A DNA stretch of 64,000 bases from an uncultured Verrucomicrobiae bacterium (GTDB taxonomy: Bacteria > Verrucomicrobiota > Verrucomicrobiia > Limisphaerales > Palsa-1400), in the NCBI GenBank assembly GCA_963764165.1, contig CAVXRD010000001.1, positions 1,216,001-1,280,000 of the forward strand. The letters are read 5' to 3'. This document shows, one piece after another, positions 1 through 64,000 of the stretch. The notes under the pieces were generated by a model that had not been told where the DNA came from, did not search any database, and saw only the letters and a list, made by a program, of their open reading frames with translations. Positions within the stretch are counted from its first letter, which is position 1, and each line of letters opens with the position of its first letter. A program made the translations under genes and the position numbers.

Positions 1-518
1 TCCACGGCAACGTCCAAAACATCCAGGAAAAAGGAAAACTAGTTTCTCTCGCGACCAGCTCAGACCGCACGCTGTTCTTCGATTTCCTGCCAATGGAGGC
101 CATGGCCATCAAGGGTTACAAAACGAAATTTCAACTTTACACCGTTCCGGGACAGGTCATTTATAACACGACCCGCCAATTGGTCTTGCGCGGTGTCGAT
201 GGCATCGTTTTTGTGGCGGATTCGCAATACGAAAAAATGACCGAGAACGTCGAGAGTTTTCAAAATCTTGAGGACAACCTCAAGTCGCTGAAGCTCAACT
301 TCGCCGATATTCCGTACGTGCTGCAATACAACAAGCGCGACCTGCCCAATGCCGCGCCGACCGACTACATGGATTTCCTCCTCAACAACCGCGAGGTGCA
401 GGTGCCATCCTTTCCAGCCGTCGCGTCGAAATGCGACGGAGTGTTCGAGTCGTTGAACATGATCACGCGCCTGCTGCTGAACAAATACATCAACGAAGGG
501 GCGCGCAAGACGGCCTGA
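1..518 (+). CDS. mglA: MglA-family small GTPase (5' end outside window)
   Basis: Frame reads GKLVSLATSSDRTLFFDFLP...LYTVPGQV...LVLRGVDGIVFVADSQ...QYNKRDLP, all MglA motifs. Confidence 0.93.
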   Translation, partial: HGNVQNIQEKGKLVSLATSSDRTLFFDFLPMEAMAIKGYKTKFQLYTVPGQVIYNTTRQLVLRGVDGIVFVADSQYEKMTENVESFQNLEDNLKSLKLNFADIPYVLQYNKRDLPNAAPTDYMDFLLNNREVQVPSFPAVASKCDGVFESLNMITRLLLNKYINEGARKTA

Positions 519-528
519 TCGCTGCGCT

Positions 529-1008
529 ATGCCGGGCATCCCTCCGCTCATCGAGGAAGATTTGCTTTTGCTGGATTCCGCGCTCGCGGAATTGCTGCAA
601 AAAAGCGAGTCGGCGGTCGCCATGGTGGTTGACCAGGGCGGACCAATCATTCATCAGCGCGGCGACACAGATAAATTCGACACCGTCACGATTGCCGCTC
701 TGGCCGCCGGTTCCATCGCCGCGACCCAAGCCATCGCCGAGCGACTTGGCGAAACAAATTTCCGGAGCGTTTACCAGCAAGGCGAGCGCTTCAGCATGCT
801 CTTCTCCGTGATCGATCAAAACGCCGTGCTGGCCATCATCTTCAAGGCGGAACTAAGCGCGGGCGCTGTCAAGTATTTCGCGGCGCAGACCGGCGCGCGC
901 ATCGCGGAACAATTCCGCCGCGCCCAGGAACGGGCGCCAGGCCAGGGACTGGATCTGGTTTCGGAAAACGTGTTGGATGTTTCCGCCGTTTTTCGAAAGC
1001 AGGGATAA
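529..1008 (+). CDS. Roadblock/LC7 domain protein (MglB-like GAP)
   Basis: VVDQGGPII...TIAALAAGSIAATQAIAERLGETNF..YQQGE pattern; adjacent to mglA. Confidence 0.85.
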   Translation: MPGIPPLIEEDLLLLDSALAELLQKSESAVAMVVDQGGPIIHQRGDTDKFDTVTIAALAAGSIAATQAIAERLGETNFRSVYQQGERFSMLFSVIDQNAVLAIIFKAELSAGAVKYFAAQTGARIAEQFRRAQERAPGQGLDLVSENVLDVSAVFRKQG

Positions 1009-1286
1009 TAGAATTTAAACAGGAGAAAGACAGAGGACGCGGAGCTGAAAAAAATCATCGTTGAGCAAAAACGGCATTTTTCTCTGTTCTCTCGGTTTCC
1101 TCCTGTTTGACTTTAGGCCGCGCGGCCCCGTAGCGCCGCCGGCGCGGCATCGTTGTAGAAACCGGCTGAAAACACACCCAAGCTCCGGCAGCGGCATCGT
1201 CCGCGAATTGCAAATCGGGAGACGCGAAACGCGCGGTTTTATCATGCGAACCCGCAATGAGGCCAGGTTTGGAACATGTCCGCTCA

Positions 1287-1340
1287 GGGCAGACGCATCT
1301 AAATTCCGTGGTGGATTACAAGAATTAAGATGCGTCTGCC
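1287..1340. repeat. Short inverted-repeat element (GGCAGACGCATCT(T/A)AATTC ends)
   Basis: gggcagacgcatctaaattc at 1287-1306 and gaattaagatgcgtctgcc at 1322-1340; same ends at 37265/37579 and one end at 3721. Confidence 0.75.
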
Positions 1341-1394
1341 TGGCCTAGCGGGAGATCATGCCGGGCTGACATTTGATCTTGCGCGGACGCCCGG

Positions 1395-2783
1395 TCAGGG
1401 CGTCAGCGTGGCCCGATAAAAGCGGGCGGGAAAATTGGGACTTAGCGTGTCGGTAAACATGAGCGTCCCGCCGCCCAGCGAATTGGTGAGCAGCGCCGTC
1501 CAGTTTTGCAGATCCGGGCTGGCGAAGATAACCGCATTGGAACCGATTGGACCTGTCAGAGTCGAAACGAACTGATGGCTTGAGAAAATCGAGTTGGTAA
1601 AAACCAGGTTTATGGGAGGACGAGTTGCCGACCAGCCTTTTCGAATCGTGTCGTTGTAAACGTCCCCCACGTAGAGGTTGCCCTGGCTATCCACCGCCAC
1701 GCCTTCCGGGCTGTCGAACCGCGCTGCGCTGCCGGTTCCGTCCGCGCTGCCGAAGCCGCCGTTTCCCGCCAGGCCTGCCAGCGTGGTCACGACCCCGTTT
1801 GAACTCACGCGCCGGATGGTATTGTTGTAAAAATCTCCCACGTAAACATAGCCCTTGCTGTCCACCGCCACGCCAATTGGATTCTCGAATTCCGCCGCCG
1901 TGCCGGTTCCATCTATGCTGCCGCTGTAGCCCGCCTTGCCCGCCAGGGTGCTTACCGTGCCACCGGGCGTCACTTTCCGAATCATGTCATTGTATGCGTC
2001 CGCCACATAGAGGTTGCCGGCGCTGTCGATCGCAATGCCAAAGGGATAACTAAATCGCGCCACGTTGCTGGCCCCGTTCGCGCTGCCGCTGTAGCCCGCC
2101 TTCCCCGCAAATGTGGTGACGACGCCGGCGGACGTCACTTTTCGGATGGTATCGTTGAGGGTGTCCGCCACATAAACATTGCCTGCGCGGTCCACCGCCA
2201 CGCCAAATGGATTGTAAAACTGCGCCGCGCTGCCCGTCCCGTCACTGCTGCCTTGGCTGCCCCCAGCCAACGTGGTTACCACCCCGGCTGGAGACACCAC
2301 CCGAATGGCGCAGTTGCCTTGATCCGCCACATAGACGTTCCCTGCGCTGTCCACCGCCACTCCGGATGGACTGAAGAACTGCGCGCCGCTATTGGTGCCA
2401 TCCGCGCTGCCTTCGATCCCGGGCTGGCCCGCGAGCGTTGTTACCACCCCATCTGGAGTGATTTTCCGAATTGTGTTGTTGAACCTGTCCGACACGTAAA
2501 CGTTGGCCGAGCTGTCCACCGCCACGCCAGACGGATAGTAGAATTGCGCCGCGCTGCCTGTCCCGTCATTGGTGCCCTGGCCATCCGTGGCATCCCCTGC
2601 GAAAGTGGTGAAGATGTAGGGTGTGTAGGTGCTCTGGGCGCGGGCGCAGCACGCCGCCATCAGCAGCAGGCAAGCCCAAGCTCGCACGACCGCGGCCAGC
2701 CGCAAGGAGCGTTTCGAGTTCCGAGCAAAGGAAATTGCTTGTTGTTGGATCGCTTGAGCAACGGGGTATTTGGGCGCGTTCAC
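1395..2783 (-). CDS. Secreted NHL-repeat (beta-propeller) protein
   Basis: Six repeats of F..P.GVAVDS.GNVYVAD..N.TIRKIT..GVVTTLAG; signal peptide ending ARAQ; C-terminal ASPDLQNW...FTD...RFYR domain. Confidence 0.92.
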   Translation of the reverse strand: MNAPKYPVAQAIQQQAISFARNSKRSLRLAAVVRAWACLLLMAACCARAQSTYTPYIFTTFAGDATDGQGTNDGTGSAAQFYYPSGVAVDSSANVYVSDRFNNTIRKITPDGVVTTLAGQPGIEGSADGTNSGAQFFSPSGVAVDSAGNVYVADQGNCAIRVVSPAGVVTTLAGGSQGSSDGTGSAAQFYNPFGVAVDRAGNVYVADTLNDTIRKVTSAGVVTTFAGKAGYSGSANGASNVARFSYPFGIAIDSAGNLYVADAYNDMIRKVTPGGTVSTLAGKAGYSGSIDGTGTAAEFENPIGVAVDSKGYVYVGDFYNNTIRRVSSNGVVTTLAGLAGNGGFGSADGTGSAARFDSPEGVAVDSQGNLYVGDVYNDTIRKGWSATRPPINLVFTNSIFSSHQFVSTLTGPIGSNAVIFASPDLQNWTALLTNSLGGGTLMFTDTLSPNFPARFYRATLTP

Positions 2784-2943
2784 AGTTCCTGTTTTCTTGG
2801 TTTAATGGTTCGACCGCCGACAGTCCTGCTGGCATCTGTCCGTGAGTTATGGTTTTTGCTGATCGGATGCCGGTTTGACCAAAACCTTTCTGCACTAGGT
2901 GCACAAGGGAACGCAAGGAGAATTGAGCAAATATCCAAACCTC

Positions 2944-3127
2944 GGGTGTGATTGAAAATGGGTGATGGACGCAGGCCGAAAGGCGGAGCGCGGCTGTGTC
3001 GAAGACCAGCCGCAGCAACGTGGAATTAGCCGGCGCGCCCGGCACTGCGACGCGCTGCGGCTGGTCTTCGACACAGCCGCGCTCCGCTCAAAGCGAAATC
3101 ACGCCTCACCCGCTTTCAATCACCCCT
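2944..3127. mobile_element. MITE with 22-bp terminal inverted repeats and 9-bp target duplication, internal REP-like palindrome
   Basis: Ends gggtgtgattgaaaatgggtga / tcacccgctttcaatcacccct; direct repeat ccaaacctc at 2935-2943 and 3128-3136. Confidence 0.85.
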
Positions 3128-3736
3128 CCAAACCTCGGTTCCCATCGCAGCGAGCTGCCGTCTTGGTTGTAGTCAGGCGCAAATCACTCACCAAATTGCG
3201 ACAAGATGAATCTTTCAATGGTCGCATCCACAAAGAAACCCGCGTCCCCGCATGACCGATTGTGGGCTCACGTATCAGACATTCCAGTTCTCGTGTTTTC
3301 ATGTCCTCCTTGTGTTGGGTATCCTTGAACAAGGCAAGAACAAAAGACTGATCAAAATTACTCCCGGTGCAGGACAAAATTCTTCTGCCGCTGTGGTGGC
3401 GGAGGCGTCTCGCCTCTGCCACCAAATTCAGCGGCGGGACGCCGCTGCCACTCTTTTCGTGAAGAATTTTGTCCTGCGCCCAATTACTCCACACCTTCTT
3501 TGACCAAATCGCCTTCGGGGCATCGTTGGCCGAAAAAATCTGCCATTCGGAAAGCGGGAGATTCGGGAAGTACCTGCGAAAGAGGCGACGCAATTTCGGC
3601 GAAGCCGTGGCACTTAATCCAACGTCCACTATGTTTCAAAACGGCTGCGGCTGGTCTTCGACACACGTATCTCCGTTCAAACCACTTCAAAACCAACCGT
3701 TGGCGCGATTGATCGTGGCGGAATTAAGATGCGTCT

Positions 3737-3908
3737 GGGTGCGATTAGAAGTGGGTGATGCGCCCGGAGCGCGGCTGTGTCGAAGACCAGCCGCTGCAAC
3801 GTGGAATTAACCGGCGCGCCCGGCACTGCGACACGCTGCGGCTGGTCTTCGACACAGCCGCGCTCCGCTCAAAGCGGAATCACGCCTCACCCGTTTTCAA
3901 TCACACCC
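3737..3908. mobile_element. Second copy of the same MITE
   Basis: Ends gggtgcgattagaagtgggtga / tcacccgttttcaatcacaccc; flanks gatgcgtct (3728-3736) and gatgcgttt (3909-3917); interior nearly identical to 2944-3127. Confidence 0.85.
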
Positions 3909-4046
3909 GATGCGTTTGCCCTGCCTGCTGGTTTCTTGACAATCCGCGCATCATGGGGTTAAGATTCTTGCGGTTAGCTGGCCGCGCAAGTCCCCGCAAA
4001 CTGATTGAATAAAAATCCAGTTTATCGGAATAAAGGATGTGGATAC

Positions 4047-5654
4047 ATGAGAACCAATACGCTTTACGCGGGAGAAAAGCTCCATGCTTTAGAAGCCCAT
4101 GCCATCCCTTTCACGGCGCATTTTCGAGGCACGCTCTCGCTCTTTTGTCGTCATCTGCTGATTTTATCGCTAACAGGCGGCTTGTGCATGGCCGTGTTGT
4201 TTCCGGGAACGGCCGCAGCGCAGATCCAGCTTGCATGGGTTGCCCGCTACACTAATGGCATGGTCACCGGAACCAATCAGCCCATTGGCATGGCCTTGGA
4301 CAACGCCGGCAACATCTGTGTGGCTGGTTATTCCGAGAACACCAATGGAAACCTTGGATATGTGACCATCAAATACGCGCCGAATGGCGTCCAGTTGTGG
4401 GCCGCACGCTTTGATTTGACGAACAGCGCAGAGGCCATTCCGGCCGCCCTTGCGGTGGATGCGAGCAATAACGTCGTGGTCACGGGAAATGCCGGGACAG
4501 TGAAGTATGATCCCAGCGGCAACCAGCTCTGGCTGGCGCCATATCCCGGCTCGGCGGTGGCGACGGATAGCAATGGGGAGGTGTTCGTCACTGGTTCTCC
4601 CGCCGCCTCCAACGTCGTCAAATTGAGTTCGTCCGGAAGCGAGTTGTGGGTCGCGTCGCCCAACCCGCATCCGACCGCCTGGCAGTCTGTTCTTGTGGAC
4701 ACAAAAGGGTACGCGTATGTCGCCGGAGACGTTGTGGGCTTCAATGGGGGATTTAGGGGATCAAACGACCTGCATATCCTCCAGCTAAATTCGAGCAATG
4801 GCTGGCCGGGAATGGGTGGTTCGTTAAGCCCGGGGGACCTCACAAATCCCGAGGACAATCCGCCGCAGATCGCCGGCGCCGCGCTAGACGGCTCAGGCAA
4901 CATTTACCTTGGGGCCGCCTTCGGCAGCGAGTCTCGGTATGTGTTGGAAAAGAACCAGGAATTGTCATGGCCGCAACCCAGCGGAGACTACTGGTTTACG
5001 ACCATCGCCCTCACCGTCACTACTAAAGGAACCGGCCTTGCCCTGGATAGCGCAACCAACATCCTTGTGACAGGACAGGCCCAGGACGCCTCCTCGAATC
5101 TCTGCTATGGCACGATTAAGATAAGTCCCACGGGTTTGCCCGAATGGACCAATTATTACTCGCAATCCCAGGGAGGAGAAAGCGCGCCAACGGCGCTCGT
5201 GGTGGATGCTGCCAATAGCTGCTACGTCACGGGCTATTCATCTGACAGCAACGGCATCAATGACATGGCAACGGTCAAATACAGCGCGGCTGGCCGCCAA
5301 GCCTGGTCCCAGCGCTACGCCAGTTCCGCCGGAGGGGATTCGGCGGGCGAAGCCATCGCGGCCGACAATCAGGGTAATTTATATGTGACAGGATATGAAA
5401 CGCTCTCCGGCGGAGGAACCGGGATGGTGACAATCAAGTATTCGCCGTTCACAATAGCACCCCAGCTTGATGGGGCGGTGTTGGAGCAAGTGGAAGGATC
5501 GCCAGGCGAGAACTTTGATTTTTGGGCCAGTTCGGATTTGCAAACGTGGCTGTTCCTGGGAAGCGCCGTTGCTGACACCAACGGCGTGGCGCAGTTCCTC
5601 GACACGGGCGCTTCCAACTTTCCCGCGCGGTTTTATCATACGAACCCGCAATGA
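4047..5654 (+). CDS. Secreted SBBP-type beta-propeller repeat protein
   Basis: Repeats of ALAVD..GN.YVTG.S......TIKY...G.QLW; signal-like segment ending AAAQ; C-terminal ASSDLQTW...FLDT..NFPARFY domain. Start uncertain. Confidence 0.85.
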   Translation: MRTNTLYAGEKLHALEAHAIPFTAHFRGTLSLFCRHLLILSLTGGLCMAVLFPGTAAAQIQLAWVARYTNGMVTGTNQPIGMALDNAGNICVAGYSENTNGNLGYVTIKYAPNGVQLWAARFDLTNSAEAIPAALAVDASNNVVVTGNAGTVKYDPSGNQLWLAPYPGSAVATDSNGEVFVTGSPAASNVVKLSSSGSELWVASPNPHPTAWQSVLVDTKGYAYVAGDVVGFNGGFRGSNDLHILQLNSSNGWPGMGGSLSPGDLTNPEDNPPQIAGAALDGSGNIYLGAAFGSESRYVLEKNQELSWPQPSGDYWFTTIALTVTTKGTGLALDSATNILVTGQAQDASSNLCYGTIKISPTGLPEWTNYYSQSQGGESAPTALVVDAANSCYVTGYSSDSNGINDMATVKYSAAGRQAWSQRYASSAGGDSAGEAIAADNQGNLYVTGYETLSGGGTGMVTIKYSPFTIAPQLDGAVLEQVEGSPGENFDFWASSDLQTWLFLGSAVADTNGVAQFLDTGASNFPARFYHTNPQ

Positions 5655-5677
5655 GGCCAGACTTGGAAAAGTCTCCA

Positions 5678-6346
5678 CTACGGCGCTGAAACAGCCGGTT
5701 CCATGCCTCGCTTGGATACCGCATAGCGCGTCAGCCCGGCCACATCGTGGATGTTGAGCTTGTTCATCACTTGCTGCCGATGCTTCTCAATTGTCTTGAT
5801 GCTGATTCCCAGTTCCGCGGCGGCCTGCTTGTTGGCCCGCCCATCGGCGATCAACTGAAGCACCTGCGCCTCGCGGGCCGTCAAATTCATGTTTTTGCGG
5901 TGAGCCCTTCCGTCATCAAAGGCTCGCCGGGCGCGCTCCCTTTGGCGTTTTACGATGGACGGGCTGAAAAACGCATTCCCTTTATGGATCTCTCGAATCG
6001 CAAGCTGCAAATCGGTCGCGGCAGTCGCTTTGAGGAGATAACCAGCGGCGCCAGCATCGATGAGCTGCTGGACGTGATCATCTTCGCCGTAGGAACTGAG
6101 AACCAGCACCTTGGTCGAGGAAAGGGTCTTCAGCACTTGGCGGGTCGCGTCCAATCCGTTCATAAATGGCATGGCCACATCCATGATGACGATGTCGGGC
6201 TTTGTTTTGGCTGCCATTTCCACCGCTTGATTTCCATTCTCGGCCTCGCCGACGACTTCAATGCCGGCGTCCTGGGTCAGCAGGGCTTTGAGTCCCTGCC
6301 TTACGATCGTGTGGTCATCAACGAGCAATACTGAAATTTTTTTCAT
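5678..6346 (-). CDS. NarL/FixJ-family response regulator (REC + LuxR HTH)
   Basis: VLLVDDH...PDIVIMDVAMPFMNG...LTAREAQVLQLIADG..NKQ.A.EL.IS.KT.EKHR. Confidence 0.95.
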   Translation of the reverse strand: MKKISVLLVDDHTIVRQGLKALLTQDAGIEVVGEAENGNQAVEMAAKTKPDIVIMDVAMPFMNGLDATRQVLKTLSSTKVLVLSSYGEDDHVQQLIDAGAAGYLLKATAATDLQLAIREIHKGNAFFSPSIVKRQRERARRAFDDGRAHRKNMNLTAREAQVLQLIADGRANKQAAAELGISIKTIEKHRQQVMNKLNIHDVAGLTRYAVSKRGMEPAVSAP

Positions 6347-6587
6347 AGTCAGTTTTAACTGACTGACAGCTTGACATGAGAAACAGCGATCACAATCAGG
6401 GTGGTTCCTTTCCGTTAGGTAGAGGAAAGCAGTATGACAAAAATTAACTTCTTCTTAACAATTTTGCTGTTCCCCGCGAATCATCGCTTAACACGAGTGG
6501 TGTCTATTCTTGCATATGAGAGGCGAAGACAAGAACAGCGCGGCCAGTTGGCCGCCGGGTCTTCGACTCAGCAGAACGATAGACATT

Positions 6588-7247
6588 ATGAAAAAAACAT
6601 CATTGATCGCAGGAGCCACCGTGCTGCCGGCCGCCGGTGGATTTGCGCTCGGATTTAATTTCGGCGCAAAAATGATTGCCGCCCTCCTCCTTTTCGCGGC
6701 TTGGGCCGCTCACGCGCAGCCATCCGGTCCGCCCCCAGACGGAGACGGCCCGCCCCCGTTCGATGGCACGAACGAGCCGCCACCCGGCGGCCCGCACCGC
6801 CACCCGATGCCCGCCATCGTCAAAGCCCTTGACGCCAACGGCGACGGCACGATTGACGCCTCCGAAATTGCCAATGCCGTGGCCGCGCTGAAAAAGCTCG
6901 ATAAGAATGGGGATGGACAATTGACCGTCGACGAATATATCGGCTCGTTCGCCACCAACACGCCGCCGCAAGGCGCCGGCCATCGCCGCCCGCCTGTCCC
7001 TGCCATCGTGAAAGCGCTTGACGTCAATGGCGACGGTATTATTGACGCATCGGAAATTGCAAACGCTCCGAAAGCGCTGCTGACGCTCGATAAAAACGGC
7101 GATGGGCAGTTGACTCCCGACGAATATCGCCCCGGCCCGCCCCACGGCGGCGGTGGTGGTTTTGGCGGGGGCTCCGGTGGCCCTCCTCCCGGTGAAGGCC
7201 CGATGGACGGCCCGCCCCCCGGCGATGGCCCACCGCCGCAGGAATAA
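6588..7247 (+). CDS. Secreted EF-hand protein with Pro/Gly-rich linkers
   Basis: Four EF-hand loops ([48 protein letters not shown]). Confidence 0.88.
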
Positions 7248-7322
7248 CGGATTCGGTTAAGTGGAGTGGCGCAACACGGCGGGTTCGAGAAATCGGTCCT
7301 GCCGATTTGCACTCAATGAATT

Positions 7323-7562
7323 CTACTCAACGGGTGCGAGTTGCAGATCTTCCAGGCGAATAATATGAAGAATAGCGCACTCTACGAATCGTTCGCCAAT
7401 TTGGTCTGCGTCCAAGTCGGTTCCAATCAAGACCGAGCCGCGTTTTACGAACATCATATCGTGGTTCGTAATATTGAAACTTGCGCCATCGGTCATCCAA
7501 ATGCGAAACGGTCGAAACGGTTTCGCATCCATCCTTTCCTTCAATTGCCGCGCCGTTATCAT
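7323..7562 (-). CDS. Small hypothetical protein (PF.PF.I.M.DG motif)
   Basis: 79 aa ORF directly downstream of clpC; KPFRPFRIWMTDG resembles a small family common in PVC bacteria. Confidence 0.7.
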   Translation of the reverse strand: MITARQLKERMDAKPFRPFRIWMTDGASFNITNHDMMFVKRGSVLIGTDLDADQIGERFVECAILHIIRLEDLQLAPVE

Positions 7563-7589
7563 GGATCGCGTCTCGTGAACCGTGGTCTC

Positions 7590-10109
7590 TTACCCCGCCG
7601 TTGGCGAGGTGGCCGGCGTGTCGGTGGCCTTCTGCTTGAAGACGATCTTGTCGCCTTCGACGGTCGCGGTCATGGGCTCGTTCGGAATTAGGCTGCCTTT
7701 GAGGATTTCCTCGGCCAGCGGGTCCTCCAAATAACGCTCGACCGCGCGCCGCATCGGGCGGGCGCCGTAAGTCGGATCGTATCCTTTTTCCACCAGGAAG
7801 TCGCGGGCGGTGTTGTCGAGCGTCAAGTGCAGATTCTTCGCCTTCAAACGGCCAAGTACCTTGCCGATTTCCAAATCCAAAATCTCGAGGAGATCGGGTT
7901 TTGTTAGTGTGCGGAACACAATGACGTCGTCCAGCCGGTTGATGAATTCAGGGCGAAACGCCTTCTTGGTTTCGTCCATGATTTTTTCCTTCATCCGGTC
8001 GTAGGAATTTTCGTCCGTGACTTTTCCAAAGCCCATTTGCGTCTGGCGCTTGATCAAATCCGCGCCGACGTTTGACGTCATCAGGATGATCGTGTTGCGA
8101 AAGTTCACCACGCGGCCGACGTTGTCGGTCAATTTGCCTTCCTCCAAAATCTGGAGAAGCATGTTCATTACGTCCGGATGCGCTTTTTCGATTTCGTCGA
8201 AAAGCACGACCGAATACGGACGGCGGCGAACCTGTTCGGTCAACTGCCCGCCTTCTTCAAAACCAACGTAGCCGGGCGGCGAGCCCACCATGCGCGAAGC
8301 GTTGTGGCGCTCCATGTATTCGCTCATATCCAATTGGATGAGCGCCTTGGGGTCGCCAAACAAAATTTCCGCCAGCGTCCGGGCCAGCAACGTTTTGCCG
8401 ACACCGGTCGGCCCAAGCAGCGCGAAAGTGCCGATCGGGCGGCGCGGATCTTTCAAATCCGCGCGCGAACGGCGCAGCGCCTTGCAAAGCGCAGTCACGG
8501 CTTCCTTCTGGCCGATGATCAAGCGTGACATTTCCTGCTCCAGCGCAAGCAAACGGGCGGCTTCGCCCTCTTCCATGCGGCGCAGCGGAATTCCGGTCCA
8601 CTTGGACACGACGTGCAAAATTTCCTCTTCGCCGACTGTCACGCGTTTTTCCTCGCGGCTGGCGCGCCAGCCGGCGAGAACAGCGTCCAATTTTTCCTTG
8701 GCTTGTTTCTCCTTGTCGCGCATGGCGGCGGCGCCTTCGAAATCCTGATCCTTGATGGCGCGTTCCTTCTGCGTCTTGATCTTTTCGATCTCGATCTCGA
8801 GTTCCTTCACTTCCGGCGGGCGCGTCATGGTGCCGATGCGGGCGCGCGAGCCAGCTTCGTCCATCACGTCGATGGCCTTATCCGGCAAATAACGATCCGT
8901 GATGTAACGATCCGACATGCGAACGGCAGCCTCGACCGCTTGATCGGTGATTTCGGCTTTGTGATGCTCCTCGTATTTCGGGCGCAATCCTTTGAGGATC
9001 AAAATGGCTTCTTCCGGCGACGGCGCTTCGACTTTCACGGTCTGGAAACGGCGTTCCAGCGCGGCGTCTTTTTCAATGTATTTGCGATACTCGTTAAGCG
9101 TGGTCGCGCCGATGCATTGCATCTCGCCGCGGCTCAGAGCCGGCTTGATGATATTGGAGGCGTCCATCGTGCCTTCGGCTGAACCGGCGCCAACGATGGT
9201 GTGCAGCTCGTCAATAAACAAAATGATATTCCGCGCGCGGCGAATTTCATCCATGACCGCCTTGATGCGCTCCTCAAACTGGCCGCGATACTTCGTGCCA
9301 GCCACCATCAACGCCAAGTCCAGCGTAATGACCCGCTTCTCGCGCAAAATTTCCGGCACATTGCCGCGGGCAATTTCCTGGGCCAATCCTTCCACGATGG
9401 CCGTCTTGCCCACGCCCGCTTCACCAAGCAGGACGGGGTTGTTCTTCGTTCGGCGGCACAAAATCTGGATGACGCGCTCGATTTCGTTCTGGCGTCCGAT
9501 GACCGGATCCATTTCGCCTTTGCGGGCGATTTCCGTCAGGTCTCGGCCGAATGCCTTGAGCGCGGGCGTTTTGACTTCGCCTTTTTTTTCGGGCGTTCGT
9601 TCCGGAGCGGGTTCGGCGGCTCCGCCTGATTGCTGCTCTTCAGCGGCGGCAAACTGCGGATCGAGCTCCTTCAAAATTTCCTGGCGGGTCTGCTCAATGT
9701 CCACATCGAGATTCTTCAAGACGCGCGCGGCCACGCCATCGCCTTCGCGCAGCAAGCCCAGCAAAATGTGCTCGGTGCCGACGTAAGTGTGATTGAGATT
9801 GCGGGCTTCGCGGGCGGCCAGCGACAAAACCTTCTTGACGCGCGGCGTGTAAGGAATGTTGCCGATCATTTTCTGATCCGGCCCGGTCCCGACCTGTTTC
9901 TCGACTTCCATGCGGACGGTCTCGAGGTCGAGACCGAGTTTTTGCAGCACGTTGACGGCGACGCCCTGGCCTAATTTAATCAGGCCCAGGAGAAGATGCT
10001 CGGTGCCGACGAAATTGTGATTGAAGCGATCTGCCTCTTTGCGGGCCAGCGCCAGCACTTGCTGAGCGCGCGGCGTGAAATTTTGCATTGACGATGATTC
10101 TTCGCTCAT
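7590..10109 (-). CDS. clpC: ATP-dependent Clp protease ATP-binding subunit ClpC
   Basis: Two Clp-N repeats, two AAA+ modules ([16 protein letters not shown]), UVR coiled coil. Confidence 0.97.
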
Positions 10110-10127
10110 ATGTAAATCCTGCTCCGG

Positions 10128-11243
10128 CTAGTTTCTTTTGTCCAGCGATCCCCCTCCAGCGCCGGGCGCTTTCGGGTTCGGACGGCTCACGTTGCGCAAA
10201 CGCTCCCGCAGCATATCCGCCCGCAGCAAATCCCGCTCCTCCGCCACCAGTTTCTCCGTAAATTGCTTTTGCAAATGGGCCGGCTGGGTGATGACAAACA
10301 ATTCGTCGATAAGAGCGCGGTCGCCCGGCGGGAATTCTCCCAGGTCCACTCCCAATCTCATCAGCGACAGCAAATTCATCGTCTCCTTGGAGGCGATGCT
10401 GTGGGCATTGGCGAGAATTCCGTAAGCACGTCCGATTTGATTATATACAATCTTCGGCTTTTTTTCCAGCAGCATGCCCCGCGCATTTTCCTCGTGCTCG
10501 ATAATTTGCAGCAAAACCTTGTTCAACCGCTCGACGATATCCGTCTCCACTTCGCCGAGGGTCATCTGGTTGGACACTTGGAAAACATTGCCCAGCGCCT
10601 CGGTGCCTTCGCCGTAAAGCCCCCGCACCGCGAGCCCCAATTTGTTGACGCTGGAAATGATTTGCGTGATCTGCTCGGCCAGGACAAGGCCTGGCAAATG
10701 CAGCATCGCGCTGACGCGGATGCCAGTGCCAAGGTTCGTCGGGCAGGCCGTCAAATAGCCGAGTTCCGGGCTGAAGGCATAATCCAGCTTGCGTTCCAAA
10801 TCGCTGTCGATGGCATCAATGGCCATCCACGCCTGGCGCAATTGCAATCCGGGCCGCAGCGCCTGCATGCGCAGATGATCTTCTTCATTGATCATCACGC
10901 AGAGCGACTCCTCCTTGTTGAGGACCAATCCGCTGCCGGCGGTTTTCGCCGCGTGCTCGCGGCTGATCAAATGGCGTTCGACGAGAATTTGCTTATCGAG
11001 TGTGCCGAGATTGTCCATCGTTTCGGAGTAAGCGCCGCTCAATTGCGGCAGGCTTTCAACCGCCGGGCGGATGATATCGAGCGATTTGATGCGCTCGTTC
11101 TTTTTCGCCCAGCCGGGGAACGCCATGCCGCGCAAATTGCGGGCGAGGCGGACGCGGCTGGACATCACGATGCGGTCGTGCGGGCCTGTGCGCCGGGCCG
11201 TTTCAACCGGCGGACATAGAAAATCGTGGATGCTGGCGCTCAT
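10128..11243 (-). CDS. mcsB: Protein arginine kinase McsB
   Basis: SSRVRLARNL, NEEDHLR, GYLTACPTNLGTG; between mcsA and clpC. Confidence 0.96.
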   Translation of the reverse strand: MSASIHDFLCPPVETARRTGPHDRIVMSSRVRLARNLRGMAFPGWAKKNERIKSLDIIRPAVESLPQLSGAYSETMDNLGTLDKQILVERHLISREHAAKTAGSGLVLNKEESLCVMINEEDHLRMQALRPGLQLRQAWMAIDAIDSDLERKLDYAFSPELGYLTACPTNLGTGIRVSAMLHLPGLVLAEQITQIISSVNKLGLAVRGLYGEGTEALGNVFQVSNQMTLGEVETDIVERLNKVLLQIIEHEENARGMLLEKKPKIVYNQIGRAYGILANAHSIASKETMNLLSLMRLGVDLGEFPPGDRALIDELFVITQPAHLQKQFTEKLVAEERDLLRADMLRERLRNVSRPNPKAPGAGGGSLDKRN

Positions 11244-11758
11244 GGGGTTGCCTGGCTGGCGTGACGCAATAGCTGGTCTTTCGCCATTTTCATTTCGTCA
11301 CGAAGGTTGGCCGCCTGCTCGAAGTCCTCCGACGCCACCGCGCGATCCAGCTTTTTCTGCAATTGCTTCAGGCGCTCGGTTAAGTCCCGCCCCTGCCGCA
11401 ATGCCGCCGGGACCTTGCCAATGTGGCGCGTGCCCTTATGCATGGACTTCAACAAGCTTTCCAAGCCTTCCGCAAACGTGTTGTAGCACTGCGAGCAGCC
11501 GAGGCGCCCGGCTTTCTTGAAATCAGCCTGGGTAAACCCGCAGCCGGCGCAGCGAACTTCCGCGCCCCCTGAGGCCGGGACGATTTCCTGGGAGGCGCCC
11601 AGCCCCAGAATCAAATCCGCCAGCGAAAAACTGGCGTCGCTATTGACCCCTTTTTCCTTGGCGCACTCTTCGCAGAGATCGACTTTTTGGACCTTGTCGT
11701 CAACGATCTGCGTTAAATGCACTTTGGCCGGGTTTTGTTTGCATAACATGCACAGCAT
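11240..11758 (-). CDS. mcsA: McsA (UvrB/UvrC motif protein)
   Basis: Four CxxC motifs, GRLGCSQCY, C-terminal EDFEQAANLRD. Confidence 0.95.
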   Translation of the reverse strand: MLCMLCKQNPAKVHLTQIVDDKVQKVDLCEECAKEKGVNSDASFSLADLILGLGASQEIVPASGGAEVRCAGCGFTQADFKKAGRLGCSQCYNTFAEGLESLLKSMHKGTRHIGKVPAALRQGRDLTERLKQLQKKLDRAVASEDFEQAANLRDEMKMAKDQLLRHASQATP

Positions 11759-11830
11759 AAAATTCTGTTAATAGTGTATCATAGATTCTCCAAAAGGGAG
11801 AATCATTTCACCCCACGTTTAGCGGCGTGT

Positions 11831-11895
11831 GGTAGGGCGAGGCTCCCGCCGAGCCATTCCCCGCGAAGACGGCTCGGCTGGAGCCTCGCCCTGCC
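11831..11895. repeat. GTAG-type REP pair
   Basis: ggtagggcgaggctcccgccgagcc ... ggctcggctggagcctcgccctgcc; related copies near 17585 and 59262-59340. Confidence 0.7.
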
Positions 11896-11949
11896 GACCT
11901 CATCTATTCACCAAACCCCGCCACCCGCCTTCCAGCACACTACCCAAAA

Positions 11950-12816
11950 TTATATCGGCTCGCCAGTTGCCTGGGTTAACTCGCGATACTGGGCCACCAG
12001 CTTCTTGGTAATCGGGCCGGGTTTCCCGCTGCCGATCACGCGGCCGTCAATTTTCACCACGGCGATGATTTCCGCGCCGGTGCCAGTCAAAAAGACCTCG
12101 TCGGCGTTAAAGAAATCGTGGCGGGTCAAATTCGGCTCGGTGACTTCAATGCCGTCTTTGCGCGCCAACTCGATGACGGTGTTGCGCGTGATTCCATAAA
12201 GCGCGCCCGCCGAAAGCGGCGGCGTGAAGAGCCGCCCGTCTTTGAGCAGGAAAATATTATCGCCCGTGCATTCGGCGACAAAGCCTTCGGCGTTGAGCAT
12301 GATGGCTTCTTCGCAGCCGCCGTTGATGGCTTCGATCTTGGCCAGGATGTTGTTGAGATAATTGAGCGACTTGATCGCCGGATTCAACGCGCTGTGCAAA
12401 TTGCGCGTGGTCGGAACGGTAATGACGTCCAATCCGCGCTCGTATAATTCCACCGGGTAAAGCTGGATTTTGTCGGCGATGATGATGACGGAGGCCTTCG
12501 GGCACTTGTAAGGATTAAGCCCCAAATTACCCGGCCCGCGCGTGACGACCAGGCGGATGTAGCCGTTTTTGATTTTGTTCTTCCGGCACGTCTCGACCGT
12601 GGCCCGGATCATCTCCTCCTTTGCCAGCGGGATGTTGAGCAAAATGGATTTGGCGGAGCAAAACAGGCGGTCAATGTGTTCGGCCAGCTTGAATACGCGG
12701 CCATTGTAGGCGCGAATCCCCTCGAAAATGCCGTCCCCGTACAATAAACCATGGTCGAACACCGAAACCTTGGCGTTCTTCTCGTCGTAGTATTTGCCGT
12801 CGATATAGATCTTCAT
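11950..12816 (-). CDS. ilvE: Branched-chain amino acid aminotransferase
   Basis: MKIYIDG...VSVFDHGLLYGDGIFEGIRAY...KSLNYLNNILAK...ECTGDNIF. Confidence 0.95.
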   Translation of the reverse strand: MKIYIDGKYYDEKNAKVSVFDHGLLYGDGIFEGIRAYNGRVFKLAEHIDRLFCSAKSILLNIPLAKEEMIRATVETCRKNKIKNGYIRLVVTRGPGNLGLNPYKCPKASVIIIADKIQLYPVELYERGLDVITVPTTRNLHSALNPAIKSLNYLNNILAKIEAINGGCEEAIMLNAEGFVAECTGDNIFLLKDGRLFTPPLSAGALYGITRNTVIELARKDGIEVTEPNLTRHDFFNADEVFLTGTGAEIIAVVKIDGRVIGSGKPGPITKKLVAQYRELTQATGEPI

Positions 12817-12976
12817 TGCCGTCTTGCCTTGAGCGAAAACTAATGCCACGCCCGGCGAGATGGAAGCAAAATCAAGACGGGGGAAATTACGGGTCTCGGC
12901 GGAACGTTTCGGAAGCAGGCTTATGCGGCCTATAAGACCTATGCGACTTATAGGCCCAATACGTTTGATTTTGTTC

Positions 12977-13435
12977 TCACGAAACAATTCTCCTTGCCGT
13001 CAAAAAGCGGATCACGCTTTCGCGCGGAATCCGGTAGTGCGTTTTGCCGCCGACATCCTCAAGCGCGCCCGCCGCGACCAGCCGGTAGATATGATCGGGG
13101 TCCCCGCGCCAGAGGCGGGCAAGCTGCGGGGCGCGAAAGGAGTAATGCGTTGGCGGCACGGCGCGCTCCAAAAACGCGGCCACATCGCTCTCGGGCTCTC
13201 GCCCATGCATTAGCGAAACTACAGTGCTTGCCGCCAGCCGCACACAGAGACGCGATGCTCCAGGGCTCCCAATGTTGAACGCCAGCGGCAGCCGGCCTTC
13301 CTGGATGCGAATATAAATTTCCCTCTCCGTACACTCCAGCAGTACAGCCGCCTGCCAGGCGGAGACGAAGGGGGATTTGGCTTGAAAGCCGCGGCCAGCG
13401 GCCGTTTCCAGAGGTTCTTTTAAAAGTGTGCTCAT
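12977..13435 (-). CDS. Phage-type protein with two excisionase/MerR-like winged-HTH domains
   Basis: VSAWQAAVLLECTEREIYIRIQEGRL and FRAPQLARLWRGDPDHIYRLVAAGAL...YRIPRESVIRFL; divergent from an XRE gene. Confidence 0.7.
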   Translation of the reverse strand: MSTLLKEPLETAAGRGFQAKSPFVSAWQAAVLLECTEREIYIRIQEGRLPLAFNIGSPGASRLCVRLAASTVVSLMHGREPESDVAAFLERAVPPTHYSFRAPQLARLWRGDPDHIYRLVAAGALEDVGGKTHYRIPRESVIRFLTARRIVS

Positions 13436-13452
13436 CGTTGAATAATGAATTA

Positions 13453-13499
13453 CCACAAAACAGTGTAATTATCAATATTTATTTCACACTTTTTTGTGG
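13453..13499. promoter_or_regulatory. Inverted 14-bp operator-like pair in AT-rich divergent promoter region
   Basis: ccacaaaacagtgt (13453-13466) and acacttttttgtgg (13486-13499), one mismatch, 19-bp spacer. Confidence 0.6.
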
Positions 13500-13511
13500 G
13501 ACGTGTAGGAT

Positions 13512-14375
13512 ATGCGCATGCCTAAAAAAAGCGGATTGGCCACCCAGCGAGAAATCGAGATCGGCCGCCGCGTGCAGCAAGCGCGCGAATACATCAACTG
13601 GCCCCAGCCTGCCTTCGCCGCTGAACTCGAGATTTCCCGCGACCGGCTGGCGAGCTTCGAGTATGGCCGCACGCCCCTGCGCTATGCCGTCGGCTACAGG
13701 CTGTGCTGCATATTTGATATCAATCCCGACTGGCTGGCCAACGGCGTTGGCGAAATGAAGTCGGGCCAGGTTCTGCCCAACCTGCCGCTGCCGGAAAATT
13801 TTCCAGCCAAGGCGATGTACAGCAAAATCTACGACCAATCCAAGGCGCACGGCGAAAAGAAGAAGGCGCCCAAGCCGGAGCGCTCGCCCGCCGAGGATCT
13901 CATTCCTGATTTTGACGCCACCACTTACATCGTGCGCGGATTGACTGACCTGCTCTCGAAGGAAAAATTCCGCTCGCCCCTCGAGCGCCAGGAATTCGCT
14001 TTGGAAATAACCAGTTACGCGCGCGACCTCGCGCTGCGGCTGCGCCGGGACAAGACAAAGGATCGCGCCTGGGCTGTCAGCGGCCGCCGCGGCGGCGCCA
14101 AACCCGCCGACCTCGCTGGCATTCCGACTCGCAACGCCAAAACGATCACCCAGCTTCGCGACGGCGTGAAACGCCTGGAAGGGGAAGTCGGCAAGCTGGA
14201 TTCCCTCATGAAGTCGCTGAATCCCATCGCTCTCGACCCCGCCCGCCTGCCGCGCCCCGACGCGCTGGAAGTTGTGCGCTTGGAGGAGGCGATAGAAAAA
14301 ATCGCGCGTCAAATAGAAGAAGCCGAGCGCAAAATCAAGGTGCTGATGAGCAAGCGCGACGTCGCGGCGGCGTGA
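13512..14375 (+). CDS. XRE/cI-like HTH transcriptional regulator with C-terminal coiled coil
   Basis: IGRRVQQARE...QPAFAAELEISRDRLASFEYGRT...FDINPDWLANGVGEM is a phage-repressor-type N-terminus. Confidence 0.85.
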   Translation: MRMPKKSGLATQREIEIGRRVQQAREYINWPQPAFAAELEISRDRLASFEYGRTPLRYAVGYRLCCIFDINPDWLANGVGEMKSGQVLPNLPLPENFPAKAMYSKIYDQSKAHGEKKKAPKPERSPAEDLIPDFDATTYIVRGLTDLLSKEKFRSPLERQEFALEITSYARDLALRLRRDKTKDRAWAVSGRRGGAKPADLAGIPTRNAKTITQLRDGVKRLEGEVGKLDSLMKSLNPIALDPARLPRPDALEVVRLEEAIEKIARQIEEAERKIKVLMSKRDVAAA

Positions 14376-14394
14376 CTAAATTCTGGGTTTCATA

Positions 14395-14491
14395 GCAGGG
14401 ACGCCTCGCCGAGGCGTCCGGGGACTTTCGCAAGTTCGGACGCGTTCGAATAAGGCCACGGCTTCGGACGCCTCGGCGAGGCGTCCCTGCC
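14395..14491. repeat. REP pair (GTAGGGACGCCTCGCCGAGGCGTCC family)
   Basis: gcagggacgcctcgccgaggcgtcc ... ggacgcctcggcgaggcgtccctgcc; also at 24672/26438, 37330-37575, 38437 (partial), 42389-42491. Confidence 0.85.
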
Positions 14492-14495
14492 TTAT

Positions 14496-15395
14496 TCACT
14501 TCCCCGCTTCCCAACGAATCGCGTTTTTCACAATCTTCAGCGGGATTTCCTCTTTGAAGATGGGGTAGGTTTCGTGGCCGGGGCGGAAGTAAAAGACTTT
14601 TCCTTTCCCCACCGTCCACGCGCAGCCGCTCGTGAACGTGTCACCCGTGTCCCATGTCTCCTGGTAAATCATCGCGTCCGGGCGCGGCACATGGAAATGA
14701 CCGCCGTAGATTTCCGTTTGCGGAACATCAAAGGCCGCCGGAATGCCCGCCGCGATGGGATGATTTGGCAGCATCGTGTGGACGTGGCCGGGCTTGCCCG
14801 CGTTGTTCACGACCGGGAAAATGCAGCCCGGCAATTTGACTTCCAGGGTGTCCGCACCATCGTCGGCTTTGAAATGGCGGAAGGACGGCGTCGCCGGGCC
14901 GTCCTTGGGCGGCAGTTTTGGCACGGCGGGAATTTTGACAATCTTGACCGTTGCGCGCTCCGACTCGGGAATCGATTGCAGCGCGTCCTGCACCGAGCGT
15001 TCATCCATCGCCGCAATGAATGGCTTGGACCAATGCGCTGAGTGCAGCGCAATCAACGAAAGTTTTCCTTCCTTGAGCCGCTTGATGATGGCGTCGACGT
15101 GTTCATCTTTCACTTCGGCGTGCTTTTGGTGCCCCCACCAGATTAGAACGTCGCAATGATCGAGCCATTCGTCCGTGATGCCCTGGTCCGGGTCATTCAG
15201 TCCGACCGACTTGACGGTGAAGTCCTTTTCCTCGCTCAATTCGGCGGCCAGCGTATCGCCGAGAAAACCACCGTAGGCGGATTTCTGGGCAAGCTGCCGC
15301 TCATCCCAAACGACGACGCGAATGGGCGCGGCGATGGCCGCCACGCACGTAAAAGCCAGCAGGAGAAGTGCAGAGAGAATTTGTTTCACACCCAT
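14496..15395 (-). CDS. ThuA-like (trehalose utilisation) domain secreted protein
   Basis: DVLIWWGH..H, LIALHSAHWSK, GKGKVFYFRPGHETYPIF; signal peptide. Confidence 0.88.
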   Translation of the reverse strand: MGVKQILSALLLLAFTCVAAIAAPIRVVVWDERQLAQKSAYGGFLGDTLAAELSEEKDFTVKSVGLNDPDQGITDEWLDHCDVLIWWGHQKHAEVKDEHVDAIIKRLKEGKLSLIALHSAHWSKPFIAAMDERSVQDALQSIPESERATVKIVKIPAVPKLPPKDGPATPSFRHFKADDGADTLEVKLPGCIFPVVNNAGKPGHVHTMLPNHPIAAGIPAAFDVPQTEIYGGHFHVPRPDAMIYQETWDTGDTFTSGCAWTVGKGKVFYFRPGHETYPIFKEEIPLKIVKNAIRWEAGK

Positions 15396-15622
15396 TGGAT
15401 AGAAGCGCACGGCTCGTGAGTCAATCGGAAAGGGGGTGATAATATTTGGGCGGACACACAGGCCCGCCCTACCAAATTGAGGTAGGGCGGCGCTGCGTCG
15501 CCGCCCAAATATTATTGAGAGTCTCGCGCTGCCAAAAATCGGTATCCTAATATAAATTCTTCAATTAGTTCACTTTTTCAATTGACGCATTGAGTTTCTT
15601 AATACATAAATTGACTTATCAA

Positions 15623-16003
15623 ATGAAGAAATCGCAGACATCCGGCAAGAAGCTGATTACGCGCTGCCCTTTTTGCGGCGACGAATTGGCCATTGCCCGG
15701 CTTTCGTGCTGCGGCTGCCAGACGCAGATTGATTCGCAGTTGGAGATACCGCTTTTCTTCCGCCTGCCGCCGGACTTGCAGGAATTCGTGCTCGTCTTCC
15801 TCCGGTGCCAGGGAAAAATTGTTGACGTGGAAAAAGAACTGGGAATCTCCTATCCGACCGTCTGCAAGCGCCTCGATCTTGTCAACGAATTGCTTGGGAA
15901 CCAGGGGCCGCCGGTCAATCGCTCCCAGATTTTGGAGAAGCTGGAGCGTGGCGAAATCAACGTCCAGGAAGCGACTCAACTTCTAAAAGAAAGGTCCGCA
16001 TAA
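15623..16003 (+). CDS. DUF2089-family protein (Zn ribbon + HTH)
   Basis: CPFCG...L.C..C.T.I...EKELGISYPTV..RL...ILEKLERGEI. Confidence 0.85.
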   Translation: MKKSQTSGKKLITRCPFCGDELAIARLSCCGCQTQIDSQLEIPLFFRLPPDLQEFVLVFLRCQGKIVDVEKELGISYPTVCKRLDLVNELLGNQGPPVNRSQILEKLERGEINVQEATQLLKERSA

Positions 16004-17118
16004 TGAATATTCTAGGAATCATATTAGGCGTGGTTTTAGGCTGTGCTGTTCTGTTTGGATTAACATTCGGGGTGCGGCGTTATCTTGGCGTCGGTTGGGG
16101 CCGGGCCTCGGTCTTTCTGGTGGCGGCCATCGCCGCCGGAATTTTTGGCGGCTTTATCAGGGCGCACGAACCGGCGGCGCTGACGCCCCTGGAGCGGTGG
16201 GATAATTCAAATGAGAGCCGGGGGATGGCCTACGGCTGCGCAGGCCTGCTGACATCCATCTTGCTGCTCTTCGCCATCAAGCTCTATTCAAAGTGGATTG
16301 CCGGCACGACAAACGAACTGGAGAAGCGCGAGAATCTCGACGGCATTCGCGCCTGGCTGGGCGCGGCCAATGTATCCACCGTTGCCATTCTCGCGATTCT
16401 AGCGTGGCTGGCCTTTGACTATCCGCCTCTGGGCATCGGGCTGCTCGGATTGCTGGTCCTGCTGATATATCCTGGCATTAGATCCGCCTCGGCCCATGCC
16501 CGCGCCCAGGCGCCCGCGCCCGCCGCGGATCCCAATGCTCCGGAACGCCAGCGCGTGCTTAACATGCTTGACAACGGCAAGATCACGGCGGCCGAATGCG
16601 CCGAACTGCTGGCCGCGCTCAATTACTCGGAGAAAACGCAGTCAATCAAACAATCTCCCGCTTCCTCCCAGCCGCCCGGCTGGCTGCCGCTGGTCGGCGC
16701 GGCCGTATTGCTGATAGGGTTTTTCCTGCCGTGGTTTACGGTGAGGCCGGCCAGGGAATTCTCACAGACCTTGCAGCGTCTTGCGCCGCTTAATTCACCT
16801 TTCATCCAAAACTTCGACAGCGCAACCACGGTGCATATAGCCGGAGGCGACGTCTCGCACGGTCTGGGCTGGCTCGTTCTAGCGCTCGGCGTGGCAGTCG
16901 CTGCCTTCCCTTATTTTGCGGGCAATCTTAGCCCGACCATACGCCAGCGATGCATCCTGGCGGGATTGGGAGTTGGACTCTTTGTGCTGTTATACCTGGC
17001 GACCAACAACCTGCGCTTTGTGAGCGCAGGCTTATTGCTGGCAACCGCCGGCTACCTATTGCAGTTAGCCAGCGTCTTGCGCGGCGGGCAGTACCTGCCC
17101 GCAGTACCGGCAGCTTGA
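16003..17118 (+). CDS. Multi-pass membrane protein with SHOCT-like domain
   Basis: Many hydrophobic helices; ERQRVLNMLDNGKITAAECAELLAAL; translationally coupled to the DUF2089 gene. Confidence 0.75.
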   Translation: MNILGIILGVVLGCAVLFGLTFGVRRYLGVGWGRASVFLVAAIAAGIFGGFIRAHEPAALTPLERWDNSNESRGMAYGCAGLLTSILLLFAIKLYSKWIAGTTNELEKRENLDGIRAWLGAANVSTVAILAILAWLAFDYPPLGIGLLGLLVLLIYPGIRSASAHARAQAPAPAADPNAPERQRVLNMLDNGKITAAECAELLAALNYSEKTQSIKQSPASSQPPGWLPLVGAAVLLIGFFLPWFTVRPAREFSQTLQRLAPLNSPFIQNFDSATTVHIAGGDVSHGLGWLVLALGVAVAAFPYFAGNLSPTIRQRCILAGLGVGLFVLLYLATNNLRFVSAGLLLATAGYLLQLASVLRGGQYLPAVPAA

Positions 17119-17121
17119 CTA

Positions 17122-17484
17122 TCAGAGGCGCGACTTGCCAGCGGCTTTAGCTTTGGCCCAGCGGGCTTTGGCGGCAGCGGCGAGTTTGGCGCGAACGGCG
17201 GGACTGCGACGGCCATCTCTTTTCTTCGCAACGGGGGCTTCAGCGGCGGCAGGTTTGCCGGCCTTTACCTTGGCCCAACGGGCGCGAGCCGCGGCGGCAA
17301 TGCGCGCGCGAGCGGATGCGGACATGGTTCGCTTTCCAGTCTTAGCCGGAGCAACCGATGCGGGTGCGCTGGCGGGTGAGCCGGTAGCAATGGCTTCCAT
17401 TTCGCTTTCCAGCGATTCGATCTGCTGTCTGATAGCAATAATTCGGTTAAGCTGACTGGTGCTGAGTTCTGTAATTTTCATCAT
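17122..17484 (-). CDS. Small basic Ala/Lys/Arg-rich putative nucleoid-associated protein
   Basis: N-terminal coiled coil plus two repeats of the type MSASARARIAAAARARWAKVK. Confidence 0.75.
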   Translation of the reverse strand: MMKITELSTSQLNRIIAIRQQIESLESEMEAIATGSPASAPASVAPAKTGKRTMSASARARIAAAARARWAKVKAGKPAAAEAPVAKKRDGRRSPAVRAKLAAAAKARWAKAKAAGKSRL

Positions 17485-17801
17485 GTGACGGCAATGTTGC
17501 ATTGAAAGCAGACAGTAGTCAACTACCTAAATCATTTTTTCTACTACTGCGGCCATTTTTCCTCAGTTTGACGAATATCTCCCCGGTAGGGCGAGACTCC
17601 GTCGAGCCGTGACATTGAACCAGCATCCCGGCAGGGATGCGAGCTTGCAGCCGGTGGTTGACCGAAGCGATACCACCGGAAAAACGCCCAATAGCTCCCG
17701 CCCATGCTGAAAGAATGCCAGCATGAATTGTCATACCCTCACGCGGCGGGCGTGACACAGAATTCTTCTGGCGGCCTTTTCATTAACACCCCGCTTCAGC
17801 G

Positions 17802-19324
17802 CTTGTCATTACCCATAAGTTCAACGGGCGTTTATTAGTTCAACTCCTTCTGCCATCCACATGAGCCGCTGCCAACCACGCCAGATGTTTTGCCAGCCCG
17901 GCTCTCCGTCGCTGCGGCGGCCGATGAATCCCCCCAGCCGCGCGACGGCTCGCAATAGCTCTCGATAGGTCCAGCATCCCGGCTTGGGCGCACCAAACCG
18001 TTTCTCCAGCAGCTTGATGGCCGCCGTCCCAAATGACTTCTCCTCCACCGGTTCATCGGGCTGTGCGCGCGCCAGCAATTTGAGGTTGAGCAAACGCACG
18101 GCCACCACCGCCAGAACCGCCACTAACGACTCGATGCGATTCTGCTTCTCCATTTGACTGGCCTCCGCGCCCGCTCCGCTCTTGAGGGCTTTGTGATATT
18201 CCTCGACCCACCACCGGGCGCAGTAGCGCCCAACGATTCTTTGGATTTCCGACCAGCGCTCACAAGGCAAGGAGGTCAGCAAAACCCAATGCAGCCCCTC
18301 TACTCCCTCCGGCGGCGCTGCTTCCCGCACCTCGATCGCATGGACGGTCAAACTTTCCATTCTCTGCCCGCCCCGGTAGGGCCCCTGCAAGGTGACCTTT
18401 AAGCAACGCCCCTCGACCACCGCCGTGCGCGCCGCCCTTCCAGGTCTGGCTCGCAGTTCCACCGCCATGCGTCCGCGGACGGATCCTTGCGCCAGCTTTT
18501 CCAAATAATGCTCGGGGCTTCCAGCCAGACGGCGGTCATGAAAGGCCCGAATGACAAAATCAACCCCCGCCATCAAGCAACGCTGGACCGGCTCATAAAA
18601 GTCCGCTTCCCGATCGGCCAGGTAGATCCATCGGCAGTCCGCACTGCGGGCCGGGGGAATTTCCCGCAGCACGCTGGCCCACCGGTCTGACTCGCGCTGG
18701 CGGTCCTGCGTCTGCCGCCGGGTCAGGTCCCGGTGGCGATACAATTGTTGACGGTTCCAGCACTGCTGATCCAGCAATCCGATGGCCACGCCCTCGGGCC
18801 GCTGATTCAAGTCCCAGCCTTCCACGCGCACCGCCAGAGTGGTGTGCAGAAAAAAGCCTCGCCCATCCTGGCTGGTCAGGCCCATGTCCTCGCAGCAACG
18901 CCCTGTAAAATCCAATGGGGTCGTGTCCTCCACTAGCAAATACTCTCCGGGGCGGCAGCATTCCTGGCGCACGCGCTGGCGATGGGGACTCTGGATTTGT
19001 TCAAAGCCGTTGCGCGGATCGGCGAAAAACCGATACGCGCCTTTTAAATCGGCCCACTCTGGAAAGGCCTGAGGCAGCGTGCCGCCAGGGTGGGCGGCTA
19101 GATGATCACCAATACTCACCAGGCGCTTAGAGTAGCGGGCATCGTGAAGGGGCGCACCTGCAAATTCCAGTTGCGCCCACTGTGCGGACGGAAGCAAATG
19201 TGTATGCATAAGCTGCCACCGTACAGAAATCTACTTGACGTACAAGCCCTAAGTCGTTGTTTGCGAAGGAATTAGAAATTAGACAACCTAATACATGCTC
19301 GCTTTACTTGTGGGTAATGACAAG
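17802..19324 (-). mobile_element. IS4-family (IS50-like) insertion sequence
   Basis: IRs cttgtcattacccataagt / acttgtgggtaatgacaag; 10-bp TSD cgcttcagcg at 17792-17801 and 19325-19334. Confidence 0.92.
17821..19209 (-). CDS. IS4-family transposase
   Basis: WAQLEF, EDTT, ADREADFYE, YCARWWVEEYHKALKSG, ARLGGFIGRRSDGEPG. Confidence 0.95.
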   Translation of the reverse strand: MHTHLLPSAQWAQLEFAGAPLHDARYSKRLVSIGDHLAAHPGGTLPQAFPEWADLKGAYRFFADPRNGFEQIQSPHRQRVRQECCRPGEYLLVEDTTPLDFTGRCCEDMGLTSQDGRGFFLHTTLAVRVEGWDLNQRPEGVAIGLLDQQCWNRQQLYRHRDLTRRQTQDRQRESDRWASVLREIPPARSADCRWIYLADREADFYEPVQRCLMAGVDFVIRAFHDRRLAGSPEHYLEKLAQGSVRGRMAVELRARPGRAARTAVVEGRCLKVTLQGPYRGGQRMESLTVHAIEVREAAPPEGVEGLHWVLLTSLPCERWSEIQRIVGRYCARWWVEEYHKALKSGAGAEASQMEKQNRIESLVAVLAVVAVRLLNLKLLARAQPDEPVEEKSFGTAAIKLLEKRFGAPKPGCWTYRELLRAVARLGGFIGRRSDGEPGWQNIWRGWQRLMWMAEGVELINAR

Positions 19325-19700
19325 CGCTTCAGCGGGGTGGTGGTCCAAGGCTGAGGAGAGAGAAACCGTTTTAACGGTTTCTAACGCCGCAAGAGGACAT
19401 ACTCGGATGAGGTAAAATGGCTGGCGGAGCGCTACGGGTCGAATTGGCGCGATGACAAAACCGTTGAAACGGTTTTTGCGGTTCAGGCCGCGCCCACACC
19501 CCGCTGAAGCGGGGTGTTAATGAACGGAACGATGAGCGCAATTTGCGCCTGTATATAAATTCATCCCGCTACTGTGGGGGGAAATTAACGTTTGGAAGAA
19601 TGTTGTTTCACACCCTCACGCGGCTTTCATCCCTGCCGGGGTGAGTCATTATTATCGCGAAAACCGCCCTACCGTGCCTGTTTTTGAAAAAAAAAGTGAA

Positions 19701-19758
19701 AAAATCGTGCTAAAAAACCTCTGGTAGGTTTTCTGTCCCGCCGCGGAAGTGCAAAAGT
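19701..19758 (+). promoter_or_regulatory. Conserved dyad motif AAAACCT-CTGGT-AGGTTTT with downstream extended -10-like element (copy 1)
   Basis: aaaatcgtgctaaaaaacctctggtaggttttctgt is identical to the reverse complement at 55977-56012 and near-identical to 32715-32748. Confidence 0.8.
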
Positions 19759-19938
19759 AGGCCCGATGAGTAACAAAACACTCATAAATGCGTCGCGGCG
19801 CCATGCCGAAGCTTGCCTCCGCGAAAGCGGCATGGCGGGAGCAGCCAGCCAAAAATGGGTGAGAAGCGCCAATGAACTAATTGAAGCGCAAAGTGCGTCC
19901 GCGGAATATGCCGGAGGCATCACAACGATAAGAATGAC

Positions 19939-20080
19939 CCATCCTGGCAGGGATGGCAGCCGCGGGGTGCTTCGGATGTTCTGCTGGCATCCTTTCAGGA
20001 TGCTGGGGTTATTGGACGTTTTTCCGGTGGTATCGCTTCGCTCAACCACCGGCTGCAAGCCTGCATCCCTGCCGGGATGC
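19939..20080. repeat. Dispersed palindromic repeat (GCATCCCGGCAGGGATGC / CCGGTGG..CCACCGG family)
   Basis: Related copies at about 17622-17725 and 40962-41150. Confidence 0.75.
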
Positions 20081-20190
20081 GGCCACCGCATTCAACAGAC
20101 AGGCTCATTGGCAGCCTTCAGCCTAGAATTGGCGAAAAGCGCCCATGACCATTTTCAACCAAAAACTAATCAAACCAAGGATTAACACTT

Positions 20191-20784
20191 ATGACTCGTG
20201 TAGGAAAAATTGCCCGTTTGCCCAAAGACATCCGCGATGTCGTCAATAAAAGACTTCTGGATGGCCACCCCGCTGCCGAAATCATCGCATGGCTCAATGA
20301 ACAGCCTGCCGTCAAAACGGTGCTGGAAGAGGAATTTGATGGCGAAGCCATTAGCCCAAAAAATGTAAGCAACTGGAAAAATGGCGGCTATCATGATTGG
20401 AGAGAGGAAATCGAAGCCCTTTCCTCGCGCAGCGGCGGCATCGCCTCCTTCATCAACAGGGTCAGTGCCGTCAAACTCATCGCCAAGTCAGAGCTGCCGG
20501 AGGATATTTCCCTATTTCTAGCCGCAACGCTGGCTGTTGAGTGCGAGCAGCTTGATTATATAGCCGACGAAGAAGAACGGATGAAGGCGCTGGGCGCGCT
20601 GCTTGACGCTTATGCCCAATTGCGCGGGGCTGACTTGAATGGAAGCAAATATAATCTGGAACGCCAGAAGCTGGAAGACCTCAAGCAAGCAGCCGAGCGC
20701 CGCCTCAAAGAGCAAGCCCCCAAACAGCCCATGAACCCAAATGAAAAGCAAGTGCGCATCCGTCAAATACTGGGGACGGAATAA
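20191..20784 (+). CDS. DUF3486 / Mu gp27-like protein (putative small terminase-like)
   Basis: N-terminus GKIARLPKDIRDVVNKRLLDG...EIIAWLNE...ISPKNVSNW resembles DUF3486 proteins of Mu-like phages; helical C-terminus. Confidence 0.65.
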   Translation: MTRVGKIARLPKDIRDVVNKRLLDGHPAAEIIAWLNEQPAVKTVLEEEFDGEAISPKNVSNWKNGGYHDWREEIEALSSRSGGIASFINRVSAVKLIAKSELPEDISLFLAATLAVECEQLDYIADEEERMKALGALLDAYAQLRGADLNGSKYNLERQKLEDLKQAAERRLKEQAPKQPMNPNEKQVRIRQILGTE

Positions 20785-20855
20785 GGCAAGAGCTATGTCA
20801 CCAATTCCCGGCAAATGTCACCAAATGTCAGCAAATGTAACCTGATTTTTGAAAA

Positions 20856-21437
20856 ATGAATTCTTCCAAAACGGAACGCAAACCGAAGGCGCATTCACGT
20901 CCGCATCCGCAGACGGAAATCGCCGCCCAGCCGTCGGCATCTTCACCCCGGACTGGCGCAGAAACACCAGGCGCCGCCGCGCTCATAGAGTCGCTGGATT
21001 CGCTGGCGCGCAAGCTCGATAGCTTCTCGGCCGCGTTGGCGGAACTTATGACTGTTCCCGTGAATGCGACAACCGGCAATACAACGGCCGCCGCGAATTC
21101 TCTTTCCGGCCCCAGTGCTATTCCCGGTTCCGCTGCGCCAGCCGGACAATCGTCTTTGCCGGATAGTTCATCACTCCGGGGCGCGCCCGATCCGGCTAGC
21201 TTGCAAAGCAGCGCCGCCAAAGTGTCGAGCCTTGTTGACAAAGCATCGCAAAGCCGCGGCGCATGGGCACAGCAGGCAGGCGCCATTCAAAGTTCTCTGG
21301 AAGCAATCATGGCGTTCCTGGAAAGCGAAGCAGCCATGGAAGAACCAAAGATGGATCTTTCAGACATCATGAGCCGCCTTGGCAATTTGGAGGAACAGCA
21401 GCGCAACCTGCAAATGCAAGTCAACGCCGGCCGTTAA
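20856..21437 (+). CDS. Ala/Ser-rich helical hypothetical protein
   Basis: 193 aa ORF co-oriented with the DUF3486-like gene; amphipathic helices and C-terminal coiled coil. Confidence 0.7.
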   Translation: MNSSKTERKPKAHSRPHPQTEIAAQPSASSPRTGAETPGAAALIESLDSLARKLDSFSAALAELMTVPVNATTGNTTAAANSLSGPSAIPGSAAPAGQSSLPDSSSLRGAPDPASLQSSAAKVSSLVDKASQSRGAWAQQAGAIQSSLEAIMAFLESEAAMEEPKMDLSDIMSRLGNLEEQQRNLQMQVNAGR

Positions 21438-21440
21438 ATG

Positions 21441-22532
21441 TCAAATAGAACCTACCAATCGATTCATGGCATCGGATTGCTGCCCGATGGATTCCACCAA
21501 TTTGAATTGGGTGCGGCAGCGATCAAGATTATGACCTTCGCGATGCACTTTGAAATAGGTGTCGCCGGAAAGAAAATCGGTCAGGAATCGCAGGCCGATC
21601 TCGAAGGTGATGACCTTCCCCGCCACCGGCAGCAGCGCCTTTTCCGCGGACGTCAGGAACCCGGCGGCGGTGGAGAGATAACCGCGAGCCAGGGCCTCGA
21701 ACATCGGAAACTGCATGCCCACCTTGGACAAATCGCGCTCGTCTTCCTTGGTGGGGCTGGTCGTGGTGCGGACCATGTCGCCAAAATCATAAAGCGCCAG
21801 GCCCGGCATGACAGTGTCGAGATCGATGACGCAAATCCCCTCGCCGGACGCGTTGTCAAGCATGACGTTGTTGAGCTTGGTGTCGTTGTGGGTCACGCGC
21901 TCGGGCAATTGGGCGTCAAGCAAAAGGCTGGCCATCGACTTGTTGGCAAGGGCGAATTCTATCTCGCTCTTGGCAAGGGAGGCCCGGTTAACTGCGTCGG
22001 ATTCCACCGCCTTCTCAAAGGCGGCAAAGCGTTTTGGAGTGTGATGGAAATCCGGGATGGTATCGTGCAGGCGCGGCGCAGGAAGATCCGCCAGGTGTTT
22101 CTGGAACGCGCCAAAAGAACTCGCGGCTTGGAATGCCTGGCCCGGGTTTTCCACCGCGTCAAACGTTTGCGCCCGCTCGATAAACAAATAAACACGCCAA
22201 AAATTCCCGTCCGCATCGTGGTAAAACGAAATTCCGCCGCGGGCGGGAACCAGCGTCAGCGCGCGGCGATCGGCATCCGCCATCCCCGCGCATTTTTTCC
22301 CGATGTGCGAGGTGACGCGCTGGATGTTTTCCATCAGTGCCGCCGGATTCTTGAAAATCAGATGGTTGATGCGCTGAAGGATGTAGCGGGCGCGCGAGCC
22401 GCCTTGCTCGAATATGGCGCAATAGGTGTCATTGATATGGCCGCTGCCGTAAGGCATGGCGGAAATGAACTGGCCCGGCAGCTCAAACTGCGCGGCGACG
22501 GCACGAACATCGTGTTTGGGATTAGAAAGCAC
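21441..22532 (-). CDS. APH-family phosphotransferase (N-acetylhexosamine 1-kinase-like)
   Basis: GSGHINDTY, YILQRINH, RVTHNDTKLNN, VIDLDTVMPG, DFGDMVRT. Confidence 0.9.
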   Translation of the reverse strand: MLSNPKHDVRAVAAQFELPGQFISAMPYGSGHINDTYCAIFEQGGSRARYILQRINHLIFKNPAALMENIQRVTSHIGKKCAGMADADRRALTLVPARGGISFYHDADGNFWRVYLFIERAQTFDAVENPGQAFQAASSFGAFQKHLADLPAPRLHDTIPDFHHTPKRFAAFEKAVESDAVNRASLAKSEIEFALANKSMASLLLDAQLPERVTHNDTKLNNVMLDNASGEGICVIDLDTVMPGLALYDFGDMVRTTTSPTKEDERDLSKVGMQFPMFEALARGYLSTAAGFLTSAEKALLPVAGKVITFEIGLRFLTDFLSGDTYFKVHREGHNLDRCRTQFKLVESIGQQSDAMNRLVGSI

Positions 22533-22796
22533 GAGGTCTTTTGTAACAACAGCGTCACACGGCGTCCAGCGATTCGCGGGGGAAAGAAAATTGAATCTGG
22601 AACTCAGGAACGCAGGAAAAGAGGCTTAAATCCGCAACTTCGCTCCTTTATCGTTTGCAAGACCTTCCAGCTAACGCGGCTCCGCCGAGCCAATGCGCCA
22701 ACAATATCTTCGCATCCATTTGCAAGCGAAACTGAAATGAAATCCCGTCCAGATTCCTCCGTTCCTGATTTCGTGAGTTCCAGATTATTTAATTCC

Positions 22797-24569
22797 TCAT
22801 TCCAGGTCGAAGCCGATGGAGCGCATCAAGGCCAGCGCGTTGCTCTTCTCCACCACGCCGGGGCGCAATTTGTAGTCAAACAAAAGCTTCCCATCGGCGA
22901 ACTGGTCTTCAAAATGGAAATTCGCGCCGGGAGGGTTGACTTCCGACGCGACTTCCGTCAGCGCCAGGTCGTGCGTGGTCATCATGCCAATCGCGCCATG
23001 CCGCACCAGCATCTTGGCGATGTGGGCCGCGCCGATGCGGCGGTCGTGCGAATTGGTGCCCGACAATACTTCGTCAATAAGAAACAAAACCGGCGCCCTC
23101 TTCTCCGTCAAGTCCGCGATTTGCCGCAGGCGCTTGATCTCGGCGTAGAAGCGCGAAATGCCGTCCTGGAGAGAATCCGCCGTGCGCATCGACGCGCCGA
23201 TCATCATGGGCGTGGCGCGGAATTTTCGCGCCCGCACCGGCGCGCCCGCCATCGCCAGCACGAGGTTCGTTCCAACGGAGCGCATCCATGTGCTCTTGCC
23301 GGACATGTTGGATCCGCTGATGACGATGAACGGATGGGCCGCGCTCAGATGCGCGTCGTTCCGCACCGAGCGCCCCTCCGGCAGCAGCGGATGCCCAAGG
23401 CCTTCCGCCTCGATTTCGGGCGATCTTGTGTCAATACTTATTTCTGGCATGACGTCGCTGGGATGCTCGAAGGTGTAGGCGCCCAGCGCGAAAATCGTCT
23501 CCATTTCGCCCAGCGAATCGAGCCAGCCGGCGACATGTTTTCCGTGCTGCACCCGCCATTTCTCGACCATGAATCCCAACTGCGTTTTGAGAAGAACCAA
23601 TGGGCCCAGGACAGCGAGCACCTTGTTCTCGTCCGAGTTCATCCAATCGACCGTCTTCGCCACCCGCCGCAAGGCAAGCGAGGCCGCGCCTCCGCCAATC
23701 TTCCACGCCAATTGGAGTTGCCGGAGCCGGGCGGATTCAAATTTCTCCCCTTCCAAACATTCGATCAAATTGGCCAGCGAGAACAATTCCTTCGAGGTGG
23801 TTTTCATCTCGTCGACCACGCGCGTCGTCCTCTTTTTGAACATGCCGGACAGGACGATTTGCGCCAGCAGCGCGAATCCATAGAGGCGGTATTGCCCCAT
23901 GGCCAGCAGCGACCAGGTGATGATCGGCAGGAAAAGCATCGCAAAGCGAGTGGCAGGACTTGCGGGCGCGGCTGGCGCATTGGCCCAAGCCAGCAGCGCC
24001 GCGGTGCGAATCTGCGCCGTCTGCAAAATAATGCTGGCCGCGAGCTTTTCTTGCAGGCCGACTTTGCCGCTCGACTCTTTGACCGCGCCCTGGCGCAAGG
24101 CGATGTTTTCCGGCGTGGAGGGATTGGCCAGCCACTGCGCGAGGCGCGTCTTGCCGGATTGGGTTTGCGTCGTGTCCAGCAATTCAAAAACGCTGCCTGG
24201 GCCGAAAATATCCAGGTCCGCGGCGTAAGGGTGTTCCCTGTCAAGAAATTCCGTGCCGGGCGAGCCTTTGCCCATCCATTGGCCTCGCAACCGGTCAAGC
24301 CCGCGCCGATAAAAACCGGCCATCTGCCGCGCGGCATCGCGGGCGGCGAGAATGCGATCATGCAGATACGCCGTCGTGAAAATGCCCGCGATCAATCCCG
24401 CGATGAGAAGACCCACCGGCACGAGATTGCGCAGGAAAATCACCAGCCCCAGCAATGCAGCGATGATGAGCAAATTCCAATTCCCGGCGCGGAGATGCCG
24501 CTCGTCGTGGCGTTCCGCCTCGAGCGTCCATCGCGCCATGCGCGCTTCATATTCTTGCAGTGGATCCAT
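22797..24569 (-). CDS. Membrane-anchored MutS domain V family ATPase
   Basis: ISGSNMSGKSTWMRS, SRFYAEIKRL, LIDEVLSGTNS, TTHDL; N-terminal TM helices. Confidence 0.9.
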   Translation of the reverse strand: MDPLQEYEARMARWTLEAERHDERHLRAGNWNLLIIAALLGLVIFLRNLVPVGLLIAGLIAGIFTTAYLHDRILAARDAARQMAGFYRRGLDRLRGQWMGKGSPGTEFLDREHPYAADLDIFGPGSVFELLDTTQTQSGKTRLAQWLANPSTPENIALRQGAVKESSGKVGLQEKLAASIILQTAQIRTAALLAWANAPAAPASPATRFAMLFLPIITWSLLAMGQYRLYGFALLAQIVLSGMFKKRTTRVVDEMKTTSKELFSLANLIECLEGEKFESARLRQLQLAWKIGGGAASLALRRVAKTVDWMNSDENKVLAVLGPLVLLKTQLGFMVEKWRVQHGKHVAGWLDSLGEMETIFALGAYTFEHPSDVMPEISIDTRSPEIEAEGLGHPLLPEGRSVRNDAHLSAAHPFIVISGSNMSGKSTWMRSVGTNLVLAMAGAPVRARKFRATPMMIGASMRTADSLQDGISRFYAEIKRLRQIADLTEKRAPVLFLIDEVLSGTNSHDRRIGAAHIAKMLVRHGAIGMMTTHDLALTEVASEVNPPGANFHFEDQFADGKLLFDYKLRPGVVEKSNALALMRSIGFDLE

Positions 24570-24687
24570 GAGACCTCCGCACGCTGCCCGATTTCAGGAA
24601 ATTCGTCATGCAAGATCGGCAGTTTTCTGGCGGAGTGATGAATGCGAGCGAGCTTGTGGTCGCGAAGCAAGGTAGGGACGCCTCGCC

Positions 24688-26370
24688 GAGACTGTCTTAA
24701 AACGTTTTAGTCTGGCCGATCTGGTTATATGGGCACCAATAGGGGCTGTGGAAACGGGTGTCAACTTTTAGTTGTCAGAGCGTGGCTGGCGTCAGCGATG
24801 ACGCCAAGCTTCCCTTTCCCTCCTTTTTTAGGCCGCCATCGCCAAATTTCCTTCAACCGCGGCGGTTTTGACTTCCATTTTCGGCGTCTGGACCCGGGCC
24901 TGCCACTTTTTATAGAGGATTCGCAGGTTCAAGGTGGCGCATAACAAGGCCCATTGGGCTTGCACGGCTTCCAGACCCCAAACTGTCCAACGCCGAAAGC
25001 CGTCGTGTTGCTTGAGCTGCCCAAACCGGCGTTCGATGATCTCTTTGCGCTTTCCATAAAGCGCGGCGGGTCCTGGCTCTTGCAGCCGGGCCCGCATGGC
25101 TTGCACCAGCGTGGTGTGCGGCCACACTTCGACTTGCCGCCCTTTGGGATCGCGGCTGCAGAGGGCGCGCACGGGACAGTCTCGGTGATGGCAGCGGAAG
25201 CGCTCAACGGTCTGGCCTTTCTTGGTGGTCTGGCCTTCGTGGTCCAGAAGGCGCTCTTGCGGGCAGGTGACGGTGTGGGCCGCCTCGTCATAATGAAAAT
25301 GCTGCGTCGCGTAGGCGTTGTCGTGGGCTGGCTTGCCCTCCGCCGGCGGGGCCAGCACATTCATCTGCTGTTCCACGGCCGCTTTCAAGTCGGCCCCGCC
25401 CCCATAGCCGGCGTCGGCGGCGGTGAGGGTTGGAATGGCCGCCGGACCGAGGTTTTGCCTCGCTTCTTCAATCATGGGGACCAGCTGGCCGGCGTCGGTT
25501 TCCTGGCGGGTGGCTTGACAGGCGACCATGATGCCCTCCTGGCTGTCGGCCACCGCCTGGGCGTTGTAGGCAAAGCGGTTGGTGTCGCCGACTTTCATCC
25601 GGCGCGCCTCCGGTTCGGCTGGATGGTAATGGTGGCGCCCGTCGGCCTGCAGCTGGGCCAGGCCTTTTTTGATTTCCTCGCGCAGGGCCTGGCGCTGGGC
25701 CAACCCGGCGGGCAGCCGGCAGCCCGGTGCGCTGGAATCCTGGTTCTCCGCCACGACTTTGAGCTCGATTTCCTCCAAGGCGCCATCCAGCTGGGCCAGG
25801 AGCTTCTCCATGTAAACCTTGCTCCAGCCCTGCGGCCCGCTGCAGGCGGCTTGAATCTTGGTGCCGTCCAACGCTTGCAAGGCAAATCCCACCGCCCCGG
25901 TGCGGAGGGCCAGCTGCACGGTTTGCTTGAAAACCTGGCGCAGGGCCTTTTTGTTTCCGTCCCAGAACCGCCAGAGGCTGTTGTGGTCGGGGGCGTTGAG
26001 CCCCGTCAGCCACAGCAGCGAGACATGCTCCGTGCAGGCGGTTTCCAGCTTGCGGGTGGAGCGAATGCGGTGGAAATAACCGTAAAGCCAAATCTTGAGC
26101 AGGAGGCTGGGGGCATAGGGCGGACGGCCTTCGGCGGCGGCGGGAATGACAAACCCAAGCTGGGGCAGATCCAACTGGTCGACAAATTCGCGCAGGAAGC
26201 GGGCGGGATGGTCGGCGGACACCCAGTCCTCCAGGGCGGGCGGGAGGAGGAACTGCTGTCCGTAATCAGGGGCAATCGGTTGAGCCATATTTGTTGAACG
26301 GCATTGTCAACTAAAGGCTCACATATTGTCAAATACATTCCTCAAAAAACAGAAGTTTTGAGACAATCTC
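24688..26370 (-). mobile_element. IS1182-family insertion sequence inserted in a REP
   Basis: IRs gagactgtcttaaaac / gttttgagacaatctc; 4-bp TSD cgcc (24684-24687, 26371-26374) splitting gtagggacgcctcgccgaggcgtcc. Confidence 0.9.
24828..26288 (-). CDS. IS1182-family transposase
   Basis: GRPPYAP.LLLKIWLYGY, PDHNSLWRF, ALDGTKIQA, YNAQ, ADAGY, RKEIIERRFGQLK. Confidence 0.95.
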   Translation of the reverse strand: MAQPIAPDYGQQFLLPPALEDWVSADHPARFLREFVDQLDLPQLGFVIPAAAEGRPPYAPSLLLKIWLYGYFHRIRSTRKLETACTEHVSLLWLTGLNAPDHNSLWRFWDGNKKALRQVFKQTVQLALRTGAVGFALQALDGTKIQAACSGPQGWSKVYMEKLLAQLDGALEEIELKVVAENQDSSAPGCRLPAGLAQRQALREEIKKGLAQLQADGRHHYHPAEPEARRMKVGDTNRFAYNAQAVADSQEGIMVACQATRQETDAGQLVPMIEEARQNLGPAAIPTLTAADAGYGGGADLKAAVEQQMNVLAPPAEGKPAHDNAYATQHFHYDEAAHTVTCPQERLLDHEGQTTKKGQTVERFRCHHRDCPVRALCSRDPKGRQVEVWPHTTLVQAMRARLQEPGPAALYGKRKEIIERRFGQLKQHDGFRRWTVWGLEAVQAQWALLCATLNLRILYKKWQARVQTPKMEVKTAAVEGNLAMAA

Positions 26371-26531
26371 CGCCGAGGCGTCCGGGCCGCGGCGTGATTC
26401 GTGCGCAAACCCGTACGCCTCGGCGAGGCGTCCCTACCTTTTCTGAAGTGCCAAAATTGCCCGCTTGAAGTCGCATCGCGGATGGGGCAAATCGTGATAG
26501 TCGATTATTGCCAACCGAATTTTTAATTTTT

Positions 26532-27113
26532 ATGGGCGCCTTTATTGTTAACTTTCAAGTTCGATCTGATTCGCAGCCAGCGGTGCGTTCCGCCATGGAA
26601 AACCTCGCCACTAGCTCCGCCTACGTGTCGCAGCCAAAGAACGGCTGGATCACGGTTTATGACGAAGAGGCGGACTCGCAAGACAATGAGGTCATCTGCG
26701 GAATCGCCGAAGGCCTTTCACGGGCGGTGAACACGGACGTGTTCGGATTCCTGGTTCACGACAGTGACATTGCCGCCTACTGGCTCTTTACCTCTGGCAA
26801 GCTCGCCGATCAATTCAACTCCGCCCCGGATTATTTTGGTGATGTGAGCGACGAGGAGCGCGACGCCACCCGTGGCGACACCGACGCCCTGCTGGCTCTG
26901 TGCGTCCCGGGCACGACGGCCGAGATGGTCGATGCCGTGATCCATCCCGAAGCGGAGTTCCCCGCCATGGCCGACGAAATTCTTTTCTTCCTGGCCGGTC
27001 TTCTGGGAATCGAGGAAAATCGGATTGGCTTGAGCTTTGAGTATTTCGAGGATGACGGCGAGGGCATTCTCGGCGATGTGTCCGAATTTGAACGGGTTGA
27101 GGCGGACGTATAG
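26532..27113 (+). CDS. Acidic hypothetical protein
   Basis: Coding-like ORF with GWITVYDE, VHDSD..AYWLF..G...DQFNSAPDYF. Confidence 0.75.
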   Translation: MGAFIVNFQVRSDSQPAVRSAMENLATSSAYVSQPKNGWITVYDEEADSQDNEVICGIAEGLSRAVNTDVFGFLVHDSDIAAYWLFTSGKLADQFNSAPDYFGDVSDEERDATRGDTDALLALCVPGTTAEMVDAVIHPEAEFPAMADEILFFLAGLLGIEENRIGLSFEYFEDDGEGILGDVSEFERVEADV

Positions 27114-27163
27114 CGATTCCGTTTGCGGTAGACTTCGACCAGTGGCGGGAGCAAATTTGGCGC

Positions 27164-28507
27164 ATGACCAATAGGACTTTTTCGATCTCGAGGCGCTCTT
27201 TTCTGAAGCGGACTTCTCTGGCTGGCGCGGCCGTGACGCTGCCTGCCTGGTTCGCCGAGGAACTGCTGGCTGACACTAAGAAAACTCCCAAATTTTCCGC
27301 CAATGACCGGCCCAATGTGGCTCTTGTCGGATGCGGCGGGATGGGGCGCGGCGACGCCGGCAATGCCAAGCGGTTCGGGACGATTGTCGCGGTGTGCGAT
27401 GTGGATTCCAGCCACGCGGCGGCGGCGGCGGAACAGTTTGCAGAGGGCGGAAAGAAGCCGCTCATTCTCGATGACGTCCGAAAAGTCGCGGAGCGCAAGG
27501 ATGTGGACGTCGTCATCAACGGCACTCCCGATCATTGGCATACGCTTGTCAACCTAACCGTGGCCAAAGCGGGAAAGGACATTTACTGCGAGAAGCCGCT
27601 GACGCTCACCATTGATGAAGGGCATCACGCCATCGCCGCCGTGCGGAAAAACAACATTGTCCTGCAGACCGGCACGCAGCAGCGGAGCAGCGCGCGATTC
27701 CGGCTGGCCTGCGAATTGGTGCGCAACCAGCGCATCGGCCAGTTGAAGCAGATCACCGTCTGGCTGCCGGCCGGATTGCGGCAGGGGCCGTTTGCCTCAG
27801 CGCCCGTGCCGCCGGAATTGAATTGGAATTTCTGGCAGGGCCAGGCGCCGAATGCCGATTATATCAAGGAGCGCTGCCACCAGACGTTCCGCTATTGGTA
27901 TGATTACGCGGGCGGCACAATGACGGATTGGGGCGCGCACCATAATGACATCGCGCGCTGGGCGGTGGGCGAGGACGGCCCCGTTTCGATTGAGAGCAAG
28001 GCGGACTCGCAGCCGATTCCCGGCGGCTACACGGCCATCAGCGATTACGAAGTCACCTTCACCTACGCCAGCGGCGTTCGCCATACGGCCAGGACAACCT
28101 CGGACGACAGCATTTACGGCGGCGTGGTGCGTGAGCAAGGCCAGCGCAACGGGATCCGTTTCGAGGGGACGAACGGCTGGATTTGGGTTAACCGCGAGGA
28201 AATTGAAGCCAGCGATGAAGCGCTGCTCAACACGCCATTGCCCGCCAGCGCGCTGCGCCTCTACAAAAGCGACGATCACATGGGCAACTTTTTTGATTGC
28301 GTGCGCTCGCGAAAACTTCCCGCTGCCGATGTCGAGACGGGGCATCGGTCCGCCTCGGTCTGCCACCTAGGCGCGCTCTCGCTTCGGCTTGGCCGCGCAT
28401 TGGAATGGAACCCGAAGCGCGAAAAATTCACCGGCGAAGGGGCGCACGAGGCGAACAAGATGCTGGCGCGCGAAATGCGAAAGCCTTTCGATTATCACTT
28501 TGGTTGA
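27164..28507 (+). CDS. Tat-exported Gfo/Idh/MocA oxidoreductase
   Basis: SRRSFLK signal, VGCGGMG, TPDHWH, YCEKPL, DWGAHH. Confidence 0.93.
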   Translation: MTNRTFSISRRSFLKRTSLAGAAVTLPAWFAEELLADTKKTPKFSANDRPNVALVGCGGMGRGDAGNAKRFGTIVAVCDVDSSHAAAAAEQFAEGGKKPLILDDVRKVAERKDVDVVINGTPDHWHTLVNLTVAKAGKDIYCEKPLTLTIDEGHHAIAAVRKNNIVLQTGTQQRSSARFRLACELVRNQRIGQLKQITVWLPAGLRQGPFASAPVPPELNWNFWQGQAPNADYIKERCHQTFRYWYDYAGGTMTDWGAHHNDIARWAVGEDGPVSIESKADSQPIPGGYTAISDYEVTFTYASGVRHTARTTSDDSIYGGVVREQGQRNGIRFEGTNGWIWVNREEIEASDEALLNTPLPASALRLYKSDDHMGNFFDCVRSRKLPAADVETGHRSASVCHLGALSLRLGRALEWNPKREKFTGEGAHEANKMLAREMRKPFDYHFG

Positions 28508-28525
28508 GAGCCGCAATCTTTGGCC

Positions 28526-29047
28526 TCAAAAATCGCCGTCCACCAAGAGCGAAATGGCGTTCTGCGCCAAGTCGGCGGCCAGCAGCGGAATGGCCTGGCG
28601 CTCCTCGCTGCTCTGGTCGTTGCCGAGGCGGATGTAAGTGCGTCCGCTCACGTTGCGGTTGAGGTTGGTATGGCCGGTATTGATGTTGACAGCGACAACG
28701 TGGGCGCTCAGCACGAGGGCGTATGCCTGCGGAGTCAGGACGTTGTTGGGTTCGTAGCTCAGGCCGCTCCGGTCCAGTCTTATAATTTCACCCGTCAACA
28801 ATATATCTCCACGCCCGGAGGTCTCAAGCAGGTAAGAGCCATCGCGCTGAATTTCCCGCCGCATGGCGTTGGCCAGATATTCGCTGATGCGAGGATCTTT
28901 CGTCTTATTGACAAACGACCTTACCTCCACCGTGCGGCTGCCGGCGGGCAGCCCGTTGGTCGGCCCGAGCCGATAACCCGCGCAGCCAGCCAGGGCGGCC
29001 GCCAGGATGATGAATGGAAGCGCGCGCATCTGGCTTCGGAAAATCAT
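28526..29047 (-). CDS. lptE: LptE-family lipoprotein
   Basis: Lipobox LAGC followed by GYRLG; downstream of bamD. Confidence 0.75.
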   Translation of the reverse strand: MIFRSQMRALPFIILAAALAGCAGYRLGPTNGLPAGSRTVEVRSFVNKTKDPRISEYLANAMRREIQRDGSYLLETSGRGDILLTGEIIRLDRSGLSYEPNNVLTPQAYALVLSAHVVAVNINTGHTNLNRNVSGRTYIRLGNDQSSEERQAIPLLAADLAQNAISLLVDGDF

Positions 29048-30084
29048 TTCGGAGCGGCGGGAGCAGGAGCCGGCTCCGGCGCATCTGTCAGCGCGTGGTT
29101 GCGCTTTTTCAGCAATTCGATGCGCTGCAGCGCCTCAGCGGCCAGGGGTGAACTGGGGCTCTTGCTCCTCACTTCGTTGTAATAAACCAAGGCGCCGGTC
29201 CATTGCTTCCGCTTTTCATAATATTCCGCCACCTTGAAATTTCCCGCCGCTTCCACGCTTTTGAGCTGCTCTATGATTCGCTGGGCCTCCGCCACGCGTG
29301 GGTCATTCGGAAACAGGGTCATGAAATCGGTGAACCCCGAAATTGCCTGCCCCGCCACGCTCTGGTCGTATTCGGCCCTGCGCGACTGCTTGTTATAGGC
29401 CATGGCGGCGTCATAGAGGGCGTTGGCGGCAACGTCCGGCTGGTCGCTGTAACGATCAGCGGCCAATTCATAAGCCCTCACTGCCAACGGATAATCTTTT
29501 TGCTTCTCGCGCGCCGCGCCGATGTACATTTGCGATTGCCAGCCGAGCGGCCCGTAAGGCCCGTAATTCACGATCTTCCCAAACATGGTCGCGGCCACCT
29601 CCATGGAGGAGAAAAATGGAATGTGGCCCCAAATCTTCCGCCATTCACCGTGGAGAAAGCGCAACGCGATCACGAATTGCCGATGCTGGACGTCTGGCGT
29701 GTCCGTGGATTTTGGATATTTTTCCAGCATCGTTTGATAGGCGTCAAAAGCGTATTCATCCTGTTTGCGCCCCTCGTAGCTGCGGGCGATGATATATTGG
29801 GCCTTGGGCGCATAGTCTGACAACGGCCAGATTTGAACGACGCGCTTGGCGGCTTTGAGCGACAGGCGGTACTTCTTGGCTGCGAAGGCGCCTTCGGCCA
29901 CCTCGAGTTGATCCTTGGCCCGGAGTTTGCGCCAATCGCTTTTCTTTCCAGGCACTTCGTAGGACCAGCCTTCGCCGGGCCGATAGATGAGCGGCGCGGG
30001 CGAGCGGAACGGCAGCGCCAGCAGAAGCAGCAGCAGCAAAATCAGCCGCCCGCCAAATCGGTTCATCTTTAACTTCATCGTCAT
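29044..30084 (-). CDS. bamD: Outer membrane protein assembly factor BamD (TPR)
   Basis: TPR helices; YDQSVAGQAI..F.DF...FPND...NFKVAEYYEK. Confidence 0.85.
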   Translation of the reverse strand: MTMKLKMNRFGGRLILLLLLLLALPFRSPAPLIYRPGEGWSYEVPGKKSDWRKLRAKDQLEVAEGAFAAKKYRLSLKAAKRVVQIWPLSDYAPKAQYIIARSYEGRKQDEYAFDAYQTMLEKYPKSTDTPDVQHRQFVIALRFLHGEWRKIWGHIPFFSSMEVAATMFGKIVNYGPYGPLGWQSQMYIGAAREKQKDYPLAVRAYELAADRYSDQPDVAANALYDAAMAYNKQSRRAEYDQSVAGQAISGFTDFMTLFPNDPRVAEAQRIIEQLKSVEAAGNFKVAEYYEKRKQWTGALVYYNEVRSKSPSSPLAAEALQRIELLKKRNHALTDAPEPAPAPAAPK

Positions 30085-30160
30085 TGCCGGTCACGATATG
30101 ACAGACGGAATGCTCAACGCAAGCGCGCTTCGCGTGACGCGCATAGCGCCTCCGCCGCAG

Positions 30161-31225
30161 TCACTTCTTCTGCATCTGCCCGACTTGCGCTTCGATCATT
30201 GAGCGCATGAAGGCCGCCTCGGATGGGCTGATGCCGCTTTTTTTTAAATTGACAGAGAAGGCGGGCAGCCACCTTTCTTCAACGGGTCGATAGTGCAATT
30301 CGTTGACAAGCCGGTTCTCCAAATTATCCATGTGGCCAGCGCCGTAAAAGACCGCGATGGACGCGCGCGGCGGAAGTTTCTGTCGCTCCACTTTCAAGTC
30401 ATTGAGAAGATTCTCGTTGCGCGCCTGGATCAAGACTTGGATCAGCTTCTTCCATTCCGGGGGAAGTCCCTGGACATCCGACATGTCGCCTTTCAACCGG
30501 CCGATGGCCTCGATCAAAGTCAATTTCGCGACGGCCTGCAATTGCGGACTGCTGGCCATGAGTTGCATTCCGAGCTTGAATAGCGAACCCAGAAACGAAG
30601 TGCCGTCCATGATTTGCAGCAAGGAATCGAAGGACGAACTTGCGCCGCCGCCCTTGCCAGCGCCGGGAGCCTCCGCCGGTTCGCCCTCGCTCATGATTTT
30701 TTGGATTTGGGCGACCGATAAATCGCTGTTGAGAAAATTGGTGCGGTCGTAATCGATCGCTTCCAATTGAAAAACCAAACCCAGCGATTGGGCGAGAGTC
30801 GACTGCATCGAATATCCGGCCTTCCCACCGTCCTTGGCGGGCGGTGGTTTCACTGGAGGCCCCGAGGGCGCGGCGGCATCGCCCACATGGCGGGGATGGC
30901 TTCCGGTATTGATGCCTTCAAAAAGAACAACTGTCTGGCTGTCAAGAAAAGTCTGGAGCCTTTGATAATACTCCGGCTCGCCAATATGCATGACGCCCGC
31001 GAGCCAAACCGCGGGTCCGCGCTCGGGCGGCGTGAATTTCCGCAGGGCGATTTGCAATTGGACCGTGTTGGAATCTGGATTGGCGATTCGCGTGTAAGGC
31101 TGCGCTGCTATGGGCGTCACCGGAAGCTTTGCGCAACCGCCGGCGATCAGCGCGGCCAACGCAGTCAAGAAGACAAAAGAAAATTTCCGCACGCTCCATC
31201 TTAGCCATTCGCGTGTCGGGGTCAA
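30161..31225 (-). CDS. Hypothetical lipoprotein (TraB/GumN-like)
   Basis: Lipobox AGGC; GVMHIGEPEYY, VLFEG, ARNE, AVFYGAGHM. Confidence 0.7.
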   Translation of the reverse strand: MTPTREWLRWSVRKFSFVFLTALAALIAGGCAKLPVTPIAAQPYTRIANPDSNTVQLQIALRKFTPPERGPAVWLAGVMHIGEPEYYQRLQTFLDSQTVVLFEGINTGSHPRHVGDAAAPSGPPVKPPPAKDGGKAGYSMQSTLAQSLGLVFQLEAIDYDRTNFLNSDLSVAQIQKIMSEGEPAEAPGAGKGGGASSSFDSLLQIMDGTSFLGSLFKLGMQLMASSPQLQAVAKLTLIEAIGRLKGDMSDVQGLPPEWKKLIQVLIQARNENLLNDLKVERQKLPPRASIAVFYGAGHMDNLENRLVNELHYRPVEERWLPAFSVNLKKSGISPSEAAFMRSMIEAQVGQMQKK

Positions 31226-31404
31226 ACCAGCGCTTTCGTGAGGCGAGCCGTCCCATTGGCTTTAACATAGGCGGCGACAACGAAAATTTGCCAGAAGTTT
31301 TAACAGAAGCTAAGGAAGGAAACGAAGGTGGAATAAATGGTCCGTCCGATGCGTTTCGTCTTCCTTCGTTGCCTTTGTTTCCTTCTGTTGGCTCTTTTGG
31401 CTTT

Positions 31405-32121
31405 TCATCGATTAGCCTCATTTCGTCGAGGAGTCCCCTGTTTGAGCTGTCCGTCCTGCAGTTCCACCCGCCGCCCCATCAGGCTGGCCAGGTCCAGGGC
31501 GTGCGTGGCCACGATCAGCGTGACGCGTTCCTCGCGATTCAATTCTGTCAACAATCGGGCCAATCCGTCCGCGGAAGCGCGATCCAGCGCGCCCGTTGGC
31601 TCGTCCGCCAAAAGAAGGCGCGGCTGGTTGATCAAGCTGCGCACGACCGCGACACGCTGGCGCTCGCCGCCGGAAAGCTGGCCGGGGCGGTGATCAAGGC
31701 GCGCGCCCAATCCAACGCGGTCCAGCAGCCGGCGCGCGCGTTCGGGCGCGCCCTTGCGCAAATCGGCATCCTTGCAGACCAGCGTCGGAACGAGCACGTT
31801 TTCCAGCACGGTGCATTGCGGGAGAAGGTGGTGGGCCTGAAAAACCATGCCAATGCGGCGGTTGCGGAAATCCGCCAGTTGGAATTCATTCAGGTGGGCC
31901 AAATCCTGGTCTTCCAACAGCACCTGCCCGGCGGAGGGCCGATCCAGCGTGCCGATGATGTTGAGCAGCGTGCTTTTGCCCGAACCTGAAGGCCCCAGCA
32001 GCGCCACGGATTCACCAAGCGCCACGTCGAGGCTGATTCCCTTGAGGACGCTCACGGGCGGGCCATCCAAAACCGATTGGTAGGCTTTGGCCACGTCGCG
32101 AAGAACTAAAAATGCCGCCAT
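31405..32121 (-). CDS. ABC transporter ATP-binding protein (LolD-like)
   Basis: GPSGSGKST, LSGGERQRVA, LLADEPTGALD. Confidence 0.92.
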   Translation of the reverse strand: MAAFLVLRDVAKAYQSVLDGPPVSVLKGISLDVALGESVALLGPSGSGKSTLLNIIGTLDRPSAGQVLLEDQDLAHLNEFQLADFRNRRIGMVFQAHHLLPQCTVLENVLVPTLVCKDADLRKGAPERARRLLDRVGLGARLDHRPGQLSGGERQRVAVVRSLINQPRLLLADEPTGALDRASADGLARLLTELNREERVTLIVATHALDLASLMGRRVELQDGQLKQGTPRRNEANR

Positions 32122-32302
32122 GCGCAAGGTGATTTGAATGGCTTTTCCGCTTGGGCGCAACGCTTTTATTCGCCGCAGCGGAATGTAGGCTGAAGAATCC
32201 TCAGCCAGTCCCATAAGTCTCATTCGTCCTATTAGTCCCCTCTCCATGCGAGAAATGAGCCAAACGGGAACGCTTCCCTGGAGACCAAGCGCCAAAAAAG
32301 TA

Positions 32303-32492
32303 CAAAAAAAACCGGGCTTAGTGATCAGAGGGTGACCAAGAAGCCCGGGGAATTTTCGAATTTAGTACAAACGTAGGATTAGGGGTTTCTCGGTCACTGC
32401 TGTACAATTCACTGACCGAAATTCTTGCGGGCTATCAAAGAACATTCTGCATATAGCAAAACCCGCTCTAACTAACTTTTGGCCTAATCCGC
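32303..32492 (-). ncRNA. Candidate structured non-coding RNA
   Basis: TTGACT-17nt-TCAATT promoter on minus strand; ggattagg/cctaatcc closing stem enclosing two hairpins; followed by a terminator hairpin and U8. Confidence 0.5.
32304..32348 (-). terminator. Rho-independent terminator
   Basis: Minus strand ccgggctt...aagcccgg followed by 8 T. Confidence 0.75.
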
Positions 32493-32713
32493 TTCCAATT
32501 GACCACATTAAGTGGCTAAAGTCAAAGACTTTTTTTAAAATATTTTATTCAAATATTTTCACCCCATTTGCCCTGCCGAAGAGCAGAATACACCCATTTT
32601 TTGAAATGCGCCAGCGAAAGCCGAAAGTTGTGGGCAAGGGACTCTAACTTGCAGGCACCTTTGCATTCATTCTCTTTTCCCAAGTTCGATTCAATTTTCC
32701 GCATTTTTTCTCC

Positions 32714-32772
32714 AAAAATCGTGCCGAAAAACCTCTGGTAGGTTTTCTCTTTTCAGATGGATATGCCAAAGT
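32714..32772 (+). promoter_or_regulatory. Conserved dyad motif AAAACCT-CTGGT-AGGTTTT (copy 2)
   Basis: aaaaatcgtgccgaaaaacctctggtaggttttct, then 17 nt after the dyad tgccaaagt (copy 1 has tgcaaaagt at the same spacing). Confidence 0.8.
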
Positions 32773-33158
32773 GCTGCCATGACGACGATAGGTCGAATGA
32801 GGCTCAGCGGCCCAAGCGGTGCGCTTTCGGAACTTCGGAAGCGGCGTGGGATTCTCGCGCCCTGGTGCTTTTTGATTTTTTCGCGGCCTTTTTGCAATCG
32901 CGCCGTCCCGCCGTGTCCGCGCCAGCATATTTTCCTGTGTGCCCGACCACGACGGCTTGACTGCCGCGCCCTCGGAGATTTGCAAATCCCCGGTTCGCGC
33001 CCGCCCCGATCACAATCAGGCAAAGATGGATCATTCAAAGCTGTTCAATGCTAATAAAGACATGAATCACAAACTGAGCGGACCGAATGCAACCAACTTT
33101 GCAAGAAACCGGGATGCGCCCGTCCCCAAATTGGGCAGCAACCCCGCCACTTGTGTAA

Positions 33159-33623
<465 letters not shown>

Positions 33624-33838
33624 ATTTTTGAAGTCCTCGCCGGCTTTTGCCCGCGAGGATGATTTGTCTGCGGACGGAAAACGAAACGGCAGGAAATTTT
33701 TATGAGATATTTCAACGAATGCGGCCTTTTGGAGCAGGATGTTGTAGCAGGCCGATTAATGATGGCGGTGTGGCGTGGCCACCCATTTTTTTGGGCCGAA
33801 AGCTCGCCCGCGCAACGGATTTCAGAGGAAAAGCCCCT

Positions 33839-34141
33839 TGTGAATAACTCGTGAATAAGAGTTAATATGTTCTCCTAGCTTGGCTGGCGCGCATCCGTTA
33901 AAACACTCTCGCCAGCCAGAATTGGAAGACGGATTCCAGCAGCGGCAGCAAACTATTGAGACGCACGCAAATTGTATCCAATGCAATTACCTCACAATAA
34001 ATCACTTGCAACACACTTTCATGGCCCACTCGAAACGGAGTTGACGGCGTCCTCCGGCCTGCGGAAGAATGGCGCGAGACCAGCGCTGTTCCCGTTGTGC
34101 GAAAAGCACTTTGGGTTTGCCAAGACTGTGCTGGTGAATAA
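33839..34141. promoter_or_regulatory. DnaA boxes upstream of dnaA
   Basis: tgtgaataa (33839-33847, matches TTATNCACA reverse), cgtgaataa (33850-33858), ggtgaataa (34133-34141). Confidence 0.6.
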
Positions 34142-34183
34142 ATGTTGCAATTGAACAGTTTCCCGCCTTCTGGCGGCATCGAC

Positions 34184-35557
34184 ATGCAATTATCGGCGGA
34201 CACCGTTTGGGCGATCGCGCAACAGCAGTTGCGCGCCTTGTTGAACACAGATATTTATAATCTGTGGTTCCTTCCGATCAAGGCCATCGCGCTCGACGAA
34301 GAGACGCTGACGCTCGAAGTCGCCAACGACTTCTGCGAGGTTTGGCTCAAGGATAACTATCTCGGCCTGATTCACGACACCCTGGCCCACGCTTCGGGCC
34401 AGCATCTCAAGGTGAAGTTTCAGGTGAATCCCGCCGTGGCCGCCGCTGGCAGCCTCGCCGCCCCGGAACCGAAACAGCACAAGGCCAAGGCGCCGGTGGA
34501 ATCGCCGGACAAGAACAATCCGGCCGCCGTTCGTGAAGCGGCTTTTAATCCGAAAAATACATTTGACACATTCGTGGTGGGCGACAACAACAATCATGCC
34601 CATGCCGCCGCGATGGCTGTCTCGCAGGCGCCCGGCAAATCGTATAATCCCCTCTTCCTGTTTGGCGGAGTCGGCCTCGGCAAGACCCATTTGCTTCACG
34701 CCATTGGACAGCACATCGGCGCCGCCAAGAAAACGGCCCGCGTGATGTATCTTTCCTCGGAGAAATTCACCAACGAATACATCGACGCGATTCAAAACAA
34801 TCAGCTCGTCCGCTTTCGACGCAAATACCGCCAGGCGGATGTCTTGCTGATTGACGACATTCAATTTCTGGCCGGCAAGGAACGCATCCAGGAGGAGTTT
34901 TTCCACACGTTCAACGCCTTGCACGAGGCGCGCAAACAAATCGTATTGACGTGCGACCGCCCGGCGGCCGAAATCCAAAATCTGGAGCACCGCCTCGTCT
35001 CCCGCTTCGAGTGGGGCCTCGTCACCGAGATGCAGCCGCCGGACGTCGAGACCCGCATGGCGATTTTGCGGAAGAAGGAAAAGGCGATGGGCGTGGAACT
35101 GCCCGATGACATCATCAATTTCCTTGCCAGCCGCATTCGCACCAATATTCGCCGCCTGGAAGGCGCGCTGATCCGCGTGGCCTCGTTCGCTTCCTTGACC
35201 GGCAAGAAAGTGACGCTGCAAACCGTGGAAGGTTTGCTGCGCGAAGTGCTTCACGAAGAGGGCCGCTTCACTGTCAATATTGATATTATTCAGAAGAAAG
35301 TCGCCGAGCACTTCGACCTTCGCATTTCCGATATGACCAGCAAGCGCCGTCCGGAGAACATCGCTTTTCCGCGGCAGATTGCCATGTTCCTGGCCCGGCA
35401 AATGACGGAAAGCTCTCTCAACGCCATCGGCGAGGCCTTTGGCGGCCGCGATCACGGCACCGTTCTTCACGCCTGCCGATTGGTGAAGGATCGCATGGAA
35501 GTCGATTCGCACGTCCGCCAAGTCGTCAATTACCTCGAAAAACAGCTCTTGCGCTAG
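34184..35557 (+). CDS. dnaA: Chromosomal replication initiator DnaA
   Basis: YNPLFLFGGVGLGKTHL, LLIDDIQF, QEEFFHTFN, RLVSRFEWGL, FGGRDHGTVLHA. Confidence 0.98.
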   Translation: MQLSADTVWAIAQQQLRALLNTDIYNLWFLPIKAIALDEETLTLEVANDFCEVWLKDNYLGLIHDTLAHASGQHLKVKFQVNPAVAAAGSLAAPEPKQHKAKAPVESPDKNNPAAVREAAFNPKNTFDTFVVGDNNNHAHAAAMAVSQAPGKSYNPLFLFGGVGLGKTHLLHAIGQHIGAAKKTARVMYLSSEKFTNEYIDAIQNNQLVRFRRKYRQADVLLIDDIQFLAGKERIQEEFFHTFNALHEARKQIVLTCDRPAAEIQNLEHRLVSRFEWGLVTEMQPPDVETRMAILRKKEKAMGVELPDDIINFLASRIRTNIRRLEGALIRVASFASLTGKKVTLQTVEGLLREVLHEEGRFTVNIDIIQKKVAEHFDLRISDMTSKRRPENIAFPRQIAMFLARQMTESSLNAIGEAFGGRDHGTVLHACRLVKDRMEVDSHVRQVVNYLEKQLLR

Positions 35558-35566
35558 AAAGCCGGG

Positions 35567-36544
35567 ATGGCCCTGATCGAAGTCCAGGCACTGACCAAGG
35601 CATTCCGCACCTACAAAAAGGAACCGGGTTTTCGTGGGGCCGTCCGCGGCCTTTTCAATCGAAAATACGAGCAAACCCTCGCCGTCGACAATGTCAGCTT
35701 CTCGGTCGAGCAAGGCGAACTCGTCGGTTTTCTCGGCCCCAATGGCGCGGGCAAAACCACCACGCTCAAAATGCTGGCCGGCCTGATCCACCCCACCACC
35801 GGCACCGCGCGAGTCCTGGATTTCGTCCCCTGGGAGCGGCAGGACGGCTACCGCCGACAATTCGCGCTTTTGCTCGGCCAAAAAAACCAGCTTTGGTGGG
35901 ATTTGCCGGCGCGCGAATCGCTCGAGTTGAACGGAAAAATTTACGGCATTCCCGACGCCGATTTCAAACGCACGGTCGACGAATTGACCGATCTCCTGGC
36001 CGTTCGCGACAAGCTGGGAATCATGGTGAGGGAACTTTCGCTGGGCGAGCGGATGAAAATGGAATTGATCGCCGCCCTGCTCCACGAGCCCAAAGTTCTT
36101 TACCTCGACGAGCCAACCATCGGGCTGGACGTCGTTTCTCAAAAAACGGTGCGCGATTTTCTCCGCCACCACAACACGAAGCGCAAAACAACCATCCTCT
36201 TGACAAGCCATTACATGACGGACATCCAGGAGTTGTGCCAGCGCGTCATCATTATTGACAAGGGGAAGATTTCGTTTGATGGCCGGCTGGGGGAAATTGT
36301 GGATCGCTTCGCCGATTTCAAAATTCTCACCATCGCATGGCAGACGGGAGCGACCTTCGCTCCGGTGGAATTTGGACGGTTCGGCGAAATCGTGGAGAAC
36401 AGCCCTCACCGCGTTCAGCTCAAGGTGAAGCGCGACCAGGTCATCGCCGTTTGCAAGGAATTGCTCGATAAAATTCCTGTCAACGATATTGATATCCAGG
36501 AAGTGCCGATTGAGGATGTCATCCGCCAGATTTTTGCCCGATGA
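35567..36544 (+). CDS. ABC-2 type transporter ATP-binding protein
   Basis: GPNGAGKTT, LSLGERMK, LDEPTIGLD. Confidence 0.92.
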   Translation: MALIEVQALTKAFRTYKKEPGFRGAVRGLFNRKYEQTLAVDNVSFSVEQGELVGFLGPNGAGKTTTLKMLAGLIHPTTGTARVLDFVPWERQDGYRRQFALLLGQKNQLWWDLPARESLELNGKIYGIPDADFKRTVDELTDLLAVRDKLGIMVRELSLGERMKMELIAALLHEPKVLYLDEPTIGLDVVSQKTVRDFLRHHNTKRKTTILLTSHYMTDIQELCQRVIIIDKGKISFDGRLGEIVDRFADFKILTIAWQTGATFAPVEFGRFGEIVENSPHRVQLKVKRDQVIAVCKELLDKIPVNDIDIQEVPIEDVIRQIFAR

Positions 36545-37281
36545 CACAGGAACACTTGATCAAGGCGGCGCGCGAATTGGCGGCAAAAACAGGCAAGCTC
36601 AAATTCGCCGCGCCCGTTTCGCATGTCTACAATCCCCTGCTCTACGCCTGGGCCGGCCATGAAATGTACCTGCGCCGATTCGGCCTGGGGCCGAAGGAAG
36701 TCATTTTCCTCGGCATGAATCCGGGTCCGTTCGGCATGGCGCAAACGGGCGTGCCCTTCGGGGAAATCGCCGCCGTGCGGGATTGGATGCAAATCACCGC
36801 CGCCATCCAGCGCCCGTCGCGGGAACATCCCAAACGCCCCGTCCTCGGCTTCGAGTGCGCGCGTTCGGAAATCAGCGGATTTCGATTGTGGGGCTTGTTC
36901 GCGAAACGATTTGGGACGCCGGAGAAATATTTCGAGCGCCATTTTGTTGTCAACTATTGCCCGCTGGCGTTTCTCGCGGAATCCGGCGCCAATTTGACGC
37001 CGGACAAATTGCCCGCCGCCGAGCGTGAAGCATTGGACAAACTTTGCCGTCTTCACTTGCAGCGCGTCCTGGAAATCCTGCAACCCAAATGGATTATCGG
37101 CATCGGCGGATTTGCCAAGGAGCGGGCGGAGCTTGCGGCGGAAGGTTTGGACGTAAAGGTCGGCCAGATTTTGCATCCCAGCCCGGCATCGCCTGCCGCC
37201 AACCGCGGGTGGGAAAAGAAAGCCGCGGAGCAGCTAGAGGCACTGGGTGTGTGGCCCGCGCGCAGGGCAGACGCATCTTAA
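36541..37281 (+). CDS. SMUG1-family uracil-DNA glycosylase
   Basis: GMNPGPFGMAQTGVPFG, SEISG.RLW, NYCPL.F, HPSPASP. Confidence 0.92.
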   Translation: MTQEHLIKAARELAAKTGKLKFAAPVSHVYNPLLYAWAGHEMYLRRFGLGPKEVIFLGMNPGPFGMAQTGVPFGEIAAVRDWMQITAAIQRPSREHPKRPVLGFECARSEISGFRLWGLFAKRFGTPEKYFERHFVVNYCPLAFLAESGANLTPDKLPAAEREALDKLCRLHLQRVLEILQPKWIIGIGGFAKERAELAAEGLDVKVGQILHPSPASPAANRGWEKKAAEQLEALGVWPARRADAS

Positions 37282-37598
37282 TTCTTGCAATCCATTGAAA
37301 ATCAACGAGCGCCAGCCAATCGTTGATTGGTAGGGACGCCTCGCCGAGGCGTCCGGGGTGAGGCATAATTCACGTACAATGCCAAAGGGATTGTCACGCG
37401 CAACCGGACGCCTCGGCGGAGTCTGTCTCAAAACTCAAAAACGGCTTCAAAAAGCACCACCAAAACACCCTCGCCGAAAATAAAAATGCGCCATATCGCA
37501 AATGAGAGAGTCGTAGTATTGACACACTTTGAGGATTTTGCAGTTTTAAGACAATCTCGGCGAGGCGTCCCTACCTCGGAATTAAGATGCGTCTGCCC
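37265..37598. repeat. Nested repeat: GGGCAGACGCATCTTAATTC inverted ends enclosing a REP pair
   Basis: Perfect 20-bp IR at 37265-37284 and 37579-37598; REP pair at 37330-37575. Confidence 0.8.
37419..37558. mobile_element. 140-bp MITE with IS1182-like ends inserted in a REP
   Basis: Ends gagtctgtctcaaaac / gttttaagacaatctc; TSD ggcg (37415-37418, 37559-37562). Confidence 0.85.
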
Positions 37599-37616
37599 CG
37601 GGGCCTCTTGATCCGT

Positions 37617-38372
37617 CTACTTGACTGAATTCACCAGCGGCGAAAGCCCTTGGATCCGCACTTCCAGCTTGTCGCCGGATTTAATCGGCCCCACCCCGCT
37701 CGGCGTGCCGGTCAGGATCACATCGCCCGGCAGCAGCGTCAGGTTGGTGGAGACAAAACTTACGATCTGAAACGGATTGAAAATGAGCTGGCTCGTGGTC
37801 GAGTTCTGGCGCAACTGGCCGTTTTGGAACAATTGGATTGTTAAGTTGCGCGGGTCAAGATTCGTTTCGACGCAGGGCCCGAGCGGAGTGAACGTGTCAA
37901 ATGATTTGGCGCGCGCATATTGAGTCTCGGAGTTCTGAATCGTGCGATCGCTGATGTCCTGCGCGGATGTGTATCCAAAAATATATCGCGAAGCCGCCGT
38001 TGGGGAAACATTGCGCGTCTTGCGGCCAATGACGATGGTGAGTTCTGCCTCAAAGTCGGTGCGATGCTCGGGGAACGGAATCTCGATTTTCGCGCCATCG
38101 GGAATCAGGGAGGTCGGGGACTTCAGCCAAAACAGCGGCTCTTTCGGCAGTGGCTTGTTTTGTTCGCGGGCGTGGTCGGCGTAATTGAGTCCGATGGCGA
38201 TGAGTTTGGAGGGAGCGACCGGCGTCAGTATTTTCAGGCCCTTCGACGGGGTCGGCTTTTTATCGTAAGTGGGAGACCCAAAAATATCACCATGCGCGCG
38301 GAAGATTTCGCCTTCCACCACTTTCGCGTAAAAAATGTCTTCACCCTTCTGAAAACGGCCAATAGCAGGCAT
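37617..38372 (-). CDS. Fumarylacetoacetate hydrolase family protein
   Basis: IGLNYADH, DFEAEL, RAKSFDTFTPLGP, LLPGDVILTGTPSGVG. Confidence 0.93.
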   Translation of the reverse strand: MPAIGRFQKGEDIFYAKVVEGEIFRAHGDIFGSPTYDKKPTPSKGLKILTPVAPSKLIAIGLNYADHAREQNKPLPKEPLFWLKSPTSLIPDGAKIEIPFPEHRTDFEAELTIVIGRKTRNVSPTAASRYIFGYTSAQDISDRTIQNSETQYARAKSFDTFTPLGPCVETNLDPRNLTIQLFQNGQLRQNSTTSQLIFNPFQIVSFVSTNLTLLPGDVILTGTPSGVGPIKSGDKLEVRIQGLSPLVNSVK

Positions 38373-38473
38373 AAAGTGTGTCTATTTTAACAATTCGCGG
38401 ACAGCTTCGCAAGGTGAATTGCCGAGACTTAGAAGGTAGCCTCGGCGAGGCGTCCCTGCCTCGAAGCATTTTC

Positions 38474-39715
38474 CTACACCAGCTCTGCCTCAACAATCTC
38501 CCGCGGAGGCGCGGTCAGCGGCATTCCATTCGCATCTTCCGGATATTCAAAAACGCGGCCCTCAAAGTTCCGAATGATGACGCGATCCTTGTTCCGGCTC
38601 AGCACATAATCAGGATTGATCGGCACCTTGCCGCCGCCGCCGGGAGCGTCAATAACATATTGCGGCACCGCGTAGCCGGTCGTGTGGCCGCGCAGATTTT
38701 CCATGATATCCAATCCGGTGCGGACGCTCGCGCGCAAGTGCGCCGAGCCTGAAATCAAATCGCATTGGTAGATGTAATACGGCCGCACCCGGCACATGAG
38801 CAATTTCTGCATCAGCGCCTTCATCACGACCGGCGTATCGTTTACTTGACGCAACAACACCGTCTGGTTGCCCAGCGGAATGCCCGCATCGGCCAGCCGC
38901 CCGAGCCCCGCCCGCACTTCCTCGGTCAATTCGCGCGGATGGTTCGAGTGGATGCTGATGAACAGCGGATGATATTTGCGAAGCATCGCGCACAATTCCG
39001 GCGTGATGCGCTGCGGCAGGAAAATCGGAATTCGCGTGCCAATGCGCAAAAATTCAACGTGCGGAATCGCCCGCAGGCGGCTCAATAAAAATTCCAGTTT
39101 GTCATCACTCAGCAATAGCGGGTCGCCCCCGCTCAACAGCACATCGCGAATTTCCGGGTGCCTGGTCACGTATTCGATCTGCCGCTCAAATTCAGGATGA
39201 AAATCGTAGCCGGTGGCATTGCTCACCATGCGCGAGCGCGTGCAATAACGGCAGTAAGCTGCGCAACGGTCCGTCACCAGGAAAAGCACGCGATCCGGAT
39301 AGCGATGAACCAATCCGGGCACGGGCGAATGCGAATCTTCGCCGCACGGATCGCTCATTTCCCACGGAGCCGTGAAAGTCTCTTCGACCCGCGGCACAAC
39401 CTGCCGCCGAATCGGGCAATTCTCATCCGCAGTGTCAATCAAATTGAAAAAATAAGGCGTGATGGCCAGGGCCAGTTTGTGATTGGCCAGGACGGTGCCT
39501 TCATACTCTTCGGGAGTGAGGGTGGGCAGGAATCGCTGCAATTTCTCAACGGTCGTAATGCGATTCTTAAGCTGCCAGCGCCAGTCATTCCAGTCGCTAT
39601 CTGGAACATCCGGCCAGAATCCGCGGCCGGCGGATTGGAATTGTTTCAAGGAGTGAAAAACAGCGGAATCGGGGTCCTCCGGTTCCGCTTGTCCTGCAAG
39701 TATGTGACTTTGCAT
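38474..39715 (-). CDS. KamA-family radical SAM protein (lysine 2,3-aminomutase-like)
   Basis: GLVHRYPDRVL, CAAYCRYCTR, LSGGDPL, YVIDAPGGGGK. Confidence 0.93.
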   Translation of the reverse strand: MQSHILAGQAEPEDPDSAVFHSLKQFQSAGRGFWPDVPDSDWNDWRWQLKNRITTVEKLQRFLPTLTPEEYEGTVLANHKLALAITPYFFNLIDTADENCPIRRQVVPRVEETFTAPWEMSDPCGEDSHSPVPGLVHRYPDRVLFLVTDRCAAYCRYCTRSRMVSNATGYDFHPEFERQIEYVTRHPEIRDVLLSGGDPLLLSDDKLEFLLSRLRAIPHVEFLRIGTRIPIFLPQRITPELCAMLRKYHPLFISIHSNHPRELTEEVRAGLGRLADAGIPLGNQTVLLRQVNDTPVVMKALMQKLLMCRVRPYYIYQCDLISGSAHLRASVRTGLDIMENLRGHTTGYAVPQYVIDAPGGGGKVPINPDYVLSRNKDRVIIRNFEGRVFEYPEDANGMPLTAPPREIVEAELV

Positions 39716-39834
39716 TTTGTGGCACTATAAGATTGATCGGAAATGTGTCAAGGCAGCCAGTTTGCGGGGTAAACGCCCCACTGACAAGCGTGTCGTTGGT
39801 TGACAGGGCGAATCGAAAAAGGCAGGTTCTGGAT

Positions 39835-40935
39835 GTGAGGCACAGATTTCTCATAACCAAATCCATTCAGACGCCTGACCGCGCAAAGGGTGCGGTTCTT
39901 TTTTCGATACTCGCATTTCTGCTTTGCTCGCTGTCCGCTTTCGCAGACGGAGCACCTACTCCAGCCGATATCTTGCTGGAAGCACACACCAAAGCCTTCC
40001 TCGAGACCACCAACAACCGCGTCTGTTTCCGTGAATTCAGCGATGGATCAAAACCCTCCGAGTTCTGGACAAGCGCGGAGTTGATGGAAATGGAATTGGA
40101 CGCCTACGAACGCACCCACAACCCAAATCAACTTTCCATTTTCACGAATTTATTCAAAGGCTTCATTGCCAGGCGCGGGCGCAACTGGCAGAAAAACGAT
40201 TTCAATGACGACATCATGTGGATGGTGATCGCCTGCTCGCGCGCTTACCTGCTCTCCGGCGACAAGGAGTTCCGCGACGCCGCCAAGTCGAATTTCGACA
40301 TGTGTTACGCGCGTGCCTGGTCGACGAACCTCGGCGGCGGGTTGTGGTGGAAGACTGACAACAAATCAAAGAACGCGTGCGTGGAAGGGCCTGGCGCCAT
40401 CGCCGCCGTGCTGGTGGGGCGCAGCTACAACGATTCGTCCTACCTGGCCAAAGCCTCCAACATCTTCCGATGGGAAATGTCAAAATTGTTCAACGCCGAG
40501 ACAGGTCAAGTATACGATAACATCCGCCGCAACGGCAAAATAGGCGAGCACGCATTCACCTACAACGAAGGCACCTTTATCGGCGCGGCCAATTTGCTGG
40601 GCTACACAAATGAAGCGATGAAGGCGGCGACCTTTACCATGAATCATCTTTGCACAGATGGCATCCTGCCAACCTACGGCGAGACGAACGACGCCGGCGG
40701 GTTCAACGGCATCTTCGTGCGCTGGGGCGTCCGCTTCATGAAAGATCGCCACGCCGAACAAACCCTCGAACCATGGCTTGAAAAAAACGCGATTGCCGCG
40801 TGGAAATCCCGCCGCGCCTCAGACAATCTTTCGTGGAACAACTGGCTGCAGCCCACTCCCGACGGCCCGCGTAATTCATGGGGCTGCAGTGATTCCGTAG
40901 TGTTGCTGCAACTGGTGCCGATCAAGGAACCGTGA
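39835..40935 (+). CDS. Glycoside hydrolase family 76 protein
   Basis: FNDDIMW, GGGLWW, SKNAC, FTYNEGTFIGAA, F.GIFVR; signal-like segment. Start uncertain. Confidence 0.88.
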   Translation: MRHRFLITKSIQTPDRAKGAVLFSILAFLLCSLSAFADGAPTPADILLEAHTKAFLETTNNRVCFREFSDGSKPSEFWTSAELMEMELDAYERTHNPNQLSIFTNLFKGFIARRGRNWQKNDFNDDIMWMVIACSRAYLLSGDKEFRDAAKSNFDMCYARAWSTNLGGGLWWKTDNKSKNACVEGPGAIAAVLVGRSYNDSSYLAKASNIFRWEMSKLFNAETGQVYDNIRRNGKIGEHAFTYNEGTFIGAANLLGYTNEAMKAATFTMNHLCTDGILPTYGETNDAGGFNGIFVRWGVRFMKDRHAEQTLEPWLEKNAIAAWKSRRASDNLSWNNWLQPTPDGPRNSWGCSDSVVLLQLVPIKEP

Positions 40936-41310
40936 CGCCTTATCTTACGAAGCGCAGCGGCAGCATCCCGGCAGGGATGCAAGATTGTAGCCGGTGGTTG
41001 AGCGAAGGGACACCACCGGAAAATGTCCCAAAAATCCTCCCGCATCCTGAAAGGATGCCAGCCGCAGCCCGCTGTCATCCCTGCCGGGATGAATCATTAT
41101 TATCGTTTTTTCCGGTGGTGTCGCTTCGCTCAACCACCGGCTACACTCTGTGACGCCTCCGGCATCGGCCGCGCAATCTGCTCCGACACCCCAGCAAGTT
41201 CATTGGCTCTTCTCACCAATTGTATTGGTCGGGGCCTCCTGCCGAGCCACGCCTACGCCGATGGCTCAGCAGCCTCGCCCTGCACGCAGTAACGCGCCAT
41301 CGCCGACTGT

Positions 41311-41628
41311 TCATGTCTTGATTCGATTCAATGCGCGACGCGCTCGATCGCACGGACTGCCTGGCTTCAGATCTGTCGTTCCATCGCCCTTCATGCACGG
41401 CCATCGAACAGTGCGGCCAATTGGACCAGCGATCTTGTGAACCAAATCTCCAAGCCCCTGCCCCATTGAAAACTCCCGCCGGATCGCCTCGTAATCGGAT
41501 TCGCTCAGTTGCAGGAATTGTTCGCCGTTGCGGTCAACGAGTTTTCCTCTTGACAGGCAGGCGTCGAGGTAGCCGGGCTTGCGGGCGGCGGCGGCCGACG
41601 GCGCGTGTTTCATGCTAAGATATTTCAT
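41311..41628 (-). CDS. Small Cys-containing phage-type protein
   Basis: GLGDLVHKIA...C...CDRARRALN motif; ATGA overlap with upstream gene. Confidence 0.7.
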   Translation of the reverse strand: MKYLSMKHAPSAAAARKPGYLDACLSRGKLVDRNGEQFLQLSESDYEAIRREFSMGQGLGDLVHKIAGPIGRTVRWPCMKGDGTTDLKPGSPCDRARRALNRIKT

Positions 41629-42371
41629 GGCCATTCCGCGGCGCCGGTAAATGGATCGTCGGGGGGCGCGTCGCAAGTCTGGCTCGGATTCCAGCTTGAG
41701 CCAAAGCCCGCGAAAACCCCGTTCGTCGGCGTAAGACTCGCCAGATCAGGCAAGATCGACATATTGCCGGATCCGAATATCCCGTAAGGCGGCAAACTCG
41801 CGCCGGGTTGAATAATTCCGAGCCAATACTGCTGCACCTGGATGGTGTCGTCCATCGTTGGATCAGGAATCGGCAGGTCCACGATCATAGGATATTGGTC
41901 ATCGGATTGCTGGGGGTAAATGCAGCCGCGCGCAAACCAGTTGACGCTTTGGCCGCAATTCGGCTCCGGCGAAATGTTAATGCTCGTGCCATACGCGATC
42001 ACGTAGTAAGCGGTCGGCAGCGGCAGGTAGAATTGCGATTTATAGACCGTCGGCACACTGCACGGCTGGCAGCAAACGCACGCGGTATAGTCCGGATTCC
42101 AGCCAACGCATTGGGTGAAATTTTCCGGATAGCCAATGCCCGAGGTGCAGCCATTGGTCGCCAGATTGTCCGGGGAAGTGTGGCCCGGATCGCTGAAATA
42201 GCCTGTCAAGCGATTACCCCAAGGCACCGTGGTGATGTCGTAGGCATTCGTCCAATTGATGATGTTCGTTGGATCGCCACCCGGGCCAAGTTCGGCCCCG
42301 ACGCAGCGCATCATGTAACCGCAATTGGCGCAGCCGCAGGCGGAAGAGGCCGCTATTGTCATGTCAATCAT
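41625..42371 (-). CDS. Cys-rich hypothetical protein (possible tail-tip component)
   Basis: 248 aa, CGCANC and CVCCQPC; position at distal end of tail region. Confidence 0.65.
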   Translation of the reverse strand: MIDMTIAASSACGCANCGYMMRCVGAELGPGGDPTNIINWTNAYDITTVPWGNRLTGYFSDPGHTSPDNLATNGCTSGIGYPENFTQCVGWNPDYTACVCCQPCSVPTVYKSQFYLPLPTAYYVIAYGTSINISPEPNCGQSVNWFARGCIYPQQSDDQYPMIVDLPIPDPTMDDTIQVQQYWLGIIQPGASLPPYGIFGSGNMSILPDLASLTPTNGVFAGFGSSWNPSQTCDAPPDDPFTGAAEWP

Positions 42372-42388
42372 AATACAAAAGCTTTCAA

Positions 42389-42491
42389 GGTAGGGACGCC
42401 TCGCCGAGGCGTCCGGGGTGAGGCATTATTCTTGCGCGGGTCGCGGAAATTATTCACGCGCAACCGGACGCCTCGGCGAGGCGTCCCTACC
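42389..42491. repeat. Host REP pair inside phage-like cluster
   Basis: ggtagggacgcctcgccgaggcgtcc ... ggacgcctcggcgaggcgtccctacc, intergenic. Confidence 0.88.
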
Positions 42492-42501
42492 TTAAAATCC
42501 T

Positions 42502-44928
42502 CTAGGATGTCTCCGTTGGCGTCGTGCATAGAATATAAAAGCTGTAAGTCTTCATGGTGGGCGTTCCACTCACGTTGACGCATTGGCTGTAGCTGACCTG
42601 CTGAAAATAAGCCTGCGCGTTCGACGGCAAATCCGCCGGGCTGATGCGGACGCACCCGCCCGCTGTGCCGCCGCTTCCCAATTGCAGATGGAGAATCGGC
42701 GCATTGGGAGCGCCCAAACCCGAGATGTTCCCGTAGTTCGGCTGCCCGCTGCCGCGAACATCGACGGTAAGGCCGGGATTGCCATGAGCGTAGGAATTCG
42801 ACGCCAAATCCGAGAGGCTCGCGGGAAAAATCTGCAAATCCGGCGCGCGGGTGCCCGGACTCGGGCCGCGCTGGGCGACGCTGTTGCCAAGTTGCGCGCC
42901 TGCCTGCTGATTCGCGTCATTGGTGATGTTCGAGCCGATGAAATAAATTTGCCGCGGCCCGCGATTCGCGCGCAACCGCTCCACCATGTCCCGCGCGCCG
43001 AGATGGGCGGCCGGCCCGAATCGGAGTGTCGTGCGTCCATTGGTCAAGTCGTAGGAAATTTGCTGGACGCATGCGTTCATCGCCGCCCATTCACTGCGCC
43101 CGCCGGAGATGTTGAGGTTGTTTCCCATTGGGCAGACATCGCTCACCTCGATTTCTTGGACGCTGAACGAGCCTTCGAATTGTGGAATTTTGGCGATGTT
43201 GTAAATGAATCCAGCCAAACCGTAGGGAACCACTTCGCCCTGCACAAATCCCGCCTGATGCTGATAAACGCCGCCAGGAATGCTCACCAGCGTCACGCGC
43301 GCCGTCTTCTCGTGATACGGAACGTGCGCTGTTTGAATCGAGCTCGATCCAACTTTGCTAACCTCGCTAATCACCCACTTCGCGTTAATCACCGCTTGAA
43401 CAACCTGGGCCGCTGTTCCAGACGGCGCATTGCCCGCCAGCATCCAGGGCGCGATCTGCCCGTCTGTCAACAAATACTGAAACGTGGAAAGATCCACCGC
43501 GTTTCCGTCATCGGCCCCGCCGGGATCATCCGCCGTCACGGAAACAGACGAGCCGGAGAACAGCGATGGCGTCGCGGCCAGCGTCTTGAATTCAGGAAAA
43601 ATCTTTTGCCAGAACGGAATGGCTGACGAATTTGAACTGGGATCAGCCGTGTTCACCGCCATCGTTTTGATGCTGCATTGAATCAGATTGCTGCTGTTTC
43701 CCTCCATGTCGATCGTCGCGGTGACGCCCGCGAAATCGCGCCCCGCCGCCTCCAGCGCCTGCATGGTGGCGCTGTTGGCGCTGCCGCCGACAAATGCGGG
43801 CGAACCGCCGAACGCGCTGGCGGCGGTGTAAAGCGCGCCTGTCAATCCTATTCCCTCGTAAGCCGCGCCGCTGACGGTTCCCGCGACATCGTGAACCACC
43901 TCCGTGTAAAGGCTTCCCGAGTTTGATCCTGTGATGCGGAACTTGAGCGCCACCGCGGATGGCGTGAGGTCATCGCGTTTCTTGATTCGGAAATTCTCCG
44001 TTGTGCCGACGAACGGCAAACTCACAGCCGGCAATTGGTCGCGCGTCGCAACATGCAACGTAGGCGGCGTGGTGGAGTAATCGAACCACACCAGCCCGTC
44101 GCCCATTGGCCCAATCCATTTTAGTTGCCGCCGCAGCGCCTCCGCGCAGGTTATATCGTTGACAGCGTCGAGCGGCGCGCGCAGCACCGTCCGCATGTCC
44201 GCCGCCGTCGTCCCCGTTTGCGCGCTTGTCTTGCCGGTGGCGGCGTAGCCTGGAATGTAATCGGGAATGAGAAGATTCGTGCCCGGCGTCACGTATAAAT
44301 CCCAGTTCGTCCCATCAATCGCCGAGGTCAGCGCGTCGGATTGCAATTGCGGCGACCCGTAATCAATCGTCGTCTGCCCGGCAACGTAAGCGATGATTTC
44401 GGCGATTTGCTGCCGGATCGACATCAGGTTGGTCGCGTTGCTGCCGGGCACCGTATCGTTGGGGCCGACGAGCGCATTCACGCTTTGCCCAAGCACGATC
44501 TGGCTCCGCCAATCCGCCACGTTGGCTGTTCCATTCCAAGTGAACCAGAGTTTTTGGAACACCAGGCGCTCAAAGAAAAATTCCCATGGCCCGGCGAATT
44601 TCAAATCGAACTTCTCCAGCGCCGGACTTCCGCTGCGAAAGGTTTCGACGCGCCAGCCAATGAACCATTGCGTCCCGCCAGTCCACGAGGTGTTGCCGCT
44701 CAACGGCAGACCGGCGGCGTTGGTTCCAGCGCCAGAGGATGGCGCGCGCCCGATTCGCAGGATGATTTTTCCACCGTAGGGAATCGGATCATCCGCGTCG
44801 GCTGGGAGCAGCAGTTTGCAAGCGAGGTGGTCGTGGGCCTGATTGCCAATCTCGCGCTCGCACTGGCTGATGTTCCAATCCGCCAGCGATTTTTCGACGC
44901 CGTTATACGTAAGTGTGGTGAAGGTCAT
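42502..44928 (-). CDS. Large putative tail hub/tip protein
   Basis: About 808 aa, beta-rich; C-terminal VQQISYDL..G.TTLRFGP motif resembles phage tail hub proteins; position in cluster. Confidence 0.6.
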   Translation of the reverse strand: MTFTTLTYNGVEKSLADWNISQCEREIGNQAHDHLACKLLLPADADDPIPYGGKIILRIGRAPSSGAGTNAAGLPLSGNTSWTGGTQWFIGWRVETFRSGSPALEKFDLKFAGPWEFFFERLVFQKLWFTWNGTANVADWRSQIVLGQSVNALVGPNDTVPGSNATNLMSIRQQIAEIIAYVAGQTTIDYGSPQLQSDALTSAIDGTNWDLYVTPGTNLLIPDYIPGYAATGKTSAQTGTTAADMRTVLRAPLDAVNDITCAEALRRQLKWIGPMGDGLVWFDYSTTPPTLHVATRDQLPAVSLPFVGTTENFRIKKRDDLTPSAVALKFRITGSNSGSLYTEVVHDVAGTVSGAAYEGIGLTGALYTAASAFGGSPAFVGGSANSATMQALEAAGRDFAGVTATIDMEGNSSNLIQCSIKTMAVNTADPSSNSSAIPFWQKIFPEFKTLAATPSLFSGSSVSVTADDPGGADDGNAVDLSTFQYLLTDGQIAPWMLAGNAPSGTAAQVVQAVINAKWVISEVSKVGSSSIQTAHVPYHEKTARVTLVSIPGGVYQHQAGFVQGEVVPYGLAGFIYNIAKIPQFEGSFSVQEIEVSDVCPMGNNLNISGGRSEWAAMNACVQQISYDLTNGRTTLRFGPAAHLGARDMVERLRANRGPRQIYFIGSNITNDANQQAGAQLGNSVAQRGPSPGTRAPDLQIFPASLSDLASNSYAHGNPGLTVDVRGSGQPNYGNISGLGAPNAPILHLQLGSGGTAGGCVRISPADLPSNAQAYFQQVSYSQCVNVSGTPTMKTYSFYILCTTPTETS

Positions 44929-44996
44929 GTCTGGAATTTTTAAATTTGGGCCTTCCGCCGTCGCTCCGCTATGGCGCGACAAGCAGGAACGGAGCC

Positions 44997-47077
44997 TCAG
45001 GGCGCGGAGATCAAATTTGTGTGAGAGCCCGTGATCCAATACAACGCGCATGCGCCCGCGCCATTATTGGAACTCCAGAAAATTCCAGAGCCGGAAATGG
45101 CTGCGGGCGGCGTGGTTCCATTGGCGGGCATTACGATGTTATTTGACACGCCCAAGGTCCCGCTAACCGTGAGGGTGAAAGCGGGAGAGGCCGTGTCAAT
45201 GCCGACGTGGCCACTGTTGGTGGCGTAGAGGACAGATCCGCCGAAACCGGCATACTTTGTCATGTTCAAAAAACCAACCTGAGCCGGACTAAACTGCACC
45301 GTGGTGTTCGTTTGCGACGACCACGGCAACGTCGTTCCGCCCGCATTCGAGGGATAAAACGACAATTGCCACGTCAGCGGCTCATTATTGTAATAGGCGT
45401 AAACGTCTTCGCTCAGGGCTGGGCCGCTCGTTACATAGTAAAGGCCGCTCTGGTTGTAGTAGCTGTTCAGGAACGAGGTAAAACTGGAATTCGTTTGCGA
45501 TTGCAGAAAATATCCGCCCTCGCGAATTTGCGGCATGCCAATGTCCGGGTCGTAAAACCCGGTGCCATCGGGCAGGACGCTGACGCCGACGGAACCGTTG
45601 TTCATGACCGCTCCCGCGATGGACGAGCCAGCCTCCACGTAACCGACCGCAACGCCCGTCATGTTCTCCAAATAGATCGGATACCCTCCAGTGGGCAATC
45701 CGCCCGAAACAATCGTCAGCCCGTCGATCAGCCCCGCATTGCCCACGCCGCCTGTCAAAGAAACAGGACTTCCGCGCCCCGCAACGTAGCTTTCGGCCTG
45801 CACCGCGGTCATTCGCACATTGTTGAACGTGCCTGTTCCGGTGTGGGTGTAGACGGCGTTTTGCGCCCAATTGTCAATTATGCAGTTATTGAAGAACAGC
45901 CCGCTGGTGGTGCTGCCGGCGCCGCTTTGAAACTCAGGCTGCACGTCAACGGCATTCGTATAGCCGCCCGTGTCACCGTAACTGCCCCAGTCAAACGCGC
46001 CCCCGCCCGAGTTCAGAATTTGCCCGCCACCGGAGCCTTCCCAGCGAATCGCGCAGCGCGACTTATGAATGCCGCCGACGCCGCCGAGCGCCTCCCAGCC
46101 CGAATTCAGAATCGTCCAGCCACCCACGTCCACGTTGGCGAAGTTGTTGATGCGAATGCCGTCGCAATACCAGCGAATCCAGCTCAAGTTATATGCCTGC
46201 CAGCCCTGGCCCGCCTGGTAATCCACGCAGCGGTAGCCGCCGTCGAGAAGCACGTTGTTCCAATTGCAGCTCACCGCGCCGTTGATGCCATCGGCGTTCG
46301 TTGTCAAACAAACGAATGCGCCGGCGCTGGGCGGAGTGGCGTTCGTCCAGAATCCGGCGATGTTCTGAAACGTCAGGTAACTCCCCCTCGCCACAAAGCA
46401 ATTGAGGTGAGGTTTGTCCAAACGATGGCGGAAACCAATGTGTCCGGCTGGCCCAACGCCCAAGACCCGGCGCCATCACCGAGGATGGTCAGGTTCGCGT
46501 TCGTGATAATAATATTTCCGCTGACTTTGTATTTTCCGCGCGGGAAATAAATGGCGCCACCGTTTCCCGCCGCCGCCATCGCGTTGGAAATGGCGGCGTT
46601 GTTATCGGTGACCCCGTCCCCGACGCCGCCTGTGGAAGTGATGTTCACATAGCTGGCAATCGATACAGGAACCCACGCGGCGCCATTCCATTCCAGCACC
46701 TGGCCCGCGGCCGCGCCTGATTGCGTCAACGCCGAGGTCGGAAGATTGGTCGCGCCAGAAATATTGCCGCTGACGATCGCAAGGTTTGTCGCGATTTGTC
46801 CGCTGGTGGTGGCATTGGTCAAGTAAGTATTCGTGCCAAAACCACCGAAGGGCGCAATTCCCGAACCGCCACCCCCACCCCCTCCGCTGAATCCAGCCCG
46901 GGTCAGCGCGTTGGTCAGCGGCGTGATATTCGTGTCAAAGAAATTGGTTTCGTTGGGCGGAATGGCGTTATTCGTATTGACGACGAATACTTTGTTGGTG
47001 GAAATCTGCGCCGAAGCGGGATAATCCATGGCGGCGAATAATAAAATCGCGAATAGAATGCGGAATGCGGTTTTCAT
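44997..47077 (-). pseudogene. Tail fibre/spike with pectate-lyase-like beta-helix, split by a single-base frameshift near 46410
   Basis: ORF 46373-47104 (GQVLEWNGAAWVP; GGVGDGVTDN.AAI..A...GGAIYFPRGKY) continues in ORF 44997-46463 (beta-helix, GHVGIDTASPAFTLTVSG). Confidence 0.7.
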
Positions 47078-47108
47078 TTTGGTCGGAAGTTTGAGCGGGT
47101 TCATTTTC

Positions 47109-47735
47109 TTAGTATCCTTGGTCTGAGAGTTGGAGGGTCAGGACGCCGCCGTCGTTTAGAATCGACAGCGTATGATAAAGTCCAGTGGTGGCATCGAGCA
47201 GTTGCGGGACAATCCGCCCCGAAACAGTCGTGTAACGCAATCCGGCCAGGGGCGGAGCGCTGGCGCTGGTGGCGGGGCCGTCCTTCACCGTAAGCGGGCC
47301 ATTCAAAATGGTGATGTTCTTGGCCGGAGAATCAGTCGTCTGGGCCGTGATGCGCAGCCAATAGTTGACGCTGGCCAGCCCGCCGAGGCTAATGGCCGTC
47401 TGGCTATTCGGGAACAAGAATGCAGCGTGATAAAACGGCGTGGTATTGCCGTTCCACTCACTTTGCGTCAGCGACAAATTCATGCTCGCGGCCGCGACAA
47501 AGCAACTCAGCATCGGCGGGTTGGAATCGTTTTCCGCCGCAAAAATTTGCGCGGTCACGGAGGCGACATTCGACAGCGAGGTGAGCAGGGCGCCGTTTTG
47601 GCCCAGGCCGATGTCAATTTCGATGTCGTCGCCGCGATAAAACGAGGGCGGCTGATTGCCGCGATTGAGATCAATAAGATTGCCCGGCGCGGCGACGTCG
47701 CACAGCAGCCGGATGGGAAGAGGTGTCAATGCCAT
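47109..47735 (-). CDS. Putative baseplate/fibre-attachment protein
   Basis: FYRGDDIEIDIGL N-terminal pattern reminiscent of BppU-like domains; position before the fibre gene. Confidence 0.5.
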   Translation of the reverse strand: MALTPLPIRLLCDVAAPGNLIDLNRGNQPPSFYRGDDIEIDIGLGQNGALLTSLSNVASVTAQIFAAENDSNPPMLSCFVAAASMNLSLTQSEWNGNTTPFYHAAFLFPNSQTAISLGGLASVNYWLRITAQTTDSPAKNITILNGPLTVKDGPATSASAPPLAGLRYTTVSGRIVPQLLDATTGLYHTLSILNDGGVLTLQLSDQGY

Positions 47736-47769
47736 ATGTCAATAATAGGAATTTTTGGGGTGATGGAAA

Positions 47770-48240
47770 TTACGGGCTGGTCTGCCACGCGCCGTTGCCG
47801 CAGATCGAATAGGTGATGTTGCAGGCAACTTCCTGGTGCGCCACACACGCCACCGATTCCACAACGGCATTCGGCAAATAGCGCGTGATCAATCCAGTGC
47901 CGGATTGGTTGTAAATCGTGATTTCGCCCTGCACCGGAACGCTGTCTGGATGAAACAGAATGAAGGCCAGGCAGGCCTCCGCCGTTTGAAACGACCGCTG
48001 CGCCGTAAAGGCAAAGCGGTTTTCAAGGTTGTAGCGGGGAATGTTCGAGAGATAGGCCGCCCGGAACAGCGGTGCTTTCTGGATGATCCGCTTTTGCTGG
48101 TTGAGGCAGCCTTCCTTGACCTGCCCTCCAGCGCCGCTGGAGAAATTCGTCGAGGGCGCCGAACCGCTAATAAGGCGGATGCTGTCATCGGCCAGGACAA
48201 ACGGCACGGAACCGCCAGAGGGGGTGATGGTGATTTTCAT
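47770..48240 (-). CDS. Hypothetical phage tail protein (distal-tail-like position and size)
   Basis: 156 aa beta-rich ORF with ATGA overlap to the upstream gene. Confidence 0.55.
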   Translation of the reverse strand: MKITITPSGGSVPFVLADDSIRLISGSAPSTNFSSGAGGQVKEGCLNQQKRIIQKAPLFRAAYLSNIPRYNLENRFAFTAQRSFQTAEACLAFILFHPDSVPVQGEITIYNQSGTGLITRYLPNAVVESVACVAHQEVACNITYSICGNGAWQTSP

Positions 48241-48521
48241 GTTTGGCTGAAGTCCGCAAAGAATTGCACGGCGTCGCGCATTTCCAATTGGGAGACGTTT
48301 GGATCCGAGTTGAGCCGGAGACGGAGACGGCGCAACGCCTGCGCCTCAATCGCCCGAATCATCGCCGGCGTGCAATCGCACCAGGCGGCAATTTCACCCG
48401 CGCTGTGAGTCGCGCGAGGTTTGGCTGCGGCGGACAAAATCGCCAGGCCCAGGTCGATGCGCCTGCCTTTCCGTCCGTTGCGAATCGGCGGCGAATCCAC
48501 GTTTTTGTGATCGTGCGTCAT
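48237..48521 (-). CDS. Small protein with sigma-70 region-4-like HTH
   Basis: HSAGEIAAWCDCTPAMIRAIEAQALRRLR parallels T.EEIG.....TRERIRQIE.KALRKLR. Confidence 0.7.
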   Translation of the reverse strand: MTHDHKNVDSPPIRNGRKGRRIDLGLAILSAAAKPRATHSAGEIAAWCDCTPAMIRAIEAQALRRLRLRLNSDPNVSQLEMRDAVQFFADFSQT

Positions 48522-48524
48522 GGT

Positions 48525-49460
48525 TTATGCGAGGGTTAAGGCCGCCCGGGATGGAACGCCGCCGCTGGCGATGTTAAGCGTGCTGACCCACCCCAATTCG
48601 CCCACGCGCAACGGGCGCCCGCCAAAGACGTATCCCGCCGATTTCAACGCCGCGTTGCCAAGGGTAATGGTGATGCTGCTGCTGCCCGAAATCACGAGAT
48701 TGGCTGAATTCGTTGACAGCCGGTAACCGCCCGCGGCTCCCGTTCCCTGCGCATACAGCGCCGCGTCAATTTGCGCCGCCGTCGGCCCGAGCGGTTTGCA
48801 TTTGGCCATCACGCGGCAGCTCGCCAGCTTGAACGCGCGCGTCCGGCCTTGAATGGTCACCGGCTCCAATTTCAGTTCGTGGCTGATCGTCCATTTATCC
48901 TGCGCTTGAAAGCTCGTGAATCCCGCGATGCTTCCCCACGCCGCCGTGAATTCCTGCCGCCCGAGGACAGCCGTGCCGGGAACGGCGGGATTGCTGAACG
49001 ACTGGCCTGTTTGCAGCGTGTAATAGCTATTGGCGGAACTCGCGTTCTGGCCGTTCGCAATGACGCCCCAAATTTCCATGCGGCCCAGCACCGGCCCTTC
49101 GACGCCGAGTTCCAGGTCCGGCATTTTGCCGACCAGCGCGCTCGTCAGCGCGACGACATCGCCGTTGTTGCTGTTCCACGCGCAAGCCACGTCGGAACTG
49201 CCGGGAAAGGACGTGCCGACCGTGGCGGAGACATACGGGAACATGGTCGCCAGCGCAGCCGTATCGTAGAAGAGCGGGCGGCCTTGGGCTTTGACGACCA
49301 TGTCCCGATAAATTTCGTCCACGTCGCCGTAAAGCGAAGTGGCAACAACGTCGGTGACGAGCGCTGTTTCGACGGTGGAATCCTCGGCAAATTGAATATT
49401 CTGGCCATTAAAGGCCGCGTAAGCCGGACCGCCGGCAAGTTGGGATCGGGTGACACTCAT
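48525..49460 (-). CDS. Putative major tail tube protein
   Basis: 311 aa with two similar beta-rich halves, located after adaptor and terminator genes. Confidence 0.55.
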   Translation of the reverse strand: MSVTRSQLAGGPAYAAFNGQNIQFAEDSTVETALVTDVVATSLYGDVDEIYRDMVVKAQGRPLFYDTAALATMFPYVSATVGTSFPGSSDVACAWNSNNGDVVALTSALVGKMPDLELGVEGPVLGRMEIWGVIANGQNASSANSYYTLQTGQSFSNPAVPGTAVLGRQEFTAAWGSIAGFTSFQAQDKWTISHELKLEPVTIQGRTRAFKLASCRVMAKCKPLGPTAAQIDAALYAQGTGAAGGYRLSTNSANLVISGSSSITITLGNAALKSAGYVFGGRPLRVGELGWVSTLNIASGGVPSRAALTLA

Positions 49461-49493
49461 AAATTGTGTATAGTTGACATGTGTTGGATGGGT

Positions 49494-50213
49494 TTAATTG
49501 ACGACGAACGTATCGATCATGCTTCCCTGCAAAGCGCCGTTGTAAGCCGCCGTGCGGACAGTCGTGCCGCCTGCGACGCTGAACGGCGTCGTGTACAAAG
49601 TCGCATTAGGATTTCCCGCCCCGGGGAAACTCGCGTCCGTGGTGTAAAAAATGGCGGAGCCGCCGCCCGGCTGCTGGTCCGAAAGCGTGACCGTGCCCGC
49701 ATTGGCGCTGGCGCCCGGAATGATCGTCCGCGTGAGCGCGGTTAACGCAAACGTCGCGCGCAGCGTCACTGCCAGGGCAATGAAGGGCGAATCTGCGGGA
49801 GTCGAAACGTATTCATAAAACGTGGGCGCGGCGTAAAATCCTTGCAGCGCCCCGCCGAGGAAAAACAACTGAAACGTCTGGGCCAAATTCACCGCAATTT
49901 GTTCGGCGCTAAGCCCGGTGCCATTTGCGCCCTGGTTCACAGTTGGCTGCTCCTTCACGAGAAATTTCTGCTCCAGCGTGCAAACCGGCCCCGCTGTATC
50001 CGGCAAAGCGGATTTCAACGCGGGCATCAGAACTTCGATCGACGCCCCGCCCTTTCCGTTGCGTCCCGAAAATCCCGACAAGGCGCGGCTGACTTCGGTG
50101 TCCATTCGTTTCTCGCGCACTTTGAAAATGGCGATGCTTTGGAACCATGGCTCGGAGAGCAGCTTGTAATAGACGTCCGGCTGGACGGATTCGATTTGGG
50201 CGGCAAGGCTCAT
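49494..50213 (-). CDS. Putative tail terminator/completion protein with C-terminal Fn3-associated (chitobiase-like) domain
   Basis: Follows the gp36-like gene; IFYTTDASFP...ATLYTTPFSV...TVRTAAY is an Fn3-associated Ig-like domain signature. Confidence 0.6.
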   Translation of the reverse strand: MSLAAQIESVQPDVYYKLLSEPWFQSIAIFKVREKRMDTEVSRALSGFSGRNGKGGASIEVLMPALKSALPDTAGPVCTLEQKFLVKEQPTVNQGANGTGLSAEQIAVNLAQTFQLFFLGGALQGFYAAPTFYEYVSTPADSPFIALAVTLRATFALTALTRTIIPGASANAGTVTLSDQQPGGGSAIFYTTDASFPGAGNPNATLYTTPFSVAGGTTVRTAAYNGALQGSMIDTFVVN

Positions 50214-50237
50214 ATTGAAAATGGGAAAATGGGTCGA

Positions 50238-50690
50238 TTAGGTTTCGCCGAGCTTGTCAAATGAATGCGTTGAAACGCGATGGCCCCGGCGAATGGCCTC
50301 CACCCGGAAACTAGGGCCGGTCACGTTCTGCGGATTGGCGGGAATCTCCACCTTCTCGCGCCCTTCGCGAATTTTCTCCATGCGCTTGACAGATTCGTCG
50401 TATTGGGCGCGCCGGAAATCGCTCTGCAAATCCGTCTTGGGCAGGCTGCAAAACCACTTCCAGCGAACCATTGCAATGGCGTCGGAGCGAATCTGGTCAG
50501 GCACGGTTCCGACTGGCCCAATCTGGTTTCCGCCGACCAGGATGCCCGCCTGAATTTCAGCGGTGATGGTCGCGAGGATGGTCGAAAGGATCGACGAGCT
50601 TCCCTGAATCGTGTTCAGCATCGTGACTTCGTCCGGGAGGATTTCCGCCGTGACGTCAGCGGCGGCAAGTGTGTTCCAAGGCATAAGCAA
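50238..50690 (-). CDS. Mu gp36/DUF1320-like head-tail adaptor
   Basis: TVPDQIRSDAIAMVRWKW...RRAQYDESVKRMEKIREG resembles DUF1320; position after capsid. Confidence 0.7.
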   Translation of the reverse strand: MLMPWNTLAAADVTAEILPDEVTMLNTIQGSSSILSTILATITAEIQAGILVGGNQIGPVGTVPDQIRSDAIAMVRWKWFCSLPKTDLQSDFRRAQYDESVKRMEKIREGREKVEIPANPQNVTGPSFRVEAIRRGHRVSTHSFDKLGET

Positions 50691-50757
50691 TTTTGTTGAG
50701 GTAAGGAGCGCCGGCGCGGAAGGATGGGATGGTTGCCGCGCCGGCGCTGTTGGTTGG

Positions 50758-51273
50758 CTAAGGCGTGATGCTGGCTTGCAGCGTGAGGTTAATGTTGCTG
50801 ATCGCGCCGTTGGAAACGGACGTGATGCGGAAAGCCGTGGCCGGCTCCCACAGGCTCGTCGCGATGTTCGTCGCGGCGGTGACCTGGTTCGTGCCGTTCA
50901 ACGGGAACGTCCAGATAAACGGCGTAGTGGTGGTGAAGTTTGTGCCGTAACGGCCGTTGATCGCGGCCGGATTTCCGCCCGCGCTGTCGTAGGCGAAATC
51001 CACCTTCACGGTGACGTTGCTCAAGGCAACGTTGTTCGTTGTCGTCACGGTGGCCCACAATCCGATCGGATGCGAACCGCTGTAAGCGAGGAACGTGTTG
51101 GTAGAAGCGGCAGCCTGGAACAACTGGTTGCTGGTGAGCGTCTGGCTGGACACCAGCGTGTAAATGCGCGGCGTCACCTGGGTGGTGACCTGCGCAGCCG
51201 CGCGGCGCATTCCGGCGGCCAGCATGGCGGACGTGGCGAGAAGGACCAAGCCCTTCTGAATGAATCTTTTCAT
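50758..51273 (-). CDS. Signal-peptide-bearing Thr/Asn-rich beta protein
   Basis: MKRFIQKGLVLLATSAMLAAGMRRAAAQ N-terminus; between capsid and adaptor genes. Confidence 0.75.
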   Translation of the reverse strand: MKRFIQKGLVLLATSAMLAAGMRRAAAQVTTQVTPRIYTLVSSQTLTSNQLFQAAASTNTFLAYSGSHPIGLWATVTTTNNVALSNVTVKVDFAYDSAGGNPAAINGRYGTNFTTTTPFIWTFPLNGTNQVTAATNIATSLWEPATAFRITSVSNGAISNINLTLQASITP

Positions 51274-51296
51274 ATTCGTGTTTCGATTTAAGAGTT

Positions 51297-52364
51297 TTAG
51301 TTGACTGTGATTTGCTGAATTCCAGTGGTGTGCTGCACGTGCAGGAACTCGTAGTTTTCGACCGTGAGGGCGATGAGCTTGACGCCGACATCGGTGACAT
51401 AGACGGCGTAATCGCCCCCGCCGTAAGCGGAGTTGGCGACGTGCCGCACGAGGTTGCTCGAGTCCATCGGGCCGTCGGCTTCGATGCTGGTGAACAGCAT
51501 GACGTTGCTGCCGATGATTTCCTGCTTGGCCGTGCCGGTGGATTGCTGGTAGCGCTCGGCGTTGATGATGCAGCGATCCACACCGATGGCAGTGGCCACC
51601 TGCTCTTCCGTGAATTGCCCCGCTCGCGCCAGCGCGCCGGCGGTGAGCTGTGTCTCGTAGGCGTTCTGGCGCTTGAGCGCGGCCTGATCACCGTAAACGG
51701 CGACCAGCGGATAGAAGCCGGTGGTGTTGGCCAGGTTGATGATGTCCTGCTTCAATTCCAAATCAGGATTGCTGCCTGTATCCCAAATGGTGGAGGAAGT
51801 GATGGCTGCGGCTTGCAGAAGCGAAACCGCTTCCAGCACAGTGGCGCGCATCATCAAGTCCAGCAGCCACTTGGTGTGGACCTGCTGCCATTCCGGCTTA
51901 TCCTTGAGCTGGTCGCGGTCCAGCAGCACGGTCAAACCGCGATTGGGCACCTGCAAATCCACCTTCGTGGCGACGCGCTGGCGCACGCGCATGAAGTCGG
52001 ACAGGATGCTGCGTTTGACACGCGTGTAATCCACGGTCTGCCACGGCTCGTTTTCGTCGTAAACTGTCAAGCGCACGATGCGGCTGTTGCTGGGGCGCGG
52101 CGGGGCCAGCGTGTCGCGCAATTGGCGGAGGCGGTTGCCGACCATGCCGTCGTAGCTGATGGCAAAGGCGGTCAATTCCTCGATGTATTCGGACTGCCGG
52201 AGCAGCGAATCGTTGGCCAGGCAAACCTGCCCGTGATGCGCGCCGACGTTGTTGGAGGAAATCGCGTTGGGGGCAAAATCGTTGCCCAGCGCGACTCCGA
52301 GGGATTCCAACGCCGCCACGCGGGCGGAATTGGAGAGGACGATGGGGTCTTTCATAGTTGTCAT
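51297..52364 (-). CDS. Putative major capsid protein
   Basis: About 355 aa, downstream of protease and decoration genes; size and position fit an HK97-fold capsid. Confidence 0.7.
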   Translation of the reverse strand: MTTMKDPIVLSNSARVAALESLGVALGNDFAPNAISSNNVGAHHGQVCLANDSLLRQSEYIEELTAFAISYDGMVGNRLRQLRDTLAPPRPSNSRIVRLTVYDENEPWQTVDYTRVKRSILSDFMRVRQRVATKVDLQVPNRGLTVLLDRDQLKDKPEWQQVHTKWLLDLMMRATVLEAVSLLQAAAITSSTIWDTGSNPDLELKQDIINLANTTGFYPLVAVYGDQAALKRQNAYETQLTAGALARAGQFTEEQVATAIGVDRCIINAERYQQSTGTAKQEIIGSNVMLFTSIEADGPMDSSNLVRHVANSAYGGGDYAVYVTDVGVKLIALTVENYEFLHVQHTTGIQQITVN

Positions 52365-52375
52365 GGAGTGATGTG

Positions 52376-52864
52376 TTATTGGGTGATCGAGTAGGGGAAG
52401 CACGGGATGAACGGGATGTCCAATCCGCCAGCCCCAACAGTCTTGGTGGCGCGGCCGATGACCCAGAATGTGCCGTGCCCGGCAGTTGTGAGGTCGCCGA
52501 CGTAACCGTTGGGGGCCGAGTAGACGAGATTGTCAATCGTGACCGATCCCACCGAAACGCCGAGCTGCATGCCGACGGTGGCGCCAAAACGCTCGATGTC
52601 GAAGAAGTCGCCCAATTGGTAAGGGGCGTCCGGCGACACGCCAAGCGGCATGCTGGTCCCGTCCGCGACCGCGGCGTAATATTGGCCGGAACCGCGCTTG
52701 TAAACCAAATACTTGCTCGTGACGGGCAGCGAACTGCCCGGATCGATCTGGAGCGATTCGCGCCCGTGTTCGAACACGCCGCCCAATTCGTTGGCCAGGG
52801 CAACAGGCTCCGGCCCGGCGAAAAATGCGGCGGGGTTCAGGATGAATTTCAGGAATTTTCTCAT
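52376..52864 (-). CDS. Putative head decoration/cement protein
   Basis: YLVYKRG...PLGVS.D...GSVTIDNLVYSAPNG...VIGRA pattern resembles DUF2190-like proteins; immediately before capsid. Confidence 0.65.
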   Translation of the reverse strand: MRKFLKFILNPAAFFAGPEPVALANELGGVFEHGRESLQIDPGSSLPVTSKYLVYKRGSGQYYAAVADGTSMPLGVSPDAPYQLGDFFDIERFGATVGMQLGVSVGSVTIDNLVYSAPNGYVGDLTTAGHGTFWVIGRATKTVGAGGLDIPFIPCFPYSITQ

Positions 52865-52907
52865 AGGTAACTTTTTTCTGTGGATATTTTTGGTGTTCGT
52901 TTCTGGG

Positions 52908-53165
52908 TTATTTCTTTGCCGCCTGGTTTCGGGCAGCTTCGAATTCACGCTGCCGCTTTATGACGGCGATGGCCTGCTCGCGGCGCAAACCGCGCGCCAT
53001 TTTTTCGCCGATGATGACCTCGTCGGCCTCGGCTTGTTTCTTGACAGCCTCAAACTGCGCGATGCGGGCTTTGAGGATGGCGTTCTCGGCCGCCAGATCG
53101 CCGGCGGCGGGCGGCGGCGTGGCTGCCGCGGTGGATGGTGCTGATGATGGAGTTTCTTTTGGCAT
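52908..53165 (-). CDS. Small coiled-coil hypothetical protein
   Basis: 85 aa ORF filling the gap between protease and decoration genes. Confidence 0.65.
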   Translation of the reverse strand: MPKETPSSAPSTAAATPPPAAGDLAAENAILKARIAQFEAVKKQAEADEVIIGEKMARGLRREQAIAVIKRQREFEAARNQAAKK

Positions 53166-53181
53166 AGGTGGATCGGTTGAA

Positions 53182-54381
53182 TTAACGGGCCCGCAATTTT
53201 TCGGCGAGGCCGGGGTTGCTGCTCATTACGGCGTGGTGCGCCTTGACGGGATCGGTCTCGCCGCTTTCCTTCATGTGGCGCTCGACGGAGGCGCAATACT
53301 CTTCGCGCACGTCGCCGCTGGCGCGGTGGTTGGAGAGAATTTTTCCACTTTCGGCGCACGCCGTCGTTTTGAAGCGGGCGGGAGCGTCCAGCAAGCTGGC
53401 TGATTCGCGCTCGAAATCGGCTGCGTTTTCCAGCGCCTGAAGACGTGTGGAGCGTTCGGACACGGCCACTTTGCCGCGAGCAATCGCCAAGTCGACGACT
53501 CCGGCGGCACGCTGCGATTTCACCTGCGCGATTTGCGTTTTCAAGCCGTTCGCCTCGTTTTCAAGCGCGGCGGCAGCGGACTTCAAATTCGCGACTTGCG
53601 ATTTGAGATCCTCGTTTTCGCCGGACAGGGTTGCATTCTCGTTGCCCAGCGCCGCGGCCTCGCCGGCGGCGGAGGCGTGGAGCTTTTGCAGGGCTGCGAG
53701 AACCTCGGGTTCGGCCGGGCTGTCGGGATGGGCGAGAGTCGCGCCATTGGCCAGCAGCCAGCCTGCGATGAGTTTCATTTCGGGTTCTTTTGTTGGGATG
53801 TTTTCTTCGGTTGCACCGGCGGGTCTGGCGTTGGCCAGCGATTCCACGCCGGAAATGTTGGGATGGGCCGTCAGGCCCGCGGACAAAAGCTTGAAGGGCC
53901 GGGCCAGAATGGCGTTGCCGCGCCGCCCCATCGGCTGGACATACCAAAGCGCGCTGGGATATTTGCATCCGTCGCGCTCAACGGCTTCGGCGCCGGCAGG
54001 CGTCAAGACGAAATGCGCCTCCAGCCCGCGCTCGGATTTGCGCACCTTGTCGATGGCGCCGATGATTTCCTTCTTCCCTGCGCGCTCCGTCGAATTGGGC
54101 GAGAAGTCCGCCAGATCAGGATGGCCTTTGTAGACCGGAATGCCGATCACGGCGCGGCGAATGCGGCGGAAGAGAGAATTCTCGCGGGAAAGAAGCTGGT
54201 CGGCCGATTCGTGGTCGAGAACCTGGATGAAGTGCTCGCGCTCGATTCGCCCATCTTTTCGGACGAGGCGCGACTTGGGATGCTCGCCAAAGGGCGCAAT
54301 CAGCGCCCAGCCTTCGTCGTCAAGTGAGTATTCATTTGACAGAATGGTCATGTGTTGGGTCATGGGTAAATTCGGGTTCAT
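53182..54381 (-). CDS. Mu-like prohead protease/scaffold (protein I)
   Basis: WALIAPFGEHP, PVYKGHPD, GLEAHFVLTPAG, YPSALW, LLSAGLTAHPNI, then coiled-coil scaffold and VDLAIARGKV. Confidence 0.85.
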   Translation of the reverse strand: MNPNLPMTQHMTILSNEYSLDDEGWALIAPFGEHPKSRLVRKDGRIEREHFIQVLDHESADQLLSRENSLFRRIRRAVIGIPVYKGHPDLADFSPNSTERAGKKEIIGAIDKVRKSERGLEAHFVLTPAGAEAVERDGCKYPSALWYVQPMGRRGNAILARPFKLLSAGLTAHPNISGVESLANARPAGATEENIPTKEPEMKLIAGWLLANGATLAHPDSPAEPEVLAALQKLHASAAGEAAALGNENATLSGENEDLKSQVANLKSAAAALENEANGLKTQIAQVKSQRAAGVVDLAIARGKVAVSERSTRLQALENAADFERESASLLDAPARFKTTACAESGKILSNHRASGDVREEYCASVERHMKESGETDPVKAHHAVMSSNPGLAEKLRAR

Positions 54382-54389
54382 TGCTTTGG

Positions 54390-55835
54390 TTAGGCGGCTT
54401 GGTTTGGAATCGAGTAACCGAGCGCCGGCTCAGTCGCATGCGAACTGTAGAAGCCCGCTTCGTCCACCTGCGGATCCGGCATGTCCGGATTGGCGGTCTG
54501 CGGCTCGCGCCGGGCGTCTGCGCCGGGCGCGATAGGCGTCGCGCTGGAAGAAGCGGCCGGGAGCGAGTGCGTTTCGCGGGGATGGCCGGTTGTATCGCCC
54601 TCCTCCCGGCCGTGGGGTCGGGGGTTGCGGGGAAATTCGAGGCACGGCTCGCCGGGCGCTGGCGGCGTCCAGCGGAAGCGCTTGTAAGCTTCCTTCAAGC
54701 TGATGCGAAGGCCCATCGGCACCAGCGCCTGGGCGCACTGCAAATCCATCGCCGCCGAATCGTCCTGCGGCGCGACCACCGCCATCCAGGCCCGCGGCTC
54801 TCTGTCAAATAGGTAACGGATTACGGGACGGTCAACGCGGTCGTTCAAAATTTCTGAGGCCCAGGCGGCGTCGCGGGCGAGGAAAATTCCGGATTCCTCT
54901 TTTTGCACGCTCGCGCCAACGACGTTTCGCCCGGATTCGCGGCTGCCAGTGGCAAGATCGACGCCGCGATAACATTTGGCGTAAAGGCGATTGACCAGTT
55001 CCACCAGAGGCGCGAACGGGAGGGTGGCGGCGGCGGGAATGCTCGAAAATTTAATGTTTAGGTCAGGGTTGTGAATGACTTGTCCATCGTTGGCCAATTC
55101 ATTCAACACCTGGCGGGCTTCCTCCCACGCAGGATCGCCCTTTTGCGCGCTCGTGACGGCCTCGACAAAACCAGAGCCGTAGCGGGCGTTGAACAACAGC
55201 CAGTCGCGCAGGGAAAGCGACTTCAAGACAAACGCCATGCTGAGCGAGCGCATCAGCCCCTGCCCGACCGCCGTCAGCCATTCCCCTTGCAGGCAAGGCT
55301 CGCCGTAGACGTCAAATATATGTTTGAGATAGCCAAGATAGCCGCGGCGGCTCTCGAAGAACCAAATGGGCGTGTGGCGGAATTCGGCGGTCACCTCGCG
55401 CGCGGCGGGATTATCCACCCGCAGCAGCATTTCGTGGACGCTATAATAATGCGAGTGCGCGGTGGCGAGCTGGTAGAGCAGTTCGCTCACGCCGCCCGAG
55501 GAATCCTGGTCCAGCGCCCGGGTGGTGCGCAGATGGCGGTAGAAATACTCGAGGGCCTGGGCGTGGCGGTCCCCTTCCGGGCTGCCGTCGGAAACGATCT
55601 GCCAATCAAGCCCGGCGAGGTCGGAGGCGCGCTTGTCGGCATTGGCCGAAAGCTCGCCGTCCCGTTCAATCATGGTTTCCCATATTTTGCCGACAACGCG
55701 CAATTCGCCGATGCGGAAGGCGTTGAGGTTGGAGGAAATCCAGTCCATCGAAATGTTCGGCATCGGCGAGTAGCGGAGCCGGATGGCCCATTCGATGCGG
55801 GCCTGGTCAAATTGAGATGCGCCACTGAGGTTCAT
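54390..55835 (-). CDS. Mu gp29/DUF935-like portal protein
   Basis: WETMIERDGEL.A...KR...LAGLDWQI, YSVHEM, LRDWLLFNARYG, LARDAAWASEILN, ALVPMGLRI. Confidence 0.85.
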   Translation of the reverse strand: MNLSGASQFDQARIEWAIRLRYSPMPNISMDWISSNLNAFRIGELRVVGKIWETMIERDGELSANADKRASDLAGLDWQIVSDGSPEGDRHAQALEYFYRHLRTTRALDQDSSGGVSELLYQLATAHSHYYSVHEMLLRVDNPAAREVTAEFRHTPIWFFESRRGYLGYLKHIFDVYGEPCLQGEWLTAVGQGLMRSLSMAFVLKSLSLRDWLLFNARYGSGFVEAVTSAQKGDPAWEEARQVLNELANDGQVIHNPDLNIKFSSIPAAATLPFAPLVELVNRLYAKCYRGVDLATGSRESGRNVVGASVQKEESGIFLARDAAWASEILNDRVDRPVIRYLFDREPRAWMAVVAPQDDSAAMDLQCAQALVPMGLRISLKEAYKRFRWTPPAPGEPCLEFPRNPRPHGREEGDTTGHPRETHSLPAASSSATPIAPGADARREPQTANPDMPDPQVDEAGFYSSHATEPALGYSIPNQAA

Positions 55836-55936
55836 AGTGTGTTCGGGTAGCGGTTGGATGAGCCCAGCGCGGGGATTCGGGCCGCCTGCAGTTCGTTCTG
55901 CCGGCCGCGCGTTTCGCGTTGAGCTTTATGTTTCAT
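55832..55936 (-). CDS. 34-aa leader ORF coupled to portal gene
   Basis: MKHKAQRETRGRQNELQAARIPALGSSNRYPNTL; stop overlaps portal start (ATGA). Confidence 0.4.
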   Translation of the reverse strand: MKHKAQRETRGRQNELQAARIPALGSSNRYPNTL

Positions 55937-55954
55937 GCTCGTCATTACGCAACG

Positions 55955-56013
55955 AGTGAAACATGCATTTATTGAAACAGAAAACCTACCAGAGGTTTTT
56001 TAGCACGATTTTT
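55955..56013 (-). promoter_or_regulatory. Conserved dyad motif AAAACCT-CTGGT-AGGTTTT (copy 3), heading the phage-like cluster
   Basis: Plus strand acagaaaacctaccagaggttttttagcacgattttt is the reverse complement of copy 1. Confidence 0.8.
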
Positions 56014-56274
56014 GCAAAAAAAATGCACTTTTTTGCCCCTAAGTCCCATTTCTTGATGCAAGCGCACTTAAAAAAGGGGACAGAAAATGAAAAAGCGGGG
56101 GGGGTTGGCTTTTTTGCGGCGGTTTTTCGCAAAAAGAATGATTTTCTGCCGATTCTTAAGTGCGGCGATGGGAAGAATGGGAATGATGTGACTAATGGGA
56201 TATATGGGACAATACCAATTCAGGGACGCGCGAAACGGGCCTCGGCCTCTTTTCCTGAGTTCGGGCGTTCCTGA

Positions 56275-58503
56275 TTAAAACCTCTTCTTCGGCGCGAAGC
56301 GCCGCAAGCGCAGTGCGTTTCCCAGCACTATCAAATCGGAGAAGCCCATCGCCGCGGCGCACAGAATTGGGCTGAGAAATCCCAAGGCAGCCAGCGGGAT
56401 GGCGGCGGCGTTGTAGAAAAAGGCCCAGAATAAATTTTGCCGGATTGTTGACAGCGTGGCGCGGGCCTGCCGCAAGGCTTCCGGCACGGCTTCGATTCCG
56501 GAATTTAATAGCACCATGTCGGCTGCTTCGCCCGCAATGTCGCTGGCGCGGCCAACTGCGATGCCAAGGTCGGCCTGCTCCAGCGCGGGAGCGTCGTTGA
56601 TGCCATCGCCGACGAAAGCGACTTTCTCGCCTTGCGACTGGAGCTTGCGCACGAGTTCCGCTTTGTCGGCGGGTTTTATTTCCGAGTAAACCCGATCTGC
56701 GGCAATGCCGGCTTGCTTCGCGATGGTGGCGGCGGCGCGCAGGTTGTCTCCCGTCACCATGAAAACGCGCAACCCGCTGTTTTCCAACTCGCGCACTGCA
56801 GCGGCGGAGGCTGGCTTCACGGTGTCTTTTAACGCCAGCAGCGCGAGCAATTCTCGATCCCGCGACAAGCCTAGAATAGTCGCTCCTTGCTCGCTCCAGC
56901 TTGCGATGAATTCGGAATTTTCGGGAATTGGAATCCCGCATTGCCGAAGCCACGCCATTGAGCCAAGCCGCGCCAAGCTGGAAGCGGACACCTTCGCCTC
57001 GACGCCTGAGCCAATGACTTCGCGCCAATCAGAAAGCTCAATTGCGTCAAAATCCAATTTAGCGACAGCGCGGCTGAACGGATGTCGCGATCCGCGAGCG
57101 AGCGCGGCGGCCAGCGGCAGTTTGGCGCCTTCCGTGGCGGCCACCGCCGGTTCTCCTTGCGTGAGAGTTCCGGTTTTATCGGCGAGGAGGACGGTTATTT
57201 TGCCCGCTTTCTCCAGCGCAATTCCGTCGCGAATCAAAATGCCGTGCCGGGCGGCGACGTGCGCTGCAACCATCAACGCCGCTGGCGTGGCCAATCCCAT
57301 CGCGCATGGACACGCGACAATGAGCACGGCAACCGCGTTTAGAATCGCGGCGGCAAGCGGTGAGCCGTGGATGTGCGGCTGCCAAAGAAAATGACTCATC
57401 CACTCGCCGAGGGCGCGGGCGCGTTCAGGCGCAAGACCCCACCAAAGTCCCGTCGCAATTGCAACTGAGACGACAATGGGAACGAAAACGCTGCTGACTA
57501 TGTCGGCCAGCCGTTGAATGTCAGCGCGGCTGTTTTGCGCGCGCTCAACAGCGGCTACAATTCGCGCCACCGCCGTTTCCTCGCCGACGGCCGTGACCTC
57601 GGCATAGGCATGGCCGTTGACGTTGAGCGTTCCGGCGTATATTTGACTGCCAACATCCTTTTCAACTGGCACCGATTCACCCGTCAGCATCGCTTCGTCG
57701 ACGCTGCATTGCCCGCGCAGCAAGCGTCCGTCGAGAGGGATCCGGTCGCCGGGGCGCAGGACAATTTGATCGCCGGGGCGCAATTCAGAAACGGGCGCAT
57801 CGGTTTCACTGCCGTCCGCCCGGGCGCGCCGCGCGGTGGCGGGAGCGAGCGCGAACAGCGAGCGCATGGATTTTTCCGCGCGGCCGCTGGCGCTGGCCTC
57901 GAACCAATGGCCGATGCTGATGAGCGTGATGATCGACGCCGCTTCCATGAAGCAGAGACGCCCCCTCGCGCCCGCGAATAGCTCGTAAACGCCAAAACCG
58001 AATGCGGCAGTGGAACCCAGCGCCACCAGCGTATCCATGTTCGAGCGCCCCGCTTTGATCTGCTGCCACGCGCCTTTGTAAAATCTTGCGCCGCCGAAAA
58101 TTTGCAGCGGCAGCGTGAGAACAAATCCAGCCCAATGAAACCAGCGTTTATCGCCGAGATGAAAAATCCATTCGCCAACCATTAACGGGATTGTCACGCA
58201 AAGACCGCCGATAACGTTGACGCGCCATCCATCGAGAGAAGATTTATTTCCCGGCTTCGTTTCGGGCGAAACAGCTTTGGCCTCGAAGCCGGCGGCTTGA
58301 ACTGCGCTTGACAGGGCGGAAATATCGGGAGTCATGTCGGCGCGCCAATGCACCCGCGCCCGGCCGTCCTGCAAGGACACGCTGGCGCTGGCGACGCCAG
58401 CCACACTTTGCAGGGCGTCGGTGGCATTTCGGGCGCAATTGGAGCAGGTCATTCCGGCAATGAGCAACTCGCTGCGAGGCCCGGCTTGAATGGCGGATGC
58501 CAT
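56275..58503 (-). CDS. copA: Heavy-metal (Cu+) P1B-type ATPase
   Basis: GMTCSNC, TGES, CPCAMGLATP, DKTGTLT, GDGINDAP, WAFFYN. Confidence 0.9.
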   Translation of the reverse strand: MASAIQAGPRSELLIAGMTCSNCARNATDALQSVAGVASASVSLQDGRARVHWRADMTPDISALSSAVQAAGFEAKAVSPETKPGNKSSLDGWRVNVIGGLCVTIPLMVGEWIFHLGDKRWFHWAGFVLTLPLQIFGGARFYKGAWQQIKAGRSNMDTLVALGSTAAFGFGVYELFAGARGRLCFMEAASIITLISIGHWFEASASGRAEKSMRSLFALAPATARRARADGSETDAPVSELRPGDQIVLRPGDRIPLDGRLLRGQCSVDEAMLTGESVPVEKDVGSQIYAGTLNVNGHAYAEVTAVGEETAVARIVAAVERAQNSRADIQRLADIVSSVFVPIVVSVAIATGLWWGLAPERARALGEWMSHFLWQPHIHGSPLAAAILNAVAVLIVACPCAMGLATPAALMVAAHVAARHGILIRDGIALEKAGKITVLLADKTGTLTQGEPAVAATEGAKLPLAAALARGSRHPFSRAVAKLDFDAIELSDWREVIGSGVEAKVSASSLARLGSMAWLRQCGIPIPENSEFIASWSEQGATILGLSRDRELLALLALKDTVKPASAAAVRELENSGLRVFMVTGDNLRAAATIAKQAGIAADRVYSEIKPADKAELVRKLQSQGEKVAFVGDGINDAPALEQADLGIAVGRASDIAGEAADMVLLNSGIEAVPEALRQARATLSTIRQNLFWAFFYNAAAIPLAALGFLSPILCAAAMGFSDLIVLGNALRLRRFAPKKRF

Positions 58504-58527
58504 GGGCACACAATAGGGCGAATTGGC

Positions 58528-59256
58528 GTGAGCAACAAGTATTACAAAACCGGCGACGAGCGCGCCGCGCTGGTCGCAGATCTGTTCGCGGTGATTGCGC
58601 GGCGCTACGATCTCATCAACGACTTGCAAAGCCTTGGCCTGCACCGCCATTGGAAAAAACGCGTCGCGAAACTAGCGGGCCTCAAGCCGGGAGACAAAGC
58701 GCTCGATGTCTGCTGCGGCACGGGAGACATTTCGTTTGCGTTGCGCCGGGAAGGTGCGGCGGTCATCGGCCTGGATTTCAGCGAAGGAATGCTCGAGGTC
58801 GCCCGAGAGCGCGAAAAAAATTGGGCCAATTCGTCCAATGGAACCCATATCGCCTTTCAGCAAGGCGACGCCATGGAGCTTCCGTTTGAACCGGGCAAGT
58901 TCGATGCCGTGACGGTGGGCTATGGATTGCGAAATTTGGAAAGCTGGGAGCGCGGCGTGGAGGAAATGGTGCGCGTGGCGCGCTCGGGAGGACGCATATT
59001 AATATTGGACTTCGGCAAGCCCGACAACGCGCTTTGGCGGGCGATGTTTTACTTTTATTTGCGCACAGTCGTGCCGTTATTGGGAAAATTACTTTGCCGT
59101 GATGCGGCGGCGCTGGCGTATATATACGAATCCCTGCTGGCTTACCCTGCTCAGCGCGGCGTCGCCGAAAAACTGTCGAGGCTGGGTTGCCGCGAAGTGA
59201 AAATCAGGAACGCCATGGGCGGCGCCATGAGCATTCATTCGGGAATTAAAAGTTGA
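58528..59256 (+). CDS. UbiE/MenG-family methyltransferase
   Basis: F.VIARRYDLINDLQSLGLHRHWK, LDVCCGTGD, VTVGYGLRN, Y.YESL; GTG start inferred. Confidence 0.9.
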   Translation: MSNKYYKTGDERAALVADLFAVIARRYDLINDLQSLGLHRHWKKRVAKLAGLKPGDKALDVCCGTGDISFALRREGAAVIGLDFSEGMLEVAREREKNWANSSNGTHIAFQQGDAMELPFEPGKFDAVTVGYGLRNLESWERGVEEMVRVARSGGRILILDFGKPDNALWRAMFYFYLRTVVPLLGKLLCRDAAALAYIYESLLAYPAQRGVAEKLSRLGCREVKIRNAMGGAMSIHSGIKS

Positions 59257-59361
59257 TCCGGGCAGGGCGAGACTCCGTCGGGCCCTGGTCGGATATTCTG
59301 GCTTGAATTTAGTCAGGGCTCGACCGAGTCTCGCCCTACCAGAATTTGGGACGGCGGCAAA

Positions 59362-59520
59362 TTACTTCCGTTTCTGTTCCTTTATTGGTTCGTCGAAATC
59401 GTATTCAGGCTCGGCGGCGAGTTCCTGGCGCAACCAGACCGCGAGCGCGACTCCAAAACAGATCAAAAGCCCAACGGGCACGCAGAGCTCACCCCAGTAG
59501 TTGAAATTCACATCTTCCAT
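59362..59520 (-). CDS. Small single-pass membrane protein
   Basis: MEDVNFNYWGELCVPVGLLICFGVALAVWLRQE..., 52 aa. Confidence 0.55.
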   Translation of the reverse strand: MEDVNFNYWGELCVPVGLLICFGVALAVWLRQELAAEPEYDFDEPIKEQKRK

Positions 59521-59844
59521 ACGGGCGCGGAGGATGAACGGGGCAAAAGAAAATTGCAAATAATAACTTGCGCCCCTTGCAAAATGTCTGCATTGTGTAC
59601 CGCACTCAGGAGCGCAGGGTAATTTTCTCTGTGATGCTTCATGCTCCACGAGCACAAGCCCAGCGCCCTATGAAAACTCGGACAATCGATTGAATTGGAA
59701 CAAATCATACGTGTGGTGGAATAAAGCCCCATCGGCACTGGATCGCCAAAAAAACTCCCTGACGGGTTTTCTGTCGGGAGGAACGATTGCCTCAACTCTC
59801 TGCACGACTTGTTCTCATTTTGAAACCCTAAACTCCATTACACC

Positions 59845-60453
59845 TTGATTTCGAACTTTTTCATCTGGATGGCTATCGGCTCAATTGCCGCCATCGTCTA
59901 CGCCTCACTTTTTGAGTGGATCCTGCATCGTTATATCATGCACCGCCCGCTCGGTTCGTTCACCTACCCGTTTGAAAAGCATGCGCTGGTTCACCACCGC
60001 ATCTTTAAATCCGACCACAGCTATCACTTGGTCCACGAAAAGGACAAAATGACCATCCCGATGGCGTGGTGGAATGGGCCTGCCTTGGTCGCTGCCTGTT
60101 CGGTCCCCTTCCTCATCGTTTCTCTGCTGACAGGCCATTGGGGTTTGATCGCTGGCGGAGCGCTGACGTGCGGGGCGTATTATGGCGTTTACGAATACAT
60201 CCATTGGTGCATGCACCTGCCGCGGAAGCGCGTGGTCGAACGTTCGGGAATTTTCTTCCGCCTCAACGGACATCATTTGCTTCACCACCGCTATATGAAT
60301 CGCAATTTCAATGTCGTCCTGCCCCTGGCGGATTTGTGCCTCGGAACATTGATGCTGCGTTCCAAAGTGAGTTTCAAGCAAGCCACCGGACCTTCGGTTC
60401 CCAATGTGCAGCCAAAGACACCGGCGCCGGCGCCCGCTTGCGCCGTCGACTGA
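59845..60453 (+). CDS. Fatty acid hydroxylase/sterol desaturase family protein
   Basis: His boxes EWILHRYIMH, HALVHH, YEYIHWCMH, HHLLHH. Confidence 0.85.
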   Translation: MISNFFIWMAIGSIAAIVYASLFEWILHRYIMHRPLGSFTYPFEKHALVHHRIFKSDHSYHLVHEKDKMTIPMAWWNGPALVAACSVPFLIVSLLTGHWGLIAGGALTCGAYYGVYEYIHWCMHLPRKRVVERSGIFFRLNGHHLLHHRYMNRNFNVVLPLADLCLGTLMLRSKVSFKQATGPSVPNVQPKTPAPAPACAVD

Positions 60454-60498
60454 TTTCCGGTTCCTCGCCGGTTAGTTTCCAAGGCAGGGCCGCCTCGC

Positions 60499-60795
60499 GA
60501 AAACTGTCTCAAAACTGCTGTTTTTTTGAGAAATGTATTTGACAGCTACGTGAATTTTTTTCACAATGTGGCTCAACCTATTGCCCTGAGTCCGGACGGC
60601 ATTTCCTCTTTCCTCCCGCTGTGGAGGACTGCGTGTCCGCCAACCATCCCGCCGGCTTCCTGCGCGAATTTGTCGACCAGTTGAATCTGCTGCGGCCTGG
60701 ATTCGTCATTCCCGCTTCCGAAGGCCGCCCTCCTGATGCCCCAGCCTCCTGCTCAAGATTTGGCTCTGCGGTTACTTCCATCGCATTCGCAATTA
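60499..60795 (+). pseudogene. Truncated, degenerate IS1182 (left end and transposase 5' fragment)
   Basis: gaaaactgtctcaaaac end; frameshifted homology to the 24828-26288 transposase (PPAVED.VSANHPAGFLREFVDQL...GRPP...LLKIWL.GYFHRIR); REP-like flanks. Confidence 0.85.
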
Positions 60796-61105
60796 CCCCG
60801 CGCGCCCGGGCGCCTCTTCGCCGAGGCGGGCAACTCCTTGAGAGATCGTCAAAATTTAATTTGCGCCCTTCCAGCCGGGTGCAGGACAAAATTCTTCCGG
60901 AACAGAGCAACAGCGGCATTCCCGTCGCTAAATCAGCCCCGCAGAGGCGAGACCCCTCTGCCACCACAGCGGCAGGAAGAACTTTATCCTGACCCCCTTT
61001 GCAGCCTCGCCTGCCCTTTCCCGTTGACAGGGGGGCGGAATTGGCCAAAGCTCGTGCTTCACTGCGCAATGTCGCGCGGTTTGAAAATTTCACGGAGAAC
61101 TCCAC

Positions 61106-62209
61106 GTGCTTAAAGCAGGAATTGTCGGTTTGCCCAATGTTGGCAAAAGCACCCTTTTTAACGCCCTCACCCGGACGCGAAAGGCGCAGGCTGCCAATTA
61201 TCCGTTCTGCACCATTGACCCAAATGTCGGTATCGTTACCGTCCCAGACGCCCGGCTTGCTCGGTTGGCGACCATCGCGAAGACAGAAGTCATCATCCCG
61301 GCTGCGATCGAGTTTGTCGACATCGCGGGACTGGTGAAAGGGGCATCGCAAGGCGAGGGGCTCGGCAACAAGTTCCTCAGCCATATCCGCGAAGTCGACG
61401 CCATCGTCCAAGTGGTACGGTGCTTTGAGGATCTGGATATCCACCACGTTGCAGGCAACATCGATCCGATTAGGGATATAGATACTATATTTACCGAATT
61501 GCTTCTTTGCGACCTGGACTCCGTGCGGAAACGACTGGAAAAAAGCGCCAAGGAAGTTAAACGGGGCGAAAAGGTCGCAGTGGCCGAAGCCGAAGTGCTC
61601 AAGAAATTCGAGGCGCACCTCAACTCGGGCAAGCTCGGCGTGACGCTTCACCTCACGCCCGAAGAAAAGACAATCGCAAAGTCGTTCTTTCTGCTCACGG
61701 ATAAGCCCACCATTTTCGCCGCTAACGTTAAAGAAAGTGATTTGGCGGGAGCGGACGCCAATCCATATGTAATTAAAGTTCGAGATTACGCCAAAGCTCA
61801 CCACTCGTGTGAAACAGTCGTGATTTCAGCCCAAATCGAAAGCGATTTGGTAGATTTGTCGCCGGAGGAAGCGGCGGCGTTCCTAAAAGAACTCGGCGTG
61901 GACGAGTCGGGCGTGGGAGCTCTGATCCGCAGCACGTACCATATACTGGGGCTTCGGACATACTTTACCGCTGGTGAGAAGGAAGTCCGCGCTTGGACGA
62001 TTCATGCAGGGGATACGGCACCGAAAGCGGCGGGCGTCATCCATAGCGATTTCGAACGCGGTTTCATTAAGGCGGAAACAGTTGCGTACGATGATTTGGT
62101 ACAATGTGGTTCCACCGCTGTTGCGCGGGAGCGTGGACTATATCGAATGGAAGGCAAAGAATACAAAGTGGCGGACGGAGACGTGATGGTGTTTAAATTT
62201 AACGCTTAA
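61106..62209 (+). CDS. ychF: Redox-regulated ATPase YchF
   Basis: GIVGLPNVGKSTLFNALT, ANYPFCTIDPN, GEGLGNKFL, GKEYKVADGD. Confidence 0.97.
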   Translation: MLKAGIVGLPNVGKSTLFNALTRTRKAQAANYPFCTIDPNVGIVTVPDARLARLATIAKTEVIIPAAIEFVDIAGLVKGASQGEGLGNKFLSHIREVDAIVQVVRCFEDLDIHHVAGNIDPIRDIDTIFTELLLCDLDSVRKRLEKSAKEVKRGEKVAVAEAEVLKKFEAHLNSGKLGVTLHLTPEEKTIAKSFFLLTDKPTIFAANVKESDLAGADANPYVIKVRDYAKAHHSCETVVISAQIESDLVDLSPEEAAAFLKELGVDESGVGALIRSTYHILGLRTYFTAGEKEVRAWTIHAGDTAPKAAGVIHSDFERGFIKAETVAYDDLVQCGSTAVARERGLYRMEGKEYKVADGDVMVFKFNA

Positions 62210-62440
62210 TGCGCGGAATAAACGCAGAAATCGCGTGTTTTTGTCACGCGAAATGCGTGAAAAATTCACGCAACCTGGGGAAAATAGGCAAAAACAGCCC
62301 AAATCCGGGACGGCACGGCAGGAACTTCCAATTTGCGGATATATGGCACTGACTATGCTTAAATCTGGAACCAATCGAGTAAACACGGATAAAAACGAGT
62401 CCAGTGCGCGCTCCAATGCCAAACTAACAAACAGATATAT

Positions 62441-63358
62441 ATGAAACAAATACGGAACAGAAAGGTCGGGGCCTTCACTCTAATCGAGTTGTTGGTCGTT
62501 ATCGCGATTATCGCCATTTTGGCGAGCATGCTTTTGCCCGCCTTGGCCCGCGCCAAGCAAAAGGCACAACGCATTTCTTGCATCAACAATTTGAAACAAG
62601 TCGGCACAGCGTACCGCATCTGGTCGAACGATAACGGCGACCGTTATCCGGCTGGCCAATCCGTCGCCTTGGGCGGCTGGAATGACTATGTCACCTCCGG
62701 CACTCCGGCCCTGGCTCCGTATACGTTTTACAACTATACCTTGATGCAGAACGAAATGGGTCAATCGCCCAAAGTCGTCATTTGCCCATCAGACGACCGC
62801 AATGCTGGAACGAACTTCTACCCATCTACCACAACCGTGTTTGCTGCGGTCAATGGATCAAGCCCCGCTCCTCAAGCCACGACCGGCACGTTCAATAACG
62901 CCGGCTGCTCGTATTTCGTAGGCGTCGGCGCCAATGATACGTATCCCCAATCCTTGCTCGGTGGCGACCGCAACCTTGGTTACACTGGCGCGGGAGGCAC
63001 AGCGCAAGACCCCAACTACGGCCTTTCCGGCCCCAATGCCAGCCCCGGCTCTCCCGGCAACGCTCCTACCGGCGCTGATGTGATCATCAATACAAACGGC
63101 ACGATTGTTACCGTCACCTCTGGTGGCGCTACCGAAACTCCGAGCACTGGTTTGATTGGCTGGTCTGCGAAACTTCACTCCGCTGGAAATCTGGCTGGCG
63201 CCGGAAACCTCCTGCTCGGTGACGGCAGCGCTCAACAGGTCACTTCTGGAAGCTTCCGCGTGAACTGGCTCAAGAACGCCGCGGACGCGGGCAACTTCAC
63301 CACTGGCCAAGCCCAATATACCTCGGCTCTCGGAGATATCCGCCTGCTCTTCCCCTAA
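62441..63358 (+). CDS. Prepilin-type N-terminal cleavage/methylation domain protein
   Basis: [36 protein letters not shown]-terminal H...GNLLLGDGS. Confidence 0.93.
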
Positions 63359-63389
63359 GACATTCTTAGGTTGAAGTCTGAATATTTGA

Positions 63390-63422
63390 GAGAGGCACCC
63401 GCAAGGGTGCCTCTCTTTTTTG
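63390..63422 (+). terminator. Rho-independent terminator
   Basis: agagaggcaccc-gcaa-gggtgcctctct followed by a T run. Confidence 0.85.
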
Positions 63423-63669
63423 CTCAAACAAAAGCTCCAACCCTGTCAATTTGAGTTTGAACCGTTCGCCCCGGGAGTTGACCAGGAACCGGCCTGTCAG
63501 GACAGACGACGTTGGCGGCGCCTGATTTTGCGTGACGCCAAAATCGCAGGATGTGATTTGAACCTCACGAACGGATTCGCAGGCCCCGGCCTTACCGAAT
63601 CACTGGTTGAGTTGGCGCGCAATCCATGGCAGACTGAATGGAATACTCCACCAGGGAAGTTGTGCTCAC

Positions 63670-64000
63670 ATGATACTGATTGTTGTTTTGCGCAGATGCG
63701 TTGCGGCTAGCGTCTTTTTTGCAATTTCTGCCTTAATTGGGCTGCTTTCGCCACGCGCGCTTTCCGCCCAAACGCTTCAGCATCGTTACAGCTTTGCCAA
63801 TAATGCGTCCGACACCGTGGGTGCGGCAAATGGGACTTTGATTGGCAATGCTTACATTACCAACGGCTCGCTTGTATTGCCGGGCGGCGGGGACTCGGAT
63901 AATCCAGAAGGCTACGTCTCGCTGCCCAATGGACTCGTCAGCAACTGCGCATCCATCACGGTGGAGTGCTGGTTGACGGACATCGAAGGCTCGGTTTGGG
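63670..64000 (+). CDS. Secreted LamG-like jellyroll domain protein (runs off window)
   Basis: Signal-like N-terminus then QHRYSFANNASDTVG.ANGTL.G...YVSLPNGL...SITVECW. Confidence 0.75.
   Translation, partial: MILIVVLRRCVAASVFFAISALIGLLSPRALSAQTLQHRYSFANNASDTVGAANGTLIGNAYITNGSLVLPGGGDSDNPEGYVSLPNGLVSNCASITVECWLTDIEGSVW

Follow-up and report, generated by a model that had tools for sequence, protein, structure and literature searches.

A probable Mu-type late-promoter sequence precedes split particle genes of a likely gene-transfer-agent-like system in Verrucomicrobia

Why should one promoter-like element stand, nearly unchanged, ahead of a phage-derived head-tail operon and at two distant positions of the same 64-kb stretch of a verrucomicrobial genome (the window, that is, the whole of the DNA analysed)? 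The original prediction took it as the mark of a dedicated regulon that co-activates dispersed particle genes. We found all three copies where it had placed them, at 19701 (+), 32715 (+) and 56012 (−); copies 1 and 3 share an identical stretch of 37 nt (36 had been claimed) and copy 2 differs, as described, at 2 of 34 positions. The core AAAACCT-N5-AGGTTTT is matched exactly three times in the window, where chance would give 0.23 even if two mismatches were allowed. Its two halves are present as proposed, but because the same element in congeners is a dyad with a 1-bp centre (CCTAC-S-GTAGG), the ‘N5 spacer’ is better read as a diverged left half-site.

At a fixed distance all three copies continue, again as predicted, into TG-n and a hexamer ending in T (AAAAGT, CAAAGT and TTCACT), and the dyad centre lies 42 nt before the predicted start, which we placed from the spacing. 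Copy 1 (19701..19765, +) has its dyad at 19714-19732 (centre 19723), the TG at 19750, the hexamer at 19753-19758 and a predicted start near 19765. In copy 3 (55948..56012, −), which heads the head-tail operon, the dyad occupies 55999-55981, the TG 55963 and the hexamer 55960-55955, with a predicted start near 55948; the canonical −11 A is absent here and from most of the relatives’ portal promoters (TTCACT, TTAAAT, TGAAAT). Copy 2 (32715..32779, +) is a gene-less cassette. A REP-like remnant lies upstream of it, and a degenerate stretch of period 10 at about 33031-33062 reaches an array score of 12/18, below threshold. The copy itself lies upstream of a sigma-70-like site (33237-33264) belonging to the next gene, glnB. 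The idea that the motif stands ahead of particle genes thus holds for the head-tail operon and fails for copy 2. No Rfam match to a structured RNA was found within the window, and leaderless peptides from an ATG at the predicted start were rejected, as their lengths run from 3 to more than 200 aa and they share no frame.

The motif is more widespread than three loci. The source genome (G000) holds 64 copies, a set bounded by a clean score gap (23.1 then 16.5 bits), and the spacer is 17 nt long in 58 of them. Its core is conserved at only 0.33-0.66, and −11 A and −7 T each reach 0.89 in a fixed alignment and 0.98 after best-offset placement. Orientation is strongly biased: 63 of the 64 copies point into the next gene, tandem gaps have 39 of 40 copies oriented with the gene (P 4e-11) and convergent gaps have none of the 64. 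A check for replication-strand bias found agreement between copy strand and the majority of local genes in only 41 of 64, with weak GC skew. Four copies stand ahead of genes of phage origin: one before the head-tail operon, one before a terminase operon located on a different contig (G000:C2:560062) and two before terS-like genes, at 19701 and on C2. The genome-wide scan proposed at the outset therefore did reach a terminase operon and terS-like genes. ‘Dedicated’, however, does not fit a regulon whose remaining 60 copies lie ahead of unrelated host genes and whose host targets in relatives coincide with one in the source genome in only 4 of 74 cases. A dispersed repeat, envisaged as the refuting case, is a true description of the extra copies, and the regulon holds at the same time.

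A contiguous Mu-like prophage with MuA and MuB (G000:C4:317-352 kb) is a separate element that lacks this motif, yet the promoter of its late operon is shaped alike: a dyad and, after 17 nt, the TGTTTCACT that copy 3 also has. This bears out the predicted Mu-type geometry, and on sequence grounds we regard the motif as a Mu-type late-promoter sequence, with a dyad centred near −42, a fixed 17-nt spacer and a TG-n-hexamer.

The operon behind copy 3 runs on the minus strand and opens with a Mu-type portal protein (54390..55835; Pfam Portal_Mu, E 3e-37) and a Mu gpI-type head maturation protease (53182..54381; Pfam Mu-like_Pro, E 1e-12; phrog_328). The likely major capsid protein (51297..52355) is named from gene order and Atlas hits of 0.98 to capsid clusters; it is 83-92% identical across four genera and gave no Pfam, PHROG or PDB sequence match, including profile searches against PDB sequences. 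A Mu gp36-type head-tail adaptor follows (50238..50684; Pfam Phage_Mu_Gp36, E 1e-5), then five genes partly homologous to the prophage tail region (47109..50213), assigned by that homology and by order, on which the tail gene identities rest; among them is a candidate tail tube (48525-49460), proposed from prophage homology and gene order. The tail fibre or spike (44997..47104) is in two reading frames, with a break near 46400, where the prophage homologue is a single 1244-aa protein, and the last three genes (808, 248 and about 107 aa; 41311..44928) are 61-86% identical to prophage genes. No tape-measure gene was recognised in the operon. The prophage’s 508-aa last gene, itself without a family match, is a possible one; the operon end lacks a homologue of it in G000, G001, G004, G011, G022 and G044 and has a 249-aa partial match in G006, with an ambiguous outcome in G008. 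No endolysin or holin family match was found among the six terminase-operon proteins scanned, out of seven.

Copy 1 leads to a small-terminase-like (terS) gene of the Mu gp27 type (20191..20784, +), matched by phrog_426 (E 1.9e-8) and an Atlas cluster (0.96, 51% gp27 members), with Pfam Phage_Mu_Gp27 reaching only E 0.028, below cut-off. Its leader carries a dispersed palindromic, REP-like repeat (approximately 19880..20120), and the 139-aa open reading frame at 19766-20185, the middle of which finds matches at about 15 unrelated genomic sites, is for that reason probably spurious. Directly after the terS stop comes an array of 10-bp period and then a T tract (20802..20846, +), a candidate pac-like site. 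Genes resembling terS occur in 29 of the 31 family genomes, including genomes without the head-tail operon, and only 11 of 26 complete ones are followed by such an array.

Several lines of evidence suggest that these genes are kept by the host lineage. A near-full-length portal gene is present as a single copy, at 65-76% identity, in 11 other genomes of the 31. For the capsid gene dN/dS is 0.05-0.09, and wherever it could be computed for the others it does not exceed 0.40; these are rough values, synonymous sites being near saturation. Trees of portal plus protease, of the HTH and XRE regulators described below and of host ilvE recover the same three genus groups. Head, packaging and tail genes, the last identified by gene order, combine vertical inheritance with purifying selection. 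The phage-derived modules lie on different contigs with no transposase beside the split genes, and no MuA or MuB homologue was found in the source genome outside the resident prophage; the phrog_296 (MuB) search matched all 31 family genomes and all 14 controls alike. In related IMG/VR contigs, terL and portal occur together in 5 of 7. The split genes are thus likely to represent a Mu-derived, domesticated, gene-transfer-agent (GTA)-like system of soil Verrucomicrobia.

As anticipated, the pairing of motif and particle genes extends to relatives. All six checked (G001, G004, G006, G008, G019 and G044) carry one lineage-specific dyad before both the portal and the terminase operon, which means that the dyad changes in step at unlinked operons, and the same promoter architecture precedes portal in 10 of 10 relatives with a matching operon. 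Each dyad variant is amplified only in its own lineage, to between 2 and 81 copies per genome, so that extra copies are not needed; G019 has exactly two matches, at the portal and terminase operons. One congener (G002) lacks portal, terL, the HTH gene and the motif together. All carriers seen are uncultured genome bins.

No Mor/C-type activator was found: the Mor/C family (PF08765) has no match in the source genome (97% complete), the control search matching in 1 of 14 genomes. Of the three HTH proteins put forward, the one at 48237 has no family match and occurs in only 3 of 10 relatives’ head-tail loci. The other two fit better, as candidate activator (a tandem MerR/Xis-type protein with HTH_17; 12977..13435, −) and candidate repressor of that activator (a divergent XRE-type protein; 13512..14375, +). 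All 11 loci retain the divergent pair, which is fixed next to ilvE in 10 of the 11 genomes. Orthologues of 12977 (E ≤ 7e-18) occur in 11 of the 31 genomes, each with a conserved portal, and HTH_17 is found in 14 of 19 aligned members. It is also the fastest-changing conserved gene, at 38-55% identity compared to 76-82% for ilvE. Its fold model (pLDDT 88) has no PDB match at E ≤ 0.001; the best Z is 5.1 (BldC, Xis), and Mor/C is not among the matches listed. In G014 and G018 a homologue lies just ahead of a late operon that is not split, and no transposase was found upstream; in G014 there is no close HTH orthologue despite a 65% identical portal. The activator is likely to be the HTH_17 protein at 12977 rather than a Mor/C protein.

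What, then, are the other 60 copies? A 10-bp-period array lies 70-470 bp downstream of 46 of the 64 copies; the corresponding figures are 37 of 913 for control gaps and 10 of 64 for upstream regions, and periods of 9 or 11 gave 0 and 1 in the same test. Wherever the array belongs to a recognised family (48 copies), it runs in the promoter’s orientation. Arrays end both motif-driven terS genes of the source genome, as well as those of G001, G004 and G006. In G006, 16 of 18 non-phage copies consist of promoter, terS 3′ end and array, and match the final 160-260 bp of the terS module at 78-91%. In G000, alignment to the 3′ ends of the two motif-driven modules succeeds for only 17 of 62 copies, and no terS gene ends in the commonest array of that genome (30 copies). 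Descent of the cassettes from the terS module, as traced by these alignments, is therefore clear in G006 and less so in G000. Elsewhere arrays are scarce: in G008 (81 copies), 2 of 25 loci examined have one within 455 bp and 7 within 900 bp, and counts are 0 of 11 in G017 (copy orientation being uncertain there and in G011) and 2 of 11 in G022. The resident prophage has no period-10 array. These 60 copies may be packaging-start cassettes or selfish relics.

Building on the observed copies, their geometry and what they precede, on within-genome co-variation, vertical gene inheritance and cassette descent, we favour, at roughly 60%, the following reading: the late-promoter motif heads the split particle genes of a domesticated GTA-like particle, probably activated by 12977, and most of the approximately 60 extra copies derive, without the gene, from a promoter-terS-array module and would serve as dispersed packaging-start sites. 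The XRE protein would probably hold the activator off. The activator would bind the dyad and recruit RNA polymerase at all copies, the step we find most credible, and the production of heads, terminase and TerS with packaging of host DNA would be nearly as credible. That TerS rings load on phased 10-bp arrays, where headful packaging would start, is plausible but somewhat doubtful, and that cassettes multiply by riding at the start of packaged DNA is more doubtful still. The strongest version, a Mu-derived GTA with programmed starts in which a single activator switches on the split particle genes together with dozens of chromosomal promoter-plus-pac cassettes, packaging of host DNA begins at defined positions that amplify themselves and the operator co-evolves with the activator in each lineage, is one we would advance only tentatively and consider unlikely as a whole.

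The regulon could be real and its extra copies selfish or neutral relics, promoter-terS cassettes duplicated among REP-rich gaps and decaying with no packaging role. We give this a sizeable minority chance, as relics would suit so variable a copy number, the unconserved targets, the REP-like repeat adjoining 32 of the 64 copies (174 such repeats genome-wide), the general lack of arrays in G008, G017 and G022 and a second cassette family, with a different promoter, likewise dispersed in G000. Selection is nevertheless suggested by spacers whose sequence has drifted while spacer length, dyad and −10 were kept, and by arrays that hold 10-bp phase and orientation while their sequence changes. Were the activator instead co-opted as a host regulator, switching on host operons (glnB-dnaA, gyrB, dnaK, rpsL, smc) during particle production, the retained promoter features and the direction of 63 copies into genes would follow, and the four shared targets are slightly above chance (P 0.014); yet a shared site may date from an old insertion, 70 of the 74 targets are not the same from genome to genome, no more than 55 of the 74 relatives’ copies are directed into the next gene, glnB retains its own promoter-like site and G019 does without extra copies, so we hold this to be improbable.

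The nature of the particle can also be questioned. It might be a weapon or decoy formed by a defective phage (PBSX-like or head-only), or a helper prophage might finish its tail, given that tape-measure and lysin genes were not recognised and that the similarity of tail-tip genes to the resident prophage implies exchange; a pure killer, however, would not need the full set of portal, protease, capsid and terL that purifying selection maintains, and we think such a role rather unlikely. Scattered remains of decaying Mu-like prophages sharing an old promoter would account for related phages at 62-64% capsid identity, for flanking genes of the head-tail operon that differ between genomes and for the frameshifted fibre gene. 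They would not account for single-copy open frames with low dN/dS and host-congruent trees or for a regulator pair fixed beside ilvE, and this explanation is already largely refuted because the dyad changes in concert at unlinked loci, leaving it a very slim chance.

No GTA is known to package from discrete start sites, and our literature search found no description of a transposable-phage-derived GTA-like system in soil or peat Verrucomicrobiota. The favoured reading, a domesticated GTA-like particle with dispersed packaging starts, has partial parallels. In the cited accounts, the late promoters on which C acts in Mu (Plys, PI, PP, Pmom) likewise have an imperfect dyad directly upstream of a poor −35 with a recognisable −10 (PMC2582627; bioRxiv 10.1101/2025.05.02.651988), C binding a dyad centred at −43.5 (PMC2582627) where ours is centred near −42. 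Mu, too, places several late operons under one site, and portal, protease, gp36 and gp27-like terS are of Mu type here; the candidate activator is a tandem MerR/Xis-type HTH protein, with no Mor/C-family gene found, and the operons here lie apart on the chromosome, lack a transposase and come with 60 extra copies. The Caulobacter GTA, as described in PMC9632790 and PMC11150451, similarly has domesticated phage genes in several loci, and its activator GafYZ, silenced by an HTH repressor (RogA), acts at the main cluster and about 18 accessory promoters with a degenerate −35, a candidate parallel to our system; phage ancestry and activator differ, and those accounts give no clear GafYZ motif, unlike the long lineage-specific site here, known from sequence alone.

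Headful-type packaging of host DNA, the mode we propose, is described for RcGTA (PMC7947584). Phased repeats are tied to the terS gene and promoter in SPP1/SF6 pac, where, according to the source, direct repeats of SPP1 extend over the promoter and start of terS and the HTH motifs of TerS are spaced by one turn of DNA, although SF6 TerS showed no preference for SPP1 repeats (PMC4737164); chromosomal pac-like sites bias P22 transduction (pseudo-pac sites; PMC10996546). Relative to these accounts, it is the 3′ end of a gp27-type terS that carries our array, and the copies appear duplicated from a module rather than arisen by chance. The Bartonella BaGTA resembles our system in biasing the DNA moved and in having unlinked modules under one regulator, its bias reportedly stemming from run-off replication and antitermination (bioRxiv 10.1101/2024.11.20.624540) instead of the many start sites proposed here. 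If our reading is correct, soil and peat Verrucomicrobiota would provide a further independent GTA-like origin, with a transposable phage as its ancestor, and dispersed terS-derived cassettes would make transfer directed and evolvable, a bridge between GTAs and lateral transduction. It connects dispersed terS cassettes with one particular capsid operon and with a candidate activator that can be named, and an operator changing in step at 2 to 81 sites per genome offers a natural series for activator/site co-evolution.

Beyond the terS array of copy 1 lies a conserved 193-aa gene with no assigned function (20856..21437, +). A derivation from the prophage’s 508-aa last gene by shortening was rejected, with no match by BLAST, HMM or profile comparison. 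It is single copy in 4 of the 31 family genomes, all congeners, and the motif, absent from about 900 bp upstream in G004, stands upstream of it in G001 and G003; it is a likely regulon member.

The three copies of the ~35-bp dyad motif in the window, at 19701 (+), 32715 (+) and 56012 (-), were confirmed when the sequence was re-checked, and a scan of the source genome (G000; 7.0 Mb in five contigs, C1 to C5, the window included) recovered 64 copies, set apart from weaker matches by a clear gap in score. The shared regulon that the original prediction had proposed is real and larger than foreseen, and the motif is at the same time a dispersed repeat. The element spans ~65-100 bp: an A-rich block on the left is followed by the dyad, a spacer that measures 17 nt in 58 of the 64 copies, a TG-n-hexamer and a CATG-like start region. 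Copies agree in the dyad and at -11 and -7 and have diverged in the spacer core (0.33-0.66), as would be expected if selection acted on a promoter. By orientation, 63 of the 64 copies enter the next gene; tandem gaps have 39 of 40 copies pointing into it, and convergent gaps hold none. The predicted geometry centres the dyad at about -42, compared with -43.5 for the C-binding dyad of Mu late promoters, which are described as lacking a typical -35 (PMC2582627).

Four of the 64 copies stand before phage-derived genes. Copy 3 (56012, -) heads the head-tail operon, with Mu-type portal, protease, likely capsid, gp36 adaptor and tail-region genes, and the suggested genome-wide scan placed further copies before a terminase operon and genes resembling a small terminase (terS): the copy at C2:560062 heads seven genes, the last of them the large terminase, and copy 1 (19701, +) and the copy at C2:1192749 each head a gp27-type terS-like gene. 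The 19701 module lies between a transposase at 17821-19209, IS4/Tn5-like by Pfam, and a gene at 24828-26288 that we take, from its sequence, to encode an insertion-sequence transposase. Ordinary host genes follow the other 60 copies; read from the sequence with no database assignment, they presumably include gyrB, dnaK and rpsL, a cas4/cas1-cas2-like pair (copy at C1:182837) and an imuA-imuB-like pair (copy at C1:678521). No lysin was recognised in the terminase operon, nor a tape-measure gene at the end of the head-tail operon in most carriers. A lipase/esterase gene (C2:560783-561592), also present in related phages and missing in the relative G001, occupies the expected lysis-gene position, and the G000 fibre gene is split over two frames.

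Taking regulon and domestication together, we read the motif, with a probability of about 0.8, as the late promoter of a Mu-derived system whose operons are split and which resembles a gene transfer agent (GTA), a kind of system for which we found no description in the literature searched. Among homologues from Verrucomicrobiota genome bins, a near-full-length portal gene (65-76% identical) occurs once each in 11 of the family's 31 genomes besides G000, head-tail gene order is maintained among portal-bearing relatives, and the capsid is 83-92% identical across four genera. The capsid gene has a dN/dS of 0.05-0.09 and none of the others exceeds 0.40; synonymous sites are close to saturation in these comparisons. 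Trees of portal plus protease, of the HTH and XRE regulators and of host ilvE (nine genomes) agree on three genus groups and differ within them. A close capsid was found only in the one congener among a sample of 300 class genomes; portal, terL, HTH gene and motif are all absent from the congener G002 (89% complete). Related IMG/VR contigs (62-64%) carry terL and portal together in five of seven cases.

In all ten relatives with a matching operon, the portal is preceded by this promoter architecture, with a dyad specific to the lineage, and the terminase operon bears its own genome's portal-promoter variant in all six relatives with a readable start. Multiplication of a given variant is confined to its own lineage. 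The G000 variant has 57, 35 and 10 matches in G000, G001 and G003 and none in 26 of the 31 genomes; other variants have 22 in G006 and 2 in G019 (its portal and terminase operons), 81 in G008 and 5 in G044 (2 exact), 6 for that of G004, and 54, 21 and 6 strand matches, palindromes counted twice, in G017, G022 and G011.

At a separate locus (C4:317000-352000), G000 also harbours a transposable prophage that looks complete and has MuA, MuB and Gam; no MuA or MuB homologue was found elsewhere in the genome. The prophage has a portal of non-Mu type, its late operon starts with homologues of genes from the C2 terminase operon, and ahead of that operon stand a different dyad, 17 nt and then the same TGTTTCACT as at copy 3. 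Tail-tip genes of prophage and window operon are 61-86% identical, which suggests exchange between the phage and the domesticated system.

No Mor-family gene was found in G000. The third HTH candidate, at 48237, has no family match and a patchy presence among relatives. The gene at 12977, which encodes 152 aa with two MerR/Xis-type HTH domains (fold scores weak), is a candidate non-Mor activator and probably the right one. Its orthologues (E <= 7e-18) occur in 11 of the 31 genomes, each with the conserved portal, divergent from the XRE gene in all and next to ilvE in 10. No other conserved gene changes as fast. A profile of the protein matches a single further gene in G000, from the early region of the prophage (E 3e-25). 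In G014 and G018 a homologue directly precedes a late operon that is not split, and the 14-20 kb upstream gave no transposase match. This is consistent with an activator retained through loss of the early region. The arrangement with the XRE gene (13512, candidate repressor) recalls the Caulobacter GTA, where RogA is described as repressing gafYZ (PMC9632790, PMC11150451). G014, G018 and G042 have unsplit clusters of HTH gene and late operon, each with a dyad of its own and with upstream sequence in which no transposase was found; these clusters are possibly independent or earlier domestication stages. The HTH-XRE gap (13435-13512) contains CCCACA/TGTGGGA-like repeats, kept in most of the 11 genomes, as candidate repressor operators. 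Two RpoD-type sigma genes exceed the family cut-off (C1:1178985 and C2:1637393), and the latter may be the one that reads the non-canonical -10.

For 46 of the 64 copies, an array of short phased repeats (10-bp period) lies 70-470 bp downstream; among control gaps the figure is 37 of 913. The arrays share the promoter's orientation in all 48 copies with a recognised array family. Both motif-driven terS genes end in one (20802-20846 in the window), and 17 of 62 G000 copies match 3' arrays of terS modules. In G006, 16 of 18 non-phage copies consist of the promoter fused to the terS module's final 160-260 bp, with the array, and are 78-91% identical to that 3' end. Arrays accompany 16 of 28 full-length copies in G001 and G003. 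They are rare in G008 (2 of 25 copies examined; 7 within 900 bp), G017 (0 of 11) and G022 (2 of 11), and terS-like genes occur in 29 of the 31 genomes, with a 3' array at 11 of 26 complete ones; these figures speak against a general association. Host targets vary between genomes: among 74 copies in relatives, 55 enter the next gene and 4 have a host target matching one in G000; 15 further examined loci (phage genes or no G000 homologue; counted by hand) were left out of this set.

On the best reading such cassettes, mostly gene-less promoter copies usually with an array, were seeded by the terS module. They might serve as packaging starts, a tentative role to which we give somewhat less than even odds. 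In one account of SPP1, the pac direct repeats lie over the terS promoter, TerS HTH motifs are one DNA turn apart, and SF6 TerS has no preference for SPP1 repeats (PMC4737164); RcGTA is reported to have no discrete packaging start sites (PMC7947584).

Just after the terminase operon, a cassette with -10 and array that has lost its dyad (C2:564950-565130) adjoins a toxin-antitoxin-like pair. G006 carries terL in three additional copies; close to each is a terS-like gene that ends in a 10-bp array different from the others, and one of these arrays has a repeat unit similar to the motif's left block in G000. G000 also has seven near-identical copies of a second terS-like gene (C4:77602, C5:50381, C2:2574048, C2:1835080, C3:755698, C2:1331993 and C1:1576163), which lacks the motif and has a sigma-70-type promoter; together with ~45 motif-less TTGCACCCTA-type arrays, inverted and located upstream of it or of what remains of its promoter, it is a second cassette family.

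Follow-up and report, generated by a model that had tools for sequence, protein, structure and literature searches.

To our knowledge, few independent origins of gene transfer agents (GTAs) have been documented, and a search of literature listings retrieved no GTA derived from a transposable phage and none from Verrucomicrobiota. In the available part of PMC9662315, GTA viriforms are defined by caudoviricete-derived proteins, virion-like particles, full endogenisation, often over multiple loci, and mostly vertical inheritance; they encapsidate mostly random host DNA, never package their own genome whole and deliver DNA to other cells. Packaging of 13.4-kb chromosomal fragments is described for PBSX in the accessible text of PMC12946183.

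The window analysed here is a stretch of 64,000 nucleotides from an uncultured Verrucomicrobiae bacterium (its genome is designated G000, with contigs C2 and C4, and its relatives G001 and so on). For an operon in this window, an earlier note had proposed a host-maintained, Mu-derived, GTA-like particle. Host maintenance was supported by single-copy synteny in 11 relatives, congruent trees and purifying selection, and a split, RcGTA-like architecture by a distant cognate terminase module behind the same promoter variant; the Mu-like origin also stood, whereas promoter specificity and a fixed position did not. On balance, the system is likely to be a GTA-like viriform of Mu-like descent that has been domesticated and spread over several loci, with packaging and transfer of host DNA as its predicted functions.

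The head-tail operon proved real, since a Mu-type portal, protease, capsid, adaptor, non-contractile tube, hub and fibre were recognised (Table 1). As described in the earlier note, host genes bordered the run (GH76 on one side, copA on the other), a REP of the host lay inside it (a 26-mer matched 331 times across the genome at up to 3 mismatches), and the ORFs were intact except for a single break near 46406 in the fibre gene. This frameshift, with one base fewer than the intact paralogue on C4, may be an assembly error because rpoC is likewise frameshifted in the same assembly. The run had no recognisable gene for a transposase, integrase, terminase, sheath, tape measure or lysis, in agreement with the reported lack of early and selfish functions, and neither a terminase nor a transposase or other missing Mu early gene was found beside it. 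The capsid ORF had no Pfam or PHROG capsid match; its look-alikes in the Atlas were capsid clusters (0.98), one of them with Phage_cap_E on 12%. PDB sequence searches using the capsid and tube profiles gave nothing relevant, and the structure model of the tube resembled the double-domain tube proteins of siphophages P74-26 and T5 (VIA Z 13.5, 255 aligned, rmsd 3.7). Identity of the major capsid protein (MCP) was 83-92% in ten relatives, 68% in G014 and 62-64% in free phages, in which Mu F- and G-like genes, missing from the operon, occupied the terminator position. The 94-aa HTH protein, a candidate activator, was confined to genus g1 (4/31 family genomes) and was 34% identical over 38 aa to an HTH protein upstream of the G018 late genes.

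Table 1. Features of the operon, its surroundings and the distant modules (window positions unless a contig is given)
Feature	Position	Strand	Basis or remark
Mini-element	19696..20855	+	operator/promoter motif at 19712
Orphan small-terminase-like gene of mini-element	20191-20784	+	phrog_426 2e-8
Period-10 hexamer array of mini-element	from ~20795	+	
GH76 glycoside hydrolase, host flank	39733..40935	+	profile match
Head-tail operon, 17 ORFs	41311-55835	-	ORF run
Last operon gene, Cys-containing	41311..41628	-	comparison with C4 prophage
Cys-rich tail-tip protein, 248 aa	41625..42371	-	82% identical to C4 prophage copy
REP-like host palindrome	42390..42490	.	between hub and 248-aa tail-tip genes
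Baseplate hub/central spike, 808 aa	42502..44928	-	gp27/Mu gp44/VgrG fold, Foldseek E ~1e-9
Tail fibre/spike, pectate-lyase-like domain	44997..47104	-	PF12708 4e-13; split by one-base frameshift
Putative upper-baseplate/fibre adaptor (BppU), 208 aa	47109..47735	-	position
Putative distal tail protein (Dit), 156 aa	47770..48240	-	position
Sigma70-region-4-like HTH, 94 aa	48237..48521	-	weak PF04545
Non-contractile tail tube, two tube domains (T5/P74-26 type)	48525..49460	-	structure model
Putative tail terminator	49494..50213	-	label from position; C-terminal CHB_HEX_C/Fn3 domain
Mu gp36-like head-tail adaptor	50238..50690	-	PF07030 (Phage_Mu_Gp36) 1e-5
171-aa protein, fast evolving	50758..51273	-	signal-peptide-like N-terminus, judged by eye
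Major capsid protein, 352 aa	51297..52355	-	Atlas capsid-cluster likeness
Putative decoration protein	52376..52864	-	label from position alone
Conserved head-region protein, 85 aa	52908..53165	-	syntenic in 11 relatives and free phages
Mu I-like head protease/scaffold, 399 aa	53182..54381	-	PF10123 (Mu-like_Pro) 1e-12; phrog_328
Mu-type portal, 481 aa	54390..55835	-	PF06074 (Portal_Mu) E=3e-37; phrog_113
Operator-like imperfect palindrome, A-rich upstream arm	55975..56017	-	palindrome 55981-55999
copA-type P-ATPase, host flank	56275..58650	-	profile match
Packaging/release module	G000:C2:560197-564279		two lipoproteins, class-3 lipase, membrane protein, HTH, small and large terminase
XRE repressor, third locus	C2:2145741-2146142		conserved

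Among 31 family genomes, the MCP gene was found in 12, at a single locus each, and all of these belonged to genera g1, g3, g5 and g8, which form one host clade (UFBoot 91); the operon was present in 12 of the 13 sampled genomes of this clade. The same cluster was indeed found in related genomes, with identical gene order and in single copy in 11 relatives, but its flanks and position, expected to be conserved, were common to members only within sub-groups and differed between them. Genome G002 (89% complete) was without operon, terminase and repressor, which counts against the GTA reading. The expected vertical phylogeny was borne out with one exception: the cluster tree followed the host tree, recovering g1 (100), G006 with G019 (100) and g8 with the host's internal topology (100), but G014 branched outside its host-expected position (G003 was without host marker in this comparison). 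Median dN/dS of the core genes was 0.06-0.21 at dS of about 1-1.6, with the lowest value (0.06) for the capsid; these values lie well below 1, as anticipated, and no neutral decay was seen. In an intactness screen, 13 of 147 gene copies were flagged; over-long query starts have probably produced several of these flags as artefacts. The MCP gene was frameshifted in G004 and G019, the latter being damaged further, which again counts against the GTA reading.

The search of the rest of the genome for a large terminase (TerL), recommended in the earlier note, located it in a separate module on contig C2. Operon, terminase module and repressor thus occupied three loci in G000; as the modules lie on different contigs or more than 1.5 Mb apart, their co-packaging is predicted to be implausible. 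The terminase module stood alone in G000 and seven relatives (split in 8 genomes), and intermediates of domestication were visible among the relatives, from a contiguous terminase-portal region in G018, G026 and G028, through G014, where the large terminase adjoins the portal with a split of ~2 kb, to the full split of G000. TerL matched Terminase_6N/6C, was 62-77% identical among relatives and preserved both the nuclease Asp motifs and the catalytic Glu. In 22/22 family-f1 copies with the motif resolved, GK-D in Walker A was paired with T/S-E in Walker B, terminases outside this family retaining GK-S and D-E. By its motifs, TerL carries a lineage-specific reciprocal Walker A/B swap, which could also mean that its activity is altered or reduced. 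Its closest viral-contig relative was only 33% identical, and the TerL of the C4 prophage 29%. A close large terminase was found in 10/11 relatives (one partial). Several observations count against the GTA reading: G011 yielded no close terminase module, identity of the small terminase (TerS) between genomes was just 22-41%, G000 and G001 carry a truncated TerS, and the G019 module has none.

Additionally, G000 carries a complete Mu-like prophage at C4 (~317-352 kb) with transposase A and B. Its head, portal and terminase were of a different type from those of the operon, while its distal tail genes were 60-83% identical (66% for the hub), and this exchange of distal tail genes with an active-type prophage counts against the GTA reading. 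Searches with the C4 transposase as query gave no full-length match among the 11 relatives; the Pfam Mu-transpos_C profile matched nothing, controls included, and was therefore uninformative. The counterpart of the last operon gene in the C4 prophage is followed by a 508-aa tape-measure-like gene; the operon has none at this place. In G000, G001, G003 and G019 the search for a tape-measure gene found none, and candidates in five other genomes were short (198-253 aa) and poorly conserved. Likewise, the lysis genes sought after the earlier note did not emerge: no endolysin or holin was recognised. Both the tape-measure and the lysis results count against the GTA reading. Among free phage relatives, lipase, terminase and portal were contiguous in 4/5 distinct contigs checked, and F-like, G-like and 460-aa tape-measure-like genes were also present; the host form is therefore a split, pruned version.

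An extended -10-like element (~55955-55963) lies immediately downstream of the palindrome, and from this spacing we infer a promoter. The motif-bearing promoter of the earlier note does head the operon but is not specific to it, since the motif has 63 genome copies (0 in a shuffle). The operon's variant also stands in front of the C2 terminase module; portal and terminase promoters were 85% alike within a genome and 55% between genomes, and the own partner was the best match in 9/10 genomes. Many motif copies head mini-elements composed of promoter, small-terminase-like (terS-like) gene and hexamer array, also present in the operon-free G002. A conserved regulon marked by the motif was rejected, given that the G000 motif occurred within 2.5 kb at only 7/48 relatives' sites (53 sites examined, 48 with a G000 orthologue; chance expectation ~5-10%), two of the seven being terS cassettes; the exception was a glycosyltransferase-like gene, motif-marked in G000, G006 and G025. 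The idea of mini-Mu ends was unsupported, as the C4 prophage ends bear other repeats and no motif. A block of dispersal by terS loss, considered when G019 first gave 2 matches, was refuted by 9/12 fetched G019 terS-like copies carrying G019's own variant. With a generic motif pattern, counts in 11 operon-free genomes were at control level, but the pattern also missed three known variants, so these counts do not establish absence. The dispersed mini-elements may hint at biased rather than random packaging.

PBSX has a killing role, and a PBSX- or bacteriocin-like particle, with host-DNA-filled heads selected for killing competitors or for DNA or matrix release rather than heritable transfer, would predict the same packaging parts; fibres and hub that vary and are swapped with prophages are what target-range selection would give. 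This explanation is nevertheless quite unlikely, as neither sheath nor tape measure was found and the most constrained gene, the capsid, is unneeded by a tail-only killer. Marginally less likely again is a helper-dependent or defensive module, through whose late genes the host would hinder or complement Mu-like phages on entry, for instance by routing phage DNA into host-encoded heads, with tape measure and replication borrowed from prophages such as C4. Such a role would agree with the complete prophage and its similar distal tail genes, with the operon's lack of a tape measure and with the mini-elements of G002, but not with the dissimilarity of head, portal and TerL, the lack of a full-length C4 transposase match in the 11 relatives or the operon's own co-evolving promoter pair.

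Purifying selection still acting on the portal, adaptor, terminator, tube and Dit-position genes argues against a capsid compartment that is tail-less or empty, or a system losing DNA delivery, in which heads would be containers or decoys; so do the conservation of TerL, its nuclease motifs and the pairing of its changes. The loss of F-like, G-like and tape-measure genes, the truncated TerS, the non-canonical Walker motifs and the decay in G019 point towards it, and we consider it improbable. Flanks varying between sub-groups, some frameshifts and the existence of free phages with similar MCPs would agree with common prophage remnants in decay, or with one phage family having inserted independently several times. 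This explanation is very improbable: there is one copy per genome with the same deletions throughout, trees are congruent, dN/dS is far below 1 where dS is saturated, and promoters co-vary between two distant loci. Trees, dN/dS and promoter co-variation have already largely refuted it.

The modules of the favoured GTA-like viriform have recognisable parts, are vertically inherited under purifying selection and share a promoter variant. A Mu-like temperate siphophage would have lost its mobility in the common ancestor of four genera within a single Verrucomicrobiota family, and what is left of it would now be maintained in three or more chromosomal modules (operon, packaging/release module and XRE repressor). 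One inducing signal would switch on operon and terminase module in some cells; the terminase would cut chromosomal DNA, its proposed substrate because no replicating phage genome exists, and pump it into heads, and the non-contractile tail would be short owing to the shortening or loss of the tape measure. Release would be aided by the lipase/lipoprotein cassette, and particles would carry host DNA to kin in the manner of GTAs. The particle kit of these soil bacteria, described here from its genes, probably makes particles carrying host DNA; delivery to other cells is the weakest step of the GTA reading, given that no tape measure was found in the genus of G000. With less support, the promoter-terS-array mini-elements might be induced with the particle, provide small terminase in trans and serve as sites at which packaging starts. 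A Mu-derived GTA of independent origin, with terS and packaging signals dispersed as tens of genome-specific mini-elements, self-specific biased transduction and mini-elements acting as minimal packaging parasites on a domesticated particle, is conceivable but doubtful; if the dispersed-signal reading were true, each species would seed its own chromosome with matched packaging starts.

In bacteria of soil and peat, the system makes a GTA-like case open to testing. It also displays a terminase whose Walker changes are paired, and a promoter-terS-array family whose operator co-varies with the particle promoters, so that how domesticated particles pick host DNA becomes a directly testable question.

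With the Verrucomicrobiota Mu-like phages (IMG/VR contigs L095-L101 and the C4 prophage), the system shares Mu-type portal, protease and gp36, the late order lipoprotein-lipase-terminase-portal-head-tail and an MCP of 62-64% identity. It differs from them in having no transposase A/B, F-like, G-like or tape-measure gene, a late region in two halves, each with its own promoter, and a TerL with swapped Walker residues and no close viral relative. Mu-type late genes are present (PF06074, PF10123, PF07030; Terminase_6N/6C), whereas the transposase A/B and portal-contiguous terminase of a Mu-like transposable prophage occur only in the unrelated C4 prophage. A full head module, the most constrained part, with no sheath or tape measure found, sets it apart from tailocins and contractile injection systems. 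PBSX of Bacillus subtilis and FpGTA of Faecalibacterium are likewise chromosome-fixed defective-phage-like elements packaging host DNA fragments (accessible text of PMC12946183); phage ancestry and tail type differ, and packaging is only predicted in the present case. For the dispersed mini-elements, whose terminase binding is putative, analogies are found in the hexamer repeats of the phage P1 pac site, bound by terminase (available part of PMC10028697), and in S. aureus phagemids, where terS under its native promoter can serve as packaging signal (available part of bioRxiv 10.64898/2026.06.26.734846); the arrays described here differ in lying downstream of a terS-like gene, in being module-specific and in their scatter over the chromosome.

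Like RcGTA and other GTAs, as far as these are covered in the available part of PMC9662315, the system has a caudoviricete-derived head-tail cluster of ~14 kb, several loci, vertical inheritance with host co-diversification and no replication or integration genes. Its particle proteins are caudoviricete-derived by sequence and fold likeness, its endogenisation extends over multiple loci with no transposase or integrase beside them, and its inheritance is mostly vertical, with G014 discordant, G003 without host marker and distal tail genes exchanged. In place of the RcGTA-type genes with in-cluster terminase of Rhodogtaviriformidae, it has a Mu-type portal and protease, a terminase outside the head-tail cluster and, in the genus of G000, no tape measure; unlike RcGTA, the system, described here at the level of its genes, is of independent Mu-like transposable-phage origin and resides in Verrucomicrobiota.

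The operon and its associated modules consist of recognizable phage parts, have been pruned and split, descend vertically, are under selection and have co-varying promoters. As the earlier note had read them, the head-tail genes have Mu-type parts: portal, protease and gp36 adaptor matched Mu-type Pfam families, and the fibre matched a pectate-lyase-like family. Capsid assignment came solely from Atlas look-alikes, and predicted folds related the 311-aa protein to two-domain siphophage tube proteins and the 808-aa protein to the gp27/gp44/VgrG hub. The labels decoration, terminator, Dit and BppU, given from position, are presumed. The frameshift described earlier was traced to one base missing from the fibre gene near 46406 relative to its paralogue on C4, but it may be an assembly error, since rpoC of the same assembly is also frameshifted; rpoC holds all three frameshifted matches among 37 orthologue comparisons, indicating indel errors. 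The hub gene broken in four relatives is possibly a natural two-gene form.

Features located in the genome under study (G000; contigs C1, C2 and C4; the window is G000:C1:1216001-1280000) and in related genomes or contigs (L numbers denote fetched stretches of either)
Feature	Location	Strand	Remarks
Head-tail operon	Window, portal 54390-55835 to last small gene ending 41311	-	ORF run
Head-region protein	Window 50758-51273		Signal-peptide-like start; likewise in free phage counterparts
Fibre	Window 46373-47104		Signal-peptide-like start; likewise in free phage counterparts
Mini-element	Window 19696-20855	+	Operator/promoter, orphan small-terminase-like gene, period-10 hexamer array; adjoins IS4-like transposase
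Third motif copy of the window	Window 32726 (G000:C1:1248726)	+	~1.4 kb upstream of dnaA
Membrane glycosyltransferase-like gene	G000:C1 ~857000-859000 (L151, L156)		Motif close by in three genera, a pattern most sites lack
Second (terminase) module	G000:C2:560197-564279		Two lipoproteins, class-3 lipase, membrane protein, 90-aa HTH, small terminase, Terminase_6 large terminase
rpoC	G000:C2:1204849-1208940		Two frameshifts
Mu-like prophage	G000:C4 ~317000-352000 (L250, L252)		Apparently complete: transposase A/B, Gam, different portal and capsid
Second prophage, other type	G000:C4 ~445000-485500		Large fibre with repeats and pectate-lyase-like region common to window fibre
Class-3 lipase, host module and free phages	L251:2198-3590; L095, L098, L100		Usual lysis position
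Broken hub gene, four relatives	L031:17378-19895, L079, L022, L027		Similar point, residue ~305-315 of mature ORF
Orphan small and large terminase pair, genus g10	L133, L141 (G013, G018)		Fixed before folE2-like gene

The large terminase (TerL) missing from the operon, for which a search of the rest of the genome had been proposed, was found in the C2 module. Close TerL copies were present in 10 of 11 relatives (partial in G017) and not found in G011. The module was stand-alone in G001, G004, G006, G008, G017, G019 and G025, divided by contig breaks in G003 and G022, and located ~2 kb ahead of the portal in G014. An XRE repressor with operators of its own occurred in 26 of 31 family genomes (none in G002), adjoining the module or within ~3 kb of it in G025, G018 and G028; a 94-aa HTH protein was confined to genus g1. 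The TerL copies of the folE2-linked pairs formed one clade (support 100). Two small lipoproteins accompanied the lipase in the host module and the C4 prophage. No recognizable endolysin was seen at the lysis position of the host module or of the free phages with lipase, and a lipase-based lysis route is possible in this phage group.

The sequence upstream of the portal was repeated upstream of the terminase module. This promoter variant differed among genomes and agreed inside each (85% vs 55% identity over 27 bp); in 9 of 10 genomes the portal and terminase promoters matched each other better than those of any other genome. Given how the sequence is spaced from an extended -10-like element and from an ATG close by, it may be an activator site on a weak promoter. 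The proposal that the operon is headed by its own motif-bearing promoter needs qualification: the terminase module has the same variant, and 63 copies of the motif occur in G000 (none in a shuffled sequence). Each relative also had its own dispersed variant, with strand-level matches, in which palindromes are in part counted twice, of 34 in G001, 82 in G003, 22 in G006, 79 in G008, 10 in G025, 85 in G017, 40 in G022, 9 in G004, 14 in G014 and 15 in G011; in G019 it was found on 9 of 12 fetched terS-like copies. Sites were mostly non-orthologous across genomes (7/48), and the glycosyltransferase-like gene is possibly a true regulon member. A phased hexamer array lay within 500 bp downstream of 21 and upstream of 13 of the 63 G000 copies, as compared to 25 of 2000 random windows. 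The clearest units had the promoter, then a terS-like gene, whole or internally deleted, then the array; related terS-like ORFs occurred at nine places in G000. Because the module's small terminase was divergent (22-41% identity across genomes), shortened in G000 and G001 and missing from G019, the cassette copies may supply this function. In G002, which lacks the operon, six terS-like copies were present behind a different promoter and arrays accompanied two of them, which counts against the mini-elements being exclusive to operon carriers. Possible analogies are the hexamers of the P1 pac site, as described in PMC10028697, and the packaging signal made of terS and its promoter, in bioRxiv 10.64898/2026.06.26.734846.

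Free relatives were represented by seven IMG/VR loci (capsid identity 62-64%); lipase, terminase and portal stay contiguous in 4 of the 5 distinct contigs checked. The free relatives carried F-like, G-like and 460-aa tape-measure-like genes missing from the host form; a 198-253-aa remnant occupied the tape-measure position in five relatives and was not found in G000, G001, G003 and G019. The distal tail genes of the C4 prophage and the operon were 60-83% identical while portal and capsid differed, a sequence pattern showing exchange of tail modules. The C4 transposase had no full-length match in the 11 relatives.

Portal matches occurred in 15 of the 61 relatives searched, with 65-76% identity in 11 of these (G000 itself not counted), and capsid matches in 12 of 31 family genomes, exclusively of genera g1, g3, g5 and g8. 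These genera formed one clade in the RpoB+RpoC tree (UFBoot 91; 0.85 once the G000 frameshift was masked; no rpoB was found for G003), which also contained the operon-less G002. Gene order was identical as far as contigs extended. The vertical phylogeny proposed earlier as a check was borne out by the tree of seven cluster proteins, which recovered g1, G006+G019 and g8, the last divided internally as in the host tree, all with support of 100; G014, basal, was the exception. A one-genome-per-species scan gave 17 loci; the closest records bore titles of Verrucomicrobiota or Limisphaerales MAGs, except for one. Conservation of flanks, another proposed check, held inside sub-groups only: upstream flanks were common to G001/G003/G004 and to G008/G017/G022 (two genera), and the copA or GH76 flank was shared with G000 by none of the relatives compared. 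GH76 and the last operon gene were bridged on a single soil contig from a close relative. Genera g10, g7 and g9 had compact related elements that combine this tail block with other heads, contiguous in G018, G026, G028 (L132, L135, L137), G010 and G016 and split, as in G000, in G012 (L215-L220 for these last three genomes); the C4 transposase was not matched in the stretches fetched. Domestication thus possibly predates the clade studied, head modules having been replaced, or was recurrent.

We favor, with moderate confidence, a joint reading in which operon and terminase module would be co-induced, host DNA would be packaged into heads, a stub tail would form, the lipase would aid release, and particles would transfer DNA to kin. 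Plain prophage remnants are a very improbable account, and an empty or decaying compartment is quite improbable. Nei-Gojobori dN/dS medians, computed over 11 genomes without G014 and without saturated pairs, were well below 1: core genes had values between 0.06, that of the capsid, and 0.21, while the hub, the last gene and the 171-aa gene had 0.35-0.48. TerL retained its catalytic Glu and nuclease Asp motifs. All 22 family f1 copies with Walker B resolved had T/S-E there and GK-D in Walker A; G043 and G058 had GK-S and D-E, and the C4 prophage and one viral contig D-E. Such paired change would represent a compensating swap; the closest viral TerL relative was 33% identical. A particle killing other cells is an unlikely alternative to DNA transfer, and a helper-dependent or defensive module slightly more so.

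The system was described nowhere in the literature searched, which covered listed records and the openings of abstracts, few of them from subscription papers, and passages of PMC12946183 and PMC13626063; neither 'Mu-like' nor 'Verrucomicrobi-' occurred in the passages of PMC12946183. It is not a member of the RcGTA family. Three of the six GTA criteria in PMC9662315 were found in this system, known here from genes alone.
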